In this document: positions 1 to 64,000 of the stretch, piece by piece
Position numbering within the stretch: position 1 is the first letter of the stretch
How the letters are laid out: each line of letters opens with the position of its first letter
IMG/VR virus record: IMGVR_UViG_3300027747_002221
Span: 1-64,000 of that record
Length of the DNA: 64,000 bases
Strand: one strand, 5' to 3'
Program-made: the position numbers and the translations under genes
Notes under the pieces: model-generated
The model's input: only the letters and a program-made list of their open reading frames with translations
What the model was told of the DNA's origin: nothing
The model's database searches: none

Positions 1-579
1 TATGATTAGAATTTCAAACCATTTTATTATAAAATTTTCATAATCTTTAAAAGAAACATTTTTTTGATTTGCCTGGTTTGAACTATAAGGTTTTATTTCA
101 ACAGATTCTAATCTAGATAATAGATTAAAATTTAATATCATTTCATCTACGTCTTTTTTTATTAACTTATCCCCGGCCAACATTAGAACACAAAAAGGTT
201 TTTTAAGTAAAGCCATATTTTTCCATACTAATTCTGAATCTTGTCTACAATCAAAATCATAACTAACAGATGTATAGCATTCTTCATCCGTTGTTATATC
301 ATTTATCATTGATAAATTTGTAATAATATTAAATTTTACATTGGGGTTATATAATTTACATACTTGTTTTAAATCATAAAAGTATTTTTTAGGTAGTAAG
401 CCAACCTCACCCCCGTATAAATCTATTTGATCTATGGTTTCATATGTAGATATTTCTGATAATTTTTCATTCAATTTATCTAAATTTAATAATTTTTTAT
501 CTGATAATTGTTGATTATCTAAATAACAAAAATCACATCTAAAATTGCAATAGTACCACGGATTAATAGAAATATTCAT
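1..579 (-). CDS. Radical SAM protein (N-terminal part; runs off window edge)
   Basis: Not in ORF track. My translation from ATG at 579 (TAATG overlap with upstream stop): MNISINPWYYCNFRCDFCYL...IDLYGGEVGLLP, with CxxxCxxC and GGE motifs. Confidence 0.85.
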   Translation of the reverse strand, partial: MNISINPWYYCNFRCDFCYLDNQQLSDKKLLNLDKLNEKLSEISTYETIDQIDLYGGEVGLLPKKYFYDLKQVCKLYNPNVKFNIITNLSMINDITTDEECYTSVSYDFDCRQDSELVWKNMALLKKPFCVLMLAGDKLIKKDVDEMILNFNLLSRLESVEIKPYSSNQANQKNVSFKDYENFIIKWFEILII

Positions 580-1175
580 TAAATATCTAAATTTATAACT
601 ATTGCAAGTCGATCTTCATTACCAGTATAAGTATTAACTTCGTGCCAAATATAAGCAGGTGCTACAACCAATCTATTTTTTTTAGTTTCCACAGAAAATG
701 TTTCTGGGGGGTGAAAATGTAGATTAGAATGAAAAGCCGGATCTCTTAATATTAATTCCCCGCCGTATTGACTATTATCTATATCATTAAGATAAAAAAT
801 TCCAAATGCGGACGCACCAATATGATTATGTAAAGATTTATTTTCTCCAGTTTTCATGAAAGGTAACTTTCCTGAATTTTTAGATACCATAACTTTTAAC
901 ATATCTTTTGTCAAAATGTTTTCATCGTAAGATGATGCTAATTCATAAAAACCATCAAGAAATAAATTTTGCAACTCTCGCAAAATTGGAAACTTATTTA
1001 AATTATTTTCTGTAAATAGAGGTATCTCATCATCTATTAAAGATTTATTCGCATTATTTTGTGCCATATAATCTTTAAAAACAGTTAATGTTATTGTTTT
1101 TATTTTCTCATTCCAACTATCATCTAAAATATGATCCTTAATTACCACATTAACAGGGAATATCGTTTTTATCAC
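579..1175 (-). CDS. 2OG-Fe(II) oxygenase-like protein (TIGR02466-like)
   Basis: LHNH...GIFYL...GGELILRDP...PAYIWHEV...DRLAIVINL jelly-roll pattern; paralog of 1896..2534. Confidence 0.7.
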   Translation of the reverse strand: MIKTIFPVNVVIKDHILDDSWNEKIKTITLTVFKDYMAQNNANKSLIDDEIPLFTENNLNKFPILRELQNLFLDGFYELASSYDENILTKDMLKVMVSKNSGKLPFMKTGENKSLHNHIGASAFGIFYLNDIDNSQYGGELILRDPAFHSNLHFHPPETFSVETKKNRLVVAPAYIWHEVNTYTGNEDRLAIVINLDI

Positions 1176-1899
1176 AGGGTTCTCCTTTATAAACTTTTAT
1201 ATATTTATTATAGATTTCTTCAGCAATAAATTGTTGTCCAATCCCATTAGGATGATTATCTTTTTCTGATAATACAAATTTAGAATATTTGGATGAAAAA
1301 GTATATCCTCCAAGTTTTTTATCGGATGGCCAACCAATAATATTATTCATATTATCTATTTTATTGAAATATTTTGAGTTTAATAGTTGAGCAAAAAACT
1401 TAGTTTGATCTATATCTGTTCTAAAAATATTAACTAATGGAAAATGTATTATTGGAATTTGTTTCATCTGACAGAAATCATCAAGATAACAAATTAATCT
1501 AAGTGTTTGTTCTATACACTCCATATGCAATTCTTTTTTATCTATATGTTCCTTTAATTTTTTGGAAAAAGAATTCAATTCCTCTAAAAAATTCGGATCA
1601 TGATCTTCACAGTAAATGTTATTAATGTCATACTGGTCATACAATGATGTTTTTAATCCGTACGTCCATCCAACAACCACTAAATCTATTTTTTCAGGAT
1701 TTTCCAATATATTGGACATTAATTTGTCATACAAATAGATATTAGATGCACCTGTCTTTGAAATATTTTTAACAGGTAAATTTAATTTTTCGGATATTAA
1801 ATCTGGCCATTTTTTAAAATTAAAATCCACATCTAAATCATCATGGGGTTGCCATTTACCATCTGAATAACTAGTACCAGCAGTTAGAATATATTTCAT
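1150..1899 (-). CDS. SGNH/GDSL-like hydrolase or acyltransferase
   Basis: N-terminal AGTSYS, GASN block, C-terminal DNHPN (DxH) motif. Confidence 0.55.
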   Translation of the reverse strand: MKYILTAGTSYSDGKWQPHDDLDVDFNFKKWPDLISEKLNLPVKNISKTGASNIYLYDKLMSNILENPEKIDLVVVGWTYGLKTSLYDQYDINNIYCEDHDPNFLEELNSFSKKLKEHIDKKELHMECIEQTLRLICYLDDFCQMKQIPIIHFPLVNIFRTDIDQTKFFAQLLNSKYFNKIDNMNNIIGWPSDKKLGGYTFSSKYSKFVLSEKDNHPNGIGQQFIAEEIYNKYIKVYKGEPCDKNDIPC

Positions 1900-2534
1900 T
1901 TTCTATCTAAATCCACAACAGCACAAAATCGATCTTTTCCATAAAATTTACTAACTTCATGCCAAATATATGATGGCCCTATAATCATTCTATTTTTTTT
2001 AGTTTTAATTTTAATTTTTTGCTTAGGATGAAATCCTTTATTCGCATGAAATGCAGGATCATGTAAAATTAATTCACCGCCATATTGACTATTATCTACA
2101 TCTGACAAGTAAAATATAGCAAATGCTCTGGATGGGTGATTATGTAATCCCACTACCATATTCTTTTTTAATTCCGTAAAATTGCCGGAATCACTAAAAA
2201 ATATTTTTTTTATTTCATCTTTTGTTAGAATATTATTTTTAAAACTTGAAGCTAATTCATAAAAACAATCAATATACATATCTCGCAATTCTTTTATTAT
2301 AGGAAACATAGATGAGGTTTCCTCAGTAATAACATATGGTTTGGAAAGTTTGTGATAATCGTATGTCAATAAAAAAGTATTTTTATTATTTTTTAAATCT
2401 TTTCTCAAATCGCAATATTCACCATTTAACGATAGGGCCTTTAAAGTATTAATTAATTCGCAATTCCATTGTTCAGATTTTTCATAATCTTTTATTAGAA
2501 TATTAGTAAAAAATGGAGTTATTATATTATTCAT
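1896..2534 (-). CDS. 2OG-Fe(II) oxygenase-like protein (TIGR02466-like)
   Basis: LHNHP...FYL..DNSQYGGELILHDP...PSYIWHEV...DRF; near-identical C-terminal half to 579..1175. Confidence 0.7.
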   Translation of the reverse strand: MNNIITPFFTNILIKDYEKSEQWNCELINTLKALSLNGEYCDLRKDLKNNKNTFLLTYDYHKLSKPYVITEETSSMFPIIKELRDMYIDCFYELASSFKNNILTKDEIKKIFFSDSGNFTELKKNMVVGLHNHPSRAFAIFYLSDVDNSQYGGELILHDPAFHANKGFHPKQKIKIKTKKNRMIIGPSYIWHEVSKFYGKDRFCAVVDLDRK

Positions 2535-3627
2535 TTAATGTATAACATTTAAGATATTCTTTATTATGTCTATTTTCTAAAATAGATTGTATCAAATAGT
2601 GATTGACTGTACCCAAATCTATAGAGAAAAATGATCCTGCAGAATGCTCGAATGTGGCTTCTGTTTCAATTATTTTTTCTAAAAAATCATCCGTAAAATT
2701 TACAAAACAAGGCAAAAAATCTAGTTTATTAATATCAGATTTTACGTATGTATAAACGCTTTCCTCATTCCAACTGTTACCCGCAATATTGTTAAATTTT
2801 TTAAATAATTCTATATCATCTTTAGTTATATTACTAAAAGTAATCTCATTATTAAATGACGTATACATGAAAGGTTCCTGCCAAATTCTTTCACACGTAA
2901 AAAGTTTTGCATATTCCGAGTTATCTGTTATTATATCGTAAAAATTTTCAAAAGTATATTTCTTTGTTAAATTTAGTTTTTTAGTAAATCTTTCTGTAAG
3001 AATATGAACAAAAAATATTTCTTTTATTTCATACAAATATTTGATAAGATCTTTTTTAATTAGCGGCACTAAAGAATTTTTTAATTCTTTTTTATAACTG
3101 CCATCGTATAAATATGACGCAAGTAAATATTCCACACTAGCAAAAGAAAGAAATTCGTGAGTATTGAATTTATATTGTACAAGATTATTATATTTCTCAG
3201 AAAACTCGTTAAAACTAATATTATAGATATGATGACTTTTAGTAAAAACAGTTAGACGAAATAATAATGATTTATATATGTAATATATTTTATCTAAACT
3301 AGTTTTTTTTAAAATATTAACTAACCAAATAATTAATAGATCTAAAAATATATTTTCTTTGGCATATATAATAACTTTTGTATCCAAAGATTTTAAATAC
3401 AAAAACATTTTTTCAATAGTATCAAATGTTTTTTCTTTACCTATTATATCCTCTAAATCCATGCCCGCGGCAATTATTTTTCCATGATGATTTCCTGCAG
3501 CGGAAACTAACATATGTTCGGAAATTTTTTCAGAAATAACAATTCTATCTAAATTAACATCAATATGTGTATCATTAGAAATATATACATTATTAAATAA
3601 ATGAATTTTTTCTATCAAATGTAACAT
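2527..3627 (-). CDS. Hypothetical protein, paralog of 9113..10312
   Basis: 366-aa ORF; shares HLFxxVxxxxDxHID, RxVIS and SxExxLAxxxYD blocks with 9113..10312. Confidence 0.6.
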   Translation of the reverse strand: MLHLIEKIHLFNNVYISNDTHIDVNLDRIVISEKISEHMLVSAAGNHHGKIIAAGMDLEDIIGKEKTFDTIEKMFLYLKSLDTKVIIYAKENIFLDLLIIWLVNILKKTSLDKIYYIYKSLLFRLTVFTKSHHIYNISFNEFSEKYNNLVQYKFNTHEFLSFASVEYLLASYLYDGSYKKELKNSLVPLIKKDLIKYLYEIKEIFFVHILTERFTKKLNLTKKYTFENFYDIITDNSEYAKLFTCERIWQEPFMYTSFNNEITFSNITKDDIELFKKFNNIAGNSWNEESVYTYVKSDINKLDFLPCFVNFTDDFLEKIIETEATFEHSAGSFFSIDLGTVNHYLIQSILENRHNKEYLKCYTLNE

Positions 3628-4684
3628 CTTGTATTTTTATAACCTTTCTTATAAAATTTCCCTCATCTTCGTAAGGAGTAACCTCAATATCTAGTCCATT
3701 TGCTTCTATGATAGTTGCAGCAATTTGTTTCATAGATTTACAATGTTCCTCTACCAAACCAAACTTTTTCTGATCCTTCACAGTTTTTCGGCATCCATTA
3801 CATATTAAAAACATTGGGCAGGTATAACAGGCATTTTTCATAGTATTTAAATCGTAATCATTTGTCAAAGGAGTAAAAAAATCTCCAGACATTTCCGATT
3901 CAAAGTCTATTGGTTTTTCCTTGTCGTCTCCAAAGGATCCGCAAGAGTAATAATCTCCTTCAGGTTGCAATGCTCGTATGCTGGAATCGCAATTTCTAGA
4001 TTGAGGGCATGTAGTACCTTTGCCAGTCAATCTGCCCAACATTTGCGAAGTATTATGTTCCCAAGGATGCAGACCTGCTTTCCAAATATTTATATACTGT
4101 TTGTATATTTTAGAAAGTAGATACGGTTTTTCCTGATCTCCTGATGCCATTGCATAATTTATTTTACAAACCACATTCATTTTTTTCGCAAGTTCCACAG
4201 TCTTTAAAACAGTATCTTCATTTTCTTCCGTGATAACTGAAATAAATTGTGGTCTATACCCAATCTTATCCAACATCATATTAGAAACATCCCAAAAATC
4301 TTTTTCGGTAAATGGGGTATAGTCACCTTTTAATCGCCCATTACCATATTGAAAACTTGTAGAAACACCAACTCTAGGATTTAAAAATAAATCTGTCCAT
4401 TTTTTAGGTTGTTTATAAAATGGCCAAAGATTAGTAGTTAAAGATAGTGTGGTTGATAAATTATTTTTATCCAAATAATCTATTATATCCCAATAATATT
4501 TTGGTTTCATCATCAAAGGATCGCCACCATTAACAATAATAGTATTGGTATTCGGAAATCGTTTTAAAAATTTAAAAACATAGTCTAAATTTAAAACTGA
4601 AGTATGTTTTTCACTAATTTTAGTTGAAGAGCAGAAAGTACATTTGAAATTACATACCTCAGTTGGTTTTATAATTAAGTCCAT
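3593..4684 (-). CDS. Radical SAM/SPASM domain protein
   Basis: CNFKCTFC, NGGDP; C-terminal CPQSRNC...YYSCG...CYTCPMFLICNGC...HC auxiliary cluster motif. Confidence 0.88.
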   Translation of the reverse strand: MDLIIKPTEVCNFKCTFCSSTKISEKHTSVLNLDYVFKFLKRFPNTNTIIVNGGDPLMMKPKYYWDIIDYLDKNNLSTTLSLTTNLWPFYKQPKKWTDLFLNPRVGVSTSFQYGNGRLKGDYTPFTEKDFWDVSNMMLDKIGYRPQFISVITEENEDTVLKTVELAKKMNVVCKINYAMASGDQEKPYLLSKIYKQYINIWKAGLHPWEHNTSQMLGRLTGKGTTCPQSRNCDSSIRALQPEGDYYSCGSFGDDKEKPIDFESEMSGDFFTPLTNDYDLNTMKNACYTCPMFLICNGCRKTVKDQKKFGLVEEHCKSMKQIAATIIEANGLDIEVTPYEDEGNFIRKVIKIQDVTFDRKNSFI

Positions 4685-5187
4685 TACATTAATCCCGGAA
4701 TATACATTTCATAGCTTATTAGTCTTCTTGGGCCTGTAATATGTTTTGCTCTATGCTGAAAAATTTTATTTTGATTTAGCCACATAAAGTCTCCTCGTTT
4801 TGGATATATAACAAATTCTTCAGTTTGATTTTTAACTTGTATATTATTTCCATAGTTATCATCTAAATATAACAACAGATTAGAATTAAAATTTTTCTTT
4901 ACCATATAATCGGTGTGCCATTCTTTGGATTTAGTATCAACTCCCTGCCACATAGATTTTTCTAATAATTCTATGTTTGGAAATAATTTAGATAAGTGTC
5001 TATCAAATATTATATCATAAATTTCACTCAAATATTTTTGTGCTTTTTTATCTATGATAGGATTGTTATCTATAATGTCTTCATTCTCAGAACAATCTAA
5101 AAATACAAACTCAGAAAAATCATAATTATCTATTTCGGCAAAATGCCCTTGTATATACCCGTTAACAAAAAAATCATACGTATTCAT
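4684..5187 (-). CDS. 2OG-Fe(II) oxygenase
   Basis: WHTD (HxD)...FQHRA (H)...RRLISY (2OG-binding R). Confidence 0.72.
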   Translation of the reverse strand: MNTYDFFVNGYIQGHFAEIDNYDFSEFVFLDCSENEDIIDNNPIIDKKAQKYLSEIYDIIFDRHLSKLFPNIELLEKSMWQGVDTKSKEWHTDYMVKKNFNSNLLLYLDDNYGNNIQVKNQTEEFVIYPKRGDFMWLNQNKIFQHRAKHITGPRRLISYEMYIPGLM

Positions 5188-5726
5188 ATATTAAAATAGT
5201 AAGATGATACTATTCTTTTATTTTTAGACTTTTCTGCCCTATGTAAAAAATTATTTTTGCAATTTACCCCAATGAGCATTCCTTCTGTTGGATATATTTT
5301 AACTTCAGAATTTTTAGTTTTAAAATAAATTGCACCATCATCTTTCATATTGGAATGATATAATAAAAAGAAACAATTAGGTCCTTCGCGTAAATCATTA
5401 TGCCATACCGTTGCATCGGTGTTTACCCCTTCCCAAATGCGTCTTTTTTCTATAGTATAATCTTTAAAATATGGTTCCACAATATCTTTTGCAATCTGTA
5501 AATGTATTTGATGTAATATTATGTTATAAATTTTTATATCTTTTGGATGATAATCATTATTTTTACCTCCCTCATGTATCCAAATAATATCACTTAATAA
5601 AGGAGATATAATATCATGGTATTTTTTTCCGGTTGCTATAAAAAACCCATCGTGTGTAAATTTTTTAATTAGGTTTTTCGAATCCATATTTGTTATTACA
5701 TTCTCTGGTATATTCTGTTTCGCCAA
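5184..5726 (-). CDS. 2OG-Fe(II) oxygenase
   Basis: WEGVN...WHND...FLHRA...KRIVSSY; start may be Met at 5687. Confidence 0.72.
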   Translation of the reverse strand: MAKQNIPENVITNMDSKNLIKKFTHDGFFIATGKKYHDIISPLLSDIIWIHEGGKNNDYHPKDIKIYNIILHQIHLQIAKDIVEPYFKDYTIEKRRIWEGVNTDATVWHNDLREGPNCFFLLYHSNMKDDGAIYFKTKNSEVKIYPTEGMLIGVNCKNNFLHRAEKSKNKRIVSSYYFNI

Positions 5727-5958
5727 TAGATTCTACACCTTCAATCTCGCAAATTTTTCTATTAACTTCTCGTATTTCTTCTTTTAGTAAATTTGTATAT
5801 GGTTCCAAATTGAATATTAAATTTATATACATTTCATATTTTTCTTTATTATCTTGGCAATCGTATAAGCGAGTTATCCAAAGGTTATATAACTCTGCAC
5901 ATAAATCTCGTTCGTCACCTATTGTATTTTTTATTTTGAATAATTCTTCTGCTGTCAT
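5665..5958 (-). CDS. Hypothetical helical protein
   Basis: 97-aa ORF overlapping both neighbours in the operon. Confidence 0.5.
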   Translation of the reverse strand: MTAEELFKIKNTIGDERDLCAELYNLWITRLYDCQDNKEKYEMYINLIFNLEPYTNLLKEEIREVNRKICEIEGVESIGETEYTRECNNKYGFEKPN

Positions 5959-6458
5959 AATATATTAAAATCAAAAGATGCCACTCGGCGTTGTATACTA
6001 GATGGTGTTGCTTTATGCCAGAACTTTTTACCGTTATTTACTAGGAATAAATCTCCAGCAATTGGCTGAAAAGATTCTTCGCAATCCCCATATTTAAATT
6101 GGACTGCTCCGCCAGTTTCTAAATAAGTATTATCAAAATAATATAGAAAAAATAAATCGTACCCCTCAAACATATCAGTATGCCAACCTTGATTATCCTT
6201 ATCTACACCGTCCCACACGATAAATTTATTATATCTCGAATTATGCCAATTAGCATCTATATATTTTTCTTTTAAGTAATATGCAAATGTGTTTAATCTA
6301 TTAGTTAATTCCAAAGGAATATCTTTGATACCATTATCTCTAGATCTTTCTTCCACATTCAATAATTTAAAATCATTAATTTTTATTAATGATAGCGCAT
6401 CGGGTTCCAAAAATTTAAAAAATCCCTTTTCTTCTATATCTTTTACTATACTAGACAT
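5955..6458 (-). CDS. 2OG-Fe(II) oxygenase
   Basis: WDGVD...WHTD...GGAVQF...FWHKA...RRVASFDF. Confidence 0.72.
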   Translation of the reverse strand: MSSIVKDIEEKGFFKFLEPDALSLIKINDFKLLNVEERSRDNGIKDIPLELTNRLNTFAYYLKEKYIDANWHNSRYNKFIVWDGVDKDNQGWHTDMFEGYDLFFLYYFDNTYLETGGAVQFKYGDCEESFQPIAGDLFLVNNGKKFWHKATPSSIQRRVASFDFNIL

Positions 6459-8125
6459 GATGCCATTACCTCACTTTTAATAATCTCCAAATTATTTATT
6501 AATAATTCTTCAATAGTTTGTATTCTAAATTTGCCTAGTAACATTCTTATTGATCTAGGTTTAGAATTTTGGTCAAAAATATCATCAATTTCTTCTTGTA
6601 TAGGAATAAAATCATCTAGTTGCTTTATTATATTAAAACTAAGTTTGGCAAAATCTCCGGGTGTTATATATGTTTCAAATAAATGATAGCAATTTTTTAT
6701 TAAAAAATTACCTGCATTATTCATAAACCACATCTCTTTTATATCATCTTCAGTAAAAGAATAACAAGATTTTATCGTTTCAAAATAATTTACTTTATTT
6801 TTATACAATGTATTCCAACTATCAGACCCAGCTTCGTCTACTATATCGGAATAAACTTTTACAGTTTTAATGTTATACTTTTCTTTATAAACTTTATCGT
6901 TTAATCTAGAATCCGGAAGAAACATATAGTCATGTCTATAACTTCCCCATGCCTTAAAATTCCATATTATTTCCATTTCGTCGTAAAAATCTTGTATTGT
7001 TGAGCCTGGCATGCCCAATATTAATTCTAATGCAGGAACAGGAAAATTAAATTCTTCGCATCTATTTTTAATATGTTCACTTAATTTAATTTTATCTTTA
7101 AAAGAAAGATCAATCCTTTCTGCAACTTTCATTGCCTCATCTGATATACTTTGTATTGAAACTGTAGGCACTATAGAATTTCTAATTAGATCATTCCATT
7201 TATCATCTTTTTGGTTTTTTATTCTAATATCCGATCCAACTATATTAAACCAAGAATCAATTAATTTTTTTCTTCTATTTAAATCTTTGGATTTAACAGT
7301 CGAAATATCAGTCAGACTAAATTTATTATTCCATGCAAATTCAAATATTTCTAAATCTCTTTCTTCAAAAGCACCAAAATTTGCATCAGTTAAATATGCT
7401 CCAGTATACCCACATTTGATCATAGCTAAAATATCTCGTTTAACTATATCCAATGGCTTTTTGTAAATTTTTGTTCCTATTCCTCCACCCCATTCGCAGA
7501 ATACACATTTATAGGGACACCCCCGTGTTGTTTCCAAAACAATAAAAGGTTCCATTTGTTTTGTATAAGCATAATTTAAAATTTCAGTTAAATACTTTTC
7601 ATGTTCTTCATATACTGAATAGTTAATATCGAGTAAATATGTTTTATTTTTTTCAGATTGCAATTCCCACGATACATCTTTTTTATTAGGTTTGCCATTT
7701 GAGGTAAACCAGGAATCAATTAAATCTTCTACGAATACTTCTCCAGGTTTAGTGGGTTGGCATATAAAATCATAATCAATCCTTGATTCTAAAAATTTAT
7801 TGTCATTGGTACCAATATGCGGGCCACCTAATACTGTAATTTTATTTGAATTTTTATTTTTAATTGTTTTTGCTATATTATCTAATATATCGTAATTCCA
7901 GACATATGAAGAAAATAAAATTATATCTGCTGTTTGTATTTCTTCAATTACCTCATCTATAGTCTGATACATATCCCATTTATAAGGAGCTGGCAACCAT
8001 TCTACATTTTTAGAATATTTACCGTAACGTGTATAGTGACTTTGACATAGTAAATATGTCAAATTATTTACTAAAGACCAGTCAGCGTGAGGGGGATTAA
8101 TGAATGCTATTTTTAATTTCAACAT
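6446..8125 (-). CDS. Cobalamin-binding (B12-dependent) radical SAM protein
   Basis: N-terminal Rossmann-like FSSYVWN...VLGGPHI; ETTRGCPYKCVFC; LTDANFG. Likely start MLKLKIAFINPP at 8125 (ORF track extends to 8161). Confidence 0.82.
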   Translation of the reverse strand: MLKLKIAFINPPHADWSLVNNLTYLLCQSHYTRYGKYSKNVEWLPAPYKWDMYQTIDEVIEEIQTADIILFSSYVWNYDILDNIAKTIKNKNSNKITVLGGPHIGTNDNKFLESRIDYDFICQPTKPGEVFVEDLIDSWFTSNGKPNKKDVSWELQSEKNKTYLLDINYSVYEEHEKYLTEILNYAYTKQMEPFIVLETTRGCPYKCVFCEWGGGIGTKIYKKPLDIVKRDILAMIKCGYTGAYLTDANFGAFEERDLEIFEFAWNNKFSLTDISTVKSKDLNRRKKLIDSWFNIVGSDIRIKNQKDDKWNDLIRNSIVPTVSIQSISDEAMKVAERIDLSFKDKIKLSEHIKNRCEEFNFPVPALELILGMPGSTIQDFYDEMEIIWNFKAWGSYRHDYMFLPDSRLNDKVYKEKYNIKTVKVYSDIVDEAGSDSWNTLYKNKVNYFETIKSCYSFTEDDIKEMWFMNNAGNFLIKNCYHLFETYITPGDFAKLSFNIIKQLDDFIPIQEEIDDIFDQNSKPRSIRMLLGKFRIQTIEELLINNLEIIKSEVMASCLV

Positions 8126-9116
8126 ACTTAAAAGTCTCTTTAAAGACGCACTCACCCACATCTCTTACAATTTTTTTATAGTCATTTTTTATAAAACAAG
8201 TAAAAGGGCATTTTTTAAAATATTCACATTCGAAACAATTGTATTGATCAAAGAATTTTTGTATTATGATGGTAGAACCTAAATTTTTAGTGCTACTATC
8301 TCTTAATAAAACAGATCCTGAGCATCCGGCAGGATTAGTACCATCATACATAACTGTATAACTATTGCCTCTTGTACAGGACATTCTATTTTCTCTAGAA
8401 TTTTCTGTAAAATATGATATATTCAAACATAAAGGGTAATTATCAACCAAGTGTTTATAAAATTTTAATAGGTCTGATTCTTTTGGCATTAAGGTTTCAG
8501 AAATACTTATTGATGGTAGAAAAGAATCCCAATCGCATCTGAAATTATTATACAAATAATCAAAATATGAATCGCCCTTTATAACAGCTTCAATATTTTG
8601 TTTTGTCATTACCAAGGATATCATTTCAATTTTATCTTTAAAAATTTCTATATTATTTTTAAAGATATCAAACTGAGTATTAGTAAATCTACCATGGGGA
8701 TCGTATGATACTGATATTTTTAAATTATTTTTTTCAAGGAAATCTGAAACTTTTTTAGTTTCAAAAAAAACTAAATTTGTAACAAAATTAAAAACTAGTG
8801 TTTTTTCGGTATCCACCTTACTTTTTATTTTATCTATGAATCTTTGATATATACTTAAAAATTCTTCTTGAATCCAAATATCTTGAAATATTTCTCCACC
8901 CATTATATGTAATTTAAAATATGTAGATCTTTTATTATTATTGATCCATTCTACGATTCCTGGGACTTTGGAAAGTATTTCTTTTTCAGATGCACCTTGT
9001 GTATTGGTATGATCTTGAGGACAAAATACACACTTAAGATTGCAATGATCAAAAAGACAAATAACTAATTCTGCATAATCTATAATTTTTTTATCAATTA
9101 ATTCATAGGGTATCAT
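8097..9116 (-). CDS. Radical SAM protein with Cys-rich (SPASM-like) C-terminus
   Basis: CNLKCVFC, MGGE; C-terminal CTRG...GCSG...CFECEYFKKCPFTC...C. Confidence 0.82.
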   Translation of the reverse strand: MIPYELIDKKIIDYAELVICLFDHCNLKCVFCPQDHTNTQGASEKEILSKVPGIVEWINNNKRSTYFKLHIMGGEIFQDIWIQEEFLSIYQRFIDKIKSKVDTEKTLVFNFVTNLVFFETKKVSDFLEKNNLKISVSYDPHGRFTNTQFDIFKNNIEIFKDKIEMISLVMTKQNIEAVIKGDSYFDYLYNNFRCDWDSFLPSISISETLMPKESDLLKFYKHLVDNYPLCLNISYFTENSRENRMSCTRGNSYTVMYDGTNPAGCSGSVLLRDSSTKNLGSTIIIQKFFDQYNCFECEYFKKCPFTCFIKNDYKKIVRDVGECVFKETFKYVEIKNSIH

Positions 9117-10312
9117 TTTAGTGTAAATTTAAATAATTTTTCTCTCATTTTTTGCTGAGCTAAAGATTTAATATATGGTAAAAGTACAAAAAGTATTTGT
9201 TCTCTTAAATCAAGCGGAATATGAATCATTGCAATTTTTTCTTTAAGATTATCGTCTAAAACGTTATTATAATCTTCTTCCGACAAAATTTCTTTTCTTG
9301 CAGAATCCATATATTTAAAATTATAACTTGGATCACCATCATGGCCCGCATTTGTCAAATCTTTTATTATTAATGCTTTAGTGTCCTCAGACATCCACAC
9401 CGGCCAATTTCTAGAATCAGTCATCATTTTTGCAAAAGGAACGTTTGAAAAATCCACATCAGATGTCCCAGATGATCCTCCGGGATTACTATAACCCATA
9501 ATAGAAATAGCAAATTCATCGGTAACATTACATAAATCTTTTACATCTTTATCACTTATCAAAGATAAATCAAGCTTTGAATTCTTTCCAGGTTGATAAC
9601 TTTTAAAGTATGGCGCGCCGTCAAGATTTTTAAAATATGGGGCTTTATAAACTGACATTTTATCTAATTCTAAATAATTTTTAATTGTTTTAGAATGACC
9701 TCCCAATATTTTTTGTGCATCGTCATCCAATATATAGGTATCTATATGTTTTCTTACCTCTAAGATGTATAGTTCATATGTTCGTTTAATAAACCGTGCA
9801 AATAATTTTTTTAATTTTTCTTTTTTACTAAAGTTTCTATCATAGAATGCTGTTGCCAACATAAATTCTATAGAAGGCGAAAAATCTAAATCAGAAAAAT
9901 CAGACACCTCTGCAGTATCCCATAAGGATTTTATACGAGAAATTAAAGAATCGCACGGATTGCTATATACCTGCATTTTATGCCCATAGCAATCCGCAAA
10001 AGTTTCAAAAGAATCTTTATCCATATTCGTAGTGGATTTTAACCAAGATACTATTATCTTAGAAAAATTTTCTTCATCTGCAAATATAACAATTTTTTCT
10101 CCCTTTATAGCATAAAGGTTGCGTATAAAATCTGAAAAAGAAATGTCGCCCAACGCCTCATTCCAAGTTTTACCCGTGTTTAATGTTTTTGGATACACTG
10201 AAGCATCTTTAAGATCGTCCGTAGCATATTCTTTCGATATAACTACGCGATAATTAAAAGTGTCGATATGCTTATCTTGTTGTAAGAATACATCGTCAAA
10301 TAGGTGCAACAT
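9113..10312 (-). CDS. Hypothetical protein, paralog of 2527..3627
   Basis: 399-aa ORF; shared motifs as noted for 2527..3627. Confidence 0.6.
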   Translation of the reverse strand: MLHLFDDVFLQQDKHIDTFNYRVVISKEYATDDLKDASVYPKTLNTGKTWNEALGDISFSDFIRNLYAIKGEKIVIFADEENFSKIIVSWLKSTTNMDKDSFETFADCYGHKMQVYSNPCDSLISRIKSLWDTAEVSDFSDLDFSPSIEFMLATAFYDRNFSKKEKLKKLFARFIKRTYELYILEVRKHIDTYILDDDAQKILGGHSKTIKNYLELDKMSVYKAPYFKNLDGAPYFKSYQPGKNSKLDLSLISDKDVKDLCNVTDEFAISIMGYSNPGGSSGTSDVDFSNVPFAKMMTDSRNWPVWMSEDTKALIIKDLTNAGHDGDPSYNFKYMDSARKEILSEEDYNNVLDDNLKEKIAMIHIPLDLREQILFVLLPYIKSLAQQKMREKLFKFTLK

Positions 10313-11003
10313 TGGATTCCTCTTCTTTATTTTCTATTAATTGTAATCCTTCAGATATTCCAAAAGTTAACAAAAATAATGGGTTATTTTCGGTTGCCCA
10401 GTATGAGTATAAATTTTTTCCTCTAAACATATATTCACTGAAATATTTGGTATAAAACTTCAAATTTGATTCTTTAATCTTGCCATAGTAAATATAAAAA
10501 AGCTCATGCTTTAATAGAGATAAAAAATTTATGCCTGTTAGTTCTTCAGTTTCATCTACAGGAAATCCTTTTGCAAATTCTTGCATTTCCGGGGAATTCA
10601 CAATATACATATTAAATAGTGTTAAACTGTCTAGTTTACTTTCCCATTGTTTTATGATTTCCAAATTATCTTGTATAAAATTTTTATGGGGTATCAAATT
10701 TTCTATATCTATTTCTTTATATTCTAACAATAAATTTATTGTTAAAATTTCTAAACTTGGAATAGAACAAAGAACTGTAGAATTTAAATATTCCTTTAAA
10801 AGTTCTTCCTGTTCATTTTTATCATTAAAGCTAATATCGCATGGTATATCCAAATTAGAAATATACGTTAACAGTTTTGTGCCTTTAATTTTACTATTAG
10901 TATAATCTATTATAAATTCAACAGATTTATTTTCAAAATATTTTTTTAAATCTTCAATTGAAATAGGTGCAATAGTGTTAATTATAGTATTTGGTAAATT
11001 CAT
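10296..11003 (-). CDS. Hypothetical protein
   Basis: Likely start MNLPNTII at 11003 (TAATG coupling to stop of 11003..11638). Confidence 0.6.
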   Translation of the reverse strand: MNLPNTIINTIAPISIEDLKKYFENKSVEFIIDYTNSKIKGTKLLTYISNLDIPCDISFNDKNEQEELLKEYLNSTVLCSIPSLEILTINLLLEYKEIDIENLIPHKNFIQDNLEIIKQWESKLDSLTLFNMYIVNSPEMQEFAKGFPVDETEELTGINFLSLLKHELFYIYYGKIKESNLKFYTKYFSEYMFRGKNLYSYWATENNPLFLLTFGISEGLQLIENKEEESNVAPI

Positions 11004-11638
11004 TATCTTCTTCCTCTGGCAAAGTGGCATGCTGAATGGCATGATGCATGACAAACTGTGGCATCGTACACATAACTCTGATTTCTCGCATAATTTTGAT
11101 ACGCTGTTCTACATCTTTCCATAAAATTTTCCATTGAGTATGTAGATATTTGTAAATTTGTGTCTACTGCCCCGCGTGCAGGCGTTACATAATCACTCAA
11201 CCCCGTCTGCCCGGTAGAAAAGTTTAAATATGCTACAGCAATTACATCGTATACGAAACCCGCAGTAGGCTTAGTTCCGTTATTGCCACCAGTCCCATTA
11301 ACAAATAAACGAGCCTGGACACTTCTTATTTTGAGATACCGAGATGTAAAATAACTAAGATAAGTATGGATCCTCTCTGCAATAATTTGGTCACCGACAC
11401 CGGCAGGGTTGCCATCCATTTTCCCAATAAATGGGTCATTGGGTGGATAGTTAGGATTGTCATAATTATTGCCGCCCATATCACTAGTGGGTATAACTGC
11501 AGTCGCATATGCTGTTCCTGGGGCATATGTGGGCAAATTATTCGTACCCCAAGTCACACCCTGCCAATTGGTATACATATAGTCTTGGAATCTGCTTATT
11601 ATATTACGTTCGTTAACGGGATTGGTTAGTACCGCCAT
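11003..11638 (-). CDS. Gly/Asn/Thr-rich protein with C-terminal (CHxx)3 tail; candidate modification substrate
   Basis: Ends ...DATVCHASCHSACHFARGRR; lies immediately downstream of a rSAM/SPASM gene. Confidence 0.65.
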   Translation of the reverse strand: MAVLTNPVNERNIISRFQDYMYTNWQGVTWGTNNLPTYAPGTAYATAVIPTSDMGGNNYDNPNYPPNDPFIGKMDGNPAGVGDQIIAERIHTYLSYFTSRYLKIRSVQARLFVNGTGGNNGTKPTAGFVYDVIAVAYLNFSTGQTGLSDYVTPARGAVDTNLQISTYSMENFMERCRTAYQNYARNQSYVYDATVCHASCHSACHFARGRR

Positions 11639-12693
11639 GTTTCTTTCCTTATATTAATAATCTTATTTGATATAATATTTATACCTGCCAGAGATTTCAT
11701 TAAACTTTTTGGTGCACCACATACGTCATCTTGCCATGATAATTGGTGACAATCTCCACCACAATACTCAAAAACTTCGCAGGAATAACACCGGGTGTCC
11801 CCGCTTCTTTCACAGGCAATATTTTCTATGCGAGCAGGATTTGTTAAAAGCTGTTCTATACTATCAGTTATTTTTCCAAAATAGTTTTCTGGGGCGCTAT
11901 TTGGGCAACCTGCGATTGTCCCATCTGCATTAATTGTAAATAATTTTTCCTCACAATTTCTACAAAAAGTGCCAGATTTATTAAATCCGCTCTCAAACTT
12001 AATATATACATCTTCTAAAAAATCATTAGAAAACCATTTTCTTGCATCATACTGAACAGTTTGTTCATGCATTTTTAAAAACCATGCATCCTGTTCCAAA
12101 TTAGAAGGAAATATTTCCGGATGCAAATTTGCATTACCATTACCCGTCAATCTTTCAAATGATACTTCTTGTACTCCGAGTATTTTTATCCAGCTAAGTA
12201 AATGAATTGGGTCTATATTAATAGTATCTTTAGTTACACTAATAAAAAGCTTTACAGTTACGCTTTCATTGAGTAAAGTTTTTACATTTTTTAACCAAAG
12301 ATCAGATTGTTTAGTATTTGCAAATCTTATTTTTGGATCCCAACTTGTACCTACTCTATTTCCGAGTTGATTTTTTACAAAATTTATAATTTCAGAATCA
12401 AGTTTGTACGTCAAGTTTGTTGTTGCACACCAGGACATATTATTCCAAAGACCATTACAAGAATTATAAACCTTTTTCATTTCAGAAACAGGGACAAGAA
12501 AAGGTTCTCCGCCATGAAATTCAAAGTGTACGTTATCTAAATTTGGGGCGTAGGATTTTAGTCTGGTTATCCAATCTATAACTAAATCAGTATTCCAATA
12601 AACTTTGGCACCGTTAATACCATTAGTAAAACAATGTTTACAATTTAGGTTACAGGTTTCTGTTGTTTTTAAATAAACTAAAGCATTTTTCAT
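11626..12693 (-). CDS. Radical SAM/SPASM domain protein
   Basis: CNLNCKHC, FHGGEP; CRNC...IAGCP...CYSCEVFEYCGGDC...C SPASM pattern. Confidence 0.9.
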   Translation of the reverse strand: MKNALVYLKTTETCNLNCKHCFTNGINGAKVYWNTDLVIDWITRLKSYAPNLDNVHFEFHGGEPFLVPVSEMKKVYNSCNGLWNNMSWCATTNLTYKLDSEIINFVKNQLGNRVGTSWDPKIRFANTKQSDLWLKNVKTLLNESVTVKLFISVTKDTINIDPIHLLSWIKILGVQEVSFERLTGNGNANLHPEIFPSNLEQDAWFLKMHEQTVQYDARKWFSNDFLEDVYIKFESGFNKSGTFCRNCEEKLFTINADGTIAGCPNSAPENYFGKITDSIEQLLTNPARIENIACERSGDTRCYSCEVFEYCGGDCHQLSWQDDVCGAPKSLMKSLAGINIISNKIINIRKETWRY

Positions 12694-12705
12694 TAAACAA
12701 TTATA

Positions 12706-13176
12706 TTATATTTTAGGTAATTTGTCTATTAAAAATTTTTCCAAACCAAAACTTAGAATTAAAGATTCCTCATCATTAATTGCCTGATGTTTTGTATTTG
12801 CGGGTATGAATATTGTTTTGCCCTTATTAAGTATAATACTTTTACCACCAAGTATTAAATTTAGAGAACCATGTATGACCTCAACAAATACATCGTCGGG
12901 GTCGGTATGCTCTGGGAAACTTTTTGAATTTTTGAATGACCGAAAGGCATGGCAGGTCACTGGCCCATTGTGAGAAAATGATTTACAGTAATTAAAAATG
13001 TTTTCATTATATTTTTCCAAACCTTCAAGTTTTATACAATGATTATATACAGAATGTAAATGTCCTATATCATTAATAGTATTTTCTCTGCCTTCTGTAT
13101 CTATATAATACAATAAATGCTGTTGGTATATTAAATTATTTTCTATTATTTTTTCAAATTCTTGCAATGTTATCAT
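12706..13176 (-). CDS. JmjC/cupin-type 2OG oxygenase (YcfD/RoxA-like)
   Basis: FPEHTDPDDVF (HxD)...IFIPANTKHQA...LILSFG. Confidence 0.65.
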   Translation of the reverse strand: MITLQEFEKIIENNLIYQQHLLYYIDTEGRENTINDIGHLHSVYNHCIKLEGLEKYNENIFNYCKSFSHNGPVTCHAFRSFKNSKSFPEHTDPDDVFVEVIHGSLNLILGGKSIILNKGKTIFIPANTKHQAINDEESLILSFGLEKFLIDKLPKI

Positions 13177-13177
13177 A

Positions 13178-14848
13178 TTACATTAAGGCAATTTCAATTA
13201 TGCCTTCCTCATGTGTAGTTTTATCTTCCAATGCAATAAACCTAATCGGCAAATTATTAATATCTGTTCTTACCGCAATGCCGGGATTTGTAGATACGGT
13301 TAATAAATCGCCCTTACTACAAGTTCCGATTATTCTAATTGGAACGCGTCCTTTAAGTGCAACTGCTTGAGAATTTTCTAATTCCGAATTCATTAAGTAT
13401 GCAGGTTTATCAGAAATAACACCTATTATTCTATTGGGATAATGCATAGTTGCAATAGTTACTTCTTTTTCTCCACCTATCATAACTATGGTACCAACCG
13501 GATATTCTATATCGGTTAAATATTTTTCTGCCAAGTCAGCATAGTTTGCAGAAGTTGCTGTTCCTGAGAAGGTTGTGGCATATAAAGTATTAATTGCAGG
13601 ATTAAAGTAAAAATTTCCAAATCCGCTCACGCATGGAGTTTGTACACCAAATCCAGAAACAAAAACGGGATAGAAGTTTTGGTTGGCGCCAAGGCCAGTT
13701 ACAGAAATTGTGGTGCTAGATATCGATAATCCTGTTGCGCCAATCGGACCTGTTGCGCCAGTTAATCCCGTTGCGCCAGGTAGGCCCGGTGAACCAATTG
13801 ATCCTGTTGCGCCTGTTGAGCCTTTAGGACCCGTCGCTCCTGGGATAATGCTGGTTGCGCCAGTTGCGCCAATTCCTGTAGCACCTGTTGCGCCAATCGG
13901 ACCTGTTGCGCCAGTTAATCCCGTTGCGCCAGGTAGGCCAGTTGCACCCGTTGCACCCAATCCTGTTGCGCCCGTTGCACCCAATCCTGTTGCGCCTGTT
14001 GAGCCGTTCGCGCCGGTTGCACCGGTTGAACCTGTTGAGCCTTTCGCGCCGGTTGCCCCGGTGAATCCTGTAGCGCCAATCGGACCTGTTGCTCCTGTTC
14101 CGGTTGCGCCCGATGCACCCACTCCTGTTGCGCCAGTTAGACCCGTTGCGCCGGTTAAACCCGTTGCACCAGTTGGTCCTGTGCTCCCTGTTGAGCCAGT
14201 TGATCCCGTTGGTCCGGTTGTGCCGGTCGCACCCACAATGGCATTTCCCTGAGCACCAGTTGCACCCACGGGCCCTGTTGCGCCGGTTGGTCCTATAGAT
14301 CCTGTAGCACCGCGAAGACCTGTTGCGCCAGTGGGGCCTGTAACAATTACATTAGAACCCATAGGCCCAACTGGCCCAGTAGCACCAATAGGACCAGCTG
14401 GACCTTGCCCACCACCTAAAACGGGTAATATTGAAACAATATCGCCGGCTACTGTTGCAGTTGAAAGTATAACAGAATTAGATGTTACCGTATAGTCCGC
14501 TGCTTCTAAAGGACCACCTGGCGAAATTAAAACACCATTGACCCAGACTAAAACAGGATCAGTATTTGAATTAAATGTTAAATAAGTGCCCGCTAAACTA
14601 TTTGTTGTGTTATCAAATGTTGTTGTTGCATTTGCTGTTACATAATCATATCTAACTAAGGTTGAAGTATTTGCATCCAGCGGTGACCAATATCTTGTAC
14701 CATTTGGATCGCCCCGTAAATAATATCCAAGCGCACCCGGTAAACCTAAATTTGGTTCTGCCTGAGATAGCTGTAAGAAATTATATCTATCTAAAGATAT
14801 ATTGCCAGTTGCTGTGCGTACTTTGCCGCTTAAATTTTGTAGTGCCAT
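13178..14848 (-). CDS. Collagen-like tail fibre protein with C-terminal chaperone-like domain
   Basis: Long G-X-Y run ([10 protein letters not shown]); C-terminal [10 protein letters not shown]...GVIS..PAYLMN...ALKGRVP domain typical of large-phage fibres. Confidence 0.75.
13725..14410 (-). repeat. Collagen-like Gly-X-Y coding repeat (GATG[P/L/A/S]T)
   Basis: Degenerate 9/18-nt repeats (cctgttgcgcc, ccagttgcacc); locally GC-rich. Confidence 0.9.
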
Positions 14849-14849
14849 T

Positions 14850-15212
14850 TTACTGTAACGATGTCTCTAATAAACTTACAAGAATTTTTAAATGTGCGTT
14901 TGCGCCCGCTTTGGCAATAATAGATTGGGTTTCCTCTAATACAATTTTACCTACTATAACTGATGCTGCATCATTTTTATTAACCTCAAAACGTTTTACC
15001 AATTCTGTATCTGTAACTACTCTAAAACCATTTGTTAACACATTTGATCTATGAAATAATGTTACGTTAGCCGCTTGTTCAGCAATATTACTTACTTGGG
15101 CAGTCAATATAATTGTTGCAGTTTCTGAAGGTGTAGTATACAATATAGTATCATACGTATATAGGTTTGACGCAATCGTTTTAAATGTATTTAAGGGAAC
15201 TAGGGTAGCCAT
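14850..15212 (-). CDS. Small virion structural-type protein
   Basis: 120-aa beta-rich ORF between two fibre-like genes. Confidence 0.5.
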
Positions 15213-15221
15213 TTTTATCCT

Positions 15222-18128
15222 TTATTGTAATGCCAATATATATGGTGTCATAACTGCAAACAAACTCTTGTTAAATGTTCTACCATTAATAGTACCTGTT
15301 GCTCTATCTATTAGTAATTCATCACCAATTCTAAAATTACCTTTATGGTCTGTACTGGTATAATAAACAGAGCCACCATTTACGGAAACAACTTCGTATT
15401 CTTGTATTGGTTTTCCGCCATTAAATGGTAAAGCGGCTGTTAAAGAATTGCCTGCACCAACATATTCAAATGTGTGTGTACTTGTTTGTAAATAACTTGC
15501 TCTATGGAAATTGCCAGTACTGTTTGCAAGTGGTCTGTCAACAGCTAATATCTTTTCATCAAAAGTAATTATGCAACTATTTGCAATTAGATTAGTAGTT
15601 TCACCTACCGTATAGAAGTTACGAGTACCATTACTTATATCTGTCCAATTTAAATTAACATAAGCAATAACTTCTGCTCTAATAAAATCTCTATTTGCGA
15701 AAATTATTTTTGTAGCAAGATCAACATTGGAATTAGTATTTGCAGTCAACCCTATTGGCAGAATAGTGGTTTCTAATCCTTGCGGACCGTTTAAAATAAT
15801 ATCTGTAATATCATCTATTCTTGCACGAACTGTTGAAACTTCTGCAGCTGTTACGTTACCTGTGAAGTTTGTGTTTTGCACATATGCTGTTTGATAAGTA
15901 TTTGCTATTGTTTGTTTGTATAAAACTTCATCTATAAATGTTTTAATAAATGCAAATGCGCCAGCTGTCTGTGGTTTTTGGTTTTCAATCTGACTTAATT
16001 CGGAACTATATGCATAATTTAAAATTGCTTTAGTTACAGTTTGTCTATTAGTTTCGTACCCTAAATTACTAGACTTAATATCAAATGTAATTGAATCTAT
16101 AATTTGACCAACGTCCACAAATATAGATTTACCCGGCAAATATGTTGCATATGGATACAAATTACCAAAATACGCTGCAACCTCGGATTGCATGAAATTC
16201 TTGTTTTGCTGCAATAGATTCGCAGCATTTGTCCATGATGCCAATTGCGTATTACCATATCTATTTGGAATTATTTTATCGGTAACTGCAAATATCCCAT
16301 CAACAAATATGCTATTGTACGTACCAAATAGATTAGAAATTGCTCGAGCAGCTGTAGCATCGCCGGGTGCGCCACTAATAATTACCTGATTGTTTGCTGT
16401 TTGATATGGAACTAAAGCACTATTATCCCAAGAAGTACTATTAACAACAACATTCGTTGCTAAGTTCTTTAGATACGTCATTGCATTTTGTACTTCAACA
16501 GTTTGATCTATTAAATTATTTACACCTTGTGACCAATATTGTAGACCAGAAAATCTAGATTGAGTATTACCACCATATGCCAAATCCAAAGCAAAAGAAT
16601 CAACAATTAAACCGGTATCTCTAAAACACTTATCTTGATTATAATTTGCTATTAATATTTTATCATTTAATTTTGGTAAAGTATTACCTAGATATCTTAC
16701 AGTTCTACTTGTTAACTGTTCTAGAATTATACCGCCGTATACTCTAGTACCAACCCCGTCAGCATATAAACCATATGTACCAAACGATGAATTTGAATTT
16801 GTTATAGAGGCAAACCCGCCGGATTCCGCAAGTACAGCATATTGACAACAAATAGTAAATAATGAAACTAATTGCATATAGCCTTGATTCAATAAGTGTA
16901 TACCAATACCACCTTCATTGAATTGTGTAAACGCATCCAATACCATTGACTTTAAACCACCCACATATGCACCATTTACTCTAACGCCTGTGCCTGTAGT
17001 TGTAATTGATGAACAGTTCTGTATGTATGGACTAGTTGTAATATTGCCTGCTGAGCCATCTGGATTATAAGAAAATACTGCAGGACCAGCTTTAACGTTA
17101 TTTGGATTAGCTGCTTCGTGACCTCTAAATGTAAATCCATTTACATATGCGCCTGTGTTCATATAGAACATATCAGATGTTATATTCTGAGGAAATATAT
17201 CGCAAGTTCTTAAATCATTCCCTATTAGAGATACTCTTTTGGGAATAGTGACTGGGTTATTATATAGAGTATACTTACCTGGCATTACATGGACTGACCA
17301 TTTTTCAAAAGTCCTGGATAATGCAGTATGAATATTGGCAACAGCATTTGCCATTGATCTACCATCTAAAGCATCATTGCCACTTGTGGAAACATAAATT
17401 ATGTTTGCATTTTTTCTATTTAATTCTTTTACGATAGGTGAATTTGTTACTCTAGTATTAGTAAAGTATAAATTTGTGTTACCCTCGCGCAAATTATCTG
17501 TAGTTACATTAGCCAGATTAACATTGGATAATAGTTTAGTAATATCTCCAACAATTATAGTACCATTTGCCTGATTATAAACAATCGTTTCGTCGCCAGC
17601 ACTAATTGCTTGTCTAACTCGTTGAAAAGATACGTTAGCAGCTGCTAATGTTATACTAGTTTCTACGCCGGGAGACGTTCCAAGAATTAACCAACCATTT
17701 GAATAAGTGTTGCTACTGTACAGTAGCATTACACTATCGCCAGCACTCTTCAGTGATATCCAGGCATTAGGATATACATTTGAATTATCTGTAGATAGAT
17801 AGACAGAACCACCTGCTACATTTGCAAGTGTAAGTATTTTTACCAAACCATCCGTAGGGCTATTTGGTAAAATCGGTGTTACCGCATAAGGCCCTACATC
17901 AAATTCAGTTCTAGATTTAGTTAAACTAATAGTCTTATTAGTATCGGTGGCCTTAATTAATTGAACACCCTCTAACGTAAGGCCACCTTTTAAAATAGCA
18001 TCAACTATGTTTTTGAAGAAAATATTTGAACCTAACTTTTTGCTTATGCCCCCTTGAACTGCGTAAAAAAACGTGTCATCAGTTATATTGAGAGAGGAGG
18101 CTAAGTCGGATAACTTTAAATCTGCCAT
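15222..18128 (-). CDS. Large virion structural/fibre protein with pectin-lyase-like beta-helix
   Basis: 968 aa; IYVSTSGND, V.PGKY..NPVTIP, SPYIQNCSSI motifs; TDNLREGNTNLYFT motif. Confidence 0.65.
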   Translation of the reverse strand: MADLKLSDLASSLNITDDTFFYAVQGGISKKLGSNIFFKNIVDAILKGGLTLEGVQLIKATDTNKTISLTKSRTEFDVGPYAVTPILPNSPTDGLVKILTLANVAGGSVYLSTDNSNVYPNAWISLKSAGDSVMLLYSSNTYSNGWLILGTSPGVETSITLAAANVSFQRVRQAISAGDETIVYNQANGTIIVGDITKLLSNVNLANVTTDNLREGNTNLYFTNTRVTNSPIVKELNRKNANIIYVSTSGNDALDGRSMANAVANIHTALSRTFEKWSVHVMPGKYTLYNNPVTIPKRVSLIGNDLRTCDIFPQNITSDMFYMNTGAYVNGFTFRGHEAANPNNVKAGPAVFSYNPDGSAGNITTSPYIQNCSSITTTGTGVRVNGAYVGGLKSMVLDAFTQFNEGGIGIHLLNQGYMQLVSLFTICCQYAVLAESGGFASITNSNSSFGTYGLYADGVGTRVYGGIILEQLTSRTVRYLGNTLPKLNDKILIANYNQDKCFRDTGLIVDSFALDLAYGGNTQSRFSGLQYWSQGVNNLIDQTVEVQNAMTYLKNLATNVVVNSTSWDNSALVPYQTANNQVIISGAPGDATAARAISNLFGTYNSIFVDGIFAVTDKIIPNRYGNTQLASWTNAANLLQQNKNFMQSEVAAYFGNLYPYATYLPGKSIFVDVGQIIDSITFDIKSSNLGYETNRQTVTKAILNYAYSSELSQIENQKPQTAGAFAFIKTFIDEVLYKQTIANTYQTAYVQNTNFTGNVTAAEVSTVRARIDDITDIILNGPQGLETTILPIGLTANTNSNVDLATKIIFANRDFIRAEVIAYVNLNWTDISNGTRNFYTVGETTNLIANSCIITFDEKILAVDRPLANSTGNFHRASYLQTSTHTFEYVGAGNSLTAALPFNGGKPIQEYEVVSVNGGSVYYTSTDHKGNFRIGDELLIDRATGTINGRTFNKSLFAVMTPYILALQ

Positions 18129-18157
18129 TCTATATTTTCTTTAAATTAATCTATTGA

Positions 18158-18787
18158 TTAAGAGTTAGGAAGGATTCTATCTGCCGATGTGCCCATATCA
18201 AACGCATCAGTTTGATTCAATACACCTGTTGCATTAGCATTAAAGTTCTTTGACATTGCTACCAAGGGCTCTACTCTGTGACGAACGGAACCTTGACTTG
18301 TTGTCCATGTCTTATAGTGTACCCAACCTACAGAATTAAAACCATTTGCTTTATTGCCTGCGATATTAGCTTCATTTCTATCTATACCGTAAACATTACG
18401 AGCAGTGATAGTATTTTGTGATCTACCTGGAACTACTGTTGCATTGCCTTGTTTTGCGCCCAAACCAAATGTTCTAATCCATTTAGGTTGTTCTTGTATA
18501 GCAATATTAGCAACTGAGGTATTGCTACCAGAAAATACAGCGTCCAATGTTAAGGTATTGCTTGATATAATTGATGCAATAGTATATGTATTTTGATTAT
18601 ACGCAAGATTTATTACATTGGCATTTATCAGTAATTTATTACCAACAATAAAACCGTTTGCCGCAGTAAAAGGACTTGTGCTATTACCAACGTTTCCTGT
18701 ATTCAACGCTGTAATTACGTTTGAGTCGTTAAAGGCCTGAACTAGCACACCTACTTCTCTTCTATCTTTATTTCCCCATTGTGACAT
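18158..18787 (-). CDS. Putative virion structural protein
   Basis: 209-aa Asn/Thr/Gly-rich ORF; MSQWG start and GW..YKTW...RHRVEPLVAM end seen in T4-like structural proteins. Confidence 0.5.
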   Translation of the reverse strand: MSQWGNKDRREVGVLVQAFNDSNVITALNTGNVGNSTSPFTAANGFIVGNKLLINANVINLAYNQNTYTIASIISSNTLTLDAVFSGSNTSVANIAIQEQPKWIRTFGLGAKQGNATVVPGRSQNTITARNVYGIDRNEANIAGNKANGFNSVGWVHYKTWTTSQGSVRHRVEPLVAMSKNFNANATGVLNQTDAFDMGTSADRILPNS

Positions 18788-18843
18788 TGTATTCTCCTTT
18801 GAATGTCTTTGATCAAGCTATAGACCTTGAACTGTCTGTTAAA

Positions 18844-19890
18844 TTAAACTGTCTTAATTGTTCCTAAATGAACATACTGAATGGCCTTGCCATCTTTTTC
18901 TACAGTATACTCAACATAAGGCTCGCCAGAATCAACCATGTAATTTTCGCCTAAAACTTTTCCGCCAGACATACGAATATCTTCGAACTTGCTTTCAAAG
19001 ATTTTCTTGGTCTGTGATTCGATAATTACGTCTGTGTAATTTTCGTTGAATGCTTCTGTAGCAATTGTAACGATTTCTTGTTGGACGTCTTCGCTTGTTT
19101 GTCCAACCATAGATTGTAATGCTCTTAGATAGTCTCCGTATGTGGGATTATCTGTTACTTCTAAAACGAAATCATTATAATTGATAACAGTCTGAGAAAT
19201 ACCTTCCTTCATTGCTTTCTTTTTTGGAGAATGAGGAACACCGGTATCCTTGGGCTGCTTAGGTGGATTCTTAGTATATTCAACACCGGTTTTAGTTTTC
19301 TTAGCAGAATGGCCTGTCAATTCGCCAGGTGCCTTTGGAATTTGACTTGGCATGGACATATCAAATGCAGTACCTTTAGATCTAGATTCTTTTACAGATG
19401 AAGCATCCGATTTAACTTTTTTCTTACCACCCATTTGGTCTTTACCTAAACGACCAGCAATTACATCGCCTCTTGTAACTTTATCATATGGAGGATAGTT
19501 ATTTGCTAAATTACCATCATTACCTTCTTCTACGGTGTCTGCTTCTTCAATAGTTTCGCCATCTTTAATAGCATGCTCGTGCATTTTAGCTTTTTTAATT
19601 TTCATTGCTTCGGTTTGAATTCTGCGATTGCCATCAGGAAATTTAACGTTGTACCAGGAAATGTTTCCATTTTCATCCGGTGCAGCGTGATCTTCGGAGA
19701 TGCATTCACCTTCCCCATATAAAGAATGTTCTACATGAGTAGCGCAATAGTGTGCACCATCTACTCTGCCTTCTTCTACAGAAGCTTCTTCATTCTCAAC
19801 TAATTGTTGAGATTCTCCGCGTCTCACTTTATTAATAGCATCAAATAAGCTATTAGAGATTCTATGGTTTGTTGGATCTGGTAAATTCAT
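18844..19890 (-). CDS. Hypothetical (putative head-associated) protein
   Basis: 348 aa, charged, with repeated hydrophobic-x-E sites (LVE, VEE, IEE). Confidence 0.5.
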   Translation of the reverse strand: MNLPDPTNHRISNSLFDAINKVRRGESQQLVENEEASVEEGRVDGAHYCATHVEHSLYGEGECISEDHAAPDENGNISWYNVKFPDGNRRIQTEAMKIKKAKMHEHAIKDGETIEEADTVEEGNDGNLANNYPPYDKVTRGDVIAGRLGKDQMGGKKKVKSDASSVKESRSKGTAFDMSMPSQIPKAPGELTGHSAKKTKTGVEYTKNPPKQPKDTGVPHSPKKKAMKEGISQTVINYNDFVLEVTDNPTYGDYLRALQSMVGQTSEDVQQEIVTIATEAFNENYTDVIIESQTKKIFESKFEDIRMSGGKVLGENYMVDSGEPYVEYTVEKDGKAIQYVHLGTIKTV

Positions 19891-19914
19891 AATGGTTTCC
19901 TTCTATTGTTCTTT

Positions 19915-21387
19915 TTATTTATTAAGCCTAATATCGGCCTTTTGCTGGGGAGTGGGTTTGGTTGCAGTTACTTTTTTAATATTGTTAGATATTAAACTTG
20001 CAATACCTTCTTTAATTTTTTGTTCAGGTTGTGCAGTTTGCTGAGACATTTTTTTTGCAGATTCTCTTGCTGCCTGTGCTGCTTCGTGATCTTCACGTTT
20101 TTTCTTTTCATTGTTTAATGCCATTGCCAATCTATCTCTGGCACTATATGCTTCACCCATTTTTAAATTAAGCATTTTAGGTTTAGCCATTTTATTTCGT
20201 ATTCTTTTGGCTTGTGCTACTGCTGGATCTTGATTCTTATGACTATTGATGTAATATACTTGCCTCGATTCGTCGGTATGTTCTACTTCTTCAGGCACAC
20301 AATTCGGAACTTGTTTTCCACCTTTATTTTTTGTACCAATCATTTTATAATTATCCCAGCAAGGATCTTCGCCTTTCATTTTTTTGGCTTCATCTATTTC
20401 ACTCATCATATAATTAGCAACTGTACTAATATAATCTTCTGCAAGAGTAATTTTAGATTGAACCCATTCAGCAATATTAGTATTATCTTCCAACATATCA
20501 TGCACTCGTTGGGCATTGTTAATGATACTTTGTAGTTGACCGCGAGCCATGTCGCCCTCATAGTCATATTCTTCTTTGTCTTTGTCTTCAAAGAATAAAT
20601 CTATATCTTCTTTCATTTGTTGTTTCATAGCCTGACGAGCAAGATGTTTTACGCGACTCATTGGGGTGTGCACTGCACCAGACTTATCTTTTACGGTTCC
20701 ATCACCAGAAGTTTTCTTATATGGACCATCAAATGGAGTATCATTTTTCGTATGATCTTCATTAGCTGTCACGCCTTTCTTTCTGATGCTAAGTTTATCT
20801 GCAGGATTGCCTCCACCAAACATACCGCTAAAAGCATCGCGCGCCTGTTGTTTAGTATCTGTTTTCTGTTGCTTAGCTACTTCTTTTTTATTGGTAATAC
20901 CTTTAAGCATCTTATCAAATTTTACATCGCCGGTTGCTTCCGCCACACCATTCGAATATTCATCGAACTGCGTTGATTCCGCAGAAACTCTCAAAGCCTT
21001 GGCCGTAGGTGCGCCTTTGCTTCCAGGTTTACGCATACGTTCACCAGATCCAGCCTTAATTCTTTTTCTTTTAGCGTGTATATTATCCCATAATCCACGC
21101 TCACCCTCACCAATAACATTTGTATCTTCTGGGTATTCTACGGAGTCACCTGTATATTTTCTACCACCTTGGTAATCTTTACTTGCGCCTGACATTATAC
21201 GGTTAGCATCCTCGTCAGGATATTTGGCTTGTATTCTTTTGTTTTGTTTCATAGCCAAAGAATGCGCTTTGTGCATAGTAGGTAGGTCACCCTTTTTGTA
21301 TGCATCGTTAGAGCGATTGTGCAATTTTTCTTTTCTACTGAGCATATCTGCGTATGCTTCATTTCTTATTTTTGAAAATGTTTTCAT
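19915..21387 (-). CDS. Mosaic putative internal head protein
   Basis: N-terminal MKTFSKIRNEA; modules GLWDNIHAKRKR..., EYDYEGDMA..., DPCWDNYKMIG..VPNCVP. Confidence 0.55.
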   Translation of the reverse strand: MKTFSKIRNEAYADMLSRKEKLHNRSNDAYKKGDLPTMHKAHSLAMKQNKRIQAKYPDEDANRIMSGASKDYQGGRKYTGDSVEYPEDTNVIGEGERGLWDNIHAKRKRIKAGSGERMRKPGSKGAPTAKALRVSAESTQFDEYSNGVAEATGDVKFDKMLKGITNKKEVAKQQKTDTKQQARDAFSGMFGGGNPADKLSIRKKGVTANEDHTKNDTPFDGPYKKTSGDGTVKDKSGAVHTPMSRVKHLARQAMKQQMKEDIDLFFEDKDKEEYDYEGDMARGQLQSIINNAQRVHDMLEDNTNIAEWVQSKITLAEDYISTVANYMMSEIDEAKKMKGEDPCWDNYKMIGTKNKGGKQVPNCVPEEVEHTDESRQVYYINSHKNQDPAVAQAKRIRNKMAKPKMLNLKMGEAYSARDRLAMALNNEKKKREDHEAAQAARESAKKMSQQTAQPEQKIKEGIASLISNNIKKVTATKPTPQQKADIRLNK

Positions 21388-21827
21388 TTCTTACCTCTTA
21401 CTAATCTATCTCTTTGCAATTGCCTTACTTTAGGCAATAGTTTTGTTGGCAAATTATTCATCATAGTCATTACTTTAGATGTTCTTGCTTCAATTGAATT
21501 TTTCTCAGTAGCAGATAGACTTTTCTTGCTTCTACCCTTTAACATTTTTTTTATAATCATTCTTCTGGCATCTGTCTTAGTTCTATTTTTTAGTGTGCCA
21601 AGAGTTGCAGATCTTTTTAATTTGACTTTTCTGGCTAATGCCATTAAAACTTTTCTTGACTTTAATTTCTGACTCTTTTTAATTCGTTCCTTAGCAGAAA
21701 TATCTTCAATAATCATATCTTCTTCATCAAATAAATGTATCACATCTTCCCATTCGAGACTTTCAATCAAAGCATCGATTTCTTCTTCGGTTACTTCTTC
21801 TTTGATAAACTCTTTGAAGGATATCAT
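21384..21827 (-). CDS. Hypothetical basic protein with capsid-targeting-like N-terminus
   Basis: MISFKEFIKEE, then acidic and very basic halves. Confidence 0.55.
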   Translation of the reverse strand: MISFKEFIKEEVTEEEIDALIESLEWEDVIHLFDEEDMIIEDISAKERIKKSQKLKSRKVLMALARKVKLKRSATLGTLKNRTKTDARRMIIKKMLKGRSKKSLSATEKNSIEARTSKVMTMMNNLPTKLLPKVRQLQRDRLVRGKK

Positions 21828-22264
21828 TTTAATGTTGCTTTTAACATCCAGCCGTGTTTTTCGTGAGCAATAATTCTATCCTGTAAGAAATTAGATACAC
21901 CTAACGACGTTGCTTTATCTGCAGCATCGTATGCTCTGTGTAATGATAATAAAACCACATTGTTTGCATCAAGTAAATTTTGCATCATTGTTCTTGCATC
22001 AATTTCAGGATTTTCGTCTTTTGATACTATGGACAAATTATAAATTTTTAATAGATCATATGGAGCATATGCATCCAATGCTCTGAGATGCTCTGCAATG
22101 GTATCTATTACTGCATAAACCTCTGTATAAACCATTTCTAAAAAATGATGATATTGAGGATGATTGGGGCCTTCGACATTCCAATGATACGAATGCGTTT
22201 TAAAATACATTAAATAGGTATCGGCAAATACCCTGTTCATTGCATCAATTAAATCCTGATTCAT
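21824..22264 (-). CDS. dps: Dps/ferritin-like DNA protection protein
   Basis: KTHSYHWNVEGP...HHFLE..Y...DTIAEHLRAL...HEKHGWML ferroxidase signature. Confidence 0.9.
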   Translation of the reverse strand: MNQDLIDAMNRVFADTYLMYFKTHSYHWNVEGPNHPQYHHFLEMVYTEVYAVIDTIAEHLRALDAYAPYDLLKIYNLSIVSKDENPEIDARTMMQNLLDANNVVLLSLHRAYDAADKATSLGVSNFLQDRIIAHEKHGWMLKATLK

Positions 22265-23598
22265 ATATGATCCATTGCCTTGTGTTTTTTCATCTGATTA
22301 TAGGCTGATGTGTGTTGCTGTAATTTTGCCTTAGCTAATTGTGCTTCTGCTTCTTGCTCCATCTTATCTAATTCCGCTGCCTGCACTTCGGGATTGTTTA
22401 TAAATGTTTTGAAGGATACCAACCCCAATGGCTTATCAGGGTAACCCTGGTCGTCTATCGTTTTATCAATACCATTATAAACATTTTTATCAGATGTTAT
22501 ATTAATATCCCTGTGCGCAGTCCTTGGATCAGGAAGACCTCTGGCTACGTCAACAGAATTATCTGAAGATGTGTGCACACCTGTCAAATGATTTTCTGTA
22601 ATTTCAGCAATTCTTTTTCTTAAATTAGACATTGTAATGGTCTCCTTGCCATCGGTACTCTGTACCTCTTTTGAATTATCAGTTTCGTTATTTAAAATCT
22701 GTTCTACTTTTTGCTTAGGCAAAAATAAAACGGGTATTTGTTTTTCCATAATTTTTCTAACAGGTTTAATAATAACGGGAGTTGTCTTAGATGATTCTTT
22801 AATATCTTTGATCCAATGCTTAACGGTTTTTCCTTCTGCTATTTTGATAGTAACATAGGATGACCCTCTAAATACAATAGGCCCCTTGTCACCATTCATT
22901 GCCTCAACAACATCATCTATTTTGTAAATTTGATTGTTTATGTATGTTTCTCTAATAGGATCAATCTCTTCTTTTAAAGGAGCAGCTTTAATATGGCCCA
23001 TGATTTCATTAGCGCTTGCCTTCAACGCATCGGGCAATGCTGATCTAAACTTGGCAGTATTACCTTTACGAGCATATTCTCTAATTTTTGTGCCAGACAT
23101 TCCTGCAACACCTTCCGCATCTGGATCTCGACTACCTGCAGAAACAACTTTTATTGATTTAAATTTATAACTACCATGTGGATATTTTTTACCGTCATTA
23201 TATTGATTGAGCAAATCCTGGTAATCTTTTACTCTATCGCTACCAGCAACCACTACCAAATGCTTGTGGCCTTGTCTGTGCAATCTTGCTGCAGCATGTA
23301 GTATTGTTGGTTCTTCTTTGGAAGAACCCGAAAGTTCTGTACTTGGTTTAACTATATTATGTAAGTAACCAAGTTTTGCTTTTTGAGGTACAGGATTTTT
23401 TGCAGTTCCCTCACTATGGGATGCTACAATATGGGCGGTGCCGCCATGTTGTTGTGCGACTTCCTCAGTCTTATGGATCAATTTCTCATGACCAATCGTA
23501 GGTGGGTTGAAGCGACCAAACGACATTACTGCCGTTGATTCTTCTTCCTTTTCCTTGGCCTTTTTAGCGGCCTCATTTAGGTATTGTTTAAAATCCAT
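22261..23598 (-). CDS. HIGH-type (cytidylyltransferase-like) nucleotidyltransferase domain protein
   Basis: FGRFNPPTIGHEKL, VVAGSDR, MSGTKIR; likely start MDFKQYLNEAA at 23598. Confidence 0.75.
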   Translation of the reverse strand: MDFKQYLNEAAKKAKEKEEESTAVMSFGRFNPPTIGHEKLIHKTEEVAQQHGGTAHIVASHSEGTAKNPVPQKAKLGYLHNIVKPSTELSGSSKEEPTILHAAARLHRQGHKHLVVVAGSDRVKDYQDLLNQYNDGKKYPHGSYKFKSIKVVSAGSRDPDAEGVAGMSGTKIREYARKGNTAKFRSALPDALKASANEIMGHIKAAPLKEEIDPIRETYINNQIYKIDDVVEAMNGDKGPIVFRGSSYVTIKIAEGKTVKHWIKDIKESSKTTPVIIKPVRKIMEKQIPVLFLPKQKVEQILNNETDNSKEVQSTDGKETITMSNLRKRIAEITENHLTGVHTSSDNSVDVARGLPDPRTAHRDINITSDKNVYNGIDKTIDDQGYPDKPLGLVSFKTFINNPEVQAAELDKMEQEAEAQLAKAKLQQHTSAYNQMKKHKAMDHI

Positions 23599-23624
23599 TT
23601 GAATATAATGTTGATGCAACCTAT

Positions 23625-23632
23625 TATTTATA
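23625..23632 (-). promoter_or_regulatory. T4-type late promoter TATAAATA
   Basis: Exact TATAAATA on minus strand upstream of 22261..23598. Confidence 0.6.
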
Positions 23633-23647
23633 TGTTTAGGTATTTGG

Positions 23648-23764
23648 TTATTCCGTGTCTTTGGGTGATTGCTGTTGAGGTTTTGGATTACTAGGTAGCG
23701 GGGGGATAGGGTATGTTTTTTTAGTAGGAAATTTCCTGCCTGGGCGGTGCCTAAACCAACTCAT
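23648..23764 (-). CDS. Small Pro-rich basic ORF (38 aa)
   Basis: MSWFRHRPGRKFPTKKTYPIPPLPSNPKPQQQSPKDTE; GGAG upstream; not in ORF track. Confidence 0.4.
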   Translation of the reverse strand: MSWFRHRPGRKFPTKKTYPIPPLPSNPKPQQQSPKDTE

Positions 23765-23792
23765 ATACTACTCCAAAGTTATCCAAAATGTG

Positions 23793-23821
23793 TTGACTAT
23801 CTATTGACTCGATGTTATACT
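23793..23821 (+). promoter_or_regulatory. Sigma70-type promoter, plus strand (antisense to the region)
   Basis: TTGACT-17 nt-TATACT with TG extended -10. Confidence 0.5.
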
Positions 23822-23847
23822 TGCTATGTACCCTGTTAATACGAGCA

Positions 23848-24282
23848 TTAGCAATTCCACTTGCGTAGCGCTTTATTTATTCTTGAATCTGGGTCATGTG
23901 CAGTCTTCGCAGATGTTAATCTCTTCTTCATACCGCCCATGCGAGCACAAAAGGACTTGCGACGATTTGCTGCTTTACTTCCCTTCTTCAATTTAGATGG
24001 TTTAGTTGTAACAGCAGTTTGCAGATGCGATCCGGGATGTTCTCTTCTGTAGGCCATCACACCTGACTTGGTTAAGCCACCCGCTGGGTTTTTATATTTA
24101 GAATCTTGCCAATCCTCGGCTAAACCAAAAAGAATATCGTCATCCATATCTTTGTAGTGTTCCCAAAGAGCTTCGGAGTCAATACCTTGTTCTGCGGATA
24201 AAGTCTCTATATAGTCTTCTACTACATCAAACAATTCATCTAGTATTGTTTTTTCTTTAAGGTAAGATTTGAAATTTATCAT
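23848..24282 (-). CDS. Conserved phage protein (DUF6321-like) with capsid-targeting-like N-terminus
   Basis: MINFKSYLKEK; KNPAGGLT..G...RRKSFCARM...DPDSRINKALRKWNC. Confidence 0.6.
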   Translation of the reverse strand: MINFKSYLKEKTILDELFDVVEDYIETLSAEQGIDSEALWEHYKDMDDDILFGLAEDWQDSKYKNPAGGLTKSGVMAYRREHPGSHLQTAVTTKPSKLKKGSKAANRRKSFCARMGGMKKRLTSAKTAHDPDSRINKALRKWNC

Positions 24283-25457
24283 TTGTTTAGATTCTGACCA
24301 GAGAATCCCTCTTTGCTTCGGTTAACAACTTTAGATACAGAGCCATCTTTGTATCCAACGACAAACCCTTCTGGTTTAGCTTGTTTGCCGTTAATAGTAT
24401 GTTCCTGATTTTGACCGCTCATTTCTAATCTATCGAGTAATACATTCTTTGCCTTATCTAAACTCTTATGAGCATTAAATAGGTGTTGGAATTGATCCTT
24501 GTTCTCTTCTACTTCATGAACCATGCTATCATGGTGTGTTAGTTTCTTTTGCTTGGCAGCTGCAGTCTTTACCTTGTCAACGTCTTTTTGAAGTTTTTCC
24601 GATAGGTGTTTCTTATATCCTGCAGGATTTGGTTGTGTACCTTCTCTTACAGTTTTATTTATGTATGTCTGTAAATGCTCAGAGTGTCCTTCAACCAAGC
24701 CATCGTGGTCTCTTATTTTTGCAAAGGATTCTTTTGCATTATTAAAATGTTTTTTAAATTCTGCTTGATGTTCTGGGGTATAATTAATATTTCCTCTGTT
24801 TAACTTATTATTAAATACGTGCACATCAGGGCTAGCATGTTCAAATTTACTAGTATCAATATTGTATTCTCTTTGATCACCGTGTAGTCTAGTATGCAGA
24901 GCAACACTAATCTTAGCATTCTTTAATTTTTTCCCCTCGTCTGAATCTGCAGGAATAGAATATTTAATTAGTTGTTCTTTAGTGGACATTCTATTTCCTT
25001 TTTCTGGAAATATAGTCTTGTCTTTTTTACTGCCCATGAAGTCGCCTTGCACAACTCCATCTAACGGTGACATTATCTTTTTACCGTGCTCTAATAGTTG
25101 AGCCATTTTACCATGGAGACCGGGTTTGTCTCCAAACTTTTCTTTTAAATCTTTTTCATTAAAAGAATATCCTTTGGATGCACCTTTATATGCCACACCA
25201 AATTCTTTTTTGCCTGTATGAGAATTTATTACATGTCCCATTTCAAAAGAGGGGGAACCGTCTGCTTTAATACCTACTCTTGATACGTTGGATGGTTCAC
25301 CTTTGGCAAATTTATGTAGTTGTTCTAATCTATCTAAATCTGTATTTGATCTTGCTTTACCGTAGAAATGCTCTTCGCCTGCTAGATGTGTTAGATGTTT
25401 AATTGCGCCTGTTGTTGCTGCCGCGGCTTCAGCTAAAAATTCTGAAAATTCTATCAT
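24279..25457 (-). CDS. RNA-ligase-like covalent nucleotidyltransferase-fold protein (DUF6267-like)
   Basis: IKADG (KxDG motif I), VVQGDF (III), EGFVV (IV), KVVNR (V); N-terminal MIEFSEFLAEAA. Confidence 0.6.
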   Translation of the reverse strand: MIEFSEFLAEAAAATTGAIKHLTHLAGEEHFYGKARSNTDLDRLEQLHKFAKGEPSNVSRVGIKADGSPSFEMGHVINSHTGKKEFGVAYKGASKGYSFNEKDLKEKFGDKPGLHGKMAQLLEHGKKIMSPLDGVVQGDFMGSKKDKTIFPEKGNRMSTKEQLIKYSIPADSDEGKKLKNAKISVALHTRLHGDQREYNIDTSKFEHASPDVHVFNNKLNRGNINYTPEHQAEFKKHFNNAKESFAKIRDHDGLVEGHSEHLQTYINKTVREGTQPNPAGYKKHLSEKLQKDVDKVKTAAAKQKKLTHHDSMVHEVEENKDQFQHLFNAHKSLDKAKNVLLDRLEMSGQNQEHTINGKQAKPEGFVVGYKDGSVSKVVNRSKEGFSGQNLNK

Positions 25458-26644
25458 TGTGCTAGCTCTTTATTATGTTTGTCTAACAACTTCTTAACTT
25501 CTTGAGCATGATCTGCCTGAGATACATCTCTATGAAGATCTGGTAAAGTTGTAGATAGATTGGAATATTCTTTCATAACACTATGCTTTGGTCTGTGAAT
25601 AACTTGTGTCTTTCCGCTTTGTGTAGCAGCTATATTTATTTTACCATCCAATCTATCTAAATCTTTATTATCTAGATGTCCTAATGTTGTTACGCCTTTT
25701 AGATCATTATTATCACCGATAGTAAAAGTAGTTCCTTTATCTTTGTCTTTATTATGAATGTGTAGTGCATTAACTTTACTACTTTCAAGATATGCTCTTG
25801 TTGTTCCCTTAGGTGCATCTGTACTAAAACCATTTTCAATTACACCATTGGAATGATTTTCGTTTAGGTATTGTAGTATAGGTTTCCCGCCAACTTTAAC
25901 CTTAGATAAAGATTTTGCTAATGTTGGGTGCGTAAATTTCCATGTACGAGTCTTTTGATCAAAGTTTGCTGCCGATTGACCCATCTTTCCTCTATCTAAT
26001 TTTGATTCACCTTCAATTCTTGAGAACGGAGTCTTTATTTGTTCTTTCGGTGCTTCTTCTGAAACTTGTTTAACAACTCCTGAAAGTTTCTTTTTAGCTT
26101 TCTGACCTTTACCTTCATCGTGAGAAACGAAATCAATAGCAGTACCTGTAGAACCAGCAGATGCTGTTCCAAAGTTCTTTGCAATTCTTCCCTCAACATC
26201 AAAGCCACCTTTGGTGATTGGTGCTTTCTTTAATTCTTTAGGTGGTGCTAATTTTGATTGAGGTATTTCGCCGTGTTGTTCTGTAGATAATAATATTCTA
26301 CCTTGGTCATCGTGTCTCGCACCAGTAACTCGTACAGCAGTTCCTGCTTCGTGTGCGCCATGCGCACTTGCTAAAGTATGTGTAGTTGATTTTTTATCTT
26401 CATTATAATTTTCCCCGTGTTCGTTTTTGAACTCATCAGGTTTCATATATCTGGCAAAATTCGCAGTTACCTTCTTTCGTTGCTCTTTACTAAGAGTCGG
26501 CATTACGTAATTTCTGAGATGCCGAAGGCCTTTCTTTTCACTATCATTAATATTACCCGACATATTCTCGCGCTGGGCTTCTGATAGTAATGAATTTACT
26601 ATAATAGGAGATTCTTTAAGAAAAGCTTTGAAAGAATTGATCAT
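25454..26644 (-). CDS. Hypothetical protein, possible PD-(D/E)xK nuclease-like fold
   Basis: GFDVE...AIDF...EGESK..KMGQ; N-terminal MINSFKAFLKES. Confidence 0.45.
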   Translation of the reverse strand: MINSFKAFLKESPIIVNSLLSEAQRENMSGNINDSEKKGLRHLRNYVMPTLSKEQRKKVTANFARYMKPDEFKNEHGENYNEDKKSTTHTLASAHGAHEAGTAVRVTGARHDDQGRILLSTEQHGEIPQSKLAPPKELKKAPITKGGFDVEGRIAKNFGTASAGSTGTAIDFVSHDEGKGQKAKKKLSGVVKQVSEEAPKEQIKTPFSRIEGESKLDRGKMGQSAANFDQKTRTWKFTHPTLAKSLSKVKVGGKPILQYLNENHSNGVIENGFSTDAPKGTTRAYLESSKVNALHIHNKDKDKGTTFTIGDNNDLKGVTTLGHLDNKDLDRLDGKINIAATQSGKTQVIHRPKHSVMKEYSNLSTTLPDLHRDVSQADHAQEVKKLLDKHNKELAQ

Positions 26645-26673
26645 GGGTGTTCCATTCGAATTAAATTATATAA

Positions 26674-26681
26674 TATTTATA
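26674..26681 (-). promoter_or_regulatory. T4-type late promoter TATAAATA
   Basis: Exact match upstream of 25454..26644. Confidence 0.65.
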
Positions 26682-26698
26682 CCTACGTATACCGAGAC

Positions 26699-26724
26699 AA
26701 AAAAAGGGCGACCGAAGTCGCCCT
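26699..26724 (-). terminator. Intrinsic terminator with UUCG loop
   Basis: AGGGCGAC-TTCG-GTCGCCCT followed by T7 on minus strand. Confidence 0.85.
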
Positions 26725-26745
26725 GAAGTTACTTTTGGGGGAATA

Positions 26746-27309
26746 CTAAATTTTTTGTGCCCAGGCCTTAATAACCGGATGCAAAATATCGTCAGTGTAG
26801 TCCATTTTCATAGTATTCACAATTGCTAGAACAATTTGAATATTGCCTTTAACATACCCCTTACTTGAACTGATGCGATCTACGCTAGGGCGGAATGGAT
26901 TACGTTTCTTTTTGGTACCTAATTCCATACTGAAATCAATACCTGTTAGTGTACACTTGCTTTTACATTCATCAAATACCTTTTGAATATATTCAGGAGT
27001 AAGATTAAATCCCATTACTCGCCCATCTTTAGCTTTTGCTTTAACTCGATTCTTTAAGGCAGTAAATTCAAGCTTACCAAAGTTTTCAGGTAATGCTTTT
27101 TTTGCTCTTGCAACTTCTCGTACTTTTTTACGAATAGCTTCTTTTTGTGCAGGAGTAATTTTCTCTTTATTCTTTTGGTAGTTCCATTTACCAAATGCTG
27201 TTGCCATCTCAGCTTCTTTGTCGGTTAATGGACGTGCATCTAATGCTCTGATTTGATGAAAACGCTTTGCTTCTTTACGGATTGCTGGATCTTCAAAATT
27301 ATATGTCAT
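26746..27309 (-). CDS. Free-standing HNH-like (His-Me finger) endonuclease
   Basis: CTLTGIDF...PSVDRISSSKGYVKGNIQIV..IVNTMK. Confidence 0.6.
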   Translation of the reverse strand: MTYNFEDPAIRKEAKRFHQIRALDARPLTDKEAEMATAFGKWNYQKNKEKITPAQKEAIRKKVREVARAKKALPENFGKLEFTALKNRVKAKAKDGRVMGFNLTPEYIQKVFDECKSKCTLTGIDFSMELGTKKKRNPFRPSVDRISSSKGYVKGNIQIVLAIVNTMKMDYTDDILHPVIKAWAQKI

Positions 27310-27413
27310 AATGTTTTCAAAATCAAATAATATAAAAATTCCGCTTACGCCTTACGGAAACACTTTATTATCGTTGCGATAAAAGGTAGGGGGAAGTGTT
27401 CGTCAATCTTGCA

Positions 27414-27665
27414 TTAAGCGCGGCTAAATGCGTCTCCGCCCATCATTGCGTAGGCGGCAGCTACCATTTTGCGGTTAGGTGTACCGAGACGGTAAGCAGT
27501 TTTACCGTTCTTAGTTTGGTTAGTGTAAACAGCATAACCGTCTGCACGGAGTTCGCTGATACGGGGACGGATGCTGTCTTCAGACGATCCGGTTAAACCT
27601 GCCAATTGAGCAGGCGTAAAATTACGACCAGACTCAAGTACTTTCAAAACACGTTGTTTCAACAT
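27414..27665 (-). CDS. Winged helix-turn-helix protein
   Basis: FTPAQLAGL...SIRPRISELRADGYAVY; follows a perfect sigma70 promoter. Confidence 0.65.
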   Translation of the reverse strand: MLKQRVLKVLESGRNFTPAQLAGLTGSSEDSIRPRISELRADGYAVYTNQTKNGKTAYRLGTPNRKMVAAAYAMMGGDAFSRA

Positions 27666-27724
27666 TGTGTATCTCCATTCAAATTAAATTAAAAAAACAT
27701 AGTAATATTAATTACTATACACAT

Positions 27725-27753
27725 ATTATAATATAAAATTACAATCTTGTCAA
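27725..27753 (-). promoter_or_regulatory. Sigma70 early promoter
   Basis: TTGACA-17-TATAAT. Confidence 0.75.
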
Positions 27754-27761
27754 GGACTTAG

Positions 27762-28004
27762 TTATCCATTTCTATGATGTCTGCTCTGGCGGTTGCCTTT
27801 TGCATAGGTCTTCAAATACTCAATACCTACTGTACCGTCTTCAATTTCTTCCAACGCTCGCAGAATATTGCTTCTTGCATCACTATGCTTTTCCTTTTTT
27901 AGTTCTCGTGCTCTTGCAGTAGCAACCAAAACCATATCATACCGATTGCCTATTTTACGTACGGCATCTTCTGATGTATACCTACCCCGATCTAGATCTT
28001 TCAT
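27762..28004 (-). CDS. rpoZ: RNA polymerase omega subunit homolog
   Basis: TSEDAVRKIGNRYDMVLVATARAREL...ALEEIEDG vs E. coli [26 protein letters not shown]...ALREIEEG. Confidence 0.85.
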   Translation of the reverse strand: MKDLDRGRYTSEDAVRKIGNRYDMVLVATARARELKKEKHSDARSNILRALEEIEDGTVGIEYLKTYAKGNRQSRHHRNG

Positions 28005-28017
28005 AACTACCTTTATA

Positions 28018-28094
<77 letters not shown>

Positions 28095-28265
28095 AATTTA
28101 TTTAATTGTTTTCGTTACTATTAGTTTGTTGTTCGTTATATTGTTGAAGACGCATTTCAAATTGTTCTTCAGTCAAATTATGCCAACCTATACAAACTCC
28201 TGTTGGGCTACGACCACACCCGCATTGGGTATTTACTTCTGTCAAAGTATCTCTTGGATTAACTA

Positions 28266-28511
28266 TCATTCCATCTCCTTCTTTTTAATTTTCATTCCAA
28301 CAAATGTTCCAAAAAATGCACCTAGAATAGCAGGAATCATTAACCAATGATTCGTTGTATAATTTATAATAGCTATACTACCTAGCACATAGCAAGCCAC
28401 TGCCCATATACTAGCTTTTAATACTTGATTATGCTGTACATATCTTAAGTAATATGTATAAACTATATCGAGTAAAAAAATAGCTATAAATGTTGTTACA
28501 TAATCTATCAT
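28266..28511 (-). CDS. Small membrane protein
   Basis: Real start MIDYVTT at 28511 (the longer ORF overlaps tRNA-Leu); three hydrophobic segments. Confidence 0.6.
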   Translation of the reverse strand: MIDYVTTFIAIFLLDIVYTYYLRYVQHNQVLKASIWAVACYVLGSIAIINYTTNHWLMIPAILGAFFGTFVGMKIKKKEME

Positions 28512-28516
28512 ATTTT

Positions 28517-28602
28517 TGGTACCAGAGACGGGACTCGAACCCGTATGCCCTTGCGAGCGGCAGATTTTAAGTCTGCTGTGTATACCATTCCACCACTCTG
28601 GC
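28517..28602 (-). tRNA. tRNA-Leu(TAA)
   Basis: GCAGA-CTTAAAA-TCTGC, long variable arm, CCA. Confidence 0.92.
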
Positions 28603-28642
28603 ATTTGCTTATTATAAACTCTTTAGCTAAAAAGAACAATCT

Positions 28643-28933
28643 TTAGTCATCCAAAACATGATCCGCAACAGGCGAAACCTTATCCAAATAATTCTCTTTA
28701 TATCTTTTCTTTGATTCTTCCATATCAATGGAAATGCCAACTGAATCTTTTACTACAGTATAAACGGAATGCATAATCTTTTGTACCATTCTTTTTGCCA
28801 TGTCATCTATTACTTTATACGGATCGTCACCTGTTGCAATTCTTTGGAGAGCAAATCCATATTCATATTTACGAACTCGATCTACCCATTCTTCGAAAGT
28901 TTCATCTGGTTTTATTCTGATTACGTTGGACAT
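28643..28933 (-). CDS. Stand-alone glutamyl-tRNA reductase (HemA) dimerization-domain-like protein
   Basis: RVRKYEYGFALQRIATGDDPYKVIDDMAKRMVQKIMH fits the HemA C-terminal pattern RxxExxxAxxxLAxGxDPxxVLxxLxxxLxxKLxH. Confidence 0.6.
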   Translation of the reverse strand: MSNVIRIKPDETFEEWVDRVRKYEYGFALQRIATGDDPYKVIDDMAKRMVQKIMHSVYTVVKDSVGISIDMEESKKRYKENYLDKVSPVADHVLDD

Positions 28934-28939
28934 TCATTT

Positions 28940-29302
28940 TTAATCTTTAATTTGGCTATCGCCTGGCATTACTCTATAGTTATCTTCCACAGAATCTGGC
29001 GTGGAGACTTCTATAACTGTACCTGCTTCAATACACTCTAATTGGTGTGGCATACAAGGAACATTGTGCCATACCGCACCTTCATGCAATTCTTTTTCGA
29101 GAACTTCTGCTGTCATAGTATCAATCCAACGAACAATAAACTTGCCACTTTGTATGTACCAGGTTTCTTCTTTGTCTTTATGGAAGTGCATACTAAACTT
29201 AGCGCCCGCGTTGAAGTTCATAAACTTTCCGCAATATTTGTCATTGGTAGCCCAGATTAATTCTGAACCCCAACCTTTTGTAACCAAACCTGTTAATCTC
29301 AT
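28940..29302 (-). CDS. Cupin domain protein
   Basis: KGWGSELIW...FSMHFHKDKEETW...PHQL...EVST. Confidence 0.75.
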   Translation of the reverse strand: MRLTGLVTKGWGSELIWATNDKYCGKFMNFNAGAKFSMHFHKDKEETWYIQSGKFIVRWIDTMTAEVLEKELHEGAVWHNVPCMPHQLECIEAGTVIEVSTPDSVEDNYRVMPGDSQIKD

Positions 29303-29317
29303 TAAACTTCCTAACTA

Positions 29318-29391
29318 TGGAGCGGGATAGGAGAATCGAACTCCTGACTTGAACTTGGAAGGATCTCGTTTTACCACTAAACTAACCCCGC
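29318..29391 (-). tRNA. tRNA-Gly(TCC)
   Basis: Cloverleaf, CTTCCAA loop, CCA. Confidence 0.9.
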
Positions 29392-29883
29392 TTATGCTGC
29401 TAGCGCCGCCATAGCCATGACCTCTTTTAATCGGTCCGCGGCATAACTTGCGGCAAACGCATTTGGTTTAACCATAGGTACTACGTTACACATACCTTTG
29501 ATATAACCAACTGCTTGTTGAATAACTATAGAACTATTATAACATTCTTTAGGATTAATGTCAAGATGAATTTGAACTTCCTTGTCACCTATAACATCTG
29601 CTTCTAAAAGTTTGTGATATAATTCTGCAACTTTGTAAACTTCTGTCATTAGACGCATAGATGGTTTCCCCGCTTTTGCATCAAAGTCTATTTCAGTTTG
29701 TATTTCTCCAAAAATCTTACAACCATGGCATCCATCGATATGGACTACAATCGCAAGGGTATAATCTGCATACCATTTTCCATTGCGTCTATAGCGTTCG
29801 GAGTCTGCTCCTAAATATATTTTAGTTTCAGGACTTTGTTCTGCAATAAATCTTGTTACTTCAGCTATATCAATTTTTTTCAT
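29392..29883 (-). CDS. RNase H-like YkuK/DUF458 family protein
   Basis: IYLGADS...E..K...IHLDIN...KPNAFAASYAAD. Confidence 0.7.
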   Translation of the reverse strand: MKKIDIAEVTRFIAEQSPETKIYLGADSERYRRNGKWYADYTLAIVVHIDGCHGCKIFGEIQTEIDFDAKAGKPSMRLMTEVYKVAELYHKLLEADVIGDKEVQIHLDINPKECYNSSIVIQQAVGYIKGMCNVVPMVKPNAFAASYAADRLKEVMAMAALAA

Positions 29884-29897
29884 AGTAGCACCTTTTG

Positions 29898-29971
29898 TGG
29901 AGCGGGTAGCGAGAATCGAACTCGCGAATAAACCTTGGCAAGGTTTCAGGTTACCATTACATCATACCCGC
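29898..29971 (-). tRNA. tRNA-Gly(GCC)
   Basis: AAACC-TTGCCAA-GGTTT, CCA. Confidence 0.92.
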
Positions 29972-29979
29972 ATATTTAA

Positions 29980-30008
29980 ATTATAACACCAAACAAACAT
30001 TTTGTCAA
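29980..30008 (-). promoter_or_regulatory. Sigma70 early promoter
   Basis: TTGACA-17-TATAAT. Confidence 0.75.
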
Positions 30009-30016
30009 GCATTATT

Positions 30017-30090
30017 TGGTACCCCGTCACGGAGTCGAACCGCGGCCCTCAGTTTTGGAGACTGATGTGCTACCGTAACACTTACGAGAT
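30017..30090 (-). tRNA. tRNA-Trp(CCA)
   Basis: TCAGT-CTCCAAA-ACTGA, CCA. Confidence 0.88.
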
Positions 30091-30327
30091 ATTATTTTTA
30101 TACATAGCCATTAAGGCATCTTCTGTGGTCAAAATATCGTAGAACTCATCTTTGTCAGTTCCCGTATTATCAATTACGGATTTTTTTGATATGGATTTAA
30201 ACGCTTCATCTTCATTCTGTTGATCTTCAATTTCTCTTAGATCTCTGCCAAAAATAGCGTCCCATCTATTTTTGTATTCCTCATTGGTAACACTAAATGG
30301 TCTTGGGATAGAACCTTTTCCTGTCAT
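30082..30327 (-). CDS. Small hypothetical phage protein
   Basis: MTGKGSIPRPFSV...WDAIFG; TATAAATA at 30360-30367 upstream. Confidence 0.55.
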   Translation of the reverse strand: MTGKGSIPRPFSVTNEEYKNRWDAIFGRDLREIEDQQNEDEAFKSISKKSVIDNTGTDKDEFYDILTTEDALMAMYKNNIS

Positions 30328-30373
30328 TGCAATCTCCTAATAAATAAATGATAATAACATATTTATATCTACC

Positions 30374-30949
30374 ATGGATCCATACCTCGAGTTAGAAGTT
30401 TCTATCGACGCAACCGACGAAGAAATAAAAATACAATATAGAGCTATGGCTATGATTCATCATCCCGACAAAGGTGGAGATGAAGAAAAATTTAAACGTA
30501 TAAAAGAAGCGTATGAGATTTTATCTGATCCTATACGTCGTAAGGCATATGAAATATCTGGCGATGCAGAAACTAATTTACAAATTAGGAATGCTGCACT
30601 TGATCATATTGCTCAAATGATGGGACAAATTGTTCCCCAATTTAATTCTGAAGCTGATGATTTGTTTGCTATAATGAGACACGAAGTAAATAATATACGC
30701 CAGGGTATGATTGAAAATACAAACGTATGTGTTGGATATATGGCAAATCTACAAAAGGTTATGGTCAGAGTAAATGCCAAACATGATAAACATAATATCA
30801 TAATGGATATACTGCAAAAACAAATAGATTTTAGAAATCGAGAACACGCGGAATTTGCGCAACGTATTAAGGTTTGTGATCTTGAAATTGAAATTCTCAA
30901 AGACTACGAATATGGTTTAATAGAACGTATTCAATTGCCTGAGAATTAA
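30374..30949 (+). CDS. J-domain (DnaJ-like) protein
   Basis: MDPYLELEV...HHPDKGGDEEKFKRIKEAYEILSD (HPD motif), then helical C-terminus. Confidence 0.85.
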   Translation: MDPYLELEVSIDATDEEIKIQYRAMAMIHHPDKGGDEEKFKRIKEAYEILSDPIRRKAYEISGDAETNLQIRNAALDHIAQMMGQIVPQFNSEADDLFAIMRHEVNNIRQGMIENTNVCVGYMANLQKVMVRVNAKHDKHNIIMDILQKQIDFRNREHAEFAQRIKVCDLEIEILKDYEYGLIERIQLPEN

Positions 30950-30950
30950 A

Positions 30951-31024
30951 TGGATGCGGGAGATGGATTCGCACCACCCTCGAGAGAGCTTATGAGACTC
31001 TTCGGGTCACTAGACCTTCCCGCG
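30951..31024 (-). tRNA. Atypical tRNA-Met(CAT), initiator-like (C1:A72)
   Basis: CGCGGGA/TCCCGCA acceptor, 4-bp D-stem with 4-nt loop, CTCATAA loop, T-loop TGCGAAT, CCA. Confidence 0.7.
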
Positions 31025-31029
31025 CAATC

Positions 31030-31105
31030 TGGTGGTAATGAGTGGACTCGAACCACTAACACTCTGCTTATGAAGCAGGAAGACTAACCATTGTCCTACA
31101 TTACC
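31030..31105 (-). tRNA. tRNA-Met(CAT), elongator
   Basis: Cloverleaf, CTGC-TTCATAA-GCAG, CCA. Confidence 0.85.
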
Positions 31106-31124
31106 TATTACATAAAAATATAAA

Positions 31125-31214
31125 TGGCGGAGCGTCAGGGAGTCGAACCCTGTGAACCATTTTACCTGTTCTACGGTTTAGCAAACCGCTGCCTTACCAC
31201 CCGGCCCACGCTCC
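31125..31214 (-). tRNA. tRNA-Ser(GCT)
   Basis: GCGGT-TTGCTAA-ACCGT, long variable arm, GCCA. Confidence 0.92.
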
Positions 31215-31218
31215 ATTT

Positions 31219-31310
31219 TGGCGGAAGACGGAGGAGTCGAACCCCATCCCTGTTAAGAGAACCTGGTTTTCAAGGCCAGTCGCAGGACCAACCCCGCTGC
31301 ATCATCTTCC
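31219..31310 (-). tRNA. tRNA-Ser(TGA)
   Basis: CTGGC-CTTGAAA-ACCAG, long variable arm, GCCA. Confidence 0.88.
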
Positions 31311-31424
31311 AAATTTGTGTTAGGTATTTTTGTGTCAGGAACCTAACAAACCCCGTGAGCACAGCCCATCCTGTTTTCGTGTCAGCGGAGGCGGAATATG
31401 GTTACAGGTCCGCCCTGTTATTTA
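31311..31424 (-). ncRNA. Candidate structured ncRNA between tRNA-Phe and tRNA-Ser
   Basis: GC-rich non-coding spacer with several helices (see findings). Confidence 0.4.
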
Positions 31425-31500
31425 TGGTACCAAGAGACGGGATCGAACCGCCCACACCCGGATTTTCAATCCGGTGCTCTACCAACTGAGCTATCTTGGC
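31425..31500 (-). tRNA. tRNA-Phe(GAA)
   Basis: CCGGA-TTGAAAA-TCCGG, CCA. Confidence 0.93.
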
Positions 31501-31502
31501 AT

Positions 31503-31577
31503 TGGGTCGAGGTACGAGGATCGAACTCGTGATAGCGGAATCACAACCCGCGGTTTTACCACTAAACTAACCTCAAC
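31503..31577 (-). tRNA. tRNA-His(GTG)
   Basis: Encoded G-1:C73, GCGGG-TTGTGAT-TCCGC. Confidence 0.92.
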
Positions 31578-31583
31578 ATAGAT

Positions 31584-31660
31584 TGGCCGGCCCTGAGAGA
31601 CTCGAACTCCCAACCTCTAGTTTCGAAGACTAGCACTCTAATCCATTGAGTTAAGGGCCG
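31584..31660 (-). tRNA. tRNA-Arg(TCG)
   Basis: CTAGT-CTTCGAA-ACTAG, GCCA. Confidence 0.92.
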
Positions 31661-31664
31661 TTAT

Positions 31665-31756
31665 TGGTACCAGCGGTGAGACTCGAACTCACTCAAGAAC
31701 GCTAATCTGGCGCTAAAAGGTGTATAAGACCTCTCTGACTACCCAGTCTCGCTGGC
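31665..31756 (-). tRNA. Atypical tRNA with TAT anticodon and long variable arm
   Basis: GCCAGCG/CGCTGGT acceptor, GACT-GGGT-AGTC mini D-arm, GAGGT-CTTATAC-ACCTT, variable hairpin AGCGC/GCGTT, GTGAG-TTCGAGT-CTCAC, ACCA. Confidence 0.75.
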
Positions 31757-31847
31757 AATTAATACTGACTACCATATAGAAACACACTTGATATAGTAGC
31801 ATTTGCTATCACGGATGAACCCGAGTTTAATCAAATATGTTTTTATA
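31757..31847 (-). ncRNA. Candidate three-way-junction ncRNA
   Basis: 13-bp closing stem AAACATATTTGAT/ATCAAGTGTGTTT enclosing two hairpins. Confidence 0.45.
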
Positions 31848-31923
31848 TGGTACGGGCAGAGGGATTCGAACCCACGACCAATAGATTAAAAGTCTACTGC
31901 TCTACCGACTGAGCTATACCCGC
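31848..31923 (-). tRNA. tRNA-Lys(TTT)
   Basis: GTAGA-CTTTTAA-TCTAT, CCA. Confidence 0.93.
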
Positions 31924-32034
31924 GTTTATTGCTCTTCGTAATGCTTTGTTAGGCTTACGATGGCTACCCGCTTTTCTTTTTAAAGCCAAAACAACGAAGG
32001 GGTTACGTTGCCTGACGATTATCTTATGCTTCAT
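31894..32034 (-). CDS. Small very basic ORF (46 aa) running into tRNA-Lys
   Basis: AGGAG RBS; MKHKIIVRQRNPFVVLALKRKAGSHRKPNKALRRAINAGIAQSVEQ; not in ORF track. Confidence 0.55.
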   Translation of the reverse strand: MKHKIIVRQRNPFVVLALKRKAGSHRKPNKALRRAINAGIAQSVEQ

Positions 32035-32053
32035 TTTTATCTCCTAAAACACT

Positions 32054-32082
32054 ATTATAACATCTTTTTTAAAACTTGTCAA
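32054..32082 (-). promoter_or_regulatory. Sigma70 early promoter
   Basis: TTGACA-17-TATAAT. Confidence 0.75.
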
Positions 32083-32085
32083 ATT

Positions 32086-32159
32086 TGGCAGAGGGTACTG
32101 GGATCGAACCAGTGATGACAGAGTCAAAGTCTGTAGTGTTGCCTCTACACTAACCCCCA
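32086..32159 (-). tRNA. tRNA-Gln(TTG)
   Basis: ACAGA-CTTTGAC-TCTGT, GCCA. Confidence 0.9.
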
Positions 32160-32160
32160 A

Positions 32161-32250
32161 CAAAAAAATTATGGCAGGTGAGGTATCCACTACTCAGGGT
32201 CTAGCCCCCTTTCGTTGCCCATTCTCCTTTTACTTTCCTTACCATAAACT
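32161..32250 (-). ncRNA. Candidate structured ncRNA between tRNA-Arg and tRNA-Gln
   Basis: Closing stem TATGGTA/TGCCATA followed by a T-run. Confidence 0.3.
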
Positions 32251-32325
32251 TGGTCCGCCGAAGAGGAATCGAACCTCTATTAATAGCTTAGAAGGCTACT
32301 GTTCTATCCGTTGAACTATCGGCAG
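32251..32325 (-). tRNA. tRNA-Arg(TCT)
   Basis: GTAGC-CTTCTAA-GCTAT, CCA. Confidence 0.92.
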
Positions 32326-32330
32326 GTATT

Positions 32331-32594
32331 TTATTCTGCGACTGCCAATACATTATCCTCAGAAACTACACCGAGATACATATCGCCTTCTTTTACTGTC
32401 TTGATATTTTGCCATTGCAAATATACAATATCTCCAACTTTGACTTCTTCAACATCTGGTCCAATTGCAAGTACAGTTCCTGTCTTTGCTCTAGGATCAG
32501 CTAAAGTCTTGCCTACATAGATACCGCTTTCAGTTTCTTCTTGACGTTCCGTATCTTTAACTAGTATATTGTTTCTAAGTGGTTGATATTTCAT
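32331..32594 (-). CDS. groES: Co-chaperonin GroES (Cpn10)
   Basis: YQPLRNNILVK...TESGIYV...GTVLAIGP...VKVGDIV...EDNVLAV. Confidence 0.88.
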   Translation of the reverse strand: MKYQPLRNNILVKDTERQEETESGIYVGKTLADPRAKTGTVLAIGPDVEEVKVGDIVYLQWQNIKTVKEGDMYLGVVSEDNVLAVAE

Positions 32595-32614
32595 AGTTTT
32601 CTTTCAAGTTAATA

Positions 32615-32688
32615 TGGTGCCCCATGACAGAATCGAACTGCCGTAACCTGATTACAAAACAGGTGTAATACCATTATACTAATAGGGC
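32615..32688 (-). tRNA. tRNA-Thr(TGT)
   Basis: Cloverleaf, TTTGTAA loop, CCA. Confidence 0.9.
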
Positions 32689-32690
32689 AT

Positions 32691-32765
32691 TGGTACCTGG
32701 TGACAGTTTCGAACTGCCGACCCTCTCGGTGTAAACGAGACGCTCTACCACTGAGCTAACCAGGC
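32691..32765 (-). tRNA. tRNA-Val(TAC)
   Basis: TCTCG-TTTACAC-CGAGA, CCA. Confidence 0.93.
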
Positions 32766-32769
32766 AATT

Positions 32770-32854
32770 TGGTGGAGGTAGTTAGATTCGAACCAACTCA
32801 CCCGAAAGAACAGATTTACAGTCTGCCGCGCCTCTCCAACTGCGCCGTACCTCC
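32770..32854 (-). tRNA. tRNA-Tyr(GTA)
   Basis: GCAGA-CTGTAAA-TCTGT, long variable arm, CCA. Confidence 0.93.
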
Positions 32855-32858
32855 AATT

Positions 32859-32933
32859 TGGCTCCCCTGCGTGGGCTCGAACCACGGACCAAATGATTAA
32901 CAGTCATCTACTCTACCACTGAGCTACAAGGGA
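32859..32933 (-). tRNA. tRNA-Asn(GTT)
   Basis: ATGA-CTGTTAA-TCAT, GCCA. Confidence 0.92.
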
Positions 32934-32940
32934 ATATACA

Positions 32941-33017
32941 TGGTCCGTGTGACACGATTCGAACATGCGACCACCTGGTCCCAAACCAGGAGCTCTACCA
33001 GGCTGAGCTACACACGG
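32941..33017 (-). tRNA. tRNA-Pro(TGG)
   Basis: CCTGG-TTTGGGA-CCAGG, CCA. Confidence 0.93.
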
Positions 33018-33024
33018 ATAAATT

Positions 33025-33099
33025 TGGTGGAGGATAGGAGATTCGAACTCCTGACTGAAGCTTGCAAAGCTACTGCGTTCCCAATTACGCCAATCCCCC
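33025..33099 (-). tRNA. tRNA-Ala(TGC)
   Basis: G3:U70 pair, TTTGCAA loop, CCA. Confidence 0.9.
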
Positions 33100-33110
33100 G
33101 AATATTTTTT

Positions 33111-33187
33111 TGGTGCCCCAGGCGAGACTCGAACTCGCAAAATTTGGCTTCTAAGACCAACACGTATACCAATTCCGTCACCGAGGC
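33111..33187 (-). tRNA. tRNA-Leu(TAG) with short variable loop
   Basis: TTGGT-CTTAGAA-GCCAA, 5-nt variable region, ACCA. Confidence 0.85.
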
Positions 33188-33193
33188 AAATAC

Positions 33194-33269
33194 TGGCGGT
33201 CTTAGGGGGTAACGATCCCCACTCTTACGGCGTGACAAGCCGTCGTGCGTCCATGAACACTTTAAGACC
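33194..33269 (-). tRNA. tRNA-Asp(GTC)
   Basis: ACGGC-TTGTCAC-GCCGT, GCCA. Confidence 0.9.
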
Positions 33270-33270
33270 A

Positions 33271-33470
33271 TATTAGGATAAGCTACTGGTTTTCCGGGCC
33301 AGCCCTTAATTGAGCAGTTACTCTGTCCATCCCATTTATTCTGTCGTCTGTGTGCAGTTGGGATTCTGCCTATCAGAGCCTGAGTATTTCTCTCGCTAAC
33401 GGTTTTCTGCCACCGGATCTCTATCGCTAATCAAGCGCTATTTTAACGAAAATAGTAACGGGATCTTTTT
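33271..33470 (-). ncRNA. Candidate ~200-nt multi-hairpin ncRNA
   Basis: No ORF; at least 5 hairpins; directly downstream of a sigma70 promoter. Confidence 0.5.
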
Positions 33471-33480
33471 ACTTGTTTCT

Positions 33481-33508
33481 ATTATAACATCATTACAATA
33501 ATTGTCAA
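33481..33508 (-). promoter_or_regulatory. Sigma70 early promoter
   Basis: TTGACA-16-TATAAT. Confidence 0.7.
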
Positions 33509-33518
33509 GCATTAATTT

Positions 33519-33596
33519 TGGAACCTAGGGTCAGATTTGAACTGACGATTTTACGGATTTGCAATCCGGTGCATTTGACCGCTCTGCCACCTAGGC
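33519..33596 (-). tRNA. tRNA-Cys(GCA)
   Basis: CCGGA-TTGCAAA-TCCGT, TCCA. Confidence 0.9.
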
Positions 33597-33631
33597 ATAA
33601 ACCATTATTTTGTAGCCTGTACACAAAATAA

Positions 33632-33707
33632 TGGCGTCCCGTACCGGATTCGAACCGGTGTGAATAGCGTGAAAGGCTACTATCCTAGGCCTCTAGATGA
33701 ACGGGAC
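33632..33707 (-). tRNA. tRNA-Glu(TTC)
   Basis: GTAGC-CTTTCAC-GCTAT, GCCA. Confidence 0.92.
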
Positions 33708-33710
33708 ATT

Positions 33711-33784
33711 TGGTCCTCTCGGATGGTAACGATCCAACGTCTATCGATTATCAATCGATTGCTCTACCTTTGAGCTACAAGAGG
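33711..33784 (-). tRNA. tRNA-Ile(GAT)
   Basis: ATCGA-TTGATAA-TCGAT, CCA. Confidence 0.9.
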
Positions 33785-33846
33785 AAATGGCATGCAAATT
33801 TTAAATGAACTTTATTTAAATAGCGATCTATTTAAATTATGTGCTA

Positions 33847-33875
33847 ATTATAACACCTTTTAGTAACCTTGTCAA
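33847..33875 (-). promoter_or_regulatory. Sigma70 early promoter heading the tRNA array
   Basis: TTGACA-17-TATAAT. Confidence 0.75.
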
Positions 33876-33899
33876 GCACAGGGTTATTAAAAAATCTAT

Positions 33900-33940
33900 A
33901 AAAAGGAAAACCTCGGACTTTAGGGGTACCGAGGTTTGCT
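33900..33940 (-). terminator. Intrinsic terminator
   Basis: AAACCTCGG...CCGAGGTTT hairpin followed by a T-rich run on the minus strand. Confidence 0.7.
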
Positions 33941-33963
33941 AGATATTTAGTATAAACTATTAA

Positions 33964-34062
33964 CTAACGCGTCTCATATCTCTCCCATGAATTACGTGCA
34001 AAGGCATCTACCGGTTGATAACCGATACTGTGTCTGCATATAATCGTTTTGAGTGTTTGCAC
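33964..34062 (-). CDS. Small ORF (32 aa, GTG start)
   Basis: TATAAATA at 34086-34093, AAAGGA RBS, MQTLKTIICRHSIGYQPVDAFARNSWERYETR, then terminator. Confidence 0.35.
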   Translation of the reverse strand: MQTLKTIICRHSIGYQPVDAFARNSWERYETR

Positions 34063-34112
34063 TTTAGTCCTTTAGTCTATAAAAATATTTATACATCTCG
34101 GTACATCTGTAC

Positions 34113-34334
34113 TCAATTTTTAGAACTTTTTTTATCTAAAAAATCTAGCTTAACCTTAGTAACAACAATCTCATCACGACCAATGGCTTCAAGCCAAGTG
34201 TTTAGTCGATGGATAAGAACATCATCACTCTTAGGATTTTCAAAACTAACAGTACAATCCAAGATTGTATCGCTAGTATTTTGTTCTCTTGAACTGTAAA
34301 TTAGATTAAAGTTCTCATTGATCTTCGCTGTCAT
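34113..34334 (-). CDS. Hypothetical protein
   Basis: Likely start MTAKINENF at 34334. Confidence 0.5.
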   Translation of the reverse strand: MTAKINENFNLIYSSREQNTSDTILDCTVSFENPKSDDVLIHRLNTWLEAIGRDEIVVTKVKLDFLDKKSSKN

Positions 34335-34896
34335 ATGCTTCCTCTTCTTCTGAAATTTTTCGATTTTCTGAAATACAAAACATATCATCTAATTCCGCAG
34401 GAATCTTTTCCAAAATTTCTTCAACAGAATTAGGTATTTGGTATTCCTCTTCTGCACCCTCGGTTTCCCACTTACCGCAGAATCCAACACCTTCTTCGCA
34501 GTAATATGCTTCAACTTTGAAACCAATTAGGTCACTTAGTTTTTCATATGCTGCGATTGGAGGAGACCAGGCAGAGTCAAAATAAACGCATAACGAATTT
34601 TCGGACACTTCGTTGATTCCATGACTGTCACCCACATCCCATTTAGTACCCCATTCAGTAATACAAAAGTCATACCAACTATTATAACCATATTTGTCTA
34701 ATAGTTGCTCGCGTAACTTATCGTACTTTTCACGGTCATCACCACCATGGGTTGTGGTATCAGGATTAGTTAGTTCTTCAGGAACTGGGATAAACTCATT
34801 TAAGAATTTACCCTCAATAAAAGCAGACTCTGCCCTTTTGATAAACTCAGGATTCTCATGTGTAAGAGTCAATACATTATTACACCAATTAGGCAT
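34315..34896 (-). CDS. Conserved phage protein (DUF1281/ferredoxin-like fold family)
   Basis: MPNWCNN...WYDFCITEWGTKWDV...FDSAWSPP...YYCEEG. Confidence 0.6.
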   Translation of the reverse strand: MPNWCNNVLTLTHENPEFIKRAESAFIEGKFLNEFIPVPEELTNPDTTTHGGDDREKYDKLREQLLDKYGYNSWYDFCITEWGTKWDVGDSHGINEVSENSLCVYFDSAWSPPIAAYEKLSDLIGFKVEAYYCEEGVGFCGKWETEGAEEEYQIPNSVEEILEKIPAELDDMFCISENRKISEEEEAYDSEDQ

Positions 34897-34908
34897 GCTG
34901 CTCTCCTA

Positions 34909-35340
34909 TTAAACTAATGCTGGTTCTGCCATTACTTCGGCAAGAGTTTTGATCTCTGTAATCTCAAGATCATCTTCTGCTTTTACGGGCTTAGCAATTT
35001 TTGGTTGCTTTGCTGGAGCTTTTACTGGAGCCTTGGCGGGTGCCTTAGCTGGAGTTTTTGCTGGGGCTTTCTTAGCAGGCTTTGTTGCTGCTACAGTGTT
35101 GCCTTCTTTCTTACCCTGAGTCTCAATAATGAGTTCTGCCCATTGATTAAAAACACCGCCTACATCGAGAAGATGCTGACATGCTTCAGCCTTGGTCATT
35201 AGCTTGGGCAATTCGATAAGCTCAAGTGGGGAATGTCCACCTTTTGCTAAGATTTTAGTACGGGACACGATATCATTCGCGAAACGAACTTTGGTGATAC
35301 CGTGCTGAGTCGACACACCTGCTACTGTAAAATTTGACAT
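34909..35340 (-). CDS. Hypothetical protein with histone-H1-like K/A/P tail
   Basis: KPAKKAPAKTPAKAPAKAPVKAPAK repeat. Confidence 0.6.
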   Translation of the reverse strand: MSNFTVAGVSTQHGITKVRFANDIVSRTKILAKGGHSPLELIELPKLMTKAEACQHLLDVGGVFNQWAELIIETQGKKEGNTVAATKPAKKAPAKTPAKAPAKAPVKAPAKQPKIAKPVKAEDDLEITEIKTLAEVMAEPALV

Positions 35341-35397
35341 ACTTACTCCTTAATAATAAAAAATTAACTTCACCGAAAACTTCTGTTCTCAAACTCT

Positions 35398-35426
35398 ATT
35401 ATAACACCGATTCGATCCGGTGTCAA
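35398..35426 (-). promoter_or_regulatory. Sigma70 early promoter
   Basis: TTGACA-17-TATAAT. Confidence 0.75.
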
Positions 35427-35452
35427 GCATAAAGTTTGGCGTTGTTGTTCTT

Positions 35453-35821
35453 TCACAACACCGACTTAACTTTAGCAGAATGTTTACACATTCTGCGGAA
35501 TTGGAAGCCAACGCAATCGCAAGACACCTCACCATTTTCGGAAATGACATTATATGTCTTACCCGAAGATTTTGATTTGACTGCAAATATGCGCGCTATG
35601 CTTCTTGTTTCTGTAAAAGTATGCCCAACTATAAACTTCTTATGGATATAGGATATGGGATATTCCGGATTGCCTGTATGAAGAGACAAATAGTCTCTAT
35701 CTAACCATTTTGGATTAGGAACGACTTTGCCCTTGAAGGACTTAATGTCAAACTCCTGTCCTAGAATGTTGGACTTCCACTTAGTCGTCAATTCGATATT
35801 TGCACCTACAGAAAAGTTCAT
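35453..35821 (-). CDS. SWIM zinc-finger protein
   Basis: SCDCVGFQFRRMCKH (CxC...CKH). Confidence 0.7.
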   Translation of the reverse strand: MNFSVGANIELTTKWKSNILGQEFDIKSFKGKVVPNPKWLDRDYLSLHTGNPEYPISYIHKKFIVGHTFTETRSIARIFAVKSKSSGKTYNVISENGEVSCDCVGFQFRRMCKHSAKVKSVL

Positions 35822-35842
35822 AACCGTTTCTCCATTTTCTTA

Positions 35843-35871
35843 ATTATAACACCTTTTGATTTCGGAGTCAA
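35843..35871 (-). promoter_or_regulatory. Sigma70 early promoter
   Basis: TTGACT-17-TATAAT. Confidence 0.7.
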
Positions 35872-35884
35872 GCATTTTTTAGTC

Positions 35885-35913
35885 AAAAAAATACCCCAGT
35901 CCTTGCTGGGGTA
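35885..35913 (-). terminator. Intrinsic terminator
   Basis: TACCCCAG/CTGGGGTA hairpin plus T-run on the minus strand. Confidence 0.8.
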
Positions 35914-35924
35914 ATAATTTATTA

Positions 35925-36104
35925 TTAATCTTTCTTCTTGACTATTTCCATATCGTCTGTAAGTTCTATAATTCCTTTATCCTCAAAAAATCCTATTGTG
36001 TCTGATATTCCCTTTTGATATCCCAAAGCCTTACAAGCCCAACACGCTGCCAACAATAAAACAATCTGCACTATATCATAAAATGTAAATGTTAAATTTT
36101 CCAT
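35925..36104 (-). CDS. Small membrane protein (59 aa)
   Basis: MENLTFTFYDIVQIVLLLAACWACKALGYQKG...; AGGAG RBS; not in ORF track. Confidence 0.55.
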   Translation of the reverse strand: MENLTFTFYDIVQIVLLLAACWACKALGYQKGISDTIGFFEDKGIIELTDDMEIVKKKD

Positions 36105-36147
36105 TTCTTCTCCTTATAATTAAGTTTGAACTACATGATATATCCTA

Positions 36148-36660
36148 TCACTCATCTAAAACATTATCTTCTTCATACACAAACCAATTCTCCTGCTTCT
36201 GACGAAGATTCTTGAATTGATTATGCTCAATTAAAAACTTAGCAACTAAACTATTTTCTAAACCATACGCTTCTATTTCCCAAGGTTGATCCCAATAGTT
36301 AACATCGTCCTCGTATCTATCTCCCATCCAAACAGTAATGTATCTAGATTTAACATACTTGTCTTTCATTTCACCTTTTGCTATTTGTTTAAGATGAACC
36401 ATTTCATGTGCAAGTACTGAGAACATATGTATCTTCTTTTTCGTTCTGCAAATATCTATTTTAAAACTTCTAGGATTTGGCAACCCCTCTTCTTCAAAAT
36501 CGCAGAAACCGCCAGCTCCCAAATGATCATGTATTTTGATCTTTAATTGGATGTTCTTTTCTAGTTGCGGGGAAAGTAATTTATCAGCGAATGATTGTGC
36601 TGCTAATTTAAGTAACTTAGTTAATTCTCTATTTCTAGCTCCGTTTACACTTACTATCAT
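36148..36660 (-). CDS. HExxH metallopeptidase-like phage protein
   Basis: LAHEMVHLKQ...PWEIEA. Confidence 0.6.
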   Translation of the reverse strand: MIVSVNGARNRELTKLLKLAAQSFADKLLSPQLEKNIQLKIKIHDHLGAGGFCDFEEEGLPNPRSFKIDICRTKKKIHMFSVLAHEMVHLKQIAKGEMKDKYVKSRYITVWMGDRYEDDVNYWDQPWEIEAYGLENSLVAKFLIEHNQFKNLRQKQENWFVYEEDNVLDE

Positions 36661-36676
36661 AGGATCTCCCTTGTTT

Positions 36677-36865
36677 CTATAAATTATTTATATGTTTAAT
36701 ATAAGTTAAATCTACACCTTCAATGATTTGATGGGATTCAAGTTTACTTATGTCCTTCAATTCTTTAATGTTCATTGGAATAGGGCTATCTATTTCTTTC
36801 AAAACGACATTCGCTTTTAGTCTTAAATTTGTTTCGGACAATTTGGTATTCTTTAGTGATTGCAT
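36677..36865 (-). CDS. Hypothetical protein
   Basis: 62-aa ORF directly downstream of gp41; contains TATAAATA at 36685-36692. Confidence 0.4.
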   Translation of the reverse strand: MQSLKNTKLSETNLRLKANVVLKEIDSPIPMNIKELKDISKLESHQIIEGVDLTYIKHINNL

Positions 36866-36866
36866 A

Positions 36867-38270
36867 CTACACCCTTATTTTTGAGAAGTCTCGTTTGTTA
36901 TCTCCGAAGATGCCTTTTTGTCTATCAGTTTCTTTTGGTGGATCATATTTTATGTTGGAATCACTCAATCCCTTTTGTGCAGATTGTTCGAGATCATATA
37001 ATTTCATCTTCGCTCTATCTACACCTATCACGAATCTCTTATTCGTTGTAGGATCGTTATATCTATTCTTCAACTGTTTAACCATTAGTTGATTCATCTT
37101 TTCCATATCCTCTGTGGATATCAAGGCAAACATAAAGTCTACTGTCGCGGGCAAACCAAACGATTCAGAAGTATCTGTTAGTTCCACGTCTGTGTTACCA
37201 TACCCTCCTCTAGTAGTCTGAGTAGCAGAAAGAATAGGAACATTCTCTTCTACCGCCAGGCCCCTAAGTTCCTCAGCAATCGACTTAATTAACGTATAGG
37301 AATTAATATTAGAGCCACCCTTAAATCTAGATGATGCGCAAATATTCAAATAATCAATTACAATAAGATCAGGTTTAAACTGTTTCTTTAGTTGCAATTC
37401 ATTTAGTAATGCTTTAAAGTGCCCTGTATGTGCACCAGTAGTAGGATATTCTTTAATGATTAAGGTTCCCTCTGTCTTTGCTCTAATCTTTTCAATACGA
37501 TTATCGAAAATAGATTTAGGAAGATCCTTAAGCTGATCCATAGTAATGTTCATTAAATTTGCATCAATACGCTCTGCAATTCTTTCTTCAGCCATCTCTA
37601 AAGTAATATACAAAACATTCTTGCCTTGTGCTAGTACCGAGGCTGCAACGTGACACATAAACAAAGATTTACCAACACCCGTTCCTGCCAAACAAACATT
37701 CAACGTCTTATTAGGCATTCCGCCATTAGTAATTTTGTTAAAATATTCCAAGTCAAACGGAACTCTCGACTCTACACGGTGATAGAATTCATAACGCTTG
37801 TCTGCGCTCTCAATGTAATCATGCCCAACATTATTGTCGAAGCACACTCCTAGAGCATCCTGCAAAAGCTGAGGAATACCATCCTCAGACCTTGCTTTGT
37901 CTCTACCATCTATAATTGAAATAGATTGTAGAATAGCATTGTATATTGCTTTGTCCTTACAGAACTTTTCTGTTTCTTTATACAGCCAATCTTTATTATG
38001 GTCTGTAGGTTCAAGGTCATGTATAAGTTCTACAATTTCCTTATACTGATCTTCGTTTAAGCTTTTATCATTTTGAGCTGCAATAACCAAGGCATCCTTT
38101 GTCGGTATTACATTATACTCATCTATAAAATTCTTAATCTTATCATAAACTATCTTTTCGTTGTTGTCAATAAAGTAATCCCGCTTTAAGAACGGGATTA
38201 CTTTTCTCATAAAAACATCATCATTCGCCAGGTTCTGTAGGATTACCTTCTCGATTTTCGTATGCATCAA
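36867..38270 (-). CDS. 41: T4 gp41-like replicative DNA helicase
   Basis: LAGTGVGKS Walker A, ITLEMAEERIAERID, IVIDYLN, SESFGLPAT. Confidence 0.95.
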   Translation of the reverse strand: MMHTKIEKVILQNLANDDVFMRKVIPFLKRDYFIDNNEKIVYDKIKNFIDEYNVIPTKDALVIAAQNDKSLNEDQYKEIVELIHDLEPTDHNKDWLYKETEKFCKDKAIYNAILQSISIIDGRDKARSEDGIPQLLQDALGVCFDNNVGHDYIESADKRYEFYHRVESRVPFDLEYFNKITNGGMPNKTLNVCLAGTGVGKSLFMCHVAASVLAQGKNVLYITLEMAEERIAERIDANLMNITMDQLKDLPKSIFDNRIEKIRAKTEGTLIIKEYPTTGAHTGHFKALLNELQLKKQFKPDLIVIDYLNICASSRFKGGSNINSYTLIKSIAEELRGLAVEENVPILSATQTTRGGYGNTDVELTDTSESFGLPATVDFMFALISTEDMEKMNQLMVKQLKNRYNDPTTNKRFVIGVDRAKMKLYDLEQSAQKGLSDSNIKYDPPKETDRQKGIFGDNKRDFSKIRV

Positions 38271-38523
38271 TTGCCTTTTGTAAAATGTCTTGAATAATAA
38301 AATTTAGTGCTGCGTCAAAATTAGGTCCGCTAGCGTCTTCAACAGATTTATTTTCTGGAGGCTGGACTACATTATAGTCTAATATCAATTCTTTAGAACC
38401 TTCTTTTTCATCCAGTTCATTAATAGCAAATGCGCAACCTGCGAACTCACCATCTAAAATTTTCACGCCCCAGACTTCATTGTCCTCTGTTTTTAAAACC
38501 CATGGTTCATACTTCACTTGCAT
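38221..38523 (-). CDS. Hypothetical protein (positional gp40-like)
   Basis: Acidic 100-aa ORF between uvsX and 41, where T4 gene 40 lies. Confidence 0.45.
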   Translation of the reverse strand: MQVKYEPWVLKTEDNEVWGVKILDGEFAGCAFAINELDEKEGSKELILDYNVVQPPENKSVEDASGPNFDAALNFIIQDILQKAIDAYENREGNPTEPGE

Positions 38524-39586
38524 GTTCGAACTCCTCGCTTATGTCTATGTTTGTCATTTCTTTCCCAACCATATCAATAGATGCTACTTTATAGCGGCCT
38601 TCAATATAATCCCGGAATGCTTTTGATTGAAGAACAGGCATCCAGAATTCTTTTGTATATGTGTCTTTGACACGATACTTTTTATCTTCCACTTCGCCAG
38701 TCTTCATATCAACTTTAGAATACCAGCCATTGGATGGCTTGACAATAAATTTGCCTTCAATTGCTACATCTAATAGACCAGACCAAGTACTAATACCGCC
38801 TTCGAATGTTACTTCAACTGGGATCTTAGATTTTTCTCTTACGAATCTAGATTTCTCTACATTCACAATAAAATTATAACCTACAACCTCAGTACCATCT
38901 TTTTCCTGTTGGCGACCAATAATAAAGATGTTGTCCGCAGAATAATAAATGCCTGTTCCGCCAGATACAATCTGTTTAGGGAACAAACCAATTTCTGAAT
39001 AGGTATGATTAACAACAACCATTGGAATATCTTTGATCGTCAAATGCGGTGTTACCATTCTAAATAAAGACTTCATCTGTTTAGCACGGGTCATATCCGC
39101 AACAGACTTACCTTCAAGTGCATCATCAACTTCTTTCTTGGATGCAAGGTTACCTACAGAGTCAATACAAATAAGAACATGATCGCCGCGCTCAATATTA
39201 TTGATCTGACTCATAATATCAAACTTTAATTGTTCGATATCTGTTATAGGGGTATGTAGTACCCTGTTCGTATCAATCCCAAAACTATCGAAATAAGACT
39301 GAGGGCTACCAAACTCAGAATCATAAAACAATAAAATAGCATCTTCATATTTTTCCAGATAAGCTTTCGCAAGTAATAATGAAAAGGCGGTCTTAAAATG
39401 TTTAGAAGGTCCAGCAAAAACTGTTAAACCAGGTGTTAGTCCACCTTCTAAACTTCCCGACAGCGCCACATTGATCATAGGAACAGATGTTTGAATCATA
39501 TCTTTCTTTTGAAAGAATTTTGATTTATTTAAAACCTCTGTTTCCTTGATCGTCGAATTTTTCTTCAATTTGTCAAGTAAAGACAT
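38507..39586 (-). CDS. uvsX: UvsX RecA-like recombinase
   Basis: AGPSKHFKT, YDSEFG, DSVGNLASKKE, SGGTGIYYSAD. Confidence 0.95.
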   Translation of the reverse strand: MSLLDKLKKNSTIKETEVLNKSKFFQKKDMIQTSVPMINVALSGSLEGGLTPGLTVFAGPSKHFKTAFSLLLAKAYLEKYEDAILLFYDSEFGSPQSYFDSFGIDTNRVLHTPITDIEQLKFDIMSQINNIERGDHVLICIDSVGNLASKKEVDDALEGKSVADMTRAKQMKSLFRMVTPHLTIKDIPMVVVNHTYSEIGLFPKQIVSGGTGIYYSADNIFIIGRQQEKDGTEVVGYNFIVNVEKSRFVREKSKIPVEVTFEGGISTWSGLLDVAIEGKFIVKPSNGWYSKVDMKTGEVEDKKYRVKDTYTKEFWMPVLQSKAFRDYIEGRYKVASIDMVGKEMTNIDISEEFEHASEV

Positions 39587-39637
39587 AATAACTCCTTAAG
39601 TATGTTTTAATATTATATAGCATAATGTATTTTTTGT

Positions 39638-40453
39638 CTATTCATCTTTGCCGCACTTTGTCCTTTTAGCATTAGTCAATTTGCCAAAATCAACAGGCCA
39701 TTCTTTTCCTGGCTGCAATTCTTTACCATTTGGTGGCACAAGAAATCCGATCTTTGCTTCTTTTACAATAGCAGAAACTTGTGTTCTATATTTTGTTAAA
39801 TCATTTCCTAAATTTGGATATGGTGCAGTATGAGGAAACATCCATGCAGCATATTCATTTGTTTTTCTATTAATAACAATTTTATAATACGCGTGCGGGA
39901 CAACTACTCCGCTACCAATTTTTTTATTAGTATCATTATAGATACCACCGCCGTAAATAGTAAATGGCGAATCTAATTGGACTGCCCATCCGCGTACAGA
40001 TGTTTCTAACAATTTCCAAATTCCACGATTCAAAGATCCCGCTTGAGGTAACATATTTGTCATCAAGAAACTTTCAAATTCAACCTGAGTATCCCAGGAT
40101 AAATCCCCATCGGGTGATACGTGACCTTTGTCATATCCTGTTCCTGCATAGTCTGCAGGAACAGCGCCACCTTTAACAGATTGATCTGTTGCAAAAGCAT
40201 TTGTTCTTGCAACACACCCAAGAGCATTCTTTGGCTCCAATGTATATGCCACATATGCGGGAATTTTTGCAGGTGCATCATATGCCACAAAATATGCTTG
40301 TCGACAAATAGGCGAATATTTTTTAGCGCTATCAGCAAATCCGAATGGGCTATGTATTTTACATTGCTCTGTCGGCAATGGTTGACGTTGATCCCATGCT
40401 TGAGATCCTGTAGCAACTAATGCTACAAATAATGTTACTAATAATTTTTTCAT
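39638..40453 (-). CDS. DNA/RNA non-specific endonuclease (NucA-like) with signal peptide
   Basis: YDKGH motif, MTNMLPQ..LNRGIW..LE; hydrophobic N-terminus ending ..SQA. Confidence 0.85.
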   Translation of the reverse strand: MKKLLVTLFVALVATGSQAWDQRQPLPTEQCKIHSPFGFADSAKKYSPICRQAYFVAYDAPAKIPAYVAYTLEPKNALGCVARTNAFATDQSVKGGAVPADYAGTGYDKGHVSPDGDLSWDTQVEFESFLMTNMLPQAGSLNRGIWKLLETSVRGWAVQLDSPFTIYGGGIYNDTNKKIGSGVVVPHAYYKIVINRKTNEYAAWMFPHTAPYPNLGNDLTKYRTQVSAIVKEAKIGFLVPPNGKELQPGKEWPVDFGKLTNAKRTKCGKDE

Positions 40454-42942
40454 CCGAATAATCCTTCTAGGGTTGCTTGAGGTTTAGCCGACCATCCTAT
40501 TCCGTTTAATATTGTATTCATAGGTTCTAAGAATGACTTCTCGAACATAATATCATAATCTGCGAATTTTAGCAGATCAAATTCAGGCGGTATAATAGTA
40601 TTGAAAGCTATACAATTTTCACCGATAGTATTAGGTTCCTTAAGATATATGAACTTAATCTTATCGCCTTCTTTAATCTTTTCATATTTTTTACCAAGAT
40701 CATATTTGTCCAAGTAAAAATTATATAATAGTGCACCTCTGACATGCATTGGTGTAGCCTGTTTATATATGGCTGCTCTATCTGTATATTTACCTATTCC
40801 ATTAACTCCTCGAGGAAAGGAAATTAATTCAGGTTTCATTTTTCTATATTCTGATTCAAATACTCGTATATAATCTTGTAGTGTTTGCTCATCAGATGTT
40901 AGTGCAAGTTTAACTGCTTTACGCAATCCATCTCTAATTGGTTCGGGTGTAGAAGATCTAACAATTTCTAATCCCATAACCTTTAACTTAGGTTCTGAAT
41001 ATTTAACCCCTTCGTTATTATAGACATTTAAAGCATATCTTTTCTTAGCTACCCATACACCTGTTTCTGCGATTGCTTCTCTTTTAAAATAAATCTTTTT
41101 ATCAAAAGCATTAGTATAATCTGCAATTTGATTACAACTCTTATTTAGAATCTCCTGAATCTTACCCTCGCATATTTCATCAAGAATATCTACAATCTTT
41201 TCTGGATCTTTATCTTTATAGAATTTTTCTACAAGAGGAGCGAAGGTAACATAACAAGAATCAGTATCAGAATAGAATGAATAGCTGTGATCCTTTGTTC
41301 CGCAAATCTTATTTAGATATGCGTCAAGATCCCTGCCTACTTTCTGAATAATATACTGACCTGTTAGTGTGATGCCTTCGGCAATGTTCGAATCATAAAA
41401 TCTAAAATACTCATTTGCCCAAGCTCCGAATAACGAATTCATCTGAATCTTTCGAGCCATCTGAAAATTGTTATACTTCGATATCTCTTTTTGCCAAATA
41501 GGATTTTTAGTTTTCTCATATTCGGCTTGTGCATCAAGCATCAGCTTCTTATATTGTTTTCTATCGTCAAATAACTTTTGAACAATCTCGGGGAAGATGC
41601 CTTGTTTATCTCTTGTGAAACATCTACCGTTTGATGCCATACAATAATCCGCTTCTTGTAAATCAGATAAATCATCTTCACCTTTAAGAAGATCTTTAAT
41701 TTGTATATCAAAGTGTTTCGGATTATTGACAAGTGTTTCTGGAGACATATTATATTGCATAATAATACTTGGATACAGACTTGTTGCATCAAATGACACT
41801 ACCCAATTATACTTTCCAGGAATAGGTTCCTGCACATACGCACCTGCAATTTGTCTACCAGGTTTATCCTCACGCTGATGTACAATGATATTTTTCTTTA
41901 GTAGTTGATTATATAGAATACAATCCCAGGTTCTTACTGCAGAGAAAATATCAATATAGTTACATTTCGCATCATATGCCATTGTTAAGATAAGTTCAAT
42001 TAACTTCATCTTATCTTCAAGTTGGTCAACAAGTTCTACGTCTCGAATATTATACTCGACGAACTTCTGCCAATCCTTTTTATAGAAATCTGAAAATGAA
42101 CCATATTCCTCATAGGATAATTTTTCTTTACCTAATTCTACTTTAGCAATATGATCTAACTTATAAGATTCCTGTGCATTATAAGTAAACTTTTTATACA
42201 AGTCCAAATAGTCTAGAATAGCAATACCTAATACTTCAAAAGAAATATTTTCTTTCTTTAATTTTAGAATACGCTTTTCGTTTACAACCTTCCAAGGTGA
42301 TAATTTCTTTAAAGCATCTTCCCCTAAAATTTTAGTAATACGATTACACAGATAAGGAATATCGAAGAACTCCACATTCCAACCTGTAATGATGTGAGGA
42401 TGATCTTCTGAAATATATTCTAAAAACTCTTTTAATAAATCCGTTTCGTCTTCGCAATAAACATAAGTATGATTTTCTGCTACAGGATTTGCTTTATTTA
42501 ATCCAAATGTTACAAGTTGCTTTGTAACATAATCTTGTGTCGTAATTAATAAGACTTTCTCATTAGGATTCGCAACATCAGGAAAACCTAAGTCCGCAGT
42601 TGTCTCAATATCCAATGACCATATCTTCATTTGAAACATATCAAATTCTATATCATCTTTAAATGCAGATGATATGTATTGATATCCATAGTTTGTGTTT
42701 CCATATACAGGAAAGTTCTCAACTTCTTTGTACTGTTGGACATATTCTTTGGCTTCATTTATACTGCCAAACTCTATAGGAGCAAGATCCTGCCCATAAA
42801 CAGATTTAAATTTGGACTCCTTTGGGGAATTGACATAAAGAGTGGGCTTGAAAGGAATCCTATCCTGTACTTTATGCCCGTTATTTATCCCACGAACAAG
42901 GATACTGTTGCCATATTGATTTACGCTAGTATAAAACTTCAT
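40450..42942 (-). CDS. 43: T4 gp43-like family B DNA polymerase
   Basis: DIETT exonuclease I, SFDATSLYPSII, KIQMNSLFG, YSDTDS, KKRYAL. Confidence 0.97.
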   Translation of the reverse strand: MKFYTSVNQYGNSILVRGINNGHKVQDRIPFKPTLYVNSPKESKFKSVYGQDLAPIEFGSINEAKEYVQQYKEVENFPVYGNTNYGYQYISSAFKDDIEFDMFQMKIWSLDIETTADLGFPDVANPNEKVLLITTQDYVTKQLVTFGLNKANPVAENHTYVYCEDETDLLKEFLEYISEDHPHIITGWNVEFFDIPYLCNRITKILGEDALKKLSPWKVVNEKRILKLKKENISFEVLGIAILDYLDLYKKFTYNAQESYKLDHIAKVELGKEKLSYEEYGSFSDFYKKDWQKFVEYNIRDVELVDQLEDKMKLIELILTMAYDAKCNYIDIFSAVRTWDCILYNQLLKKNIIVHQREDKPGRQIAGAYVQEPIPGKYNWVVSFDATSLYPSIIMQYNMSPETLVNNPKHFDIQIKDLLKGEDDLSDLQEADYCMASNGRCFTRDKQGIFPEIVQKLFDDRKQYKKLMLDAQAEYEKTKNPIWQKEISKYNNFQMARKIQMNSLFGAWANEYFRFYDSNIAEGITLTGQYIIQKVGRDLDAYLNKICGTKDHSYSFYSDTDSCYVTFAPLVEKFYKDKDPEKIVDILDEICEGKIQEILNKSCNQIADYTNAFDKKIYFKREAIAETGVWVAKKRYALNVYNNEGVKYSEPKLKVMGLEIVRSSTPEPIRDGLRKAVKLALTSDEQTLQDYIRVFESEYRKMKPELISFPRGVNGIGKYTDRAAIYKQATPMHVRGALLYNFYLDKYDLGKKYEKIKEGDKIKFIYLKEPNTIGENCIAFNTIIPPEFDLLKFADYDIMFEKSFLEPMNTILNGIGWSAKPQATLEGLFG

Positions 42943-42975
42943 TAGAAAACCCTTAGATCATAAATATTAAGTAAC

Positions 42976-43004
42976 ATTATATTATAAAAACAAAGTTGTG
43001 TCAA
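42976..43004 (-). promoter_or_regulatory. Sigma70 promoter upstream of gene 43
   Basis: TTGACA-17-TATAAT. Confidence 0.7.
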
Positions 43005-43022
43005 TATAATAAGGAGAATAAA

Positions 43023-43571
43023 ATGGCCGAGACAATCAAACCGTTATCCAGAAGCGAAAAAGAAGCTCTAATAAAGGATAAAGCAGGGTGGGTAATTACT
43101 GTACTTGCAGCATTACTGGCAATCAATACTTTAATGGGCGGAAGTAATTCAAGTAAAGTTTTGAATAATACGATAGATGCGAATAATACATGGGCATTTT
43201 ATCAAGCAAAAAGTATTAAAGGTACATTAGCCGAAATGGCATATGAAGATGCTGAAAGAATACACGATAAAAAGAAAACCGAAGCTTTAAAATCAAAAAT
43301 ACAAAGATATGAATCCGATCCCGTAACAGGAGAAGGTAAAAAAGAATTAATGGCCAAAGCACGTAAGCTGGAAGCAGATCGTGCTGTAGCAAAAAGTCGT
43401 AGTCCATGGTATACTTATGCAGGGTCATTGTTACAAATTGCGATTGTTCTATTAACAGCAAGTATATTAGCTGTTAATAATAGATTATACTGGGCAAGCC
43501 TAGGAGTAGGCGCTTTTGCTATGTTATTGATGAGCCAAGCTGTATGGTTATGGATTCCTTTAATGCTATAA
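43023..43571 (+). CDS. DUF4337-like membrane protein
   Basis: AGWVITVLAALLAI...WAFYQAKSIK...LLQIAIVLLTASIL; two TM regions flanking a coiled coil. Confidence 0.6.
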   Translation: MAETIKPLSRSEKEALIKDKAGWVITVLAALLAINTLMGGSNSSKVLNNTIDANNTWAFYQAKSIKGTLAEMAYEDAERIHDKKKTEALKSKIQRYESDPVTGEGKKELMAKARKLEADRAVAKSRSPWYTYAGSLLQIAIVLLTASILAVNNRLYWASLGVGAFAMLLMSQAVWLWIPLML

Positions 43572-44393
43572 ATGGATCCATTAACACTATTTGCTCTTTG
43601 CAATGGTGCGGTAGCAGCGGTAAAAAAAGGATGTCAATTATATAAAGACATCAAAAGTGCTGCTGGTGATGTGAAAGGCGTACTTAAAGATCTTGATGAT
43701 CAGTTCCATAAAAAGTATGAGGGGAAAGCCGCGCCCCCTGAAGCTAAAAAACAATTGGCAGAAGAAAAAGCTCGTGTTACTGAACTAAATAAACGCAGCG
43801 AAGAAACATCAAATCTTTATGCAGAAATCGGCGACTATCTTGGACAATACTATGACAACTATTTTAAATGTCTAGCAGTACTGGAAGACGAGGAAACACG
43901 CAGTGCAACTGAAGTTTATACTGGCGGAGATAGTTTAGCAAAGCGCGCATTAAAAAGAGTTCTAATGCAAAAACAATTAGAACAAATGGGTAAAGAATTG
44001 CGCGAGCTAATGATATACCAAAGTCCTCCAGAACTAGGCGCTCTCTTTACTGAAGTAGAGGGTATGACTAGAAAATTAGGCGCACAACAAAAAATTCTAG
44101 TAACAAAAGAAATAGAAAAATCTAGACTTCGTAAACAAAGAATGACAATATATCAGTTTGAAATAGCAATTGGTGTTTTTAGTATAATATTTGTATTTTT
44201 TACGATGATGATGTTTATGTATATTGCCCATGATGCAAAACGGAGATGGGACAATCTAGATGATAAACCCTATCAAAAAAGATTAGAAGCAGTTAGACGA
44301 CAAGAATGGTACGACCATAAGCGCAAATTACAAGAATATGAGGATTACCTATATTTAAAAAATTCTCAAAAGGAAAATGAAACCAACAACTAA
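43572..44393 (+). CDS. Helical protein with C-terminal TM segment
   Basis: MDPLTLFAL.. amphipathic N-terminus, coiled coil, TM near residue 200. Confidence 0.55.
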   Translation: MDPLTLFALCNGAVAAVKKGCQLYKDIKSAAGDVKGVLKDLDDQFHKKYEGKAAPPEAKKQLAEEKARVTELNKRSEETSNLYAEIGDYLGQYYDNYFKCLAVLEDEETRSATEVYTGGDSLAKRALKRVLMQKQLEQMGKELRELMIYQSPPELGALFTEVEGMTRKLGAQQKILVTKEIEKSRLRKQRMTIYQFEIAIGVFSIIFVFFTMMMFMYIAHDAKRRWDNLDDKPYQKRLEAVRRQEWYDHKRKLQEYEDYLYLKNSQKENETNN

Positions 44394-44721
44394 AACCTTT
44401 TTAATAGTTGTGAGTTGTTTTGCAGGAATATTCATAGTCCCAGGAATTTTAGTATTATTACATAATTATATAAGTGCAATAATTTTTGCATCTGCAACTA
44501 TTGCATGCTTTGCTTTGGTTGGTTATTATGCATATCACGATTTATTACCAGTAATTAGACAACATGAAATAGAAGAAGAACAAATGCTACATAGATTTCA
44601 TAGTAACAAACAAATACTTGCAAGGTACAAAGCATTTAGAAGGTATTTTGACGGCGACATTAATTTAAAAGAATTAGAAAACTCGATTGAAAAACATAGT
44701 ATATTCAACAGTAAAAATTAA
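44377..44721 (+). CDS. Membrane protein
   Basis: Two N-terminal TM segments. Confidence 0.5.
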   Translation: MKPTTKTFLIVVSCFAGIFIVPGILVLLHNYISAIIFASATIACFALVGYYAYHDLLPVIRQHEIEEEQMLHRFHSNKQILARYKAFRRYFDGDINLKELENSIEKHSIFNSKN

Positions 44722-44738
44722 TTTTAAAGAAGGGCATC

Positions 44739-44888
44739 ATGCCAATAAAAAGCGCATCAAAATTATGGGTGTGGCTTGAAAAAGTAAATACAGTAAAATT
44801 TATGATCGGATCTGTACTTATTGCTACAATGGCAGCAGTAATAGCATTGACAATAGTTTGGTTTGTAACTGATCCAACTCGTTACTAA
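44739..44888 (+). CDS. Small single-TM protein (49 aa)
   Basis: MPIKSASKLWVWLEKVNTVKFMIGSVLIATMAAVIALTIVWFVTDPTRY; not in ORF track. Confidence 0.45.
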   Translation: MPIKSASKLWVWLEKVNTVKFMIGSVLIATMAAVIALTIVWFVTDPTRY

Positions 44889-44891
44889 ATT

Positions 44892-45185
44892 ATGATTAGT
44901 AAAAAAACACTTATGGGCATTGCTGCAGTTTCTACGGCAGTTGCTCCTTTGGTTTCAAATTTTGATTTTGATCTTAGAATGGCAGTAACATCTAAAGAAA
45001 GATCGTATGTAGTTGTGGAAACTGCATGCGATCTTACAAGTAAAAAATCCTCAGGCGGTCTTTTAGTATGCGATTATAAATGCAGGGATGGGGATAAAAG
45101 TCATGTAAATAGAACTTACTATAATAATTCTAGTTTTTGCCCTGCAACTATAACTGAACGAATAAAATTAACTAAAAGAAATTAA
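44892..45185 (+). CDS. Hypothetical Cys-containing protein
   Basis: 97 aa, hydrophobic N-terminus, 4 Cys. Confidence 0.45.
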   Translation: MISKKTLMGIAAVSTAVAPLVSNFDFDLRMAVTSKERSYVVVETACDLTSKKSSGGLLVCDYKCRDGDKSHVNRTYYNNSSFCPATITERIKLTKRN

Positions 45186-45514
45186 TTCTGTACAATATTT
45201 AGTGATGCATGATTCGGAGACATTGCAGATTGCTCCGAAACTATTTGAATACCTGATCCGAAAATAGATTGGTATTGATTGTAAACAGAATCTTCTAATT
45301 CCGCTTCCCAAATAACTGCTCTTTCATCTATTGTAATAGTATGATCTTTAGCGTAACCTGCGTATGGGATCAATGCCATGGAATGTTGATCAGGCGTAGA
45401 CTTAGATGAAATTAACATAACAGCACACGGGCGTGTTACTTCAATCTTTGTTTCTGAGTATTTTAATTGTCCGATGATTTCTTCACCAGTAACAAGTTTG
45501 AGTATTTTAATCAT
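45182..45514 (-). CDS. Conserved T4-like hypothetical protein (Sm-like fold)
   Basis: MIKILKLVTGEEIIG...MALIPYAGY...YNQYQSIFGSGI. Confidence 0.6.
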   Translation of the reverse strand: MIKILKLVTGEEIIGQLKYSETKIEVTRPCAVMLISSKSTPDQHSMALIPYAGYAKDHTITIDERAVIWEAELEDSVYNQYQSIFGSGIQIVSEQSAMSPNHASLNIVQN

Positions 45515-45515
45515 T

Positions 45516-45794
45516 TTATTTCCTATTATTTTGTTGGTAGGCATCCCAACCAGCCTGAAACCAATCTATACCAAAAGGATTATATAACTTTTCTAATTTG
45601 GTATCCATAAATGTTTTAGTCAATTCGGACGTCACTTCTAATTGCGTTTCTAGTGCACTATGTAAAAATGCACCTTGTGTATCTACATATTTTGTCCAAG
45701 ACTTTTTAAGATTTGGATTCTTTATGTATTTTTCAATAAACTGTTTCTTGCCATTTTGTATTGAGTCTATAGTTAGATTTACTGGATCTAGCAT
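45516..45794 (-). CDS. Hypothetical helical protein
   Basis: 92-aa ORF. Confidence 0.5.
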   Translation of the reverse strand: MLDPVNLTIDSIQNGKKQFIEKYIKNPNLKKSWTKYVDTQGAFLHSALETQLEVTSELTKTFMDTKLEKLYNPFGIDWFQAGWDAYQQNNRK

Positions 45795-45804
45795 TTTATT
45801 TCCT

Positions 45805-45832
45805 TTATTTTAAATGGGGCCGAAGCCCCATG
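45805..45832 (-). terminator. Intrinsic terminator with cUUCGg loop after hsp20
   Basis: ATGGGGC-TTCG-GCCCCAT then TTAAAAA/T-rich sequence. Confidence 0.65.
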
Positions 45833-45834
45833 GA

Positions 45835-46338
45835 TTATAGTACCCTAGATTCAGGATCTTCTGAAAGTAATTGTCTTTTAGCCTTAGTTTTTACTTCAGC
45901 TTCAGAATCTTTTACTTCAATTTTTTTTGGCTTCTTATGTTCAGGAATAATACGCTCCAAGAAAACTTTTAGCATGCCATTCATTATAGCTGCATCTTTT
46001 ACTTCAACGGTGTCTTCTAAAGCAAAAGTTCTTGTGAATGCGCGATTAGCAATTCCTTTAAATAAGAATGAGTCATCAGCGTCTTCATTATGTACATTAC
46101 CTTTGACAATCATCTTGCCATCAGCTAATTCAATTTCAATATCCTGTTTAGCAAAACCAGCAACAGCCAATTCGATAACGTAAGTGTTATCGCCTGTTTT
46201 CTTGATATTGTATGGAGGATAGTTTGGGATTGCCTTTGTTAGATCATCATGGATCTTTGATAGGCGATTGAATTGATCATCAAACCCTACAAAAAATCTA
46301 TCAAAATCTTTAGGCAGGTTATTTAAAAAATATGTCAT
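45835..46338 (-). CDS. Small heat-shock protein Hsp20 (IbpA-like)
   Basis: YPPYNIKK...IELAVAGF...GIANRAFTRTF...NGML...IPEHKKP; start MTYFL at 46338 after AAGGAG. Confidence 0.92.
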   Translation of the reverse strand: MTYFLNNLPKDFDRFFVGFDDQFNRLSKIHDDLTKAIPNYPPYNIKKTGDNTYVIELAVAGFAKQDIEIELADGKMIVKGNVHNEDADDSFLFKGIANRAFTRTFALEDTVEVKDAAIMNGMLKVFLERIIPEHKKPKKIEVKDSEAEVKTKAKRQLLSEDPESRVL

Positions 46339-46344
46339 TGTGTG

Positions 46345-46430
46345 CTCCTTAATTAAGCGAGTTAATAATGCTACCCCGAAGGCGTAGCGTTTAGTGACGG
46401 TTTTATTGGGATCCGTCAACCCTATCCCAT
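46345..46430 (-). promoter_or_regulatory. ROSE-like RNA thermometer in hsp20 5' UTR
   Basis: CTCGCT-TAATTA-AGGAG hairpin masking the SD, preceded by two hairpins (TGACGG/CCGTCA; GCTAC..TTCG..GTAGC). Confidence 0.55.
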
Positions 46431-46443
46431 CCCTGAGATATAA

Positions 46444-46887
46444 TTATTTATTGCCAGATGATAACTTTTTCTTACCAATGTTATACTTTGTTTCAAGCAT
46501 CCACTCATTTTTCTCTTTGTGAGAAATCACTTTGATTTGTGAAAGTGGTGCATAATCAGTAAAATAATCTGGGTCGTTAATTTTAATTAATCCCCAATCC
46601 ACTAGCAACTTAGCAATCGTGTTTCTTCTCTGTAAGTCATTATCTGATAGATCAGCGGTCTTCCCATCTAAGGCAAAGAGCTCTTTGAAATGAACTATAA
46701 AATAATGTCCTTGTTTGTGTAGTATATGGCAAGATTGAAATAGTGTTTTATCTTTTCTGGATGCCACACCGATTCGTGTTAGAGTTTCTCTTACCTTTAA
46801 AAAATCGTCGGGTTCTGTTAGTATTACTTCCAAGGGTTTATACCCCGGATAGTTTATACTTATCATTTCAGTACTCATTCCTGCCAC
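46444..46887 (-). CDS. regA: RegA translational repressor
   Basis: PDDFLKVRETLTRIGVAS...LFQSCHILHKQG.YFIVHFKELFALDG...RRNTIAKLL.DWGL. Confidence 0.95.
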   Translation of the reverse strand: MAGMSTEMISINYPGYKPLEVILTEPDDFLKVRETLTRIGVASRKDKTLFQSCHILHKQGHYFIVHFKELFALDGKTADLSDNDLQRRNTIAKLLVDWGLIKINDPDYFTDYAPLSQIKVISHKEKNEWMLETKYNIGKKKLSSGNK

Positions 46888-47311
46888 CTTTTGTTATTTT
46901 TCTTTTCATATCGTCAATAATCTTATCATCTAGAAGTGGGAGTACTTGCTTAGCTTTTTCTGTGCTGTAGCCATAGTATTCTTTTATAACTTCCAAATCA
47001 TTGATTTTCTCAGCCTTGATCCATTTATTGAATCTCTTCTTAGGCCTAATAATATTTATAAGAAAGTGAAATTGAAGGATCTTATCCAAATGGGGACGAG
47101 AGTTCATTTCATTGGCGGGGATTATTGTATCTGGCCCATAGGATAAACCCTTATTAATAATATAGGGGTTATATTGTTTCTCAGACCAATCATCTACTAT
47201 TAAATTTTCCTTACTGTGATGGATTGCATTAATAAAATCAAAGGGCGAAATCGCAGGAGCCTTATAAGGAACTTCCTCTATTTTTTCTACAGGTGTTCCA
47301 AACAAATTCAT
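46868..47311 (-). CDS. 62: gp62 clamp loader small subunit
   Basis: SPFDFINAI...YNPYIINKGLS...ANEMN...IKEYYGYSTEKA. Confidence 0.9.
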   Translation of the reverse strand: MNLFGTPVEKIEEVPYKAPAISPFDFINAIHHSKENLIVDDWSEKQYNPYIINKGLSYGPDTIIPANEMNSRPHLDKILQFHFLINIIRPKKRFNKWIKAEKINDLEVIKEYYGYSTEKAKQVLPLLDDKIIDDMKRKITKGGRNEY

Positions 47312-47595
47312 AGTACCATCCTTAATAAGCCTATGGTATCTATTGCAACTAACAATAAGTAGTTAGCCAACATTCCAAATGATTTCCTAGTATAAGCAGC
47401 CCAAGAATAGATAGCACAACCACAAATCCATATAGGATATAATATAAGCAAAGGAGGATTGGGAACCGTGAATGCCATTGTGATAGAGCACCCAATAGAT
47501 ATACCCCAAGCAAGACACTCCAGCATAAACCTATTAGAATTAGTCCGCCAGTCATCTCTTATCCATTCTAAAGTTGGTCTAAATAGTTCAATCAT
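47308..47595 (-). CDS. Small membrane protein inserted between genes 44 and 62
   Basis: Three hydrophobic segments; ATGA overlaps at both ends. Confidence 0.6.
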   Translation of the reverse strand: MIELFRPTLEWIRDDWRTNSNRFMLECLAWGISIGCSITMAFTVPNPPLLILYPIWICGCAIYSWAAYTRKSFGMLANYLLLVAIDTIGLLRMVL

Positions 47596-48533
47596 TTAAA
47601 TTCCACCGCTGCCATAATCTCAGTTAGACATGCTACAAGATTAATTTCTTGATCTGCACAAAATGCTGCCTTATACTGATAATCTGCAAGTAATAAGATT
47701 AACTGTGGAACTTGTTTAACTTGATCCGTCAATGTGTCGTACAACTTTCTAAAGATAGTTCCAGAATCATTGTCAATATTATTAACAACCCATGTACGCA
47801 TCTTTTTCCAATCTCCATCTTTTAAAGAAGAGACAAGTTCCTGCATATTGGATTCGCCTAAATTAACAAAGATACCTTCGTCAATTTTACCCGAGGCTGA
47901 GTATCTCTGCAATTCATTTAAGACACGTCTGTAATCAGGGAAATGCTTTTCAATTACCTTTGCGATTACTTTACCATCTGCCTCAATTTTTTCGATAGAC
48001 ATAATCTCAGTAACACGCTTAAAGAATGCTGCCGCAATCTTAGGCTTATCTGCTTTAGGTAATTTAAATTCAATAACCGCAGTACGAGAATGAAGCGGAG
48101 GAATTATTCTATTCTTAAAGTTACAAGTAAGAATAAATCTACAATTAGATGAGAACTCTTCTATAAATGCTCTTAATGCAGGTTGTGTGGAGTTAGGATT
48201 AAGATAGTCCGCCTCATCTAAAATTACAACCTTTGGCTTACCGCTGAATGATACGGTAGATGCAAACTGTTTAATCTTTGTACGAAGAACATCAATACCA
48301 GATTCTTCCGATCCGTTAATAATAAGATAATCTGTTTCTAATTCTTCGCATAATGCTCGAGCAACTGTGGTCTTGCCCATGCCCGCACCACCACATAATA
48401 GCATGTTCTGAATCTCACCCTTAGACAACATCTCTTGAAAGATGTTCTTTTGATCTGCGGGTAAGATGCAGTCATCTAGTTTGCGAGGGCGATATTTCTC
48501 AACCCATAAAAATTCATTTTCACGATATTCCAT
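47592..48533 (-). CDS. 44: gp44 clamp loader AAA+ subunit
   Basis: LWVEKYRP, GGAGMGKTT, ILDEAD, PLHSR. Confidence 0.95.
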   Translation of the reverse strand: MEYRENEFLWVEKYRPRKLDDCILPADQKNIFQEMLSKGEIQNMLLCGGAGMGKTTVARALCEELETDYLIINGSEESGIDVLRTKIKQFASTVSFSGKPKVVILDEADYLNPNSTQPALRAFIEEFSSNCRFILTCNFKNRIIPPLHSRTAVIEFKLPKADKPKIAAAFFKRVTEIMSIEKIEADGKVIAKVIEKHFPDYRRVLNELQRYSASGKIDEGIFVNLGESNMQELVSSLKDGDWKKMRTWVVNNIDNDSGTIFRKLYDTLTDQVKQVPQLILLLADYQYKAAFCADQEINLVACLTEIMAAVEFK

Positions 48534-48548
48534 AATAACCTCATAATA

Positions 48549-48848
48549 TTAATTTTTTTTCCACTTCATACCCAAAGACCAATAAATTAATCTTTTAATA
48601 ATATTTGGTCTGTTCTTAGATCGAATAGTTATTGGAGCTTGATCTAGATCAATAATAAAAGATGAAGTAGCAGCACTACCAATAGTATAAAATGCATTCG
48701 TACCATTAGCCCAACAATCAATTCGATTACCTACGTAAAGTGATTCTTTTCTCTTATTTTCTTCGTAATCTAAACAGGGTTTAAAATCTAACCCTAACAA
48801 AATTTGTTCCGTTAGGGGATAGAAATAGTCAATCTCAAACTGTTGCAT
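48549..48848 (-). CDS. Hypothetical protein
   Basis: Likely start MQQFEIDY at 48848. Confidence 0.45.
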   Translation of the reverse strand: MQQFEIDYFYPLTEQILLGLDFKPCLDYEENKRKESLYVGNRIDCWANGTNAFYTIGSAATSSFIIDLDQAPITIRSKNRPNIIKRLIYWSLGMKWKKN

Positions 48849-49011
48849 CTGGGACAGTAGTAATTTCTTTAATACGTTGTTCCAATACGTTAATTGCAGT
48901 ATTAAAATGTCCCGTGCCTTCTTCAGAGGGTTTGTAATACCGTCGAAGAGTTTCAATTTCATTCATTAAAACTGCAACATATTCTTCTCTAGATGTTTGA
49001 AAAGTGTTCAT
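48835..49011 (-). CDS. Small hypothetical protein (58 aa)
   Basis: MNTFQTSREEYVAVLMNEIETLRRYYKPSEEGTGHFNTAINVLEQRIKEITTVPDATV; not in ORF track. Confidence 0.55.
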   Translation of the reverse strand: MNTFQTSREEYVAVLMNEIETLRRYYKPSEEGTGHFNTAINVLEQRIKEITTVPDATV

Positions 49012-49013
49012 AA

Positions 49014-49670
49014 TTATACCACCGAATCAGGTTCCATTGCAATAAAATAACCCAATGGCTTTGTTGCGTGTTTAAATTGGAATGCTTTCTTTTTCGAGAT
49101 TGTAACATTATATGCATCAGGAACAATCTTAAAGTTTTCAACTGCCATGTGGCAATCAAATGAATGTTCGCTTTTACCAATAATTTTCTTATAGGTATTT
49201 GCGGTATCATTCTTTTTATCACCGATAGTCAATGTAACATTCTCGCCTTTGCTGGAGATTGTGATTGTCGGTGCACCTGTAATAGCAGCTGCCTTCATAA
49301 TCATATTAACATCTTCTGCTGTCAATTTAAATTCATAGTGTGAATCTATTTCGATTTCCTTTGCAGGTGCTGCTACAATTACGTTTGGTGCAGAATAGAA
49401 GTATTCAAACTTGCCGTTGTCCTTCGACATGGTTAAGCTTTTCTCACCAAATTCTACAGTCTGATTTTCCATTAGTGTTAGCAAAGCTAACAAAGAATTT
49501 AAATCGTATACTGCGACTTCCTCTGGAAAGTCTTCAGCAACTTCTGCTCTCGCATAAATGTTTTTTGCTGTGCTGATTGTGGATAATACCTTACCTTTTC
49601 GGATAAGAATGTTGCTGTTGATACTAGCAAAATTCTTTAGGATATCAATTGTTTCTTTACTGATTTGCAT
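49014..49670 (-). CDS. 45: gp45 sliding clamp
   Basis: ISKETIDILKNFASINSNIL...AVYDLNSLL...YFIAME. Confidence 0.93.
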   Translation of the reverse strand: MQISKETIDILKNFASINSNILIRKGKVLSTISTAKNIYARAEVAEDFPEEVAVYDLNSLLALLTLMENQTVEFGEKSLTMSKDNGKFEYFYSAPNVIVAAPAKEIEIDSHYEFKLTAEDVNMIMKAAAITGAPTITISSKGENVTLTIGDKKNDTANTYKKIIGKSEHSFDCHMAVENFKIVPDAYNVTISKKKAFQFKHATKPLGYFIAMEPDSVV

Positions 49671-49956
49671 TATTTAACTCCTTGGTTTCAATGTCATGTA
49701 CATATAATAACATCATGCTATAGTGTAACACCTTTAGTATGTCTTGTCTATTCCTTCCGGCTTTCTTTCCGTATCTTTGAACATATTTCATTACGTTCCC
49801 TGCGGTAAATCCGACACCGTGTCCATTATCAATAATAAATTCAGTTGCCTGAAATTTATTCATTGAATAATGTTGGCCGTAAGTGGCGTCGATATATTCT
49901 TTCAACTCGTTTAAAAGTTGATCTTCATTATATTTGTAGTTTATTTCTTTCTCCAT
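49657..49956 (-). CDS. DUF3310-like protein
   Basis: YIDATYGQHYS...GFTAGNVMKYVQRYGKK...DILKVLHY. Confidence 0.7.
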   Translation of the reverse strand: MEKEINYKYNEDQLLNELKEYIDATYGQHYSMNKFQATEFIIDNGHGVGFTAGNVMKYVQRYGKKAGRNRQDILKVLHYSMMLLYVHDIETKELNNANQ

Positions 49957-50672
49957 GGGTATCCATCCTTAAATTTCTTTTCCATCACACTATTGCCCCA
50001 TAAAAAGAAGTCAGCCTTGACCGAATCTTCTCTATTACCAACTCTATAATTCAATGAATATATTCCATTAGTATCATACGTAAACTCATGTTCGCGTAAT
50101 ACTTGCATTATGATACGATCTACTTCGGGTTGGTCGTCTGGATGCCTGGCCCTACGATACCATAAAGGAGATATTTGTATTGCGATAGATGTAGGTAAAA
50201 AGTATGCGCCCACATCCACAAAGAATTCTTGTTCGCTTAAACACGTATGCCATTTACCTAAGTTTTCACAATCGTCAAGACAAACATACTTACTATCTTT
50301 ATCAACAATTTTTCTTAATGAGAATGCCCAGTCATTAGTTTCACAAACTTTAACTAATGTTTCAATATGAGCAGGGTCAATGTAATTATCTTCGTCGAGA
50401 AACATCACATAATCAGAATCAACTAGATAAGGAAATGAACCATATATTCTATGACCATTATATTGGCTGTGCCCCGTATTGTGGGGCAAGGTAACTACCG
50501 TCGCGGAAGTTTCTAAATCTAATTGTTTAACCGCTTTTTCCTGAAACTCAGGCCCATCTATTACTATAAGATGTTCCACATTTTCATATGTCTGTTTTAC
50601 TACAGAATCTGCATTTTGTTTTAGGTAATCAGATCCTGTTGTAGGAGTGATTACCGTCACCTTTTTACTCAT
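49941..50672 (-). CDS. Glycosyltransferase family 2 (GT-A)
   Basis: VTVITPT...IVIDG...FLDEDN. Confidence 0.85.
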   Translation of the reverse strand: MSKKVTVITPTTGSDYLKQNADSVVKQTYENVEHLIVIDGPEFQEKAVKQLDLETSATVVTLPHNTGHSQYNGHRIYGSFPYLVDSDYVMFLDEDNYIDPAHIETLVKVCETNDWAFSLRKIVDKDSKYVCLDDCENLGKWHTCLSEQEFFVDVGAYFLPTSIAIQISPLWYRRARHPDDQPEVDRIIMQVLREHEFTYDTNGIYSLNYRVGNREDSVKADFFLWGNSVMEKKFKDGYPWRKK

Positions 50673-50674
50673 AA

Positions 50675-52048
50675 TTAAACCTTGTAATTTTGTAAGAAAT
50701 AATTTAAATCTTCTGGAGTACCAATGCCCCACATATTTTTAATCTCTTTTACACGAATCTTCTTTTCATCTAAAATTGCTTCATTGTATACCGGACAAAC
50801 ATAAAACTCATTATTTGTTCTAATATTCTTTTCTATCATTTGACTAGTATACTTAACATAGTCGCTTCCTCGTTTCCAATAATAAACACCGACGGTGGCG
50901 TTATTACTAATAACTTTTTTCTCCGCAACTTCTTTTACAAATCCATCCTCGCCGATTGAGGCATAACTCCATTTAGGATGACTTGCTTCAAATGTTAAAA
51001 TGCCACCTTCAATCGAATCTGCACTAAAAGCATACATACATGAATTAGAATCCCATTCCATATATTGATCGCTATTAGCAATTAACAATGGGTTATCATT
51101 ATCTATAAATTCTTTTGCCAATAGCGTTGTGCATGCCGCACCTTCAGTTACTCCCTCGACTTGTACTATTTTACAGTCTGGAGCTATTAAGTTCAATAGA
51201 TATTTTAAATTATATTTGTCATAATGTTCTTTTTGTACTATGAAGATATAATTGGCATCTATATTCAAATTATTAACAACAACCTGAATCATTGGTTTAC
51301 CATTAACCTCAATTAAAGGTTTAGGAAATGTGTATCCCGCAGTGGCAAATCTTGATCCTGCACCTGCCATTGGAATCAATACATTCAATTTATTATCACG
51401 CCAAGGTACCTTTGGACTGTTAGCTAATCCGTTTAGTAACATTAATTCTTTTCTTATTTTCTCCATAGATAAATCTTCGCAATTTTCTACAGGTAATAAA
51501 TGTGCTCCGCTAGCAATTGCTCCTGTCCTTCCGATATGACTATCCTCAATTATTAAAGTTTCTTTTGCAGTATATCCCATGGCAGTCATACATTTCCAAT
51601 ACATTTCCGGAAATGGTTTCGGTCTTTTAACATCCTCATTACTAACATAGTAATCTATGTATTCCAATATACCAATTTTTAATAAAGATAATTTTACTGT
51701 TTCTCTAATACTATTACTTGCAACAACTATTTTATATCCTATTTGCTTTAGTTCTGTGAATATGGATATTAATTTTTGGTCATGTGTAAAATGTTTAAAT
51801 GCATCTATGGTTGCAGATTGTTTATTTTGCCATACAGAATTAAATTCCGCTTTTGGTAATCCTTTTTCTGAATGTAGTAATTCTAATTTGGCAGTGGTAT
51901 TTAATCCATCATACTTACTTAGATGTTCCTCTCTGGTAATTACATACTTAGGATCAATTTTATTTAAAGCAGAATTCAATGCATCGTAATGAAGTTCTCT
52001 ACTATCAATTAGAACTCCATCCAAATCAAAAATTATTAATTTAATCAT
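50675..52048 (-). CDS. HAD phosphatase fused to sugar-nucleotidyltransferase
   Basis: N-terminal IFDLDGVL...IEDS; C-terminal IPMAGAGSRF..GY.FPKPLI. Confidence 0.85.
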   Translation of the reverse strand: MIKLIIFDLDGVLIDSRELHYDALNSALNKIDPKYVITREEHLSKYDGLNTTAKLELLHSEKGLPKAEFNSVWQNKQSATIDAFKHFTHDQKLISIFTELKQIGYKIVVASNSIRETVKLSLLKIGILEYIDYYVSNEDVKRPKPFPEMYWKCMTAMGYTAKETLIIEDSHIGRTGAIASGAHLLPVENCEDLSMEKIRKELMLLNGLANSPKVPWRDNKLNVLIPMAGAGSRFATAGYTFPKPLIEVNGKPMIQVVVNNLNIDANYIFIVQKEHYDKYNLKYLLNLIAPDCKIVQVEGVTEGAACTTLLAKEFIDNDNPLLIANSDQYMEWDSNSCMYAFSADSIEGGILTFEASHPKWSYASIGEDGFVKEVAEKKVISNNATVGVYYWKRGSDYVKYTSQMIEKNIRTNNEFYVCPVYNEAILDEKKIRVKEIKNMWGIGTPEDLNYFLQNYKV

Positions 52049-52971
52049 ACTCGGTTAGGTTTAAAAATTTCAAAAGGATTTACAGGAATAGGTGCCAGTC
52101 TTTGTAACGGCACATGTCTAATAATATTATTATAGTATTGTACAAAACAATCTTCGGGCGTGTGGTATGTTTCGTAGGAATTTAAACTTCTACTTCCCCA
52201 CTCCCTCCATCGTTCTTCTTCTAAAAGCCACACTATTTTATCTTTTAGATCAGAACAATCCATATTGTATTCTACATATTCATCAAAGAACATATGTCCT
52301 TTTGATATACTATCTAAAGGTAACTTAGGTTGTAAAATTGCTGCACCTGCACTTGCCGCTTCCCAAATTCTCCAGCTATCGTAACTGTTACCTGGATAAT
52401 TTACCACAATCTTAGATCTATTTAAAATATCTAAAGTTTTAGGAATATTTCTTTCATGCGAATACTTTATTGCCCAATTGATATTTAACTGTGGTTGTAT
52501 TTGAACTAATTTATCTACAAAAAAGTTTCGTCTTTGATTTGTAGGTGCTCCAATAAAACAAACATCCACATCTCTTTCCCTATTTAAATAATCGTTCACC
52601 GATGGAATAGGAAAGTGCATTGGATATATAGGACAATTATAATGTCTATTGGTGTTACTTGTCAATTCTCTATGCATAATTAAATCGGGTGATCTCGAGA
52701 ACCATCTACTAACATCTTCCGAATCTGTATCATCATGCTGAATAAAGAAACTATTCTTTAAAGAAGTTTCTAGCAATCTACTAATTATAGGTAAATGATG
52801 CGGGTCATGTAGATATGCAATTACAACTTTATACTCACAGTTAGGAACGAATGATTCTAGTTCAGGCTCTCCTATAAAATCACAGTCGTACCCAGTATTT
52901 TCTAATGATTTAAAAATAAAAGTACTATTAGGTACCCAATGGTAATTTAAAAATAAAATATCTTTTATCAT
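52045..52971 (-). CDS. GT-B-like glycosyltransferase
   Basis: DVCFIGA...RR...LNRSKIVVN..G...RIWEA. Confidence 0.65.
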   Translation of the reverse strand: MIKDILFLNYHWVPNSTFIFKSLENTGYDCDFIGEPELESFVPNCEYKVVIAYLHDPHHLPIISRLLETSLKNSFFIQHDDTDSEDVSRWFSRSPDLIMHRELTSNTNRHYNCPIYPMHFPIPSVNDYLNRERDVDVCFIGAPTNQRRNFFVDKLVQIQPQLNINWAIKYSHERNIPKTLDILNRSKIVVNYPGNSYDSWRIWEAASAGAAILQPKLPLDSISKGHMFFDEYVEYNMDCSDLKDKIVWLLEEERWREWGSRSLNSYETYHTPEDCFVQYYNNIIRHVPLQRLAPIPVNPFEIFKPNRV

Positions 52972-52973
52972 AG

Positions 52974-53615
52974 TTATTCCACTTCCATAAATTCATATGA
53001 TATTGCAACTTTGTCTCCGGCACCGTGTTTGCATTGAAAGACTTTAAATCCACGATCTATAAGCATATTGTCTAATACATCAGGATCCTTAACGTGTGGA
53101 AATTCGTATCTTATAAAAGATATTGGTATGTTTATAGTCCTAAAAATGTTATCAAGAACATCATATTCTAATCCTTCAATATCTATAAACAATCCATGTA
53201 TTTTAGTTAAGTTATATTTTTCAACCAAATACTTAAATTCTTCAACTTTAACAAGGTCAAAAATTTCAGAAGCTTCATATCTAACAAGACTACTTTGTAC
53301 ACCCGGTTCGCGGACATGATCCTCGTTATGGTAAATCTTTTCATACTCATTTGTTTTTGTCGGAACAACGGCAATATTTTCAAAGTATAGTGTACTATTT
53401 GCATCCTTATAATTTTCTTTACACCGCTCAAATACTTCAGGCAATGGTTCTACTAGTATAGCGTTGTGTTTTTGTTCTAGGAGAATAGATCGTAACCCAT
53501 ACCCCTCACACATTATTCCGTCATTTGCTCCTAGTTGAATAAACCATTGCGTTTCCCCTGGTTTTAATTGTTCCTGATTTATTCGAATTAGATTTTGAAA
53601 GTCTATAGTTTTCAT
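52974..53615 (-). CDS. FkbM-family methyltransferase
   Basis: IQLGANDG...LVEP...FIDIEGLEYDVL. Confidence 0.8.
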   Translation of the reverse strand: MKTIDFQNLIRINQEQLKPGETQWFIQLGANDGIMCEGYGLRSILLEQKHNAILVEPLPEVFERCKENYKDANSTLYFENIAVVPTKTNEYEKIYHNEDHVREPGVQSSLVRYEASEIFDLVKVEEFKYLVEKYNLTKIHGLFIDIEGLEYDVLDNIFRTINIPISFIRYEFPHVKDPDVLDNMLIDRGFKVFQCKHGAGDKVAISYEFMEVE

Positions 53616-54289
53616 ATTATTTTGTATGTTATGTTATTATCTATTTTATGTTCCGAAGGAGTACCATAATTTGAAATATAAAATTTAAGGAAGTTTACTG
53701 CGTGCGTTGGATCAACATTGTGTTTGTCGTATATGTCTTGCATATGTTTATAAAAGGTACAATACTTTTCCATTACAGTATGATTACCAAATGCTAAATG
53801 ATCTGAAAAATCCCAGCCACCTATATCGGCAGGTATAATGAGTTCATCACTTTTATATAATTCTATATTCTTATAAGCAATATCTAATCGGGTTCTTAAT
53901 ATTATATCGTATTCACTAATAATAGATTTGAATCCCTCATTAACAAGATACCATTGGTCTCGGCATCTGTTAGCCCAAAATGTTCCATGTTCTATTGCTC
54001 TTGGATCAGTAACCATTACGTCATCCGATCTGTCGTTTTGTATAAAAGGTATTTTATTTTTATTGTAATGCTCAAGGTCAAAAATAGAACATGACATTAG
54101 ATTAGGAACATCCTTGAATATATCTCTTGTTACCTCAGAAGATATTATTTCTTTAGTTAATCTATTGTCACTAACATCCCAAGTTGCTATATACACGTCA
54201 GCATTATATTTGCGTATAAGTTCTTCTATAGTAAAAAATACTTTTTCAAATGTTCTAGAAAATCCTGTTAATAAAATTGCTACTCGCAT
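53612..54289 (-). CDS. Putative glycan biosynthesis protein (GT-like)
   Basis: RVAILLTGFSR...YDIILRTRLD...SDHLAFG. Confidence 0.55.
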   Translation of the reverse strand: MRVAILLTGFSRTFEKVFFTIEELIRKYNADVYIATWDVSDNRLTKEIISSEVTRDIFKDVPNLMSCSIFDLEHYNKNKIPFIQNDRSDDVMVTDPRAIEHGTFWANRCRDQWYLVNEGFKSIISEYDIILRTRLDIAYKNIELYKSDELIIPADIGGWDFSDHLAFGNHTVMEKYCTFYKHMQDIYDKHNVDPTHAVNFLKFYISNYGTPSEHKIDNNITYKII

Positions 54290-55068
54290 AAGGCATTATA
54301 CTCATGTAAATATTGTTCTTCAGTTAAATAGCATCCGAGCCGTTGTGGTTGAAAAGCCCAATTTAAATTTATAGCTCTTGCAGTAGTTATAGTATTCATA
54401 ACCTCAAAATTGTCAATTAGTGCGTGCATTGCTAAATCGTCTGGCCACTCTGTTATATCCAACTCAGGATTAACATATCTTTTAAGTAACATTTTGAACC
54501 AAAGATTCTCAGTACAAATAGAACCATTATTTCTTAACTCGGTTATTCTATTTATATCTAATTTTGGTATGTCCTCAAATACACGACCCCATTTTAAAAT
54601 ATCTTCTCTGGTACCAACTTGAAACCAATCGTTTGCCCTATATGTAGATATATCGATATCCGACCCTGGCCTAATAGTCATCATATTACCTATTAGTAAT
54701 TTCTCATCAAATGCACTAATGTTTGTTTTTGTTTTTTTTGGATAAGTATTTCTTAATTCGAATAGGTCTCTAAAATGTAATATGTCTGTTCTAGTAACCA
54801 TTACTTCAGACCCTGTACTAACAGATACGCCTACATAATAACTTTGTGCTTGTCTAAGAAACTGTTGCACAGGCCCTTCGCCTGGATCATCCGAACAAAC
54901 AATTTTATCCACACCAACTAACCCTTGTGTAGCATGTTGTTGACTATTCCATGTACTTAAGATAAGTTCTCCAGTATGCCAACTACGAATACTATCAATG
55001 ACCTGTTGTATATACACACTAGGTCTCTTATCAAATGCAATACTACCTCTTATAACTACAGATCTCAT
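54280..55068 (-). CDS. WavE-like lipopolysaccharide synthesis protein
   Basis: SVVIRG...ELILSTW...DPG...RTD...NDWFQVG. Confidence 0.55.
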   Translation of the reverse strand: MRSVVIRGSIAFDKRPSVYIQQVIDSIRSWHTGELILSTWNSQQHATQGLVGVDKIVCSDDPGEGPVQQFLRQAQSYYVGVSVSTGSEVMVTRTDILHFRDLFELRNTYPKKTKTNISAFDEKLLIGNMMTIRPGSDIDISTYRANDWFQVGTREDILKWGRVFEDIPKLDINRITELRNNGSICTENLWFKMLLKRYVNPELDITEWPDDLAMHALIDNFEVMNTITTARAINLNWAFQPQRLGCYLTEEQYLHEYNALCE

Positions 55069-55505
55069 TTTAGTTTTCCTACAAAATCGCTACATACTCC
55101 GTAACAGTTTAAATCTTTTATTCCGTCAAGGGTAGGATTCTTCCACTCAGGCATAACACATACACTACGAGTGGTTAGATCTTTGCCGGGATATGTCCAT
55201 ATCCATTTATGACTAGTAATAACATAATCGTCATTCTGATGCCAAAAATAATTAAGTTGAGTATTTGTCAACCATCTTAGTGCTGATAAATTTTTGGCAT
55301 GTATCCAAAGACCAAACTGATTAAGAAAATCTTCTCTGATATGATAATCGGGCCTATCATGACCTAACCACAATTCACTATTCTCAACCCATAGATCAAT
55401 TTCACAATCAAAGCCTTCCTTGAGAGCAACTTTAATTTGTTCTGGTCTATTTTCTAAATTTACATTTGGCCCATCGAATAGGCCTCTATGAGCAATTAAT
55501 TTCAT
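55065..55505 (-). CDS. Short GDPD/PLC-like phosphodiesterase
   Basis: LIAHRG...EN...EIDLW...GHD...WIHAKN. Confidence 0.65.
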   Translation of the reverse strand: MKLIAHRGLFDGPNVNLENRPEQIKVALKEGFDCEIDLWVENSELWLGHDRPDYHIREDFLNQFGLWIHAKNLSALRWLTNTQLNYFWHQNDDYVITSHKWIWTYPGKDLTTRSVCVMPEWKNPTLDGIKDLNCYGVCSDFVGKLK

Positions 55506-56239
55506 TTTCTAATATAGATGTTGTTGCCTTCATATTCGAAACCATTAATTTCAAATCCTCCAGGCAGTTCTTCAAAGCCAAGCTTAAATAAAAATTCTTC
55601 TATTTCAGGTTTTAAACTTTGGCCTTCGTAATATTCCTTTAGCCCAACTTCTGTAAAAATAACCTTTACATTTTTTAGTGTTTGAGAACCACCCTTAAAT
55701 ACATCTAGTTCTCCACCCTGCACATCTACCCATAAGGCATCAACAGATTTGATACCATTAGTCATTGCCCAGTGATCTAAGGTAAGTGCTTCCACCATAA
55801 TTTCTTTTTGTATCCAATTCTGATTAAAGAAAGTACCATTCATACCGTCAATAAATTTATACTTACTAGCAGCACCTGGATTATATCCTACGCCCTGAGA
55901 TGTATCAATATCATAAAATGTTAGTGGTCCATTTTTATTGGACAAGGCTACATTATAAATTTGTATTCTATCTTGTACGTCCTTTGGAACGCTACTCTTC
56001 ATCTGAATACATTCTCTTAAATTTTGAGGGCTAGGTTCAAATGCATGAATTGTTGCTGTAGGAAAAGCATAAGCAAATTCAATACTTTGTTTTAAATGCC
56101 AACTACCTATATCCAATACTGTTTCTATTGTATCAAAATCAATATAGTCAGCAATCTGTAATATTTTAGGTGAAGCAATATTTTCTCTGCCCGAGTTTGC
56201 CCAGCCTTTTAGTCTTTCTATGTAGTGATCATTCGCCAT
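55502..56239 (-). CDS. FkbM-family methyltransferase
   Basis: VLDIGS...HAFEP...WVDVQGGELDVF. Confidence 0.85.
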   Translation of the reverse strand: MANDHYIERLKGWANSGRENIASPKILQIADYIDFDTIETVLDIGSWHLKQSIEFAYAFPTATIHAFEPSPQNLRECIQMKSSVPKDVQDRIQIYNVALSNKNGPLTFYDIDTSQGVGYNPGAASKYKFIDGMNGTFFNQNWIQKEIMVEALTLDHWAMTNGIKSVDALWVDVQGGELDVFKGGSQTLKNVKVIFTEVGLKEYYEGQSLKPEIEEFLFKLGFEELPGGFEINGFEYEGNNIYIRK

Positions 56240-56558
56240 GTTGTATTACCTTTTTATCATTGCCGCTAGGCGTCTTTACACAAACAACCGTAGTATCTTC
56301 CAAAAATACAGGATCAGAAATTTCCCAGGGTTCGACTATAAAGATATCGCCAGTTTTTAATTCCTTATCCTGCATTATCATTCTACCACTAACTAATAAA
56401 TTAATCTCTGTGGTTGTGGTGTGATAATGCATATCCCATTTTTGACCTGCAGGATGTGTTCTATAATTAACTTCAAAATCTTTAGTATGATATGCAGTTG
56501 GTTCAAAGCCTCCGACAAACCAACCATCATGCATATCTTTTATGTTTAGTATTTTCAT
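56229..56558 (-). CDS. Cupin-fold protein
   Basis: GWFVGGF...HYH...TEINLL..GDIFIVEP. Confidence 0.65.
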   Translation of the reverse strand: MKILNIKDMHDGWFVGGFEPTAYHTKDFEVNYRTHPAGQKWDMHYHTTTTEINLLVSGRMIMQDKELKTGDIFIVEPWEISDPVFLEDTTVVCVKTPSGNDKKVIQHGE

Positions 56559-57652
56559 AATCCGTAATCTGTCCAATTTATAGTATTAAATCCAGAGTTT
56601 GTAATTGCACTTATACCTACTGCTCTATCCATATCATCAATATTCATTTTATCATTAATGATGTATCTGGATCCGCCACCCACTCCCATTACTAACTGAT
56701 CCCAAGCTAACCCAAAAGAAGTTAATTGTTCTTCGGTTATTTTGCGTGTGCTTTCTTTTCTTGCGGTGACAAAGATAATCTTATGACCTTTGCTATCCCA
56801 TTCATTAATTTTGTCAACTACACCCGGTAATATTGTAGGGGCATTCTTATAGACACCGCTTATAGTATGTTCATGTTTTAATACCGTACCATCTATATCT
56901 ATGAATAATGTCTTAGGTTTATTAGTATCAAATTCACCAACCTTGCCTAAATATTTTGCGACATCTTCAGGTGTACCTAACGGAATATATGCATTATTAA
57001 TTATATGAAAAGGTAAAATTTTAGCGTCACGCAAATAATTGAATGTCTCACTAATATAGCATTCTGGTCTTCCGGATATTCTAAAAGTATCTAGTAATTT
57101 TTTTGCGCTGGTGACAAAGTCTTTCCCTCTTTTCCAATAATGGAATCCAATCAGGGCATTATCAGAAATAGGATCCTTCTCCACAACCTTAAAAATTCTA
57201 TTTAACTTTATTTCAGCAAAACTATTTTTTGGATCTTTACTCTTATATAAAACAAGAGCAGCATCGGGGTCTTTATCTTTGACCCAAGATAAAAATGACA
57301 TAGGATCCCATTTAATTATTTGATCGCAATTATAAACAACCAATGGATTATCGTTATCAATAAGATCCTTTGCAAACAATACTGTATCTGCTGCACCATC
57401 TGTAGTATTACTTATTCTTATTTCTGTATAGTCTATATTTTTGTATTCAAAGATATCTGTCAATTCTTTATTATGCTCGGGATCATCAAAATCTCTAGTA
57501 ATAAAAATGAACTTACCCTTAACATTAAAACTATCTATAGAATGTTCTATTAAAGTTTTACCATTAACAACAATTAACGGTTTCGGTTTATCTATTCCGA
57601 TTTTTTGAAATCTAGTTCCCAGTCCTGCCATAGGGATAACAATGTTTATCAT
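56555..57652 (-). CDS. Sugar-nucleotidyltransferase fused to HAD-like phosphatase
   Basis: N-terminal IPMAGLGTRF...KPLI; C-terminal FIDIDGTV...TAR. Confidence 0.8.
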   Translation of the reverse strand: MINIVIPMAGLGTRFQKIGIDKPKPLIVVNGKTLIEHSIDSFNVKGKFIFITRDFDDPEHNKELTDIFEYKNIDYTEIRISNTTDGAADTVLFAKDLIDNDNPLVVYNCDQIIKWDPMSFLSWVKDKDPDAALVLYKSKDPKNSFAEIKLNRIFKVVEKDPISDNALIGFHYWKRGKDFVTSAKKLLDTFRISGRPECYISETFNYLRDAKILPFHIINNAYIPLGTPEDVAKYLGKVGEFDTNKPKTLFIDIDGTVLKHEHTISGVYKNAPTILPGVVDKINEWDSKGHKIIFVTARKESTRKITEEQLTSFGLAWDQLVMGVGGGSRYIINDKMNIDDMDRAVGISAITNSGFNTINWTDYGL

Positions 57653-58344
57653 ACCCTTACCCAATCATTAATAAGATGAAATTGGCTGCCTCGACCAACA
57701 TCATGATAGTATAATTTCTCAGCAGTTAAGTCTAAACTATCTGCTAGATGAATTATGCTACTATCTATACAATGTATTTCTTTGGCGTTTTTAATTACGT
57801 CTGTCCAATCTAATATAGTATCGGTCAATCCTGATTCAACATAGTATATAGGCAAATCTGTTGTTATGTCTAAATTGTAAGAACCAGGACTACCTTGACA
57901 ATGTACTAAGCAATAGTCTTTATCTTTTATAAACTTATTAAAGAATTCTTTACTAGAAGAATCATCTTTCGGCATTTGAAATTTATCCCATCTATCCTGA
58001 AATTCAATACCCGACATACCATAGAATTCAATATCGAAAAATTCAGATCCGCCACCCGTATAAATTATATCTAAGTGCGGTATATCTGTACGATACTCGG
58101 CAACAAATTGTTGTTCTTTTTCATATGTCTCATAAGGAATAGATACAGGAATTACTATATCAGAGTCTTCGTATAGTTTATTTACTGTAGGCAAATTAAT
58201 ATCTTTAACCATAAGATATAATCGCTCTACATCATATTTTTCTATAAGTCCATAAACCATACCATTACATATGATGTGGTCACCTAAACCTAAGTGGTGG
58301 TGTAATACTAATTCTTTAAATTTTTCCATCGTATACAGGCTCAT
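57649..58344 (-). CDS. Putative glycosyltransferase-like protein
   Basis: HHHLGLGDHIICNG...IHCIDSS..HL. Confidence 0.45.
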   Translation of the reverse strand: MSLYTMEKFKELVLHHHLGLGDHIICNGMVYGLIEKYDVERLYLMVKDINLPTVNKLYEDSDIVIPVSIPYETYEKEQQFVAEYRTDIPHLDIIYTGGGSEFFDIEFYGMSGIEFQDRWDKFQMPKDDSSSKEFFNKFIKDKDYCLVHCQGSPGSYNLDITTDLPIYYVESGLTDTILDWTDVIKNAKEIHCIDSSIIHLADSLDLTAEKLYYHDVGRGSQFHLINDWVRV

Positions 58345-58957
58345 CGTTTTCTGTGTATGTTTGACCTATGAAATTGTTATTTTCAAAATCATATGTCTCT
58401 CTCATCCAATCTACTTCTTTAACTCCATATATTGCAGTATCGTTCATTATGTTTGGCCAAACTTTATCTCTCAAATAAAATTGATCTACCAAATATTGTT
58501 TAACGGAAATATATTCTTGCATAGCATCCTTAAGTGTACTATCCATTATTATATTCTTCTTACCCCACATACCTGCTAATATAGGAAATTCGTAGTGTGC
58601 GTCGTGGTCTCGAATAACCATATAATTATATTCGGATTCGAGCCAGTTGTCAATAAGTTCTTTTTCTCTTAAACTTAATCTTGAATCTGTGTCCCTAGAT
58701 AATATCACACCTGGATTATTGAACATCATTTCAAATCTCCAGAATGCACCAAAACTATCATCTGTTACTTCTTTAACTATTGTATTTTTAAATGCAGATA
58801 GTTTATCTATTGTTTCTTTTGGTACGGTTGCATCGTAGTAAAATACGCATTTCCATTCAGGAAATATTTCTTCTGCAAGTTCTGCATTTCTAATTGCGCC
58901 CTGAAGATATTTAGGATTATCGCCCCAAATACTAAATGTGAAGTATTTGTCTACCAT
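58316..58957 (-). CDS. Putative glycosyltransferase-like protein
   Basis: FSIWGDNPKY...WRF...SRDTDSR...RDH...ILAGMWG. Confidence 0.5.
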   Translation of the reverse strand: MVDKYFTFSIWGDNPKYLQGAIRNAELAEEIFPEWKCVFYYDATVPKETIDKLSAFKNTIVKEVTDDSFGAFWRFEMMFNNPGVILSRDTDSRLSLREKELIDNWLESEYNYMVIRDHDAHYEFPILAGMWGKKNIIMDSTLKDAMQEYISVKQYLVDQFYLRDKVWPNIMNDTAIYGVKEVDWMRETYDFENNNFIGQTYTENDEPVYDGKI

Positions 58958-59895
58958 ACAAAATTTGACTTGTGCCAATCCACAACTTCTTCCAAACAAG
59001 TATCAAAATCTGCTTCGCATGACCAACCTATACTTTTTAACTTACTATCATCTATAGCATAACGTACATCTTGACCCTGGCGCTTTTCCGAAAAATCCAT
59101 ATACTTGTCGTAGTCTGTTCCGGTGCCAAAATAATTATCTATAATTTTTCTTGCAACAACGATATTCTTTTCTTCATAGTTACCCGAGATATTATAAATC
59201 TCATTGGTAACATTTTGAGAAACAATTAAAGAAACTGCATTTGCCGTATCTGAAACATGAAGCCATGTTCTAATAGGTTCACCGTTATCGTGCATAACGA
59301 TTGGTCTATTTAAAGTTAAATTCTTGCATGCTCGTGGAATAAATTTTTCTACATATTGTCCTATGCCATAATTATTAGTTGGTCTAACAATTACGTAAGG
59401 AATATCATATGTTCTTGCCCAGGCAATAACTAACATATCTGCGGCAGCTTTAGTTGCGGAATATGGATTGCTTGGTTTTAATAAATCTGTTTCAGTATGA
59501 AACCCTGAGACTAAGTCACCATACACTTCATCTGTACTAAAGTGTAGCAGTGTCGGTCTTCGTGATTTTGGTTTTTGTTTGATGAGTTCTAATATCTTAT
59601 GAACTCCGTTGATGTTACTTCGCAGGAAAACATCTGAGCTGACAATACTATTGTCCACATGAGTTTCTGCGGCAGTATTAATAAAGTAATCACAATCAAC
59701 TAATCGTTCGATATTGTTTATATCGCAACCATCAAATTTAAAATTTTTATATTCTAGTAATTCATAAAGAAAGTCTCTATTACTAGCGTATGTTTTACTA
59801 TCTATACCATAAACATAATGACCTTCATCTAGGAATTTTTTGGTTACATGGTAACCTATAAATCCTAAACATCCTGTGACATAAAGTATTTTCAT
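58951..59895 (-). CDS. NDP-glucose 4,6-dehydratase (RmlB-like SDR)
   Basis: TGCLGFIG, AAETHVD, STDEVYG, PSNPYSATKA, TNNYG. Confidence 0.9.
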   Translation of the reverse strand: MKILYVTGCLGFIGYHVTKKFLDEGHYVYGIDSKTYASNRDFLYELLEYKNFKFDGCDINNIERLVDCDYFINTAAETHVDNSIVSSDVFLRSNINGVHKILELIKQKPKSRRPTLLHFSTDEVYGDLVSGFHTETDLLKPSNPYSATKAAADMLVIAWARTYDIPYVIVRPTNNYGIGQYVEKFIPRACKNLTLNRPIVMHDNGEPIRTWLHVSDTANAVSLIVSQNVTNEIYNISGNYEEKNIVVARKIIDNYFGTGTDYDKYMDFSEKRQGQDVRYAIDDSKLKSIGWSCEADFDTCLEEVVDWHKSNFVW

Positions 59896-60656
59896 TTCAT
59901 ATATTCTTTCATTCCGTACATAACACCATATAGATCAAAATCTGATAAAAGATCTAGCATAGTGGAATCGCCAATATATGGTTTATCACTTGTGGATTCA
60001 ACTATTATTTCTTTATCTATATTATTTATATCGCAGAATAGTTGTAAAAATTCACTCAATGTTCTTTTCTTTTTATACACGCAATCTATTTGCCTGTGAT
60101 GATAGTTGTTGTTTATAACATATTCTATAATTTTATAAAAATCGCCAATGTAGATATAATCAAATTTTCTATCATTAGTTAAAACGAAAGGACCATCCGA
60201 TGCTAAAAATTTTTTTAATAATCTACTTTCCTTTTCTTCGGAACCAAAACATCCAAACAATTTAAGATTGGTAAATTTACTGGGATCTAAATCCCTAGAA
60301 ATCATTCTTTTAGAAAAAGCATATGCGCTGTTATTGGAATAATCTTGTTCAATACCGGATCCTATATTAATGTATCTTCCAAATAAATCAGAATTGGATT
60401 TGAAATTATAATACATTGCTAAGTTTTTAGCAACTATACTTGGATCATTACTGTTAACATTTTCGTTGCCACCAAAAGTAAGACAATTTATAACGAAATC
60501 GGGTTGAGATAGTTCTAATACATTTCTTACAGCGGCAGCGTCAGTTACATCTATACCCGGTTTGGAGATAGACATTACTGCATTATTCTTTGCTAATCGA
60601 GGAGCTATGTATGAACCTATAAATCCTCCAGCACCTAAAATAAGAATATTCTTCAT
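59892..60656 (-). CDS. NAD-dependent sugar epimerase/reductase (SDR)
   Basis: GAGGFIG...YAFSK (YxxxK). Confidence 0.75.
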   Translation of the reverse strand: MKNILILGAGGFIGSYIAPRLAKNNAVMSISKPGIDVTDAAAVRNVLELSQPDFVINCLTFGGNENVNSNDPSIVAKNLAMYYNFKSNSDLFGRYINIGSGIEQDYSNNSAYAFSKRMISRDLDPSKFTNLKLFGCFGSEEKESRLLKKFLASDGPFVLTNDRKFDYIYIGDFYKIIEYVINNNYHHRQIDCVYKKKRTLSEFLQLFCDINNIDKEIIVESTSDKPYIGDSTMLDLLSDFDLYGVMYGMKEYMK

Positions 60657-61396
60657 TTTATTTTCACTATCATTTCTTTGGTTAATTCCTCATCTGAAAG
60701 GAACGGAGTCATATCATGCAGACCAGCTTGCTTGCCATTCTTCAATGCTTGCGCTGGTAAGATCTCCTGGTCTTCTAAACATTTACAATCTATAATCATA
60801 GGACCAACTGTTTCTAATAATCTAGGTAAATTATCAAGACTAGTTTTATTTTTAATAGGAGCATATTTCATACCAAAGGATGCAGCAATGTTTCTAAAAT
60901 CAGGAAACCATAATCCTGATTCAGAACTTGTACCGAATACTCGCCCATCAAAGTATTTAGATTGAGTATTTTTAATACTTAAGTAGCCATTGTTATTCAA
61001 TATAATAAACTTAATATTAAGATCATGGAGTTTTACCACAGCCAGTTCTTGAAGATTGCTCATAAAACTACCATCACCCATAATAGATACAACAGGTTGA
61101 TTACTAGCCATGCTTACACCGATTGCCGCCGGTAATGCCCAGCCCATATCTGCTTGTGCTGGGCTCGATATAAATCGTTGTCCCTGTTTAACATTTAATG
61201 CAACAGGACCAGCATAACTAATACTACCAGCATCCCCCATTAAAATGTCTTCGGGTCTACTGTGTTTATTAATAGCATCTAATACTGCGTATAAATTTAA
61301 TGCGTTATTTTCATTAGTTGCTTCCCACTCGGGTTGCATTACCGGCCAAATATTTTTCCAATGGTTACATTTATCTATCCAATGTTGATGCTTCAT
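60653..61396 (-). CDS. TPP-dependent enzyme, C-terminal (TPP-binding) half
   Basis: QADMGWALPAAIG...GDGSF..N...NN (GDG-x24-NN). Confidence 0.88.
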   Translation of the reverse strand: MKHQHWIDKCNHWKNIWPVMQPEWEATNENNALNLYAVLDAINKHSRPEDILMGDAGSISYAGPVALNVKQGQRFISSPAQADMGWALPAAIGVSMASNQPVVSIMGDGSFMSNLQELAVVKLHDLNIKFIILNNNGYLSIKNTQSKYFDGRVFGTSSESGLWFPDFRNIAASFGMKYAPIKNKTSLDNLPRLLETVGPMIIDCKCLEDQEILPAQALKNGKQAGLHDMTPFLSDEELTKEMIVKIK

Positions 61397-62403
61397 ATCA
61401 TTTCCTTAAAAAAGTCAGATAGCGACATACAAATCTTTTCATTGATAAATAGTACATCTTTCTTTAGTTCATTATCATCTATGTCAATTAGTATTTTATA
61501 ACTCTCAGGGCTAAACTGGGTTGGGTCATATCCAACAACACTAGAATTTAAACTACTACCCAATACTAATAAACAATCCGCATTCTGCATAGCAAAATTC
61601 CCTGCTCTGCTACCCTTAATACCTACCGCACCAATATTCAAAGGATGTGACCCAGGAAAGTAATCTCTTGCACCATATGTACTAACAAAAGGTAAATCAT
61701 ATGTTTCAATAAAATTTACAAATTCTTTAACTGTGTTACTTTGTCTGATACCGTAACCTGCCAAGACAACTGGTCTTTGTGCTGTATCTAGTATAGTCTT
61801 TATTCTAGATAAATTATTTCTCGTATAGGATGGGGCTGGGTCTACATATAAAGTATAATCCTCTGGCATTTGTGCTGTTTGTACATCTCCCGGAATATCT
61901 ATCCAAACAGGACCTCGACGACCTTCTTTAGCTAGGTGTATAGCATAACTTAATTGATATGCTACATCTTCGGGGCTAGTAATAAACTTACTATATTTAG
62001 TCATCCCGGCATATGTACTAACAATATCGTGTTCTTGGACACCATATTTTCTAAGACTAATACCCTTTTGCATATTGATCCAACTACTACAAGTATTTAA
62101 TCTAACATTGCCTGATAAAAATAAAACAGGGACACCATCTTGCCAGGCATTTAATACAGATGTAGCACAGTTAGTTCCCGCACATCCTGTTGTAGGATTG
62201 ACTACTGAGAGTTCACCTGTAAATTTACTCTCACCAATAGCAGCATGACCGGCACCTTGTTCATGATGATAACAGATATAACCTATCTTACCGTGCTTAA
62301 TAAAACCATCGTTTAATCCGCTAGCACCCCCGCCCATTAACCCATGGACTTTAGTAATACCTTGCTGGTATAAGTAATTAGCAATCCAATCGCATACTCT
62401 CAT
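61393..62403 (-). CDS. TPP-dependent enzyme, N-terminal and middle domains (acetolactate-synthase/YerE-like)
   Basis: HHEQGAGHAA...TTGCAGTN...GPVWIDIPGD...RPVVLAG. Confidence 0.88.
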   Translation of the reverse strand: MRVCDWIANYLYQQGITKVHGLMGGGASGLNDGFIKHGKIGYICYHHEQGAGHAAIGESKFTGELSVVNPTTGCAGTNCATSVLNAWQDGVPVLFLSGNVRLNTCSSWINMQKGISLRKYGVQEHDIVSTYAGMTKYSKFITSPEDVAYQLSYAIHLAKEGRRGPVWIDIPGDVQTAQMPEDYTLYVDPAPSYTRNNLSRIKTILDTAQRPVVLAGYGIRQSNTVKEFVNFIETYDLPFVSTYGARDYFPGSHPLNIGAVGIKGSRAGNFAMQNADCLLVLGSSLNSSVVGYDPTQFSPESYKILIDIDDNELKKDVLFINEKICMSLSDFFKEMI

Positions 62404-62410
62404 ATTTTTC

Positions 62411-63733
62411 CTAAGTAAATAAACCCATAAATCCATCTACAACTTCACCAATATATTCAATTTGTTCGGGTGTAATAACTGGACTTGTTCCATGGAAGAA
62501 TGTGTTTGTCATAACCATTGTTGCAATAGGGAAATTTGCTTTAGCATCTGCAGGATCCATAATATGAGAATACGCAGGTTGTAGCATAATATTACCAGCA
62601 AAATATGGCCTTGTCTGAATAAGTTTCTCTTCTAAGTATTCCACAATATCACTTCGTGTAAAAGGAGAACCTTTACGAATAGTTAAGGGGAATGCAAACC
62701 AACTGGGATCAGAATGTTCTTGTGGTCTAGGCAAATGGAAATACTCTTCATACTTACTATAGATATCAAATAACAATTTATAGTTACGTCTGCGTAGGAA
62801 ATGAATCTGATCTAATTTTTCTAGTTGAACTAATCCCATTGCTCCCTGCATTTCAATTGGTTTTAAATTATAACCAATTTCATCATACACATACTTGTGG
62901 TCAAATATTTCACCCGGCATTGTAGGAATCCATTCTTGGAATCGTTTACCGCAAGTACCACACTTTAGTTTGTTGGCTTCAGGACCTACACAATAACAAC
63001 CTCTGCCCCATTCTCTAAATGATCTAGCAATAACTTCTGTCTCATAAGTTTTACATGCTACAAATCCGCCCTCACCCATAGTCATATGATGTGCAGGATA
63101 AAAAGAACAAGATGCCATTTCACCAAATGATCCTAATGGCTTGCCGTCATAAGTACTACCTAAAGCATCACAACAATCTTCCAATAAGATTAAATCATAC
63201 TTATTAACTAATTCCATAACCCATCTCATATTAGGAGGATTGCCTAATACGTGAGCAAATGTAATTACCTTAATATTATGTTGCTTAATTAATTCTTCTG
63301 CTTTGGTTAAATCTAGATTAAGTGTGTCTAATTCAATGTCTAAAAATACAGGTTCAAACCCTAGTTGTAATGTAGGGTTTAGCGTTGTAGGAAATCCTGC
63401 GATTGGCATTAATACTTTAGTACCTTTAGGTAAATTATAACCTCTTTTAGAAGTCAATGTAGCCATCATAAGTAGATTGGAACTTGATCCTGAGTTTGTT
63501 AAGATACCGCGTTCTTTACCAAACTGTTTAGGGAATTCCTTCTCAAACTTTAATGACTTGTCCCCCATAACTAACCAACCATCGAGTAAAGTATCTATGA
63601 CAGACAAATACTCGTGTTCGTCAAAATAGGGGCCTGCGTAATTTACGAAATCTTTACCCGCAGTCCATGTCTTATTTGCTGCCTTATTCTGAAAATAAGC
63701 AGCTACACCATTAATGATATCTTGTTTATTCAT
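62411..63733 (-). CDS. rfbH: CDP-4-keto-6-deoxyglucose 3-dehydratase E1 (RfbH/DdhC)
   Basis: NSGSSSNL, EDCCDALG, SFYPAHH (His in place of the PLP Lys), GRGCYC...C.C iron-sulfur motif. Confidence 0.88.
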   Translation of the reverse strand: MNKQDIINGVAAYFQNKAANKTWTAGKDFVNYAGPYFDEHEYLSVIDTLLDGWLVMGDKSLKFEKEFPKQFGKERGILTNSGSSSNLLMMATLTSKRGYNLPKGTKVLMPIAGFPTTLNPTLQLGFEPVFLDIELDTLNLDLTKAEELIKQHNIKVITFAHVLGNPPNMRWVMELVNKYDLILLEDCCDALGSTYDGKPLGSFGEMASCSFYPAHHMTMGEGGFVACKTYETEVIARSFREWGRGCYCVGPEANKLKCGTCGKRFQEWIPTMPGEIFDHKYVYDEIGYNLKPIEMQGAMGLVQLEKLDQIHFLRRRNYKLLFDIYSKYEEYFHLPRPQEHSDPSWFAFPLTIRKGSPFTRSDIVEYLEEKLIQTRPYFAGNIMLQPAYSHIMDPADAKANFPIATMVMTNTFFHGTSPVITPEQIEYIGEVVDGFMGLFT

Positions 63734-63734
63734 A

Positions 63735-64000
63735 TTACCAGTATGCAAAATTAGTTTCTAAAAATTTATAATCCTCGCGCTTCTGCGCACTATCTATGGG
63801 CATAGGATACATCCAATGGTCATTGTACATATTATACCAACCTTTGTAACCATCAACCTTTGTCCATCTATATCCTAGTATACCAAAGAATATTTGTATA
63901 GCTCCACCCGTTTGAATACCTATTTTACCTTGTTGTTTAGCATAGTCTACATAAAAAGGAGACGATGTTGTTGCGCCAGAAAGTAAAACATCATAGTCAT
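63735..64000 (-). CDS. Glycan-related protein, C-terminal part (truncated by window edge)
   Basis: My translation ...GKIGIQTGGAIQIFFGILGYRW...HWMYP...ETNFAYW*; pattern seen in glycan-cluster hypotheticals. Confidence 0.5.
   Translation of the reverse strand, partial: DYDVLLSGATTSSPFYVDYAKQQGKIGIQTGGAIQIFFGILGYRWTKVDGYKGWYNMYNDHWMYPMPIDSAQKREDYKFLETNFAYW

Follow-up and report, generated by a model that had tools for sequence, protein, structure and literature searches.

A phage-borne family of five-arm tRNAs with an invariant UAU anticodon and a predicted role in reading the isoleucine codon AUA

The window analysed here, 64,000 nt in length, comprises the first 64 kb of the 222-kb virus record IMGVR_UViG_3300027747_002221, which has a GC content of 35.6%, whose DNA was found in freshwater lake metagenome runs, and whose family B DNA polymerase is 48-49% identical to those of T4-like cyanophages. 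By using ARAGORN, 25 tRNA genes were identified on the minus strand in the middle of the window, among which is a 92-nt gene called as tRNA-Ile with the anticodon TAT. Direct reading of the sequence showed a tRNA with an extra arm, namely a 7-bp acceptor stem with G1:U72, an encoded CCA preceded by A73, one connector nucleotide, a 4-bp D stem closed by a 4-nt loop, a canonical 7-nt anticodon loop, a hairpin of 5 bp with a 7-nt loop in the variable region and a normal T arm. The RNA reads GCCAGCG-A-GACU-GGGU-AGUC-A-GAGAGGU-CUUAUAC-ACCUUUU-AGCGC-CAGAUUA-GCGUU-CUUGA-GUGAG-UUCGAGU-CUCAC-CGCUGGU-A-CCA. The features of this gene and of its surroundings are collected in Table 1.

Table 1. Positions of the five-arm tRNA(UAU) gene, its structural parts and other elements observed in the window, with the evidence that is specific to each.
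Position	Strand	Feature	Sequence	Evidence
31665-31756	minus	Whole 92-nt gene, including encoded CCA (31665-31667) and A73 (31668)		ARAGORN call; family covariance model R1, 107.3 bits; Rfam tRNA-Sec model, 28.6 bits (cut-off 47); general tRNA model lower still
31750-31756	minus	Acceptor stem, 5' strand, pairing with 31669-31675; G1:U72	GCCAGCG / CGCUGGU	All 7 pairs show compensatory changes; pair 1:72 is G.U in 59 of 64, A-U in 3 and C-G in 2
31737-31749	minus	A8 (31749, the single connector) and D arm, with the G18/G19 equivalents in the loop	A; GACU-GGGU-AGUC	D stem invariant in 64 of 64, A8 in 63 of 64
31715-31735	minus	Anticodon arm, a stem of 5 pairs plus 3 invariant outer pairs (G.U, A-U, G.U); loop at 31722-31728; anticodon UAU at 31724-31726	GAGAGGU-CUUAUAC-ACCUUUU	Four stem pairs show compensatory changes
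31698-31714	minus	Extra (variable) arm; 7-nt loop at 31703-31709	AGCGC-CAGAUUA-GCGUU	Three of 5 stem pairs covary
31693-31697	minus	Five unpaired nucleotides between extra arm and T stem	CUUGA	GA invariant by column counts on alignment A1
31676-31692	minus	T arm, 5-bp stem and canonical T loop	GUGAG-UUCGAGU-CUCAC	Four of 5 pairs covary, including the outermost pair 66:82
28.0-33.8 kb	minus	Array of 25 tRNA genes		ARAGORN
28018-28094		CAU tRNA of the Ile2 (lysidine) type		Best E. coli matches are genes annotated tRNA-Ile, at a median of two places per genome
30951-31024	minus	74-nt tRNA-like gene with a CAU anticodon		Model R1, 30.4 bits; missed by ARAGORN and Rfam
31219-31310	minus	tRNA-Ser(UGA)-like gene with a long extra arm and G73-CCA		Sub-threshold Rfam tRNA-Sec hit, 36.6 bits; missed by ARAGORN
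33111-33187	minus	77-nt tRNA-Leu(UAG) with a Leu-type D arm and A73, without a long variable arm		
33194-33269	minus	tRNA-Asp with an altered T loop	AUCGUUA	
33711-33784	minus	tRNA-Ile(GAU) with an altered T loop	AUCGUUA	
33270-33464	minus	Conserved non-coding element of about 190 nt between tRNA-Asp and tRNA-Cys		No Rfam match
about 33478-33508		Promoter-like element, 16/17-nt spacing	TTGACA / TATAAT	
1-10000		Stretch of 26-28% GC, against 33-43% in the rest of the window		

The anatomy given in a preliminary description of this locus was thus confirmed in every feature, with two refinements: the anticodon stem can extend to 7 bp through the three outer pairs, and five unpaired nucleotides separate the extra arm from the T stem. 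The side claim of that description, that the CAU tRNA at 28018 is the lysidine type, was supported as well by its E. coli matches. The minimum-free-energy fold gave the same five helices, although the fold energy alone is unremarkable (z = -2.16). At this locus the general Rfam tRNA model (RF00005) did not win and scored below its cut-off of 29, while the best hit of the clan was tRNA-Sec (RF01852), itself far below its cut-off.

To determine whether the gene is a single occurrence, homologues were searched by blastn against cultured phages, and were found in Sinorhizobium phage Phosso, where the gene is annotated tRNA-Ile(tat), and in Synechococcus phages S-SRM01 and S-SKS1, where it is unannotated. 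A motif scan of IMG/VR returned at least 120 contigs, and a second scan anchored only on the D arm added 28 more real members. At least 131 copies were found in IMG/VR phage contigs and the three cultured phages, with ARAGORN recognising the gene in 131 of the loci retrieved. In contrast, the same motif scan over one genome from each of 185,579 prokaryotic species gave only three hits, all on MAG contigs made of dense, phage-like tRNA arrays. Therefore, the family is in effect specific to phages, and it occurs in phages of cyanobacteria and of an alphaproteobacterium. Two sub-types were distinguished: type A resembles the window copy, with CCA encoded and the gene in large tRNA arrays, while type B resembles the cyanophage copies, with CCA usually not encoded and the gene in small tRNA sets. 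The 3' end follows the local custom, in that the neighbouring type B tRNAs that were read also lack CCA.

Alignment of 64 distinct sequences (A1) provided the decisive support for the fold. For the five-helix structure 99.5% of cells were paired and 18 of 28 pairs had changes on both sides, whereas none of 500 shuffles did as well and only about 43% of cells were paired when the partners were slid. One register, with a 7-bp acceptor stem and a 5-bp T stem, each fully paired in all 119 complete copies, and with A73, fits every member. An 8/4 or 8/5 register, as in allo-tRNA or tRNA-Sec, had appeared possible in S-SRM01, where ARAGORN shifts the start by one base, but was rejected, because the outermost T-stem pair 66:82 covaries (GC 54, CG 5, UA 4, AU 1) and A8 cannot pair with C82. 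The three outer anticodon-stem pairs do not vary, so covariation can neither support nor refute them. The GG of the D loop and the UUCRA of the T loop are conserved, and the only 2 of 64 members with A at the third D-loop position are the only 2 with U at the third T-loop position, that is, the G19:C56-type elbow pair covaries, so the RNA very probably forms a normal tRNA L shape. The covariance model built from the family (R1) scored every other tRNA in the window at 31 bits or less, with tRNA-Leu(UAA) the second-best at 30.9 bits, and found exactly one copy each in the three complete genomes searched, namely this genome, Phosso and S-SRM01. A decaying pseudogene or a false positive of the tRNA finder could be suspected from the sub-threshold Rfam scores, the modest fold z-score and the absence of the gene from the tRNAscan-SE 2.0 list of 11 tRNAs published for S-SRM01, but this reading is refuted by the intact copies, none of which has a broken acceptor or T stem, and by the compensatory substitutions. 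The word 'aberrant' in the preliminary description is accordingly misleading, as this is a strongly conserved gene family and not a degenerate copy.

While the acceptor, T, anticodon and extra-arm stems vary freely, A8, the whole D stem, the AGAG that follows it and the UUU(U) opposite, the anticodon loop YU-UAU-A, the extra-arm loop CAGAUUA, the GA before the T stem and A73 (64 of 64) are invariant or nearly so. In the sample anchored only on the D arm, which did not require them, UAU was present in 118 of 118 members and CAGAUUA in 117 of 118. Three further IMG/VR-wide scans, asking for any other base at each anticodon position, returned 37 hits, all unrelated DNA. No conserved complement of the extra-arm loop was found elsewhere in the tRNA when checked by eye.

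The five-arm tRNA(UAU) always lies among ordinary tRNA genes and behaves as a core member of phage tRNA sets. Its most frequent partners are a CAU tRNA (109 of 131 loci) and tRNA-Leu(UAA) (76 of 131), and the commonest minimal set, found at 16 loci, consists of these three. Large arrays are near-complete tRNA sets that hold roughly one reader per codon box, and by a crude sequence classification about two thirds of the 33 arrays with 20 or more tRNAs have initiator-type and elongator-type Met CAU tRNAs but no Ile2-like CAU, leaving the five-arm tRNA as the only candidate AUA reader. However, the phage studied here carries an Ile2-type CAU tRNA as well, and seven related loci carry an ordinary 73-75-nt class I tRNA(UAU) next to the five-arm one, so the latter is sometimes redundant as a simple AUA supplier, which hints at a function beyond supply. 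The array of the window holds other unusual tRNAs. The CAU tRNA-like gene at 30951 shares the compact core, with a single connector A and a 4-bp D stem with a 4-nt loop, and has an initiator-style C1xA72 mismatch, a long bulged anticodon stem, a 2-nt variable region and the T loop UGCGAAU; similar genes occur in related arrays. The tRNA-Leu(UAG) is of class I size, and the T loop of tRNA-Asp and tRNA-Ile(GAU), which replaces UUCGAAU and recurs in CAU tRNAs of related arrays, looks like a swap of the T54:A58 tertiary pair to A54:U58. Outside the window, ARAGORN predicted a permuted tmRNA-like gene with the tag peptide ANDEQFALAA at 138861-139233 (minus strand) of the same genome.

Evidence for transcription is weak, since lake metatranscriptome contigs, some carrying the common C38-to-A variant of the family, cover the gene only at low depth, tRNA contigs cross-map and DNA carry-over is possible, so that neither expression nor processing is shown. 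The non-coding element between tRNA-Asp and tRNA-Cys behaved differently, as its contig word depth reached 500-27,000 in four lake metatranscriptomes, far above its neighbours; nine other phage tRNA-array loci have copies at 79-88% identity and six more share a shorter core. It is a candidate stable phage sRNA inside the tRNA array, although with 8 copies a structure has no covariation support yet.

The demand for AUA reading is high in this phage, which uses AUA at 28 per 1000 codons, or 38% of its Ile codons. By aligning its DNA polymerase with 120 homologues, AUA columns were found to be Ile-type (I 0.73, L 0.08, V 0.14; n=17), as ATT columns are (I 0.67, L 0.04) and unlike Leu-codon columns (L 0.70-0.84). 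Of the bacterial Ile identity set (PMC9976931), A73, A35, U36 and A37 are invariant in the family, while A38 is found in 45 of 64 members and is C in the window copy. The other Ile determinants are absent from their usual places: position 34 is U and not G or lysidine, pair 29:41 is mostly G:C instead of C29:G41, pair 4:69 is mostly A:U instead of C4:G69, and U12:A23, G16/U20/U21 and a class I body are lacking. Domain searches of the phage genome found neither a TilS-type PP-loop domain (PF01171) nor a class Ia synthetase domain (PF00133).

Of the three functions proposed in the preliminary description, charging by LeuRS or SerRS with mistranslation, TilS-independent AUA decoding and a decoy for anticodon nucleases, the second fits best, and the interpretation given in that description is partly supported. 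A recoding tRNA, by which AUA would be partly read as Leu or Ser through LeuRS, SerRS or another synthetase ignoring the anticodon, is suggested by the long extra arm with A73, as bacterial Leu identity is A73 plus tertiary elements and does not use the anticodon. Moreover, the acceptor stem in the window differs by one base pair from that of the phage's own tRNA-Leu(UAA), and precedents exist in nematode nev-tRNA-Ile(UAU), which is charged with Leu (PMC3333845), and in allo-tRNAs, which insert Ser at Leu codons. However, the 4-nt D loop has no equivalents of positions 14 and 15 and lacks the A14, A15:U48 and D-loop spacing elements of Leu identity, and A73 and the common C2:G71 are antideterminants for SerRS. 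Across phages the acceptor stem does not track the co-resident tRNA-Leu(UAA), against the idea that it does so through shared identity or gene conversion, and G1:U72 with A73 is also frequent in the Leu(UAA), Leu(CAA), Lys(UUU) and Val(UAC) tRNAs of these arrays. Systematic misincorporation at a codon used this heavily in Ile-type columns would be costly for a gene so conserved, and a synthetase blind to the anticodon would not explain why no other anticodon was found. We therefore regard recoding as unlikely, with SerRS disfavoured and LeuRS not excluded.

A non-translational role, as a decoy or sponge for a host anticodon nuclease or another tRNA-binding defence protein, or as a ligand for a phage or host protein recognising the extra-arm loop, is likewise doubtful but not excluded. 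Invariance of a 7-nt loop together with junction nucleotides is what a specific protein-binding site would look like, and it is not explained by simple decoding; co-occurrence with other AUA readers in some phages, and the neighbouring tRNAs with altered cores and T loops, which fit pressure from tRNA-targeting defences, point the same way. However, a nuclease decoy has no positive evidence, hosts that rely on TilS have no native tRNA(UAU) for a decoy to imitate, every member keeps an aminoacylatable acceptor end (7 bp, A73, and CCA wherever the neighbours encode it), the anticodon loop keeps U33 and A37, and the gene fills the AUA gap in tRNA sets that otherwise have one reader per codon box.

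Among described tRNAs the closest are the allo-tRNA(UAU) species (Mukai et al. 2017, NAR; PMC5389517), which are tRNA-Sec-like false positives overlooked by standard annotation, with a long extra arm, a tetraloop D arm, a longer anticodon stem and a UAU anticodon, and were drawn as five-stem junctions. These have an 8/4 or 9/3 acceptor/T arrangement, a long D stem and mostly G73 or U73 (Ser identity), the UAU group carries stem-destabilising mutations, and they come from Acidobacteria, Clostridia and Proteobacteria, often next to toxin-antitoxin genes. The phage tRNA shares the extra arm and the tetraloop, but is 7/5, always has A73, a 4-bp D stem and intact stems, and sits in phage tRNA arrays and not next to acidobacterial toxin-antitoxin loci, so it fails the defining tests for allo-tRNA, although an overlap with the sequences of that study cannot be fully excluded. 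Nematode nev-tRNA-Ile(UAU) (Hamashima et al. 2012; PMC3333845) also combines a class II body with UAU, but is a eukaryotic, lineage-specific derivative of tRNA-Leu without a reported invariant V-arm loop or compact D arm, and has no sequence relationship. The tRNA-Ile(UAU) of TilS-less or redundant systems in Mycoplasma mobile and lactobacilli (PMC3575796) shares the anticodon, A37, A73 and, in our reading, the decoding of AUA without lysidine, but is an ordinary class I tRNA depending on a co-evolved IleRS (Arg or Lys in place of Trp905) and, in M. mobile, a co-evolved ribosome, whereas the phage tRNA would have to work with unadapted hosts from several phyla. tRNA-Sec shares the 4-nt D loop, long extra arm, loss of the 8:14 and 15:48 tertiary layers and, if the three outer pairs form, the elongated anticodon stem, but has an 8/5 arrangement, a 6-bp D stem, a UCA anticodon and G73. 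Bacterial class II tRNAs (Leu, Ser, Tyr) share the extra hairpin, and Leu and Tyr share A73, but those of this same array have large D loops and short extra-arm loops, and in the five-arm tRNA the extra arm is followed by five unpaired nucleotides and there is only one connector nucleotide. Searches of the open literature found no description of the phage family.

Taken together, we favour, with moderate confidence, a phage tRNA of a previously unannotated structural class that reads AUA with an unmodified or lightly modified UAU anticodon and is most likely charged with isoleucine by the host IleRS, through A73 and the A35-U36-A37-A38 side of the anticodon loop, which would give an AT-rich phage AUA-decoding capacity that does not wait for host TilS to make lysidine. 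The gene family, its fold, the conservation of its anticodon and extra-arm loop, its restriction to phages, its place in tRNA arrays and the Ile-like use of AUA rest directly on the sequence analyses, while aminoacylation with Ile, decoding on the ribosome, independence from TilS and any role of the extra-arm loop are inferences. Also inferred is a structural rationale, in which the 7-bp anticodon stem, A22 and the 4-bp D stem give about 12 stacked layers (7+1+4), as the 6+6 of tRNA-Sec do, and would compensate for the 8:14 and 15:48 layers that a 4-nt D loop cannot form, preserving the distance from anticodon to elbow. Occurrence in phages of such different hosts means that the family must rely on universally conserved host machinery. 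Against this reading, E. coli IleRS is 360-fold worse on a UAU anticodon than on LAU, and an unmodified UAU tRNA cannot tell AUA from AUG on E. coli ribosomes (PMC3575796), so hosts that have TilS should charge and use it poorly unless the unusual body compensates. In addition, six allo-tRNA(UAU) species converted to amber suppressors were inactive in E. coli translation, and Mukai et al. suggested that most allo-tRNA(UAU) species are not used in translation (PMC5389517).

A more speculative and, in our view, unlikely possibility is that the extra arm is a built-in copy of the tRNA-Ile(GAU) anticodon arm. The loop CAGAUUA has GAU at its three central positions and A at the 38-like position, and its stem keeps C:G at the 29:41-like position in 63 of 64 members, which are the anticodon-branch Ile determinants that the UAU arm lacks; the 5-bp stem, 7-nt loop and 5-nt spacer also match the dimensions of a class I tRNA. 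Host IleRS could then be recruited, or the RNA proof-read as 'Ile', through this second arm while the UAU arm does the decoding, making a two-headed tRNA that separates synthetase recognition from codon reading and so gets round the universal discrimination of IleRS against U34. This idea is post hoc and geometrically uncertain, as a 5-bp arm stacked on a tetraloop D arm would be about three layers short.

In practice, because Rfam's cut-offs miss the family and the published annotation of S-SRM01 omits it, phage tRNA inventories and codon-supply analyses probably undercount AUA readers. The reading of AUA is a classic weak point of the bacterial code, which normally needs TilS and lysidine, with IleRS rejecting U34, and a widespread family of phage tRNAs with a fixed UAU anticodon and a body unlike any bacterial isoacceptor suggests that phages evolved one portable solution that works across host phyla. 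If charged with something other than Ile, it would be natural proteome recoding by a virus; if charged with Ile, it shows a new way to build Ile identity or AUA/AUG discrimination into the tRNA body, which would be directly useful for genetic-code engineering, for example in freeing the AUA codon.

Follow-up and report, generated by a model that had tools for sequence, protein, structure and literature searches.

The tRNA clusters of phages have been known for fifty years to carry extra stable RNAs, the purpose of which is still not understood. In phage T4, the species 1 and species 2 RNAs (encoded by rnaC and rnaD) are small, stable, lie on the same strand as the tRNAs, and still have no known function (PMC9697503), with rnaD (71053-71171) starting just 1 nt after tRNA-Arg (71173-71247). 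GOLLD and ROOL, which are encoded by phages and prophages often next to tRNA islands, form RNA-only cages and likewise have no known function or protein partner (PMC12286853). ROOL, the predicted structure of which contains multiple pseudoknots, is reported to be as abundant as 16S rRNA (PMC12286853). Here, we describe a structured RNA of about 195 nt, occupying the same kind of position in the tRNA arrays of uncultivated freshwater T4-like phages. To our knowledge it is uncatalogued, although it may be among the 8,495 unnamed candidate motifs, some overlapping or next to tRNAs, found in a comparative screen of the same virus collection (PMC10690425), the text of which describes no tRNA-array RNA of this size or fold.

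The stretch of DNA that we analyzed, hereafter the window, consists of the first 64 kb of a 222,055-bp IMG/VR virus record (IMGVR_UViG_3300027747_002221). The family-B DNA polymerase of this phage is about 49% identical to the gp43 of cyanomyoviruses, so the phage belongs to the T4-like superfamily. It has no psbA. On the minus strand, 28.0-33.8 kb carries 25 tRNA genes and seven perfect TTGACA-N16/17-TATAAT promoters. The RNA lies in a 249-nt gap between tRNA-Cys(GCA) (33519-33596, minus strand), which ends the preceding tRNA transcription unit, and tRNA-Asp(GUC) (33194-33269, minus strand), which has an unusual T-loop (AUCGUUA) and scores only 32.7 bits against the Rfam tRNA model. One of the perfect promoters, TTGACA-16 nt-TATAAT with an extended-10 TG (12 of 12 consensus matches), occupies 33508-33481 on the minus strand, and its -10 hexamer ends about 16 nt before the conserved RNA block. 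No ORF of 30 aa or more lies in the gap on either strand, only chance frames of 24-29 aa. On its own, the fold of this sequence is not beyond chance, with an MFE of -48.4 kcal/mol and a z score of -1.37, since 17 of 200 shuffles fold as well. The evidence that this is more than chance comes from homologues and not from the window alone.

Homologues are numerous. An exact 23-mer from the region (CCGGTGGCAGAAAACCGTTAGCG) occurs in 86 IMG/VR contigs, a second pattern hits at least 120 IMG/VR contigs, and a core pattern hits at least 120 metagenome contigs. In the aligned neighborhoods, conservation jumps from about 20-50% to about 90-100% exactly between window positions 33466 and 33272, which defines a conserved block running from 33466/33464 to 33270 on the minus strand, close to the 33271-33470 proposed in a sequence-only reading of this DNA. 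Among 36 distinct loci sharing a downstream tRNA-Asp, in which the RNA is 191-214 nt long, mean pairwise identity is 81% for the block against 65% for the adjacent tRNA-Asp, and the block is the more conserved of the two in 532 of 630 pairs. The 23-mer used for selection represents only 12% of the length and does not explain this difference. In contrast, the 23-mer has no hit in 185,579 species genomes, while the core pattern has one, a 3-kb tRNA-array contig binned into a cyanobacterial MAG, which is probably a mis-binned phage fragment and only a weak hint as to the host. BLAST searches with type 1 (the form found in the window) and two members of a divergent type 2 described below gave nothing in 50,697 cultured phage records.

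RNAalifold on 65 distinct sequences recovered the hairpins noticed in the sequence-only reading, and a scan of all column pairs for compensatory change added three loop-to-strand pairings. The resulting model consists of seven helices tied together by at least four pseudoknots (PK1 to PK4), and is thus much more knotted than originally seen. On an alignment of homologues (A2), this structure is 96.4% paired, with 20 pairs showing changes on both sides. Its covariation score is 0.208, against at most 0.062 for slid controls, and none of 500 shuffles reaches it. Moreover, G-U pairs such as 195-214 fix the minus strand as the RNA strand. All six helices named in the sequence-only reading exist and are kept in homologues, although one of them, UCCCA/UGGGA (33365-33358 with 33334-33329), which covaries strongly, is a pseudoknot between a hairpin loop and a downstream strand rather than a simple hairpin. 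The motif GAAAACC does occur twice in hairpin loops (33407-33401 and 33294-33288), but only the first copy is conserved, the family consensus for the second loop being UGUGGAAA.

From its 5' end, the RNA starts with a UCC-CG segment (33463-33459), in which UCC (33463-33461) pairs with GGA in the loop of the last hairpin (PK4), and CG (33460-33459) pairs with CG in the loop of the first (PK1; C-G 54, G-C 9, U-G 2). PK4 is 100% paired in type 1, with U-A replacing C-G twice. H1 (CUAUUU/AAAUAG, 33455-33450 with 33443-33438), whose UCGUUA loop provides the PK1 partner, covaries at pairs 13-32 (U-A 57, C-G 6) and 15-30 (C-G 35, U-A 30). H2 (CGCU/AGCG, 33437-33434 with 33428-33425) has a UGAUU loop and is followed by an AUAGAG junction, with the GAU of the loop pairing with AUC at 33418-33416 (PK2) and stacking on H3; pair 41-53 reads U-A 54, A-U 5, and C-G 5. 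H3 (CGGU/ACCG, 33415-33412 with 33403-33400), with its near-invariant loop GGCAGAAA, is invariant in A2, which is partly by construction of the search pattern. H4 (33394-33392 with 33384-33382) is a hairpin of variable length, GAG-AAAUA-CUC here and up to about 40 nt in relatives, in which pair 78-112 reads A-U 39, U-G 18, G-C 6, C-G 1, and U-A 1. H5 consists of UCUG/CAGA (33377-33374 with 33350-33347) plus GCAG/CUGC (33369-33366 with 33357-33354), with the loop AAUCCCAA, and is followed by the junction AGAAUAAA. The H5 loop pairs with UGGGAU at 33334-33329 (PK3), and five of six PK3 pairs show double changes. The universally conserved GGACAG-N-GUAAC-NN-CUCA (33328-33312) includes the short hairpin H6 (GAG/CUC, 33323-33321 with 33314-33312), which also reads GGG/CCC or GGG/CUC. 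Finally, H7 (33308-33299 with 33289-33279), composed of UAAG/CUUA plus GCUGG/CCAGU, corresponds in its upper part (33303-33299 with 33289-33285) to the CUGG/CCAG helix of the sequence-only reading and shows double changes in seven of nine pairs. The RNA ends with a single-stranded A/U-rich tail, UCCUAAUAU (33278-33270).

A divergent paralogue present in the same arrays, which we named type 2, provides independent support for this architecture. A covariance model of the RNA (R1), which scores the block at 227.6 bits and finds one copy in this genome, also finds a second, weak hit of 30-81 bits in many related arrays. Among 100 metagenome loci, there are about 50 of each kind. The type 2 RNAs share only the 5' UUAC-H1 region and the 3' part (AGAAUAAA, GGACAG-N-GUAAC-NN-CUCA, and GGGCU...AGUAGC), yet keep H1, H2, PK2, H3, H5, PK3, H6, H7, and PK4 with different sequences. 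In type 2, PK2 reads CCCUG/CAGGG, UAGCA/UGCUA, UACAG/CUGUA, or UGCUA/UAGCA, H3 reads CGGU/ACCG, CAGU/ACUG, or GGGGU/ACCUC, and PK3 reads AUAAC/GUUAU, UAACA/UGUUA, ACAUU/AAUGU, or ACUUCU/AGAAGU. Across types, PK4 reads UCC/GGA, ACC/GGU, CCUC/GAGG, UCCC/GGGA, ACCA/UGGU, and CCCG/CGGG. A blind covariation scan of the 47-sequence type 2 alignment (A4) ranks PK2 first (pair 46-66, five pair types), ranks PK3 (pair 141-168, six pair types) and H7 highly, and reveals a further pairing between the H3 loop and the strand 5' of H5. This settled one ambiguity, since RNAalifold had paired the 5' UCC with the GGA of GGACAG, which stays invariant when the 5' end changes in type 2, and the H7 loop is the true partner.

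The position of the RNA relative to the tRNAs suggests how it is made. In 45 of 76 loci, the search pattern starts 49-54 nt after the end of a same-strand tRNA, and in 38 of these the conserved AUCC begins 0-2 nt after the encoded CCA, while in the other seven the gap is 4-5 nt. In 21 loci the distance is 102-105 nt, with tRNA-Cys upstream as in the window, and a separate scan found the same consensus promoter at the same distance in 13 of 60 distinct upstream contexts. The description of the RNA as promoter-proximal in the sequence-only reading is thus true for this phage and about a fifth of the distinct contexts, but in most relatives the RNA is internal to the array. Downstream, the next tRNA starts 143-158 nt after the pattern in 61 loci, directly after the A/U-rich tail. 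The downstream neighbors are tRNA-Asp(GUC) in 52 loci, Tyr in 13, Glu in 5, Ala in 3, Cys in 2, and Met in 1, while the upstream neighbors are Tyr in 23, Cys in 21, Glu in 17, and others. Since the tail is also the 5' leader of tRNA-Asp, RNase P cleavage after 33270 would create the 3' end of the RNA, and in most relatives maturation of the 3' end of the previous tRNA would create its 5' end. This is inferred from established tRNA processing, gene geometry, and accumulation, and not from mapped ends.

The RNA is very abundant in lake RNA samples. Parts of the stretch are present in 17 RNA-seq runs, mostly lake and freshwater metatranscriptomes. In four lake metatranscriptomes (X1 to X4) compared with window positions 32600-34000, summed k-mer depth over 33399-33445 in the RNA block is 8,077, 11,658, 1,542, and 1,531, respectively, against 6, 5, 1, and 3 over the promoter bin (33493-33539), 0-13.6 in every bin upstream of the array promoter (33822-34000), and 0-700 in tRNA bins. 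Single-variant contigs reach 297-783x, and contigs identical to the window over 87-89 nt occur in three of the four runs. However, these are assembled contigs, which show neither strand nor ends, and the depth over the block sums many related phage genotypes at 88% identity or more while the flanks are genotype-specific, so that the ratio overstates the enrichment. For the exact window genotype in X1, it is about 50x against 5.5x. In addition, contigs carrying Illumina adapter directly after 33455 (X1 and X3), or after the equivalent base of a variant (X2 and X4), suggest that many cDNAs end 10-13 nt inside the conserved block, which could be an RT stop at the 5' knot or at a modified base, a real cleavage site, or a different 5' end from the one we infer. 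The RNA is among the more abundant non-ribosomal RNAs matching this region in lake metatranscriptomes.

Neither subtype matches any of the 4,227 models in Rfam 15. At gathering score the whole window gives only tRNAs, at E <= 10 a 501-nt segment gives only tRNAs and noise and type 2 relatives only noise, and at E <= 1 four whole loci give nothing relevant. Literature searches for a described tRNA-array RNA of this kind found none. We found no partner protein either. The genome has no Ro60/TROVE (PF05731, absent from the 222-kb genome while controls are positive), RtcB, CCA-adding enzyme, or reverse transcriptase, and the genes inside the array (GroES, a DnaJ-domain protein, an RNase H-like protein of PF04308, a cupin, and an endonuclease) gave no lead.

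Taken together, these findings support the interpretation of the sequence-only reading, a novel phage ncRNA released by tRNA processing, each testable part of which held up. The best-supported account, in which we have reasonable but not full confidence, is that of a stable, non-coding, highly structured RNA transcribed together with the phage tRNAs, here from its own consensus σ70 promoter, and probably excised from the tRNA precursor by tRNA-processing enzymes. One of its pseudoknots pairs the 5' end with the loop of the last hairpin, closing the molecule, and this compactness would let it resist nucleases and accumulate to very high levels. We think that the RNA acts in trans on a conserved partner connected with tRNA or translation, or with phage-host conflict, either as an RNA-only assembly or as the RNA subunit or decoy of a protein. 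While conservation above that of the phage's own tRNAs argues for a conserved partner, trans action is an argument from stability, abundance, and analogy only. More tentatively, this could be a new class of catalytic or self-assembling RNA made by phages, either a ribozyme that helps cut or repair the phage's own tRNA precursors, or a small RNA-only particle, a miniature counterpart of the GOLLD and ROOL cages, that captures a tRNA- or translation-related host factor during infection. On either version, the near-invariant junctions (AUAGA, AGAAUAAA, GGACAG-N-GUAAC) would form the active or binding site.

Two other readings are unlikely but cannot be excluded. The RNA could be a ribozyme, either cleaving itself near its 5' end to release the upstream tRNA with a short trailer or acting on tRNAs. 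Consistent with this, the fold is large and multiply pseudoknotted with many invariant unpaired nucleotides (AUAGA, AGAAUAAA, GGACAG-N-GUAAC, GGGCU, and AGUAGC), the 5' nucleotides are held in two pseudoknots as a cleavage-site strand would be, adapter-junction contigs in four runs place a frequent cDNA end at about 33453-33455, and the RNA sits where a tRNA 3' end must be cut. However, it matches no known ribozyme family, the putative end lies inside H1, which is strongly supported by covariation, so that cleavage there would break the fold, and this end differs by 1-2 nt between variants as an RT stop would. Moreover, ROOL, GOLLD, and OLE are equally ornate, yet are described in a cryo-EM study as homo-oligomeric assemblies of unknown function (PMC12286853). 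Alternatively, and slightly less likely still, the RNA could be a cis-acting part of the tRNA precursor, protecting the 5' end from exonucleases or RNase E, chaperoning or setting the order of processing of the odd downstream tRNA-Asp, or acting as an antitermination element, the stable product being only a by-product. It is always on the tRNA strand and directly abuts tRNAs, it is the first element of the transcript here and in 13 of 60 contexts, its 5' end is buried in pseudoknots, and its frequent neighbor tRNA-Asp has a non-canonical T-loop and scores poorly. In contrast, there is one copy per 25-tRNA array although the array has seven consensus promoters, the neighbors vary, sequence conservation exceeds that of the tRNAs themselves, which is far more than a stabilizer would need, and the RNA accumulates well above the tRNA-array transcripts in the same libraries.

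The remaining readings fare worse. A ligand-binding RNA, either a riboswitch-like sensor or an abundant aptamer sponge for a small molecule such as an immune-signaling nucleotide, is very unlikely. Although the pseudoknotted fold has invariant junction nucleotides typical of aptamers and the RNA is very abundant, it matches no riboswitch family, is larger than most aptamers, and nothing in the data points to a ligand. There is no downstream ORF, expression platform, terminator, or SD-sequestering stem, the next gene being a tRNA in 76 of 86 loci as predicted by ARAGORN, with most of the rest cut off at the contig end, and one locus with no predicted tRNA (L069) carrying a tRNA-like gene visible by eye 4 nt after the element. 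Similarly, two T-box-like ideas do not hold, since the H7 loop, rather than binding the tRNA 3' CCA through its GUGG, pairs with the RNA's own 5' end, and the invariant GAC-A, a would-be Asp specifier, stays invariant whatever tRNA is the neighbor. The RNA has only two GGA motifs, which goes against a CsrA sponge, and UG27-type ncRNA arrays (bioRxiv 10.64898/2026.09.22.753630) have a different context and this genome has no reverse transcriptase. A diverged RNase P RNA, tmRNA, bacterial Y RNA, 6S RNA, or group I intron is very unlikely. The core is built from 5' and 3' parts around a variable middle as in RNase P RNA and tmRNA, and it lies among tRNA genes, but none of the corresponding models gives a hit even at E <= 10 in a 500-nt search, for type 1 or type 2. 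Finally, a conserved DNA site (origin, recombination, or homing site) or a small protein-coding gene, which the very high nucleotide conservation could in principle reflect, as it could recent horizontal spread, is effectively refuted by compensatory changes that preserve RNA pairing, G-U pairs that work only on the minus strand, the absence of a conserved ORF, indels of arbitrary length in H4, and deep coverage in RNA libraries.

How does this RNA compare with the known systems? Like RNase P RNA, tmRNA, and the bacterial Y RNA YrlA, which are structured stable RNAs linked to tRNA biology or resembling tRNA, it has conserved ends around a variable middle. However, ARAGORN finds no tmRNA, the block has no T-arm sequence and no acceptor-like pairing of its ends, it has no tRNA-like module and the genome no Ro60 gene, and the flanking tRNAs are complete, so it is not an intron. 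Like the T4 species 1 and species 2 RNAs, it is a small RNA encoded in the tRNA cluster of a T4-type phage, directly after a tRNA in most relatives, which places it in the same functional category without making it a member. There is no detectable homology, since R1 scores at most 1.2 bits on the T4 region (70.8-71.3 kb) with filters off, and the T4 RNAs are 119 and 139 nt long, with rnaC carrying a tRNA-like T-arm (GGGUUCGAAUCCCGG), while the present RNA has no T-arm and at least four pseudoknots. With two divergent subtypes and hundreds of natural variants, it is a compact example whose fold can be read directly from covariation, and R1 provides a model for annotating a gene that is currently invisible in freshwater phage genomes. 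As for GOLLD and ROOL, the RNA does not match their Rfam models, even locally at E <= 10, but it shares with them a phage origin and a location in or near tRNA islands, with ROOL a multi-pseudoknotted fold, and with GOLLD a conserved part and a variable part, in a molecule several times smaller than GOLLD, members of which often exceed 800 nt, and ROOL, which is also classed as large (PMC12286853).

The tRNA array is punctuated by seven sigma-70 promoters that match the consensus perfectly, at 12 of 12 positions (TTGACA-16/17-TATAAT), six of which also display an extended-10 TG. These promoters lie within 8 kb on the minus strand (window 27725-35426), with their first hexamers starting at 35426, 33875, 33508, 32082, 30008, 29564 and 27753. 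This is far more exact consensus than chance gives and suggests very strong early transcription of the tRNA region. Protein genes are interspersed among the tRNAs (window 28643-32594) and consist of a GroES/Cpn10 homologue (32331-32594, minus strand), a DnaJ-domain protein on the opposite strand (30374-30949, plus strand), an RNase H-like PF04308 protein (29392-29883, minus strand), a cupin or cysteine-dioxygenase-like protein (28940-29302, minus strand), and a small protein resembling the glutamyl-tRNA reductase dimerisation domain (28643-28933, minus strand). Elsewhere in the window, we noted a 556-aa protein with collagen triple-helix repeats (13178-14848, minus strand), which is probably a fibre or tail component, and a 571-aa protein (6446-8161, minus strand) with a sub-threshold match to the B12-binding domain.

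The tRNA-Asp(GUC) that follows the structured RNA (window 33194-33269, minus strand) exhibits a non-canonical T-loop (GGGG-AUCGUUA-CCCC, with A54/U58 instead of U54/A58) and an odd D-arm. It scores only 32.7 bits against the Rfam tRNA model and was missed in the scan at the gathering threshold. Moreover, the CGUUA motif also occurs twice in the non-coding RNA, at its 5' end and in the H1 loop. Further along the array (window 31665-31756, minus strand), ARAGORN calls a 92-nt tRNA-Ile(UAU) with the anticodon at position 31, which the Rfam tRNA model did not report and which may be an intron-containing or otherwise atypical tRNA, or a false call. Conversely, in L069, one of the homologous loci, a tRNA-like gene of roughly 90 nt that ARAGORN did not call lies four nucleotides after the RNA (1176-1265, plus strand), with an acceptor stem TCGCCAT/ATGGCGA, a T-arm GTGGGTTCGAATCCCAC and GCCA at its end.

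As for the 5' portion of the RNA, metatranscriptome contigs from four runs carry Illumina adapter sequence directly after window position 33453-33455, or after its equivalent in a variant. Many cDNA fragments therefore end 10-13 nt inside the conserved block, within the 5' strand of H1, which may reflect a reverse-transcription stop, a modified base or a cleavage site.

In the species-genome collection, the only hit is a 3-kb contig (CAISPN010000008.1; locus L148, 2361-2451, minus strand) binned into an uncultured cyanobacterium MAG. This contig, which is probably a phage fragment and only a weak host hint, carries the 3' half of the RNA, tRNA-Asp, Tyr and Asn, and a tRNA with a CUA anticodon (called tRNA-Pyl, so a possible amber suppressor).

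Finally, although it is absent from the genome of the window, a divergent "type 2" paralogue of the RNA occurs in related phage tRNA arrays, sometimes alongside type 1. It was found in the loci L127 (2152-2359, minus strand), L110 (5785-5996, plus strand), L113 (4258-4467, minus strand), L093 (7653-7857, minus strand), L040 (7417-7630, minus strand) and about 45 more, which together were aligned as A4. When compared to type 1, the type 2 RNA has the same pseudoknot architecture but a different middle domain, with several sub-variants.

What the first reader, a model, noticed from the sequence alone, without database searches (positions are those of the whole stretch)
49941..64000. Phage glycan-biosynthesis island of more than 14 kb
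Seen: at least 16 contiguous genes, including GT2, GT-B-like, two FkbM methyltransferases, a WavE-like protein, a GDPD-like protein, a cupin, two NTase/HAD fusions, a 4,6-dehydratase, an SDR, a TPP enzyme and RfbH. The island continues beyond the window edge. Inference: the phage builds a complex methylated glycan for virion glycosylation, host surface conversion or DNA decoration.
Basis: partly seen in the sequence, partly recalled or inferred. Interest (0 to 1): 0.6.

Follow-up and report, generated by a model that had tools for sequence, protein, structure and literature searches.

The report
Phage glycan operon with branched-sugar pathway
A 222-kb T4-like lake phage carries a roughly 20-kb operon of 24 genes that appears to build a methylated glycan containing fucose and a rare carbon-branched deoxysugar; such islands are known in aquatic phages, but the branched-sugar enzymes are new for a phage.

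Summary
All the named domains are present except the 'GDPD-like' protein.

- **Extent:** The island runs past the window edge to base 69733 of the 222,055-bp virus record. It has 24 tightly packed minus-strand ORFs. All 23 that could be compared are under purifying selection.
- **Precursor pathways:** One is GDP-L-fucose (Gmd, Fcl-like, GT10 fucosyltransferase). The other is a yersiniose-type 4-C-branched 3,6-dideoxyhexose: NTase, 4,6-dehydratase, Fe-S/PMP 3-dehydrase RfbH/E1, a YerE-like thiamine enzyme split into two coupled subunits, and an SDR.
- **Tailoring enzymes:** At least six glycosyltransferases (two found only by fold) and three FkbM methyltransferases.
- **Missing parts:** The genome encodes no E3 reductase, no membrane protein of the Wzx/Wzy/ligase type and no pyrimidine hydroxymethylase.
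- **Regulation:** A T4 late-promoter motif, otherwise found before the capsid, scaffold and sheath genes, lies 28 nt before the first island gene and is kept in a diverged relative.
- **Most likely role:** A late, cytoplasmic glycosylation system, probably acting on virion proteins. Host-envelope remodelling is a close rival and DNA decoration is unlikely.
- **Novelty:** Comparable islands exist in cyanomyoviruses, so this is a new variant of a known kind.

The parts
49941..50732 (-). GT2-family glycosyltransferase, the last gene of the island. It is kept next to DUF3310 and gp45 in related phages. The true start is probably an internal ATG, because the listed GTG ORF overlaps the upstream gene by 58 nt.
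   Evidence: Pfam PF00535, 39.4 bits. Homologues of 49-55% identity sit at the same edge in L010 and L020.
50675..52048 (-). Fusion of a beta-phosphoglucomutase-like HAD domain (N-terminal) with a sugar-1-phosphate nucleotidyltransferase (C-terminal). Inferred to be a sugar-phosphate activation module; the substrate is not determined.
   Evidence: PF13419 101 bits and PF00483 41.8 bits. TIGR02009 82 bits and rmlA_long 46.6 bits, both below cut-off.
52045..52971 (-). GT-B-like glycosyltransferase (borderline).
   Evidence: PF13524, 25.7 bits against a cut-off of 25. pN/pS 0.07.
52974..53615 (-). FkbM-family methyltransferase 1.
   Evidence: PF05050, 43.6 bits.
53612..54289 (-). GT-A-fold glycosyltransferase candidate with no Pfam family. 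It is not GDPD-like.
   Evidence: AF2 model pLDDT 93.7. Foldseek E 1.6e-5, TM about 0.5, to glycogenin and GT6 enzymes. phrog_13607.
54280..55068 (-). WavE-like LPS-core synthesis family protein.
   Evidence: PF07507, 50.9 bits.
55065..55505 (-). 146-aa protein of unknown function.
   Evidence: No Pfam hit. phrog_34507 at 5e-23. pN/pS 0.15.
55502..56239 (-). FkbM-family methyltransferase 2.
   Evidence: PF05050, 78.3 bits.
56229..56576 (-). Small cupin of 115 aa. It could be a sugar isomerase or epimerase, but the role is not determined.
   Evidence: Cupin_7 and Cupin_2 at about 20 bits, below cut-off. phrog_24762 at 2.6e-31.
56555..57664 (-). Fusion of a sugar-1-phosphate nucleotidyltransferase (N-terminal) with a capless HAD phosphatase-like domain (C-terminal). 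Inferred entry step of the branched-sugar pathway.
   Evidence: PF00483 38.1 bits and HAD hits at residues 250-325. rmlA_long 62.6 bits.
57649..58344 (-). 231-aa protein from a virus-only family, function unknown, with a weak GT9-like hint.
   Evidence: No Pfam or PHROG hit. Atlas nearest clusters score 0.98 and are unnamed viral ones; the GT9 cluster scores only 0.92 with 160 shared features.
58316..58999 (-). 227-aa protein, a tentative GT-A-type transferase.
   Evidence: Pfam Fringe at E 0.2. Atlas gives a 'hexosyltransferase' cluster at 0.98 and GT8/Nucleotid_trans at 0.92. A 34% homologue sits at the same position in L010.
58951..59895 (-). NDP-hexose 4,6-dehydratase. It is closer to the dTDP-glucose type than to the CDP-glucose type.
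   Evidence: PF16363 181 bits. TIGR01181 292 bits (cut-off 365) against TIGR02622 65 bits.
59892..60656 (-). Short extended-SDR reductase, candidate YerF-like side-chain or C-4 ketoreductase. It is the most variable gene of the cassette.
   Evidence: PF01370, 49.9 bits. 72% identity in L008 and 32-48% in L009, L010 and L020.
60653..61396 (-). YerE-like ThDP enzyme, small subunit (PP domain with a GDG...NN ThDP-binding motif).
   Evidence: PF02775, 106 bits. Best PDB hit is 8RPH JanthE at 113 bits, against 72 bits for AHAS. The ATGA overlap with the upstream ORF is kept in 13 of 16 loci.
61393..62403 (-). YerE-like ThDP enzyme, large subunit (PYR and middle/FAD domains). The real start is Met12 of the listed ORF 61393-62436.
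   Evidence: PF02776 and PF00205. Best PDB hit is 8RPH JanthE at 161.9 bits, against 144.8 bits for AHAS. Homologues begin at M12. A 1-nt indel variant at 62404 lies in the spacer.
62411..63748 (-). RfbH/E1-type PMP- and [2Fe-2S]-dependent NDP-4-keto-6-deoxyhexose 3-dehydrase.
   Evidence: NF011936, 445.7 bits against a cut-off of 423. PDB 3BCX E 9e-102 over the full length. His220 (YPAHH at 217) and Cys192/193/251/253/263/266.
63735..64000 (-). C-terminal 88 codons of a 306-aa ORF (63735-64655 of the virus record). It is a weak GT-D-like protein.
   Evidence: PF22882, 17.6 bits, below cut-off. Homologues of 50-100% identity in related phages.

Best explanation
The region is the first 14 kb of a 19.8-kb operon of 24 genes (49941-69733 of the 222-kb record) in an uncultured T4-like freshwater myovirus. 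The operon makes activated sugars and assembles them into a methylated oligosaccharide in the cytoplasm of the infected cell.

**Shown at the sequence or fold level**

1. GDP-L-fucose branch: Gmd, an Fcl-like epimerase/reductase and a GT10 fucosyltransferase.
2. Branched-sugar branch:
   - A nucleotidyltransferase gives an NDP-hexose.
   - A 4,6-dehydratase gives the NDP-4-keto-6-deoxyhexose.
   - The E1-type Fe-S/PMP 3-dehydrase gives the NDP-4-keto-3,6-dideoxyhexose.
   - A YerE-like thiamine-diphosphate enzyme is made of two translationally coupled subunits. By analogy it adds an acyl branch from a 2-keto acid, most simply pyruvate, at C-4.
   - An SDR then reduces the product, giving a yersiniose-type sugar.
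3. At least six glycosyltransferases and three FkbM methyltransferases.

**Inferred**

- Electrons for E1 come from a host ferredoxin/flavodoxin-reductase system, because no E3 is encoded.
- The operon is transcribed in the late class, together with the capsid and tail genes.
- All products are soluble, and the genome encodes no initiating, flipping, polymerising or ligating membrane enzyme. The most likely acceptor is therefore a phage protein of the virion, in a cytoplasmic glycosylation of the kind known from chloroviruses and mycobacteriophages.
- The sugar's nucleotide, the keto-acid donor and the acceptor are not established.
For: **Domain assignments.**: RfbH and Gmd pass the NCBIfam equivalog cut-offs.

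**E1 hallmarks.** The match to 3BCX covers the full length. His220 replaces the usual Lys and the cluster cysteines are kept.

**YerE-like identity.**
- Both halves of the TPP enzyme are closest to JanthE (8RPH), a YerE-like enzyme, rather than to acetolactate synthases (PMC12188165).
- The GDG...NN motif is present and the catalytic HEQ glutamate is invariant.
- RfbH, TPP-NM and TPP-C are adjacent in 16 of the 17 IMG/VR contigs found (GC 0.33-0.55; no RfbH match in L020). The TPP subunits sit beside an SDR and a 4,6-dehydratase, with an RfbH-like DegT gene two genes upstream, on 360-488 kb cellular scaffolds.
- This is the gene logic of the yersiniose and erwiniose clusters (PMC9306805, PMC12247030).

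**The split is real.**
- The ATGA stop/start overlap is kept in 13 of 16 loci.
- The best 120 listed clusters are all 323-347 aa.
- The complex model scores 0.94 against a best control of 0.00. That mark was reached by 51 of 78 solved complexes and 2 of 108 mismatched pairs. The runs agree in at least 97% of contacts and the partner's pLDDT is 90. The pass may reflect memory of single-chain homologues.

**Extra glycosyltransferases by fold.**

**Soluble-only enzyme set.** The highest 19-residue hydropathy in the island is 1.46. No ORF in the genome has more than four hydrophobic segments.

**No E3.** Fer2 and NAD_binding_1 are absent from the genome.

**Late class.**
- 17 of 29 gene-strand TATAAATA motifs are intergenic, although only about 8% of the genome is non-coding. 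This enrichment is my own estimate, not a formal test.
- The motif lies 36-52 nt before the gp23, scaffold and sheath genes, and 28 nt before Gmd.
- The motif and the hairpin upstream of it are kept in a diverged relative, with a compensatory stem change.

**Purifying selection.** Seen on every ORF compared.

**Possible transcription in nature.** Contigs from lake RNA libraries cover parts of the cassette, three of them without a mismatch. DNA carry-over in those libraries is not excluded.
Against: - No acceptor has been observed, and late timing fits other roles as well.
- Homologous cassettes in cellular genomes presumably serve surface polysaccharides. WavE is an LPS-core family.
- The usual reading of such islands in cyanomyoviruses is host-envelope modification (PMC12801897).
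- The 4,6-dehydratase is of the dTDP type while E1 is closest to a CDP-sugar enzyme, so the nucleotide is unclear.
- No E3 is present, so the 3-deoxygenation depends on an unverified host supply of electrons.
- The SDR is only generically assigned.
- A perfect sigma-70-type promoter upstream of cobS (71052-71024) could also drive early read-through, if the hairpin does not terminate.
Confidence: 0.5

Rival explanations
1. Host-envelope remodelling. The phage supplies unusual NDP-sugars, transferases and methyltransferases that feed into the host's own lipid-carrier, flippase and ligase machinery. This would alter LPS, capsule or S-layer glycans during infection, for example to block superinfection, avoid adsorption of progeny to lysing cells or change grazing.
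For: - Similar 22-24-gene 'cell-wall' sets in P-SSM2, S-SCSM1 and S-SCSM2R are read this way (PMC12801897).
- Synechococcus phage RN05-S has a comparable island.
- The cassette has 66-73% identical counterparts in cellular scaffolds.
- A WavE LPS-core family member is present.
- The island sits in a hypervariable slot between cobS and gp45 whose content differs among related phages, as O-antigen loci do.
Against: - The phage encodes no initiating phosphoglycosyl transferase, flippase, polymerase, ligase or Gtr-type membrane protein.
- A foreign repeat unit would have to be accepted by host Wzx, Wzy and WaaL.
- The island carries the late-promoter motif of the virion genes. That leaves little time for envelope turnover before lysis.
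Confidence: 0.33
2. DNA hypermodification. The transferases attach sugars to modified bases of the phage genome to evade restriction.
For: - T4-like phages glucosylate or arabinosylate hmC.
- Virus glycosyltransferases that put diverse glycans on DNA are cited in PMC12619734 (its reference 46).
- A GTP cyclohydrolase I gene (84617-85297) hints at some base-modification chemistry elsewhere in the genome.
Against: - The genome has no thymidylate-synthase/pyrimidine-hydroxymethylase family gene.
- By my own knowledge rather than a tool result, known DNA glycosylation needs one to a few transferases. It does not need 24 genes with a fucosyltransferase, three O-methyltransferases and a branched dideoxyhexose pathway.
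Confidence: 0.05
3. Not a phage feature. A bacterial polysaccharide locus was joined to a phage contig by misassembly, or the genes are decaying cargo.
For: - The record is a metagenome assembly.
- Close cellular homologues of the cassette exist.
Against: - The same island with the same phage flanks occurs in four further IMG/VR contigs from other samples. Related phages use the same slot.
- Fourteen DNA runs, each from a different study, hold at least half of the stretch.
- Island GC matches the genome.
- A phage late promoter lies at its head.
- pN/pS is 0.04-0.27.
Confidence: 0.02

Closest known systems
Glycan ('LPS / cell-wall synthesis') gene islands of T4-like cyanomyoviruses (P-SSM2, S-SCSM1, S-SCSM2R, S-B05/RN05-S)
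   Same: - A T4-like backbone.
- One long co-directional block of NDP-sugar dehydratases and epimerases, many glycosyltransferases and FkbM methyltransferases.
- RN05-S even has an RfbH homologue (42% identity) next to fucosyltransferases (PMC12801897).
   Different: - This phage has no psbA or hli and is only about 49% identical in DNA polymerase, so it is probably not a cyanophage.
- No DNA-level similarity was found.
- The YerE-like ThDP enzyme has no true counterpart in the 50,697 phage records. The only matches are ilvB-type genes at about 31% identity, in fragmentary or bacterial-looking records.
CDP-yersiniose A pathway of Yersinia pseudotuberculosis (DdhA-D, YerE, YerF) and the related erwiniose, caryophyllose and gastriose clusters
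   Same: The same order of chemistry is implied:
- nucleotidyltransferase;
- 4,6-dehydratase;
- E1 3-dehydrase (E 9e-102 to the Yersinia enzyme's structure);
- an AHAS-like ThDP enzyme;
- a reductase.

These lie within one 7-kb cassette (PMC9306805, PMC12247030).
   Different: - The ThDP enzyme is split into two subunits.
- The dehydratase is of the dTDP-glucose type.
- No E3 reductase is encoded.
- The setting is a lytic phage rather than an O-antigen locus.
- The donor keto acid and the product are unknown.
JanthE (PDB 8RPH), a YerE-like ThDP/FAD enzyme of Janthinobacterium
   Same: It is the best solved match for both halves. The large subunit scores 161.9 bits and aligns to residues 6-332 of JanthE. 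The small subunit scores 113.1 bits and aligns to residues 358-563. The split therefore falls in the linker between the middle and PP domains.
   Different: - JanthE is one chain of 619 residues and has a CDG ThDP motif.
- The phage enzyme has the canonical GDG motif.
- Its physiological substrate is also unknown (PMC12188165).
Virus-encoded virion glycosylation (chlorovirus PBCV-1 capsid glycans; mycobacteriophage capsid and tail-tube O-glycans)
   Same: - In both, the virus brings its own soluble transferases.
- In PBCV-1 it also brings its own GDP-fucose enzymes and sugar methylation. This is my own knowledge of the literature.
- Phage virion glycosylation is cited in PMC12619734 and PMC12801897 (Freeman et al. 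2023).
   Different: No glycan has been measured here. The mycobacteriophage systems use only a few transferases and no sugar-synthesis pathway.

Membership tests
Glycan-biosynthesis islands of T4-like aquatic myoviruses | T4-like phage backbone around the island | tested here: met
   The genome encodes a gp45 clamp, a gp43 polymerase (49% identity to Synechococcus phages), the gp23 capsid protein, a scaffold protein, a sheath protein and gp46/47.
Glycan-biosynthesis islands of T4-like aquatic myoviruses | Contiguous block of NDP-sugar enzymes with several glycosyltransferases | tested here: met
Glycan-biosynthesis islands of T4-like aquatic myoviruses | Cyanophage hallmarks (psbA, hli) | tested here: not met
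   PF00124 and PF00504 are absent from a record rated 100% complete. The phage should be filed as a relative, not as a cyanophage.
Yersiniose-type branched 3,6-dideoxyhexose pathway | E1 (RfbH/DdhC) 3-dehydrase with His in place of the PLP lysine and Fe-S cysteines | tested here: met
   NF011936 scores 445.7 bits against a cut-off of 423. PDB 3BCX matches at E 9e-102. His220 and six Cys are at or near the E1 positions.
Yersiniose-type branched 3,6-dideoxyhexose pathway | E3 (DdhD/AscD) iron-sulphur flavoprotein reductase | tested here: not met
   No Fer2 or NAD_binding_1 domain occurs anywhere in the genome. A host reductase must be assumed.
Yersiniose-type branched 3,6-dideoxyhexose pathway | CDP-glucose-specific nucleotidyltransferase and 4,6-dehydratase | tested here: not met
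   The dehydratase scores 292 bits on the dTDP-glucose model against 65 bits on the CDP-glucose model. The NTase is nearest to rmlA_long. The nucleotide is therefore probably not CDP.
Yersiniose-type branched 3,6-dideoxyhexose pathway | ThDP enzyme adjacent to the deoxy-keto-sugar genes | tested here: met
   Adjacency holds in 16 of the 17 viral contigs. On the cellular scaffolds the RfbH-like gene lies two genes upstream of the TPP pair.
Yersiniose-type branched 3,6-dideoxyhexose pathway | YerF-type reductase of the branch | tested here: inconclusive
   An SDR follows the ThDP genes here and in L009, L010, L020 and L022. It is only generically assigned.
Yersiniose-type branched 3,6-dideoxyhexose pathway | Product is a 4-C-branched 3,6-dideoxyhexose | not testable with these tools
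   This needs enzymology with NMR or MS.
YerE-like ThDP lyases (decarboxylase superfamily) | PYR, middle/FAD and PP domains, a GDG-X-NN ThDP motif and the catalytic Glu | tested here: met
   PF02776 and PF00205 are on one ORF and PF02775 is on the next. The GDGSFMSN...NNNGY motif is present and the HEQ glutamate is invariant. The domains lie on two polypeptides, unlike the described members.
YerE-like ThDP lyases (decarboxylase superfamily) | Closer to characterised YerE-like enzymes than to acetolactate synthases | tested here: met
   JanthE is the top PDB match for both halves (161.9 against 144.8 bits; 113.1 against 71.8 bits). A direct comparison with YerE or ErwE was not possible.
YerE-like ThDP lyases (decarboxylase superfamily) | Carboligation of a 2-keto acid onto a keto-sugar | not testable with these tools
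   This needs a biochemical assay.
GDP-L-fucose de novo pathway | Gmd, GDP-fucose synthase and a fucosyltransferase | tested here: met
   Gmd (TIGR01472) scores 540 bits against a cut-off of 415. Fcl (NF047922) scores 427.6 bits, just under its cut-off of 500. The GT10 N- and C-terminal domains score 70 and 62 bits.
Serotype-converting phage modules (GtrABC, Oac, phage Wzy) | Integral-membrane modifying enzymes | tested here: not met
   No hydrophobic segment at or above 1.6 occurs in any island protein. No ORF in the genome has more than four such segments.
DNA glycosylation systems of T-even type | Pyrimidine hydroxymethylase (thymidylate-synthase family) that creates the attachment base | tested here: not met
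   PF00303 is absent.

The most novel reading that the evidence does not exclude
A lytic freshwater T4-like phage coats its own virion, from a late operon, with a methylated glycan containing fucose and a C-branched 3,6-dideoxyhexose. The branched sugar is made by a two-subunit YerE-like thiamine enzyme that draws electrons for the deoxygenation step from the host. This would be the first branched-chain sugar pathway of a virus and the first complex virion glycan in the T4 lineage. The split enzyme would define a widespread, uncharacterised architecture of sugar-branching ThDP enzymes.
Probability: 0.3. Interest if true: 0.7.

Novelty: new variant of a known kind. Interest (0 to 1): 0.5.

Why it matters
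- **An open question made testable.** Large glycan islands are recurrent in aquatic T4-like phages, yet no one has shown what they glycosylate. This one offers a late promoter, an all-soluble enzyme set and a chemically distinctive sugar that could be traced by mass spectrometry.
- **New enzyme material.** The two-subunit YerE-like enzyme belongs to an abundant family. The search found 1,694 relatives, and the best 120 listed clusters are all 323-347 aa. Enzymes of this class are sought as catalysts for chiral tertiary alcohols.
- **Wider consequences.** If the glycan sits on the virion, it would bear on phage recognition, stability and grazing in lakes.

Tried and rejected
- **Near-identity search.** A megablast of the island against 50,697 phage records gave no match.
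- **Host or donor identity.** This could not be established.
  - A class-level search found the split enzyme only in the centre genome among 401 sampled.
  - tblastn against plasmids found only ilvB-type genes at about 32%.
- **'GDPD-like' protein.** No support was found; see the observation check.
- **Cupin as mannose-6-phosphate isomerase.** Comparison with the RN05-S ORF annotated that way gave only 19 bits. The role is left open.
- **Sigma-70 promoter and terminator scans.** Counts equal the shuffled expectation (51 against 50.7; 75 against 84.1). Only the one perfect site upstream of cobS is mentioned.
- **Overall TATAAATA count.** The gene-strand count (29) is about what base composition predicts. 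Only its placement is informative.
- **Atlas look-ups of the 231-aa and 227-aa proteins.** These gave virus-only unnamed clusters and weak GT9 or GT8 hints.
- **Searches not run.** The costly all-representatives protein search was not needed. No alternative genetic code was used.

Full report
**Setting.** The window is the first 64 kb of a 222,055-bp IMG/VR virus record rated complete. The genome is T4-like.
- It has a gp45 clamp at 49014-49670 and DUF3310 at 49657-49956.
- Its DNA polymerase is about 49% identical to those of Synechococcus myoviruses.
- It encodes gp46/47-like proteins, and the gp23 capsid protein, a scaffold protein and a tail sheath.
- It has 25 tRNA genes.
- It lacks psbA and hli, so it is probably not a cyanophage.
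- Runs that hold the DNA are freshwater and lake metagenomes. Fourteen runs, each from a different study, hold at least half of the stretch.

**Observation.** From 49941 to the window edge there are 17 complete ORFs and one cut ORF on the minus strand. They overlap or lie at most 9 nt apart.
- The 'GDPD-like' protein is not confirmed.
  - No ORF gives such a hit, even at E<=5.
  - The likeliest candidate (53612-54289) has 36 homologues without any Pfam domain.
  - It models with pLDDT 93.7 as a GT-A fold resembling glycogenin and GT6 enzymes.
- The island continues to 69733:
  - a weak GT-D-like ORF, 63735-64655;
  - a 243-aa protein, 64627-65358;
  - a GT10 fucosyltransferase, 65358-66236;
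  - an unknown ORF, 66246-67028;
  - a third FkbM, 67025-67780;
  - an Fcl-like enzyme, 67777-68727;
  - Gmd, 68720-69733.
- cobS follows the island.
- The 243-aa protein belongs to a family of 371 proteins without a Pfam model. It folds as a GT-A transferase (pLDDT 88.1; Foldseek E 5e-6 to B4GALNT1, ppGalNAc-Ts, STIV A197 and TarP).

**Real, phage-borne and selected.**
- Four other IMG/VR contigs carry the same island, with island proteins 72-100% identical.
- Three more distant relatives (L010, L011, L020) use the same slot between cobS and GT2-DUF3310-gp45, but with partly different genes.
- Against the relative L008, every one of the 23 comparable ORFs has pN/pS of 0.04-0.27 at pS of 0.33-0.56. 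This includes the ORFs without a known family.
- Island GC is 0.336 against 0.356 for the genome.

**The branched-sugar cassette.**
- *RfbH is an E1-type 3-dehydrase.*
  - It passes the NCBIfam equivalog cut-off (445.7 against 423 bits).
  - It aligns end to end with the structure of the Yersinia CDP-6-deoxy-L-threo-D-glycero-4-hexulose-3-dehydrase (3BCX, E 9e-102).
  - It keeps the diagnostic His220 (YPAHH) and the cysteines around the Fe-S site: C192/193, C251, C253 and C263/266.
- *The TPP enzyme lies directly downstream, on two ORFs.*
  - The PYR and middle domains are on 61393-62403. The start is Met12 of the listed ORF, as in all homologues.
  - A 1-nt insertion variant at 62404 in other lakes falls in the 7-nt spacer.
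  - The PP domain is on 60653-61396, which starts in an ATGA overlap.
  - That overlap is kept in 13 of 16 loci whose GC ranges from 0.33 to 0.55.
  - The best 120 listed clusters are all 323-347 aa long. The split is therefore an evolved two-subunit form and not a frameshift.
- *The two subunits are predicted to bind.*
  - The complex model scores 0.94 against a best control of 0.00.
  - That mark was reached by 51 of 78 solved complexes and 2 of 108 mismatched pairs.
  - The runs agree in at least 97% of contacts and the partner's pLDDT is 90.
  - Single-chain homologues are solved, so this shows likeness rather than proof of binding.
- *Both halves are closest to a YerE-like enzyme.*
  - Among solved structures, both find JanthE (8RPH) first. 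The scores are 161.9 against 144.8 bits, and 113.1 against 71.8 bits, for the best acetolactate synthase.
  - JanthE is a YerE-like enzyme (PMC12188165).
  - YerE adds the two-carbon branch to CDP-4-keto-3,6-dideoxyglucose in yersiniose synthesis and YerF reduces it. ErwE and its mycobacterial relatives add longer branches (PMC9306805, PMC12247030).
- *Synteny supports the pathway.*
  - RfbH, TPP-NM and TPP-C are adjacent in 16 of the 17 viral contigs found (no RfbH match in L020).
  - Scaffolds of 360-488 kb carry genes typical of cells (a CHASE2 cyclase, FecR, AhpC). There the TPP pair sits with an SDR and a 4,6-dehydratase, and an RfbH-like DegT gene lies two genes upstream.
  - With the NTase fusion at 56555-57664, the dehydratase at 58951-59895 and the SDR at 59892-60656, the cassette has every step of a yersiniose-type pathway except E3.
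- *Departures from the Yersinia model.*
  - No Fer2 or NAD_binding_1 domain exists in the genome, so a host reductase must be assumed. Other E1 homologues are known to work this way; that is my own knowledge.
  - The dehydratase is of the dTDP-glucose type rather than the CDP-glucose type (292 against 65 bits).
  - The nucleotide and the keto-acid donor remain open.

**The rest of the island.**
- Gmd (540 bits, over its cut-off), the Fcl-like enzyme (427.6 bits, just under its cut-off of 500) and the GT10 enzyme give a GDP-fucose branch.
- The HAD(beta-PGM-like)-NTase fusion may supply a hexose-1-phosphate-derived nucleotide sugar. This is inference only.
- The well-supported transferases are GT2, the GT-B-like protein, WavE, GT10 and the two GT-A folds.
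- The 227-aa, 231-aa and 306-aa proteins are tentative transferases.
- Three FkbM enzymes imply O-methylated sugars.

**Where does the glycan go?**
- *No membrane machinery.* No island protein has a hydrophobic 19-mer above 1.46. No ORF in the genome has more than four such segments. The phage therefore brings no phosphoglycosyl transferase, flippase, polymerase, ligase or Gtr-type protein.
- *No DNA attachment base.* The genome has no thymidylate-synthase/hydroxymethylase family gene. This argues against hmC- or hmU-based DNA glycosylation.
- *A late promoter at the head of the island.*
  - The 93-nt spacer between cobS and Gmd holds a hairpin (69787-69804) followed by TATAAATA (69762-69769), 28 nt before the Gmd start.
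  - Genome-wide, 17 of the 29 gene-strand copies of the motif are intergenic, although only about 8% of the sequence is non-coding. This enrichment is my own estimate, not a formal test.
  - Fourteen of those copies lie 21-60 nt before an ORF. These ORFs include gp23, the scaffold protein, the tail sheath and two proteins of about 1,500-1,600 residues.
  - The relative L010 has only 58% identity in CobS. It keeps both the hairpin, with a compensatory C-G to A-T change and here a T-run, and the motif, while the rest of the spacer differs.
  - The island therefore looks like a late transcription unit.
- *Possible transcription in lakes.* Contigs from lake RNA libraries cover parts of the cassette, three of them without a mismatch. 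DNA carry-over cannot be excluded.
- *Weighing.* Taken together, I favour cytoplasmic glycosylation of virion proteins. Remodelling of the host envelope through the host's own machinery is a close second, and it is the usual reading of such islands (PMC12801897).

**Comparison and novelty.**
- Large glycan islands are known in T4-like cyanomyoviruses. S-SCSM2R has 22 such genes with homologues in P-SSM2 and S-SCSM1 (PMC12801897).
- RN05-S has a comparable island of about 17 kb, with an RfbH 42% identical to this one but no ThDP enzyme.
- In the collection of 50,697 phage records, the ThDP subunit matches only ilvB-type genes at about 31% identity, in fragmentary or bacterial-looking records.
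- In the searchable literature, no paper links YerE or yersiniose with phages.
- The finding is therefore a new variant of a known kind. It is an ordinary class of island with an unreported branched-sugar pathway, a conserved split architecture of the key enzyme and a late-promoter context.

**Limits.**
- The host is unknown.
- YerE and ErwE sequences were not at hand for a tree.
- All functions are inferred from sequence, fold and synteny.
- Coordinates above 64000 refer to the virus record, whose numbering continues that of the window.

Noticed in passing
window 579-8161 (-): A low-GC block (0.26-0.28, against 0.36 for the genome) of co-directional genes. It encodes three 2OG-Fe(II) oxygenases (579-1175, 1896-2534, 4684-5187) and two radical-SAM proteins (3593-4684; 6446-8161, the latter with a B12-binding domain). 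It looks like a peptide- or metabolite-modification cluster.
   Followed up: no
window 28018-33784 (-): An array of 25 tRNA genes covering most amino acids. It accounts for the local GC rise to 0.42.
   Followed up: partly
virus record 77944-84620 (L002 14944-20000, L027 685-1620): A second, smaller sugar cluster beyond gp46/47. It has an extended SDR epimerase/dehydratase (360 aa), a GT4-like transferase (389 aa) and another GT1-like protein (311 aa). GTP cyclohydrolase I follows at 84617-85297, which may belong to a deazaguanine or folate pathway.
   Followed up: partly
virus record 69762-69804 and genome-wide: The T4 late-promoter motif TATAAATA is strongly concentrated in intergenic DNA (17 of 29 copies in about 8% of the sequence). 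It precedes the gp23, scaffold and sheath genes and two giant ORFs. A conserved hairpin after cobS precedes the copy at the head of the island.
   Followed up: yes
virus record 71024-71052 (-): A perfect extended sigma-70-type promoter (TTGACA, 17 nt, TG-n-TATAAT) lies in the 37-nt spacer upstream of cobS. Promoter-like sites overall are no more frequent than in shuffled sequence.
   Followed up: no
virus record 204149-209056 (L003 2094-7001, -): A 1,635-residue late-promoter-driven protein, probably a fibre, gives a Pfam Phycobilisome-family hit (39.8 bits, over the cut-off of 22.2, residues 966-1030). This is odd for a phage without photosynthesis genes.
   Followed up: no
virus record 181571-182065 (L028 6571-7065, -) and window 22261-23619 (-): Two cytidylyltransferase-like proteins lie outside the island. 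The first is 56% identical to the 'cytidylyltransferase' at the head of the RN05-S glycan island.
   Followed up: no
L021 8899-11730: In one high-GC viral contig, the RfbH and ThDP genes match only in pieces, and the TPP-NM frame stops after 130 codons. The cassette may be decaying there.
   Followed up: no
L012-L019 (GC 0.46-0.55): A second group of viral contigs shares only GT10-like, GT2, RfbH (38-41%), the split ThDP pair (50-63%) and a homologue of the 297-aa Anp1-like protein (virus record 89697-90590) with this phage. The cassette therefore moves between unrelated virus genomes.
   Followed up: partly
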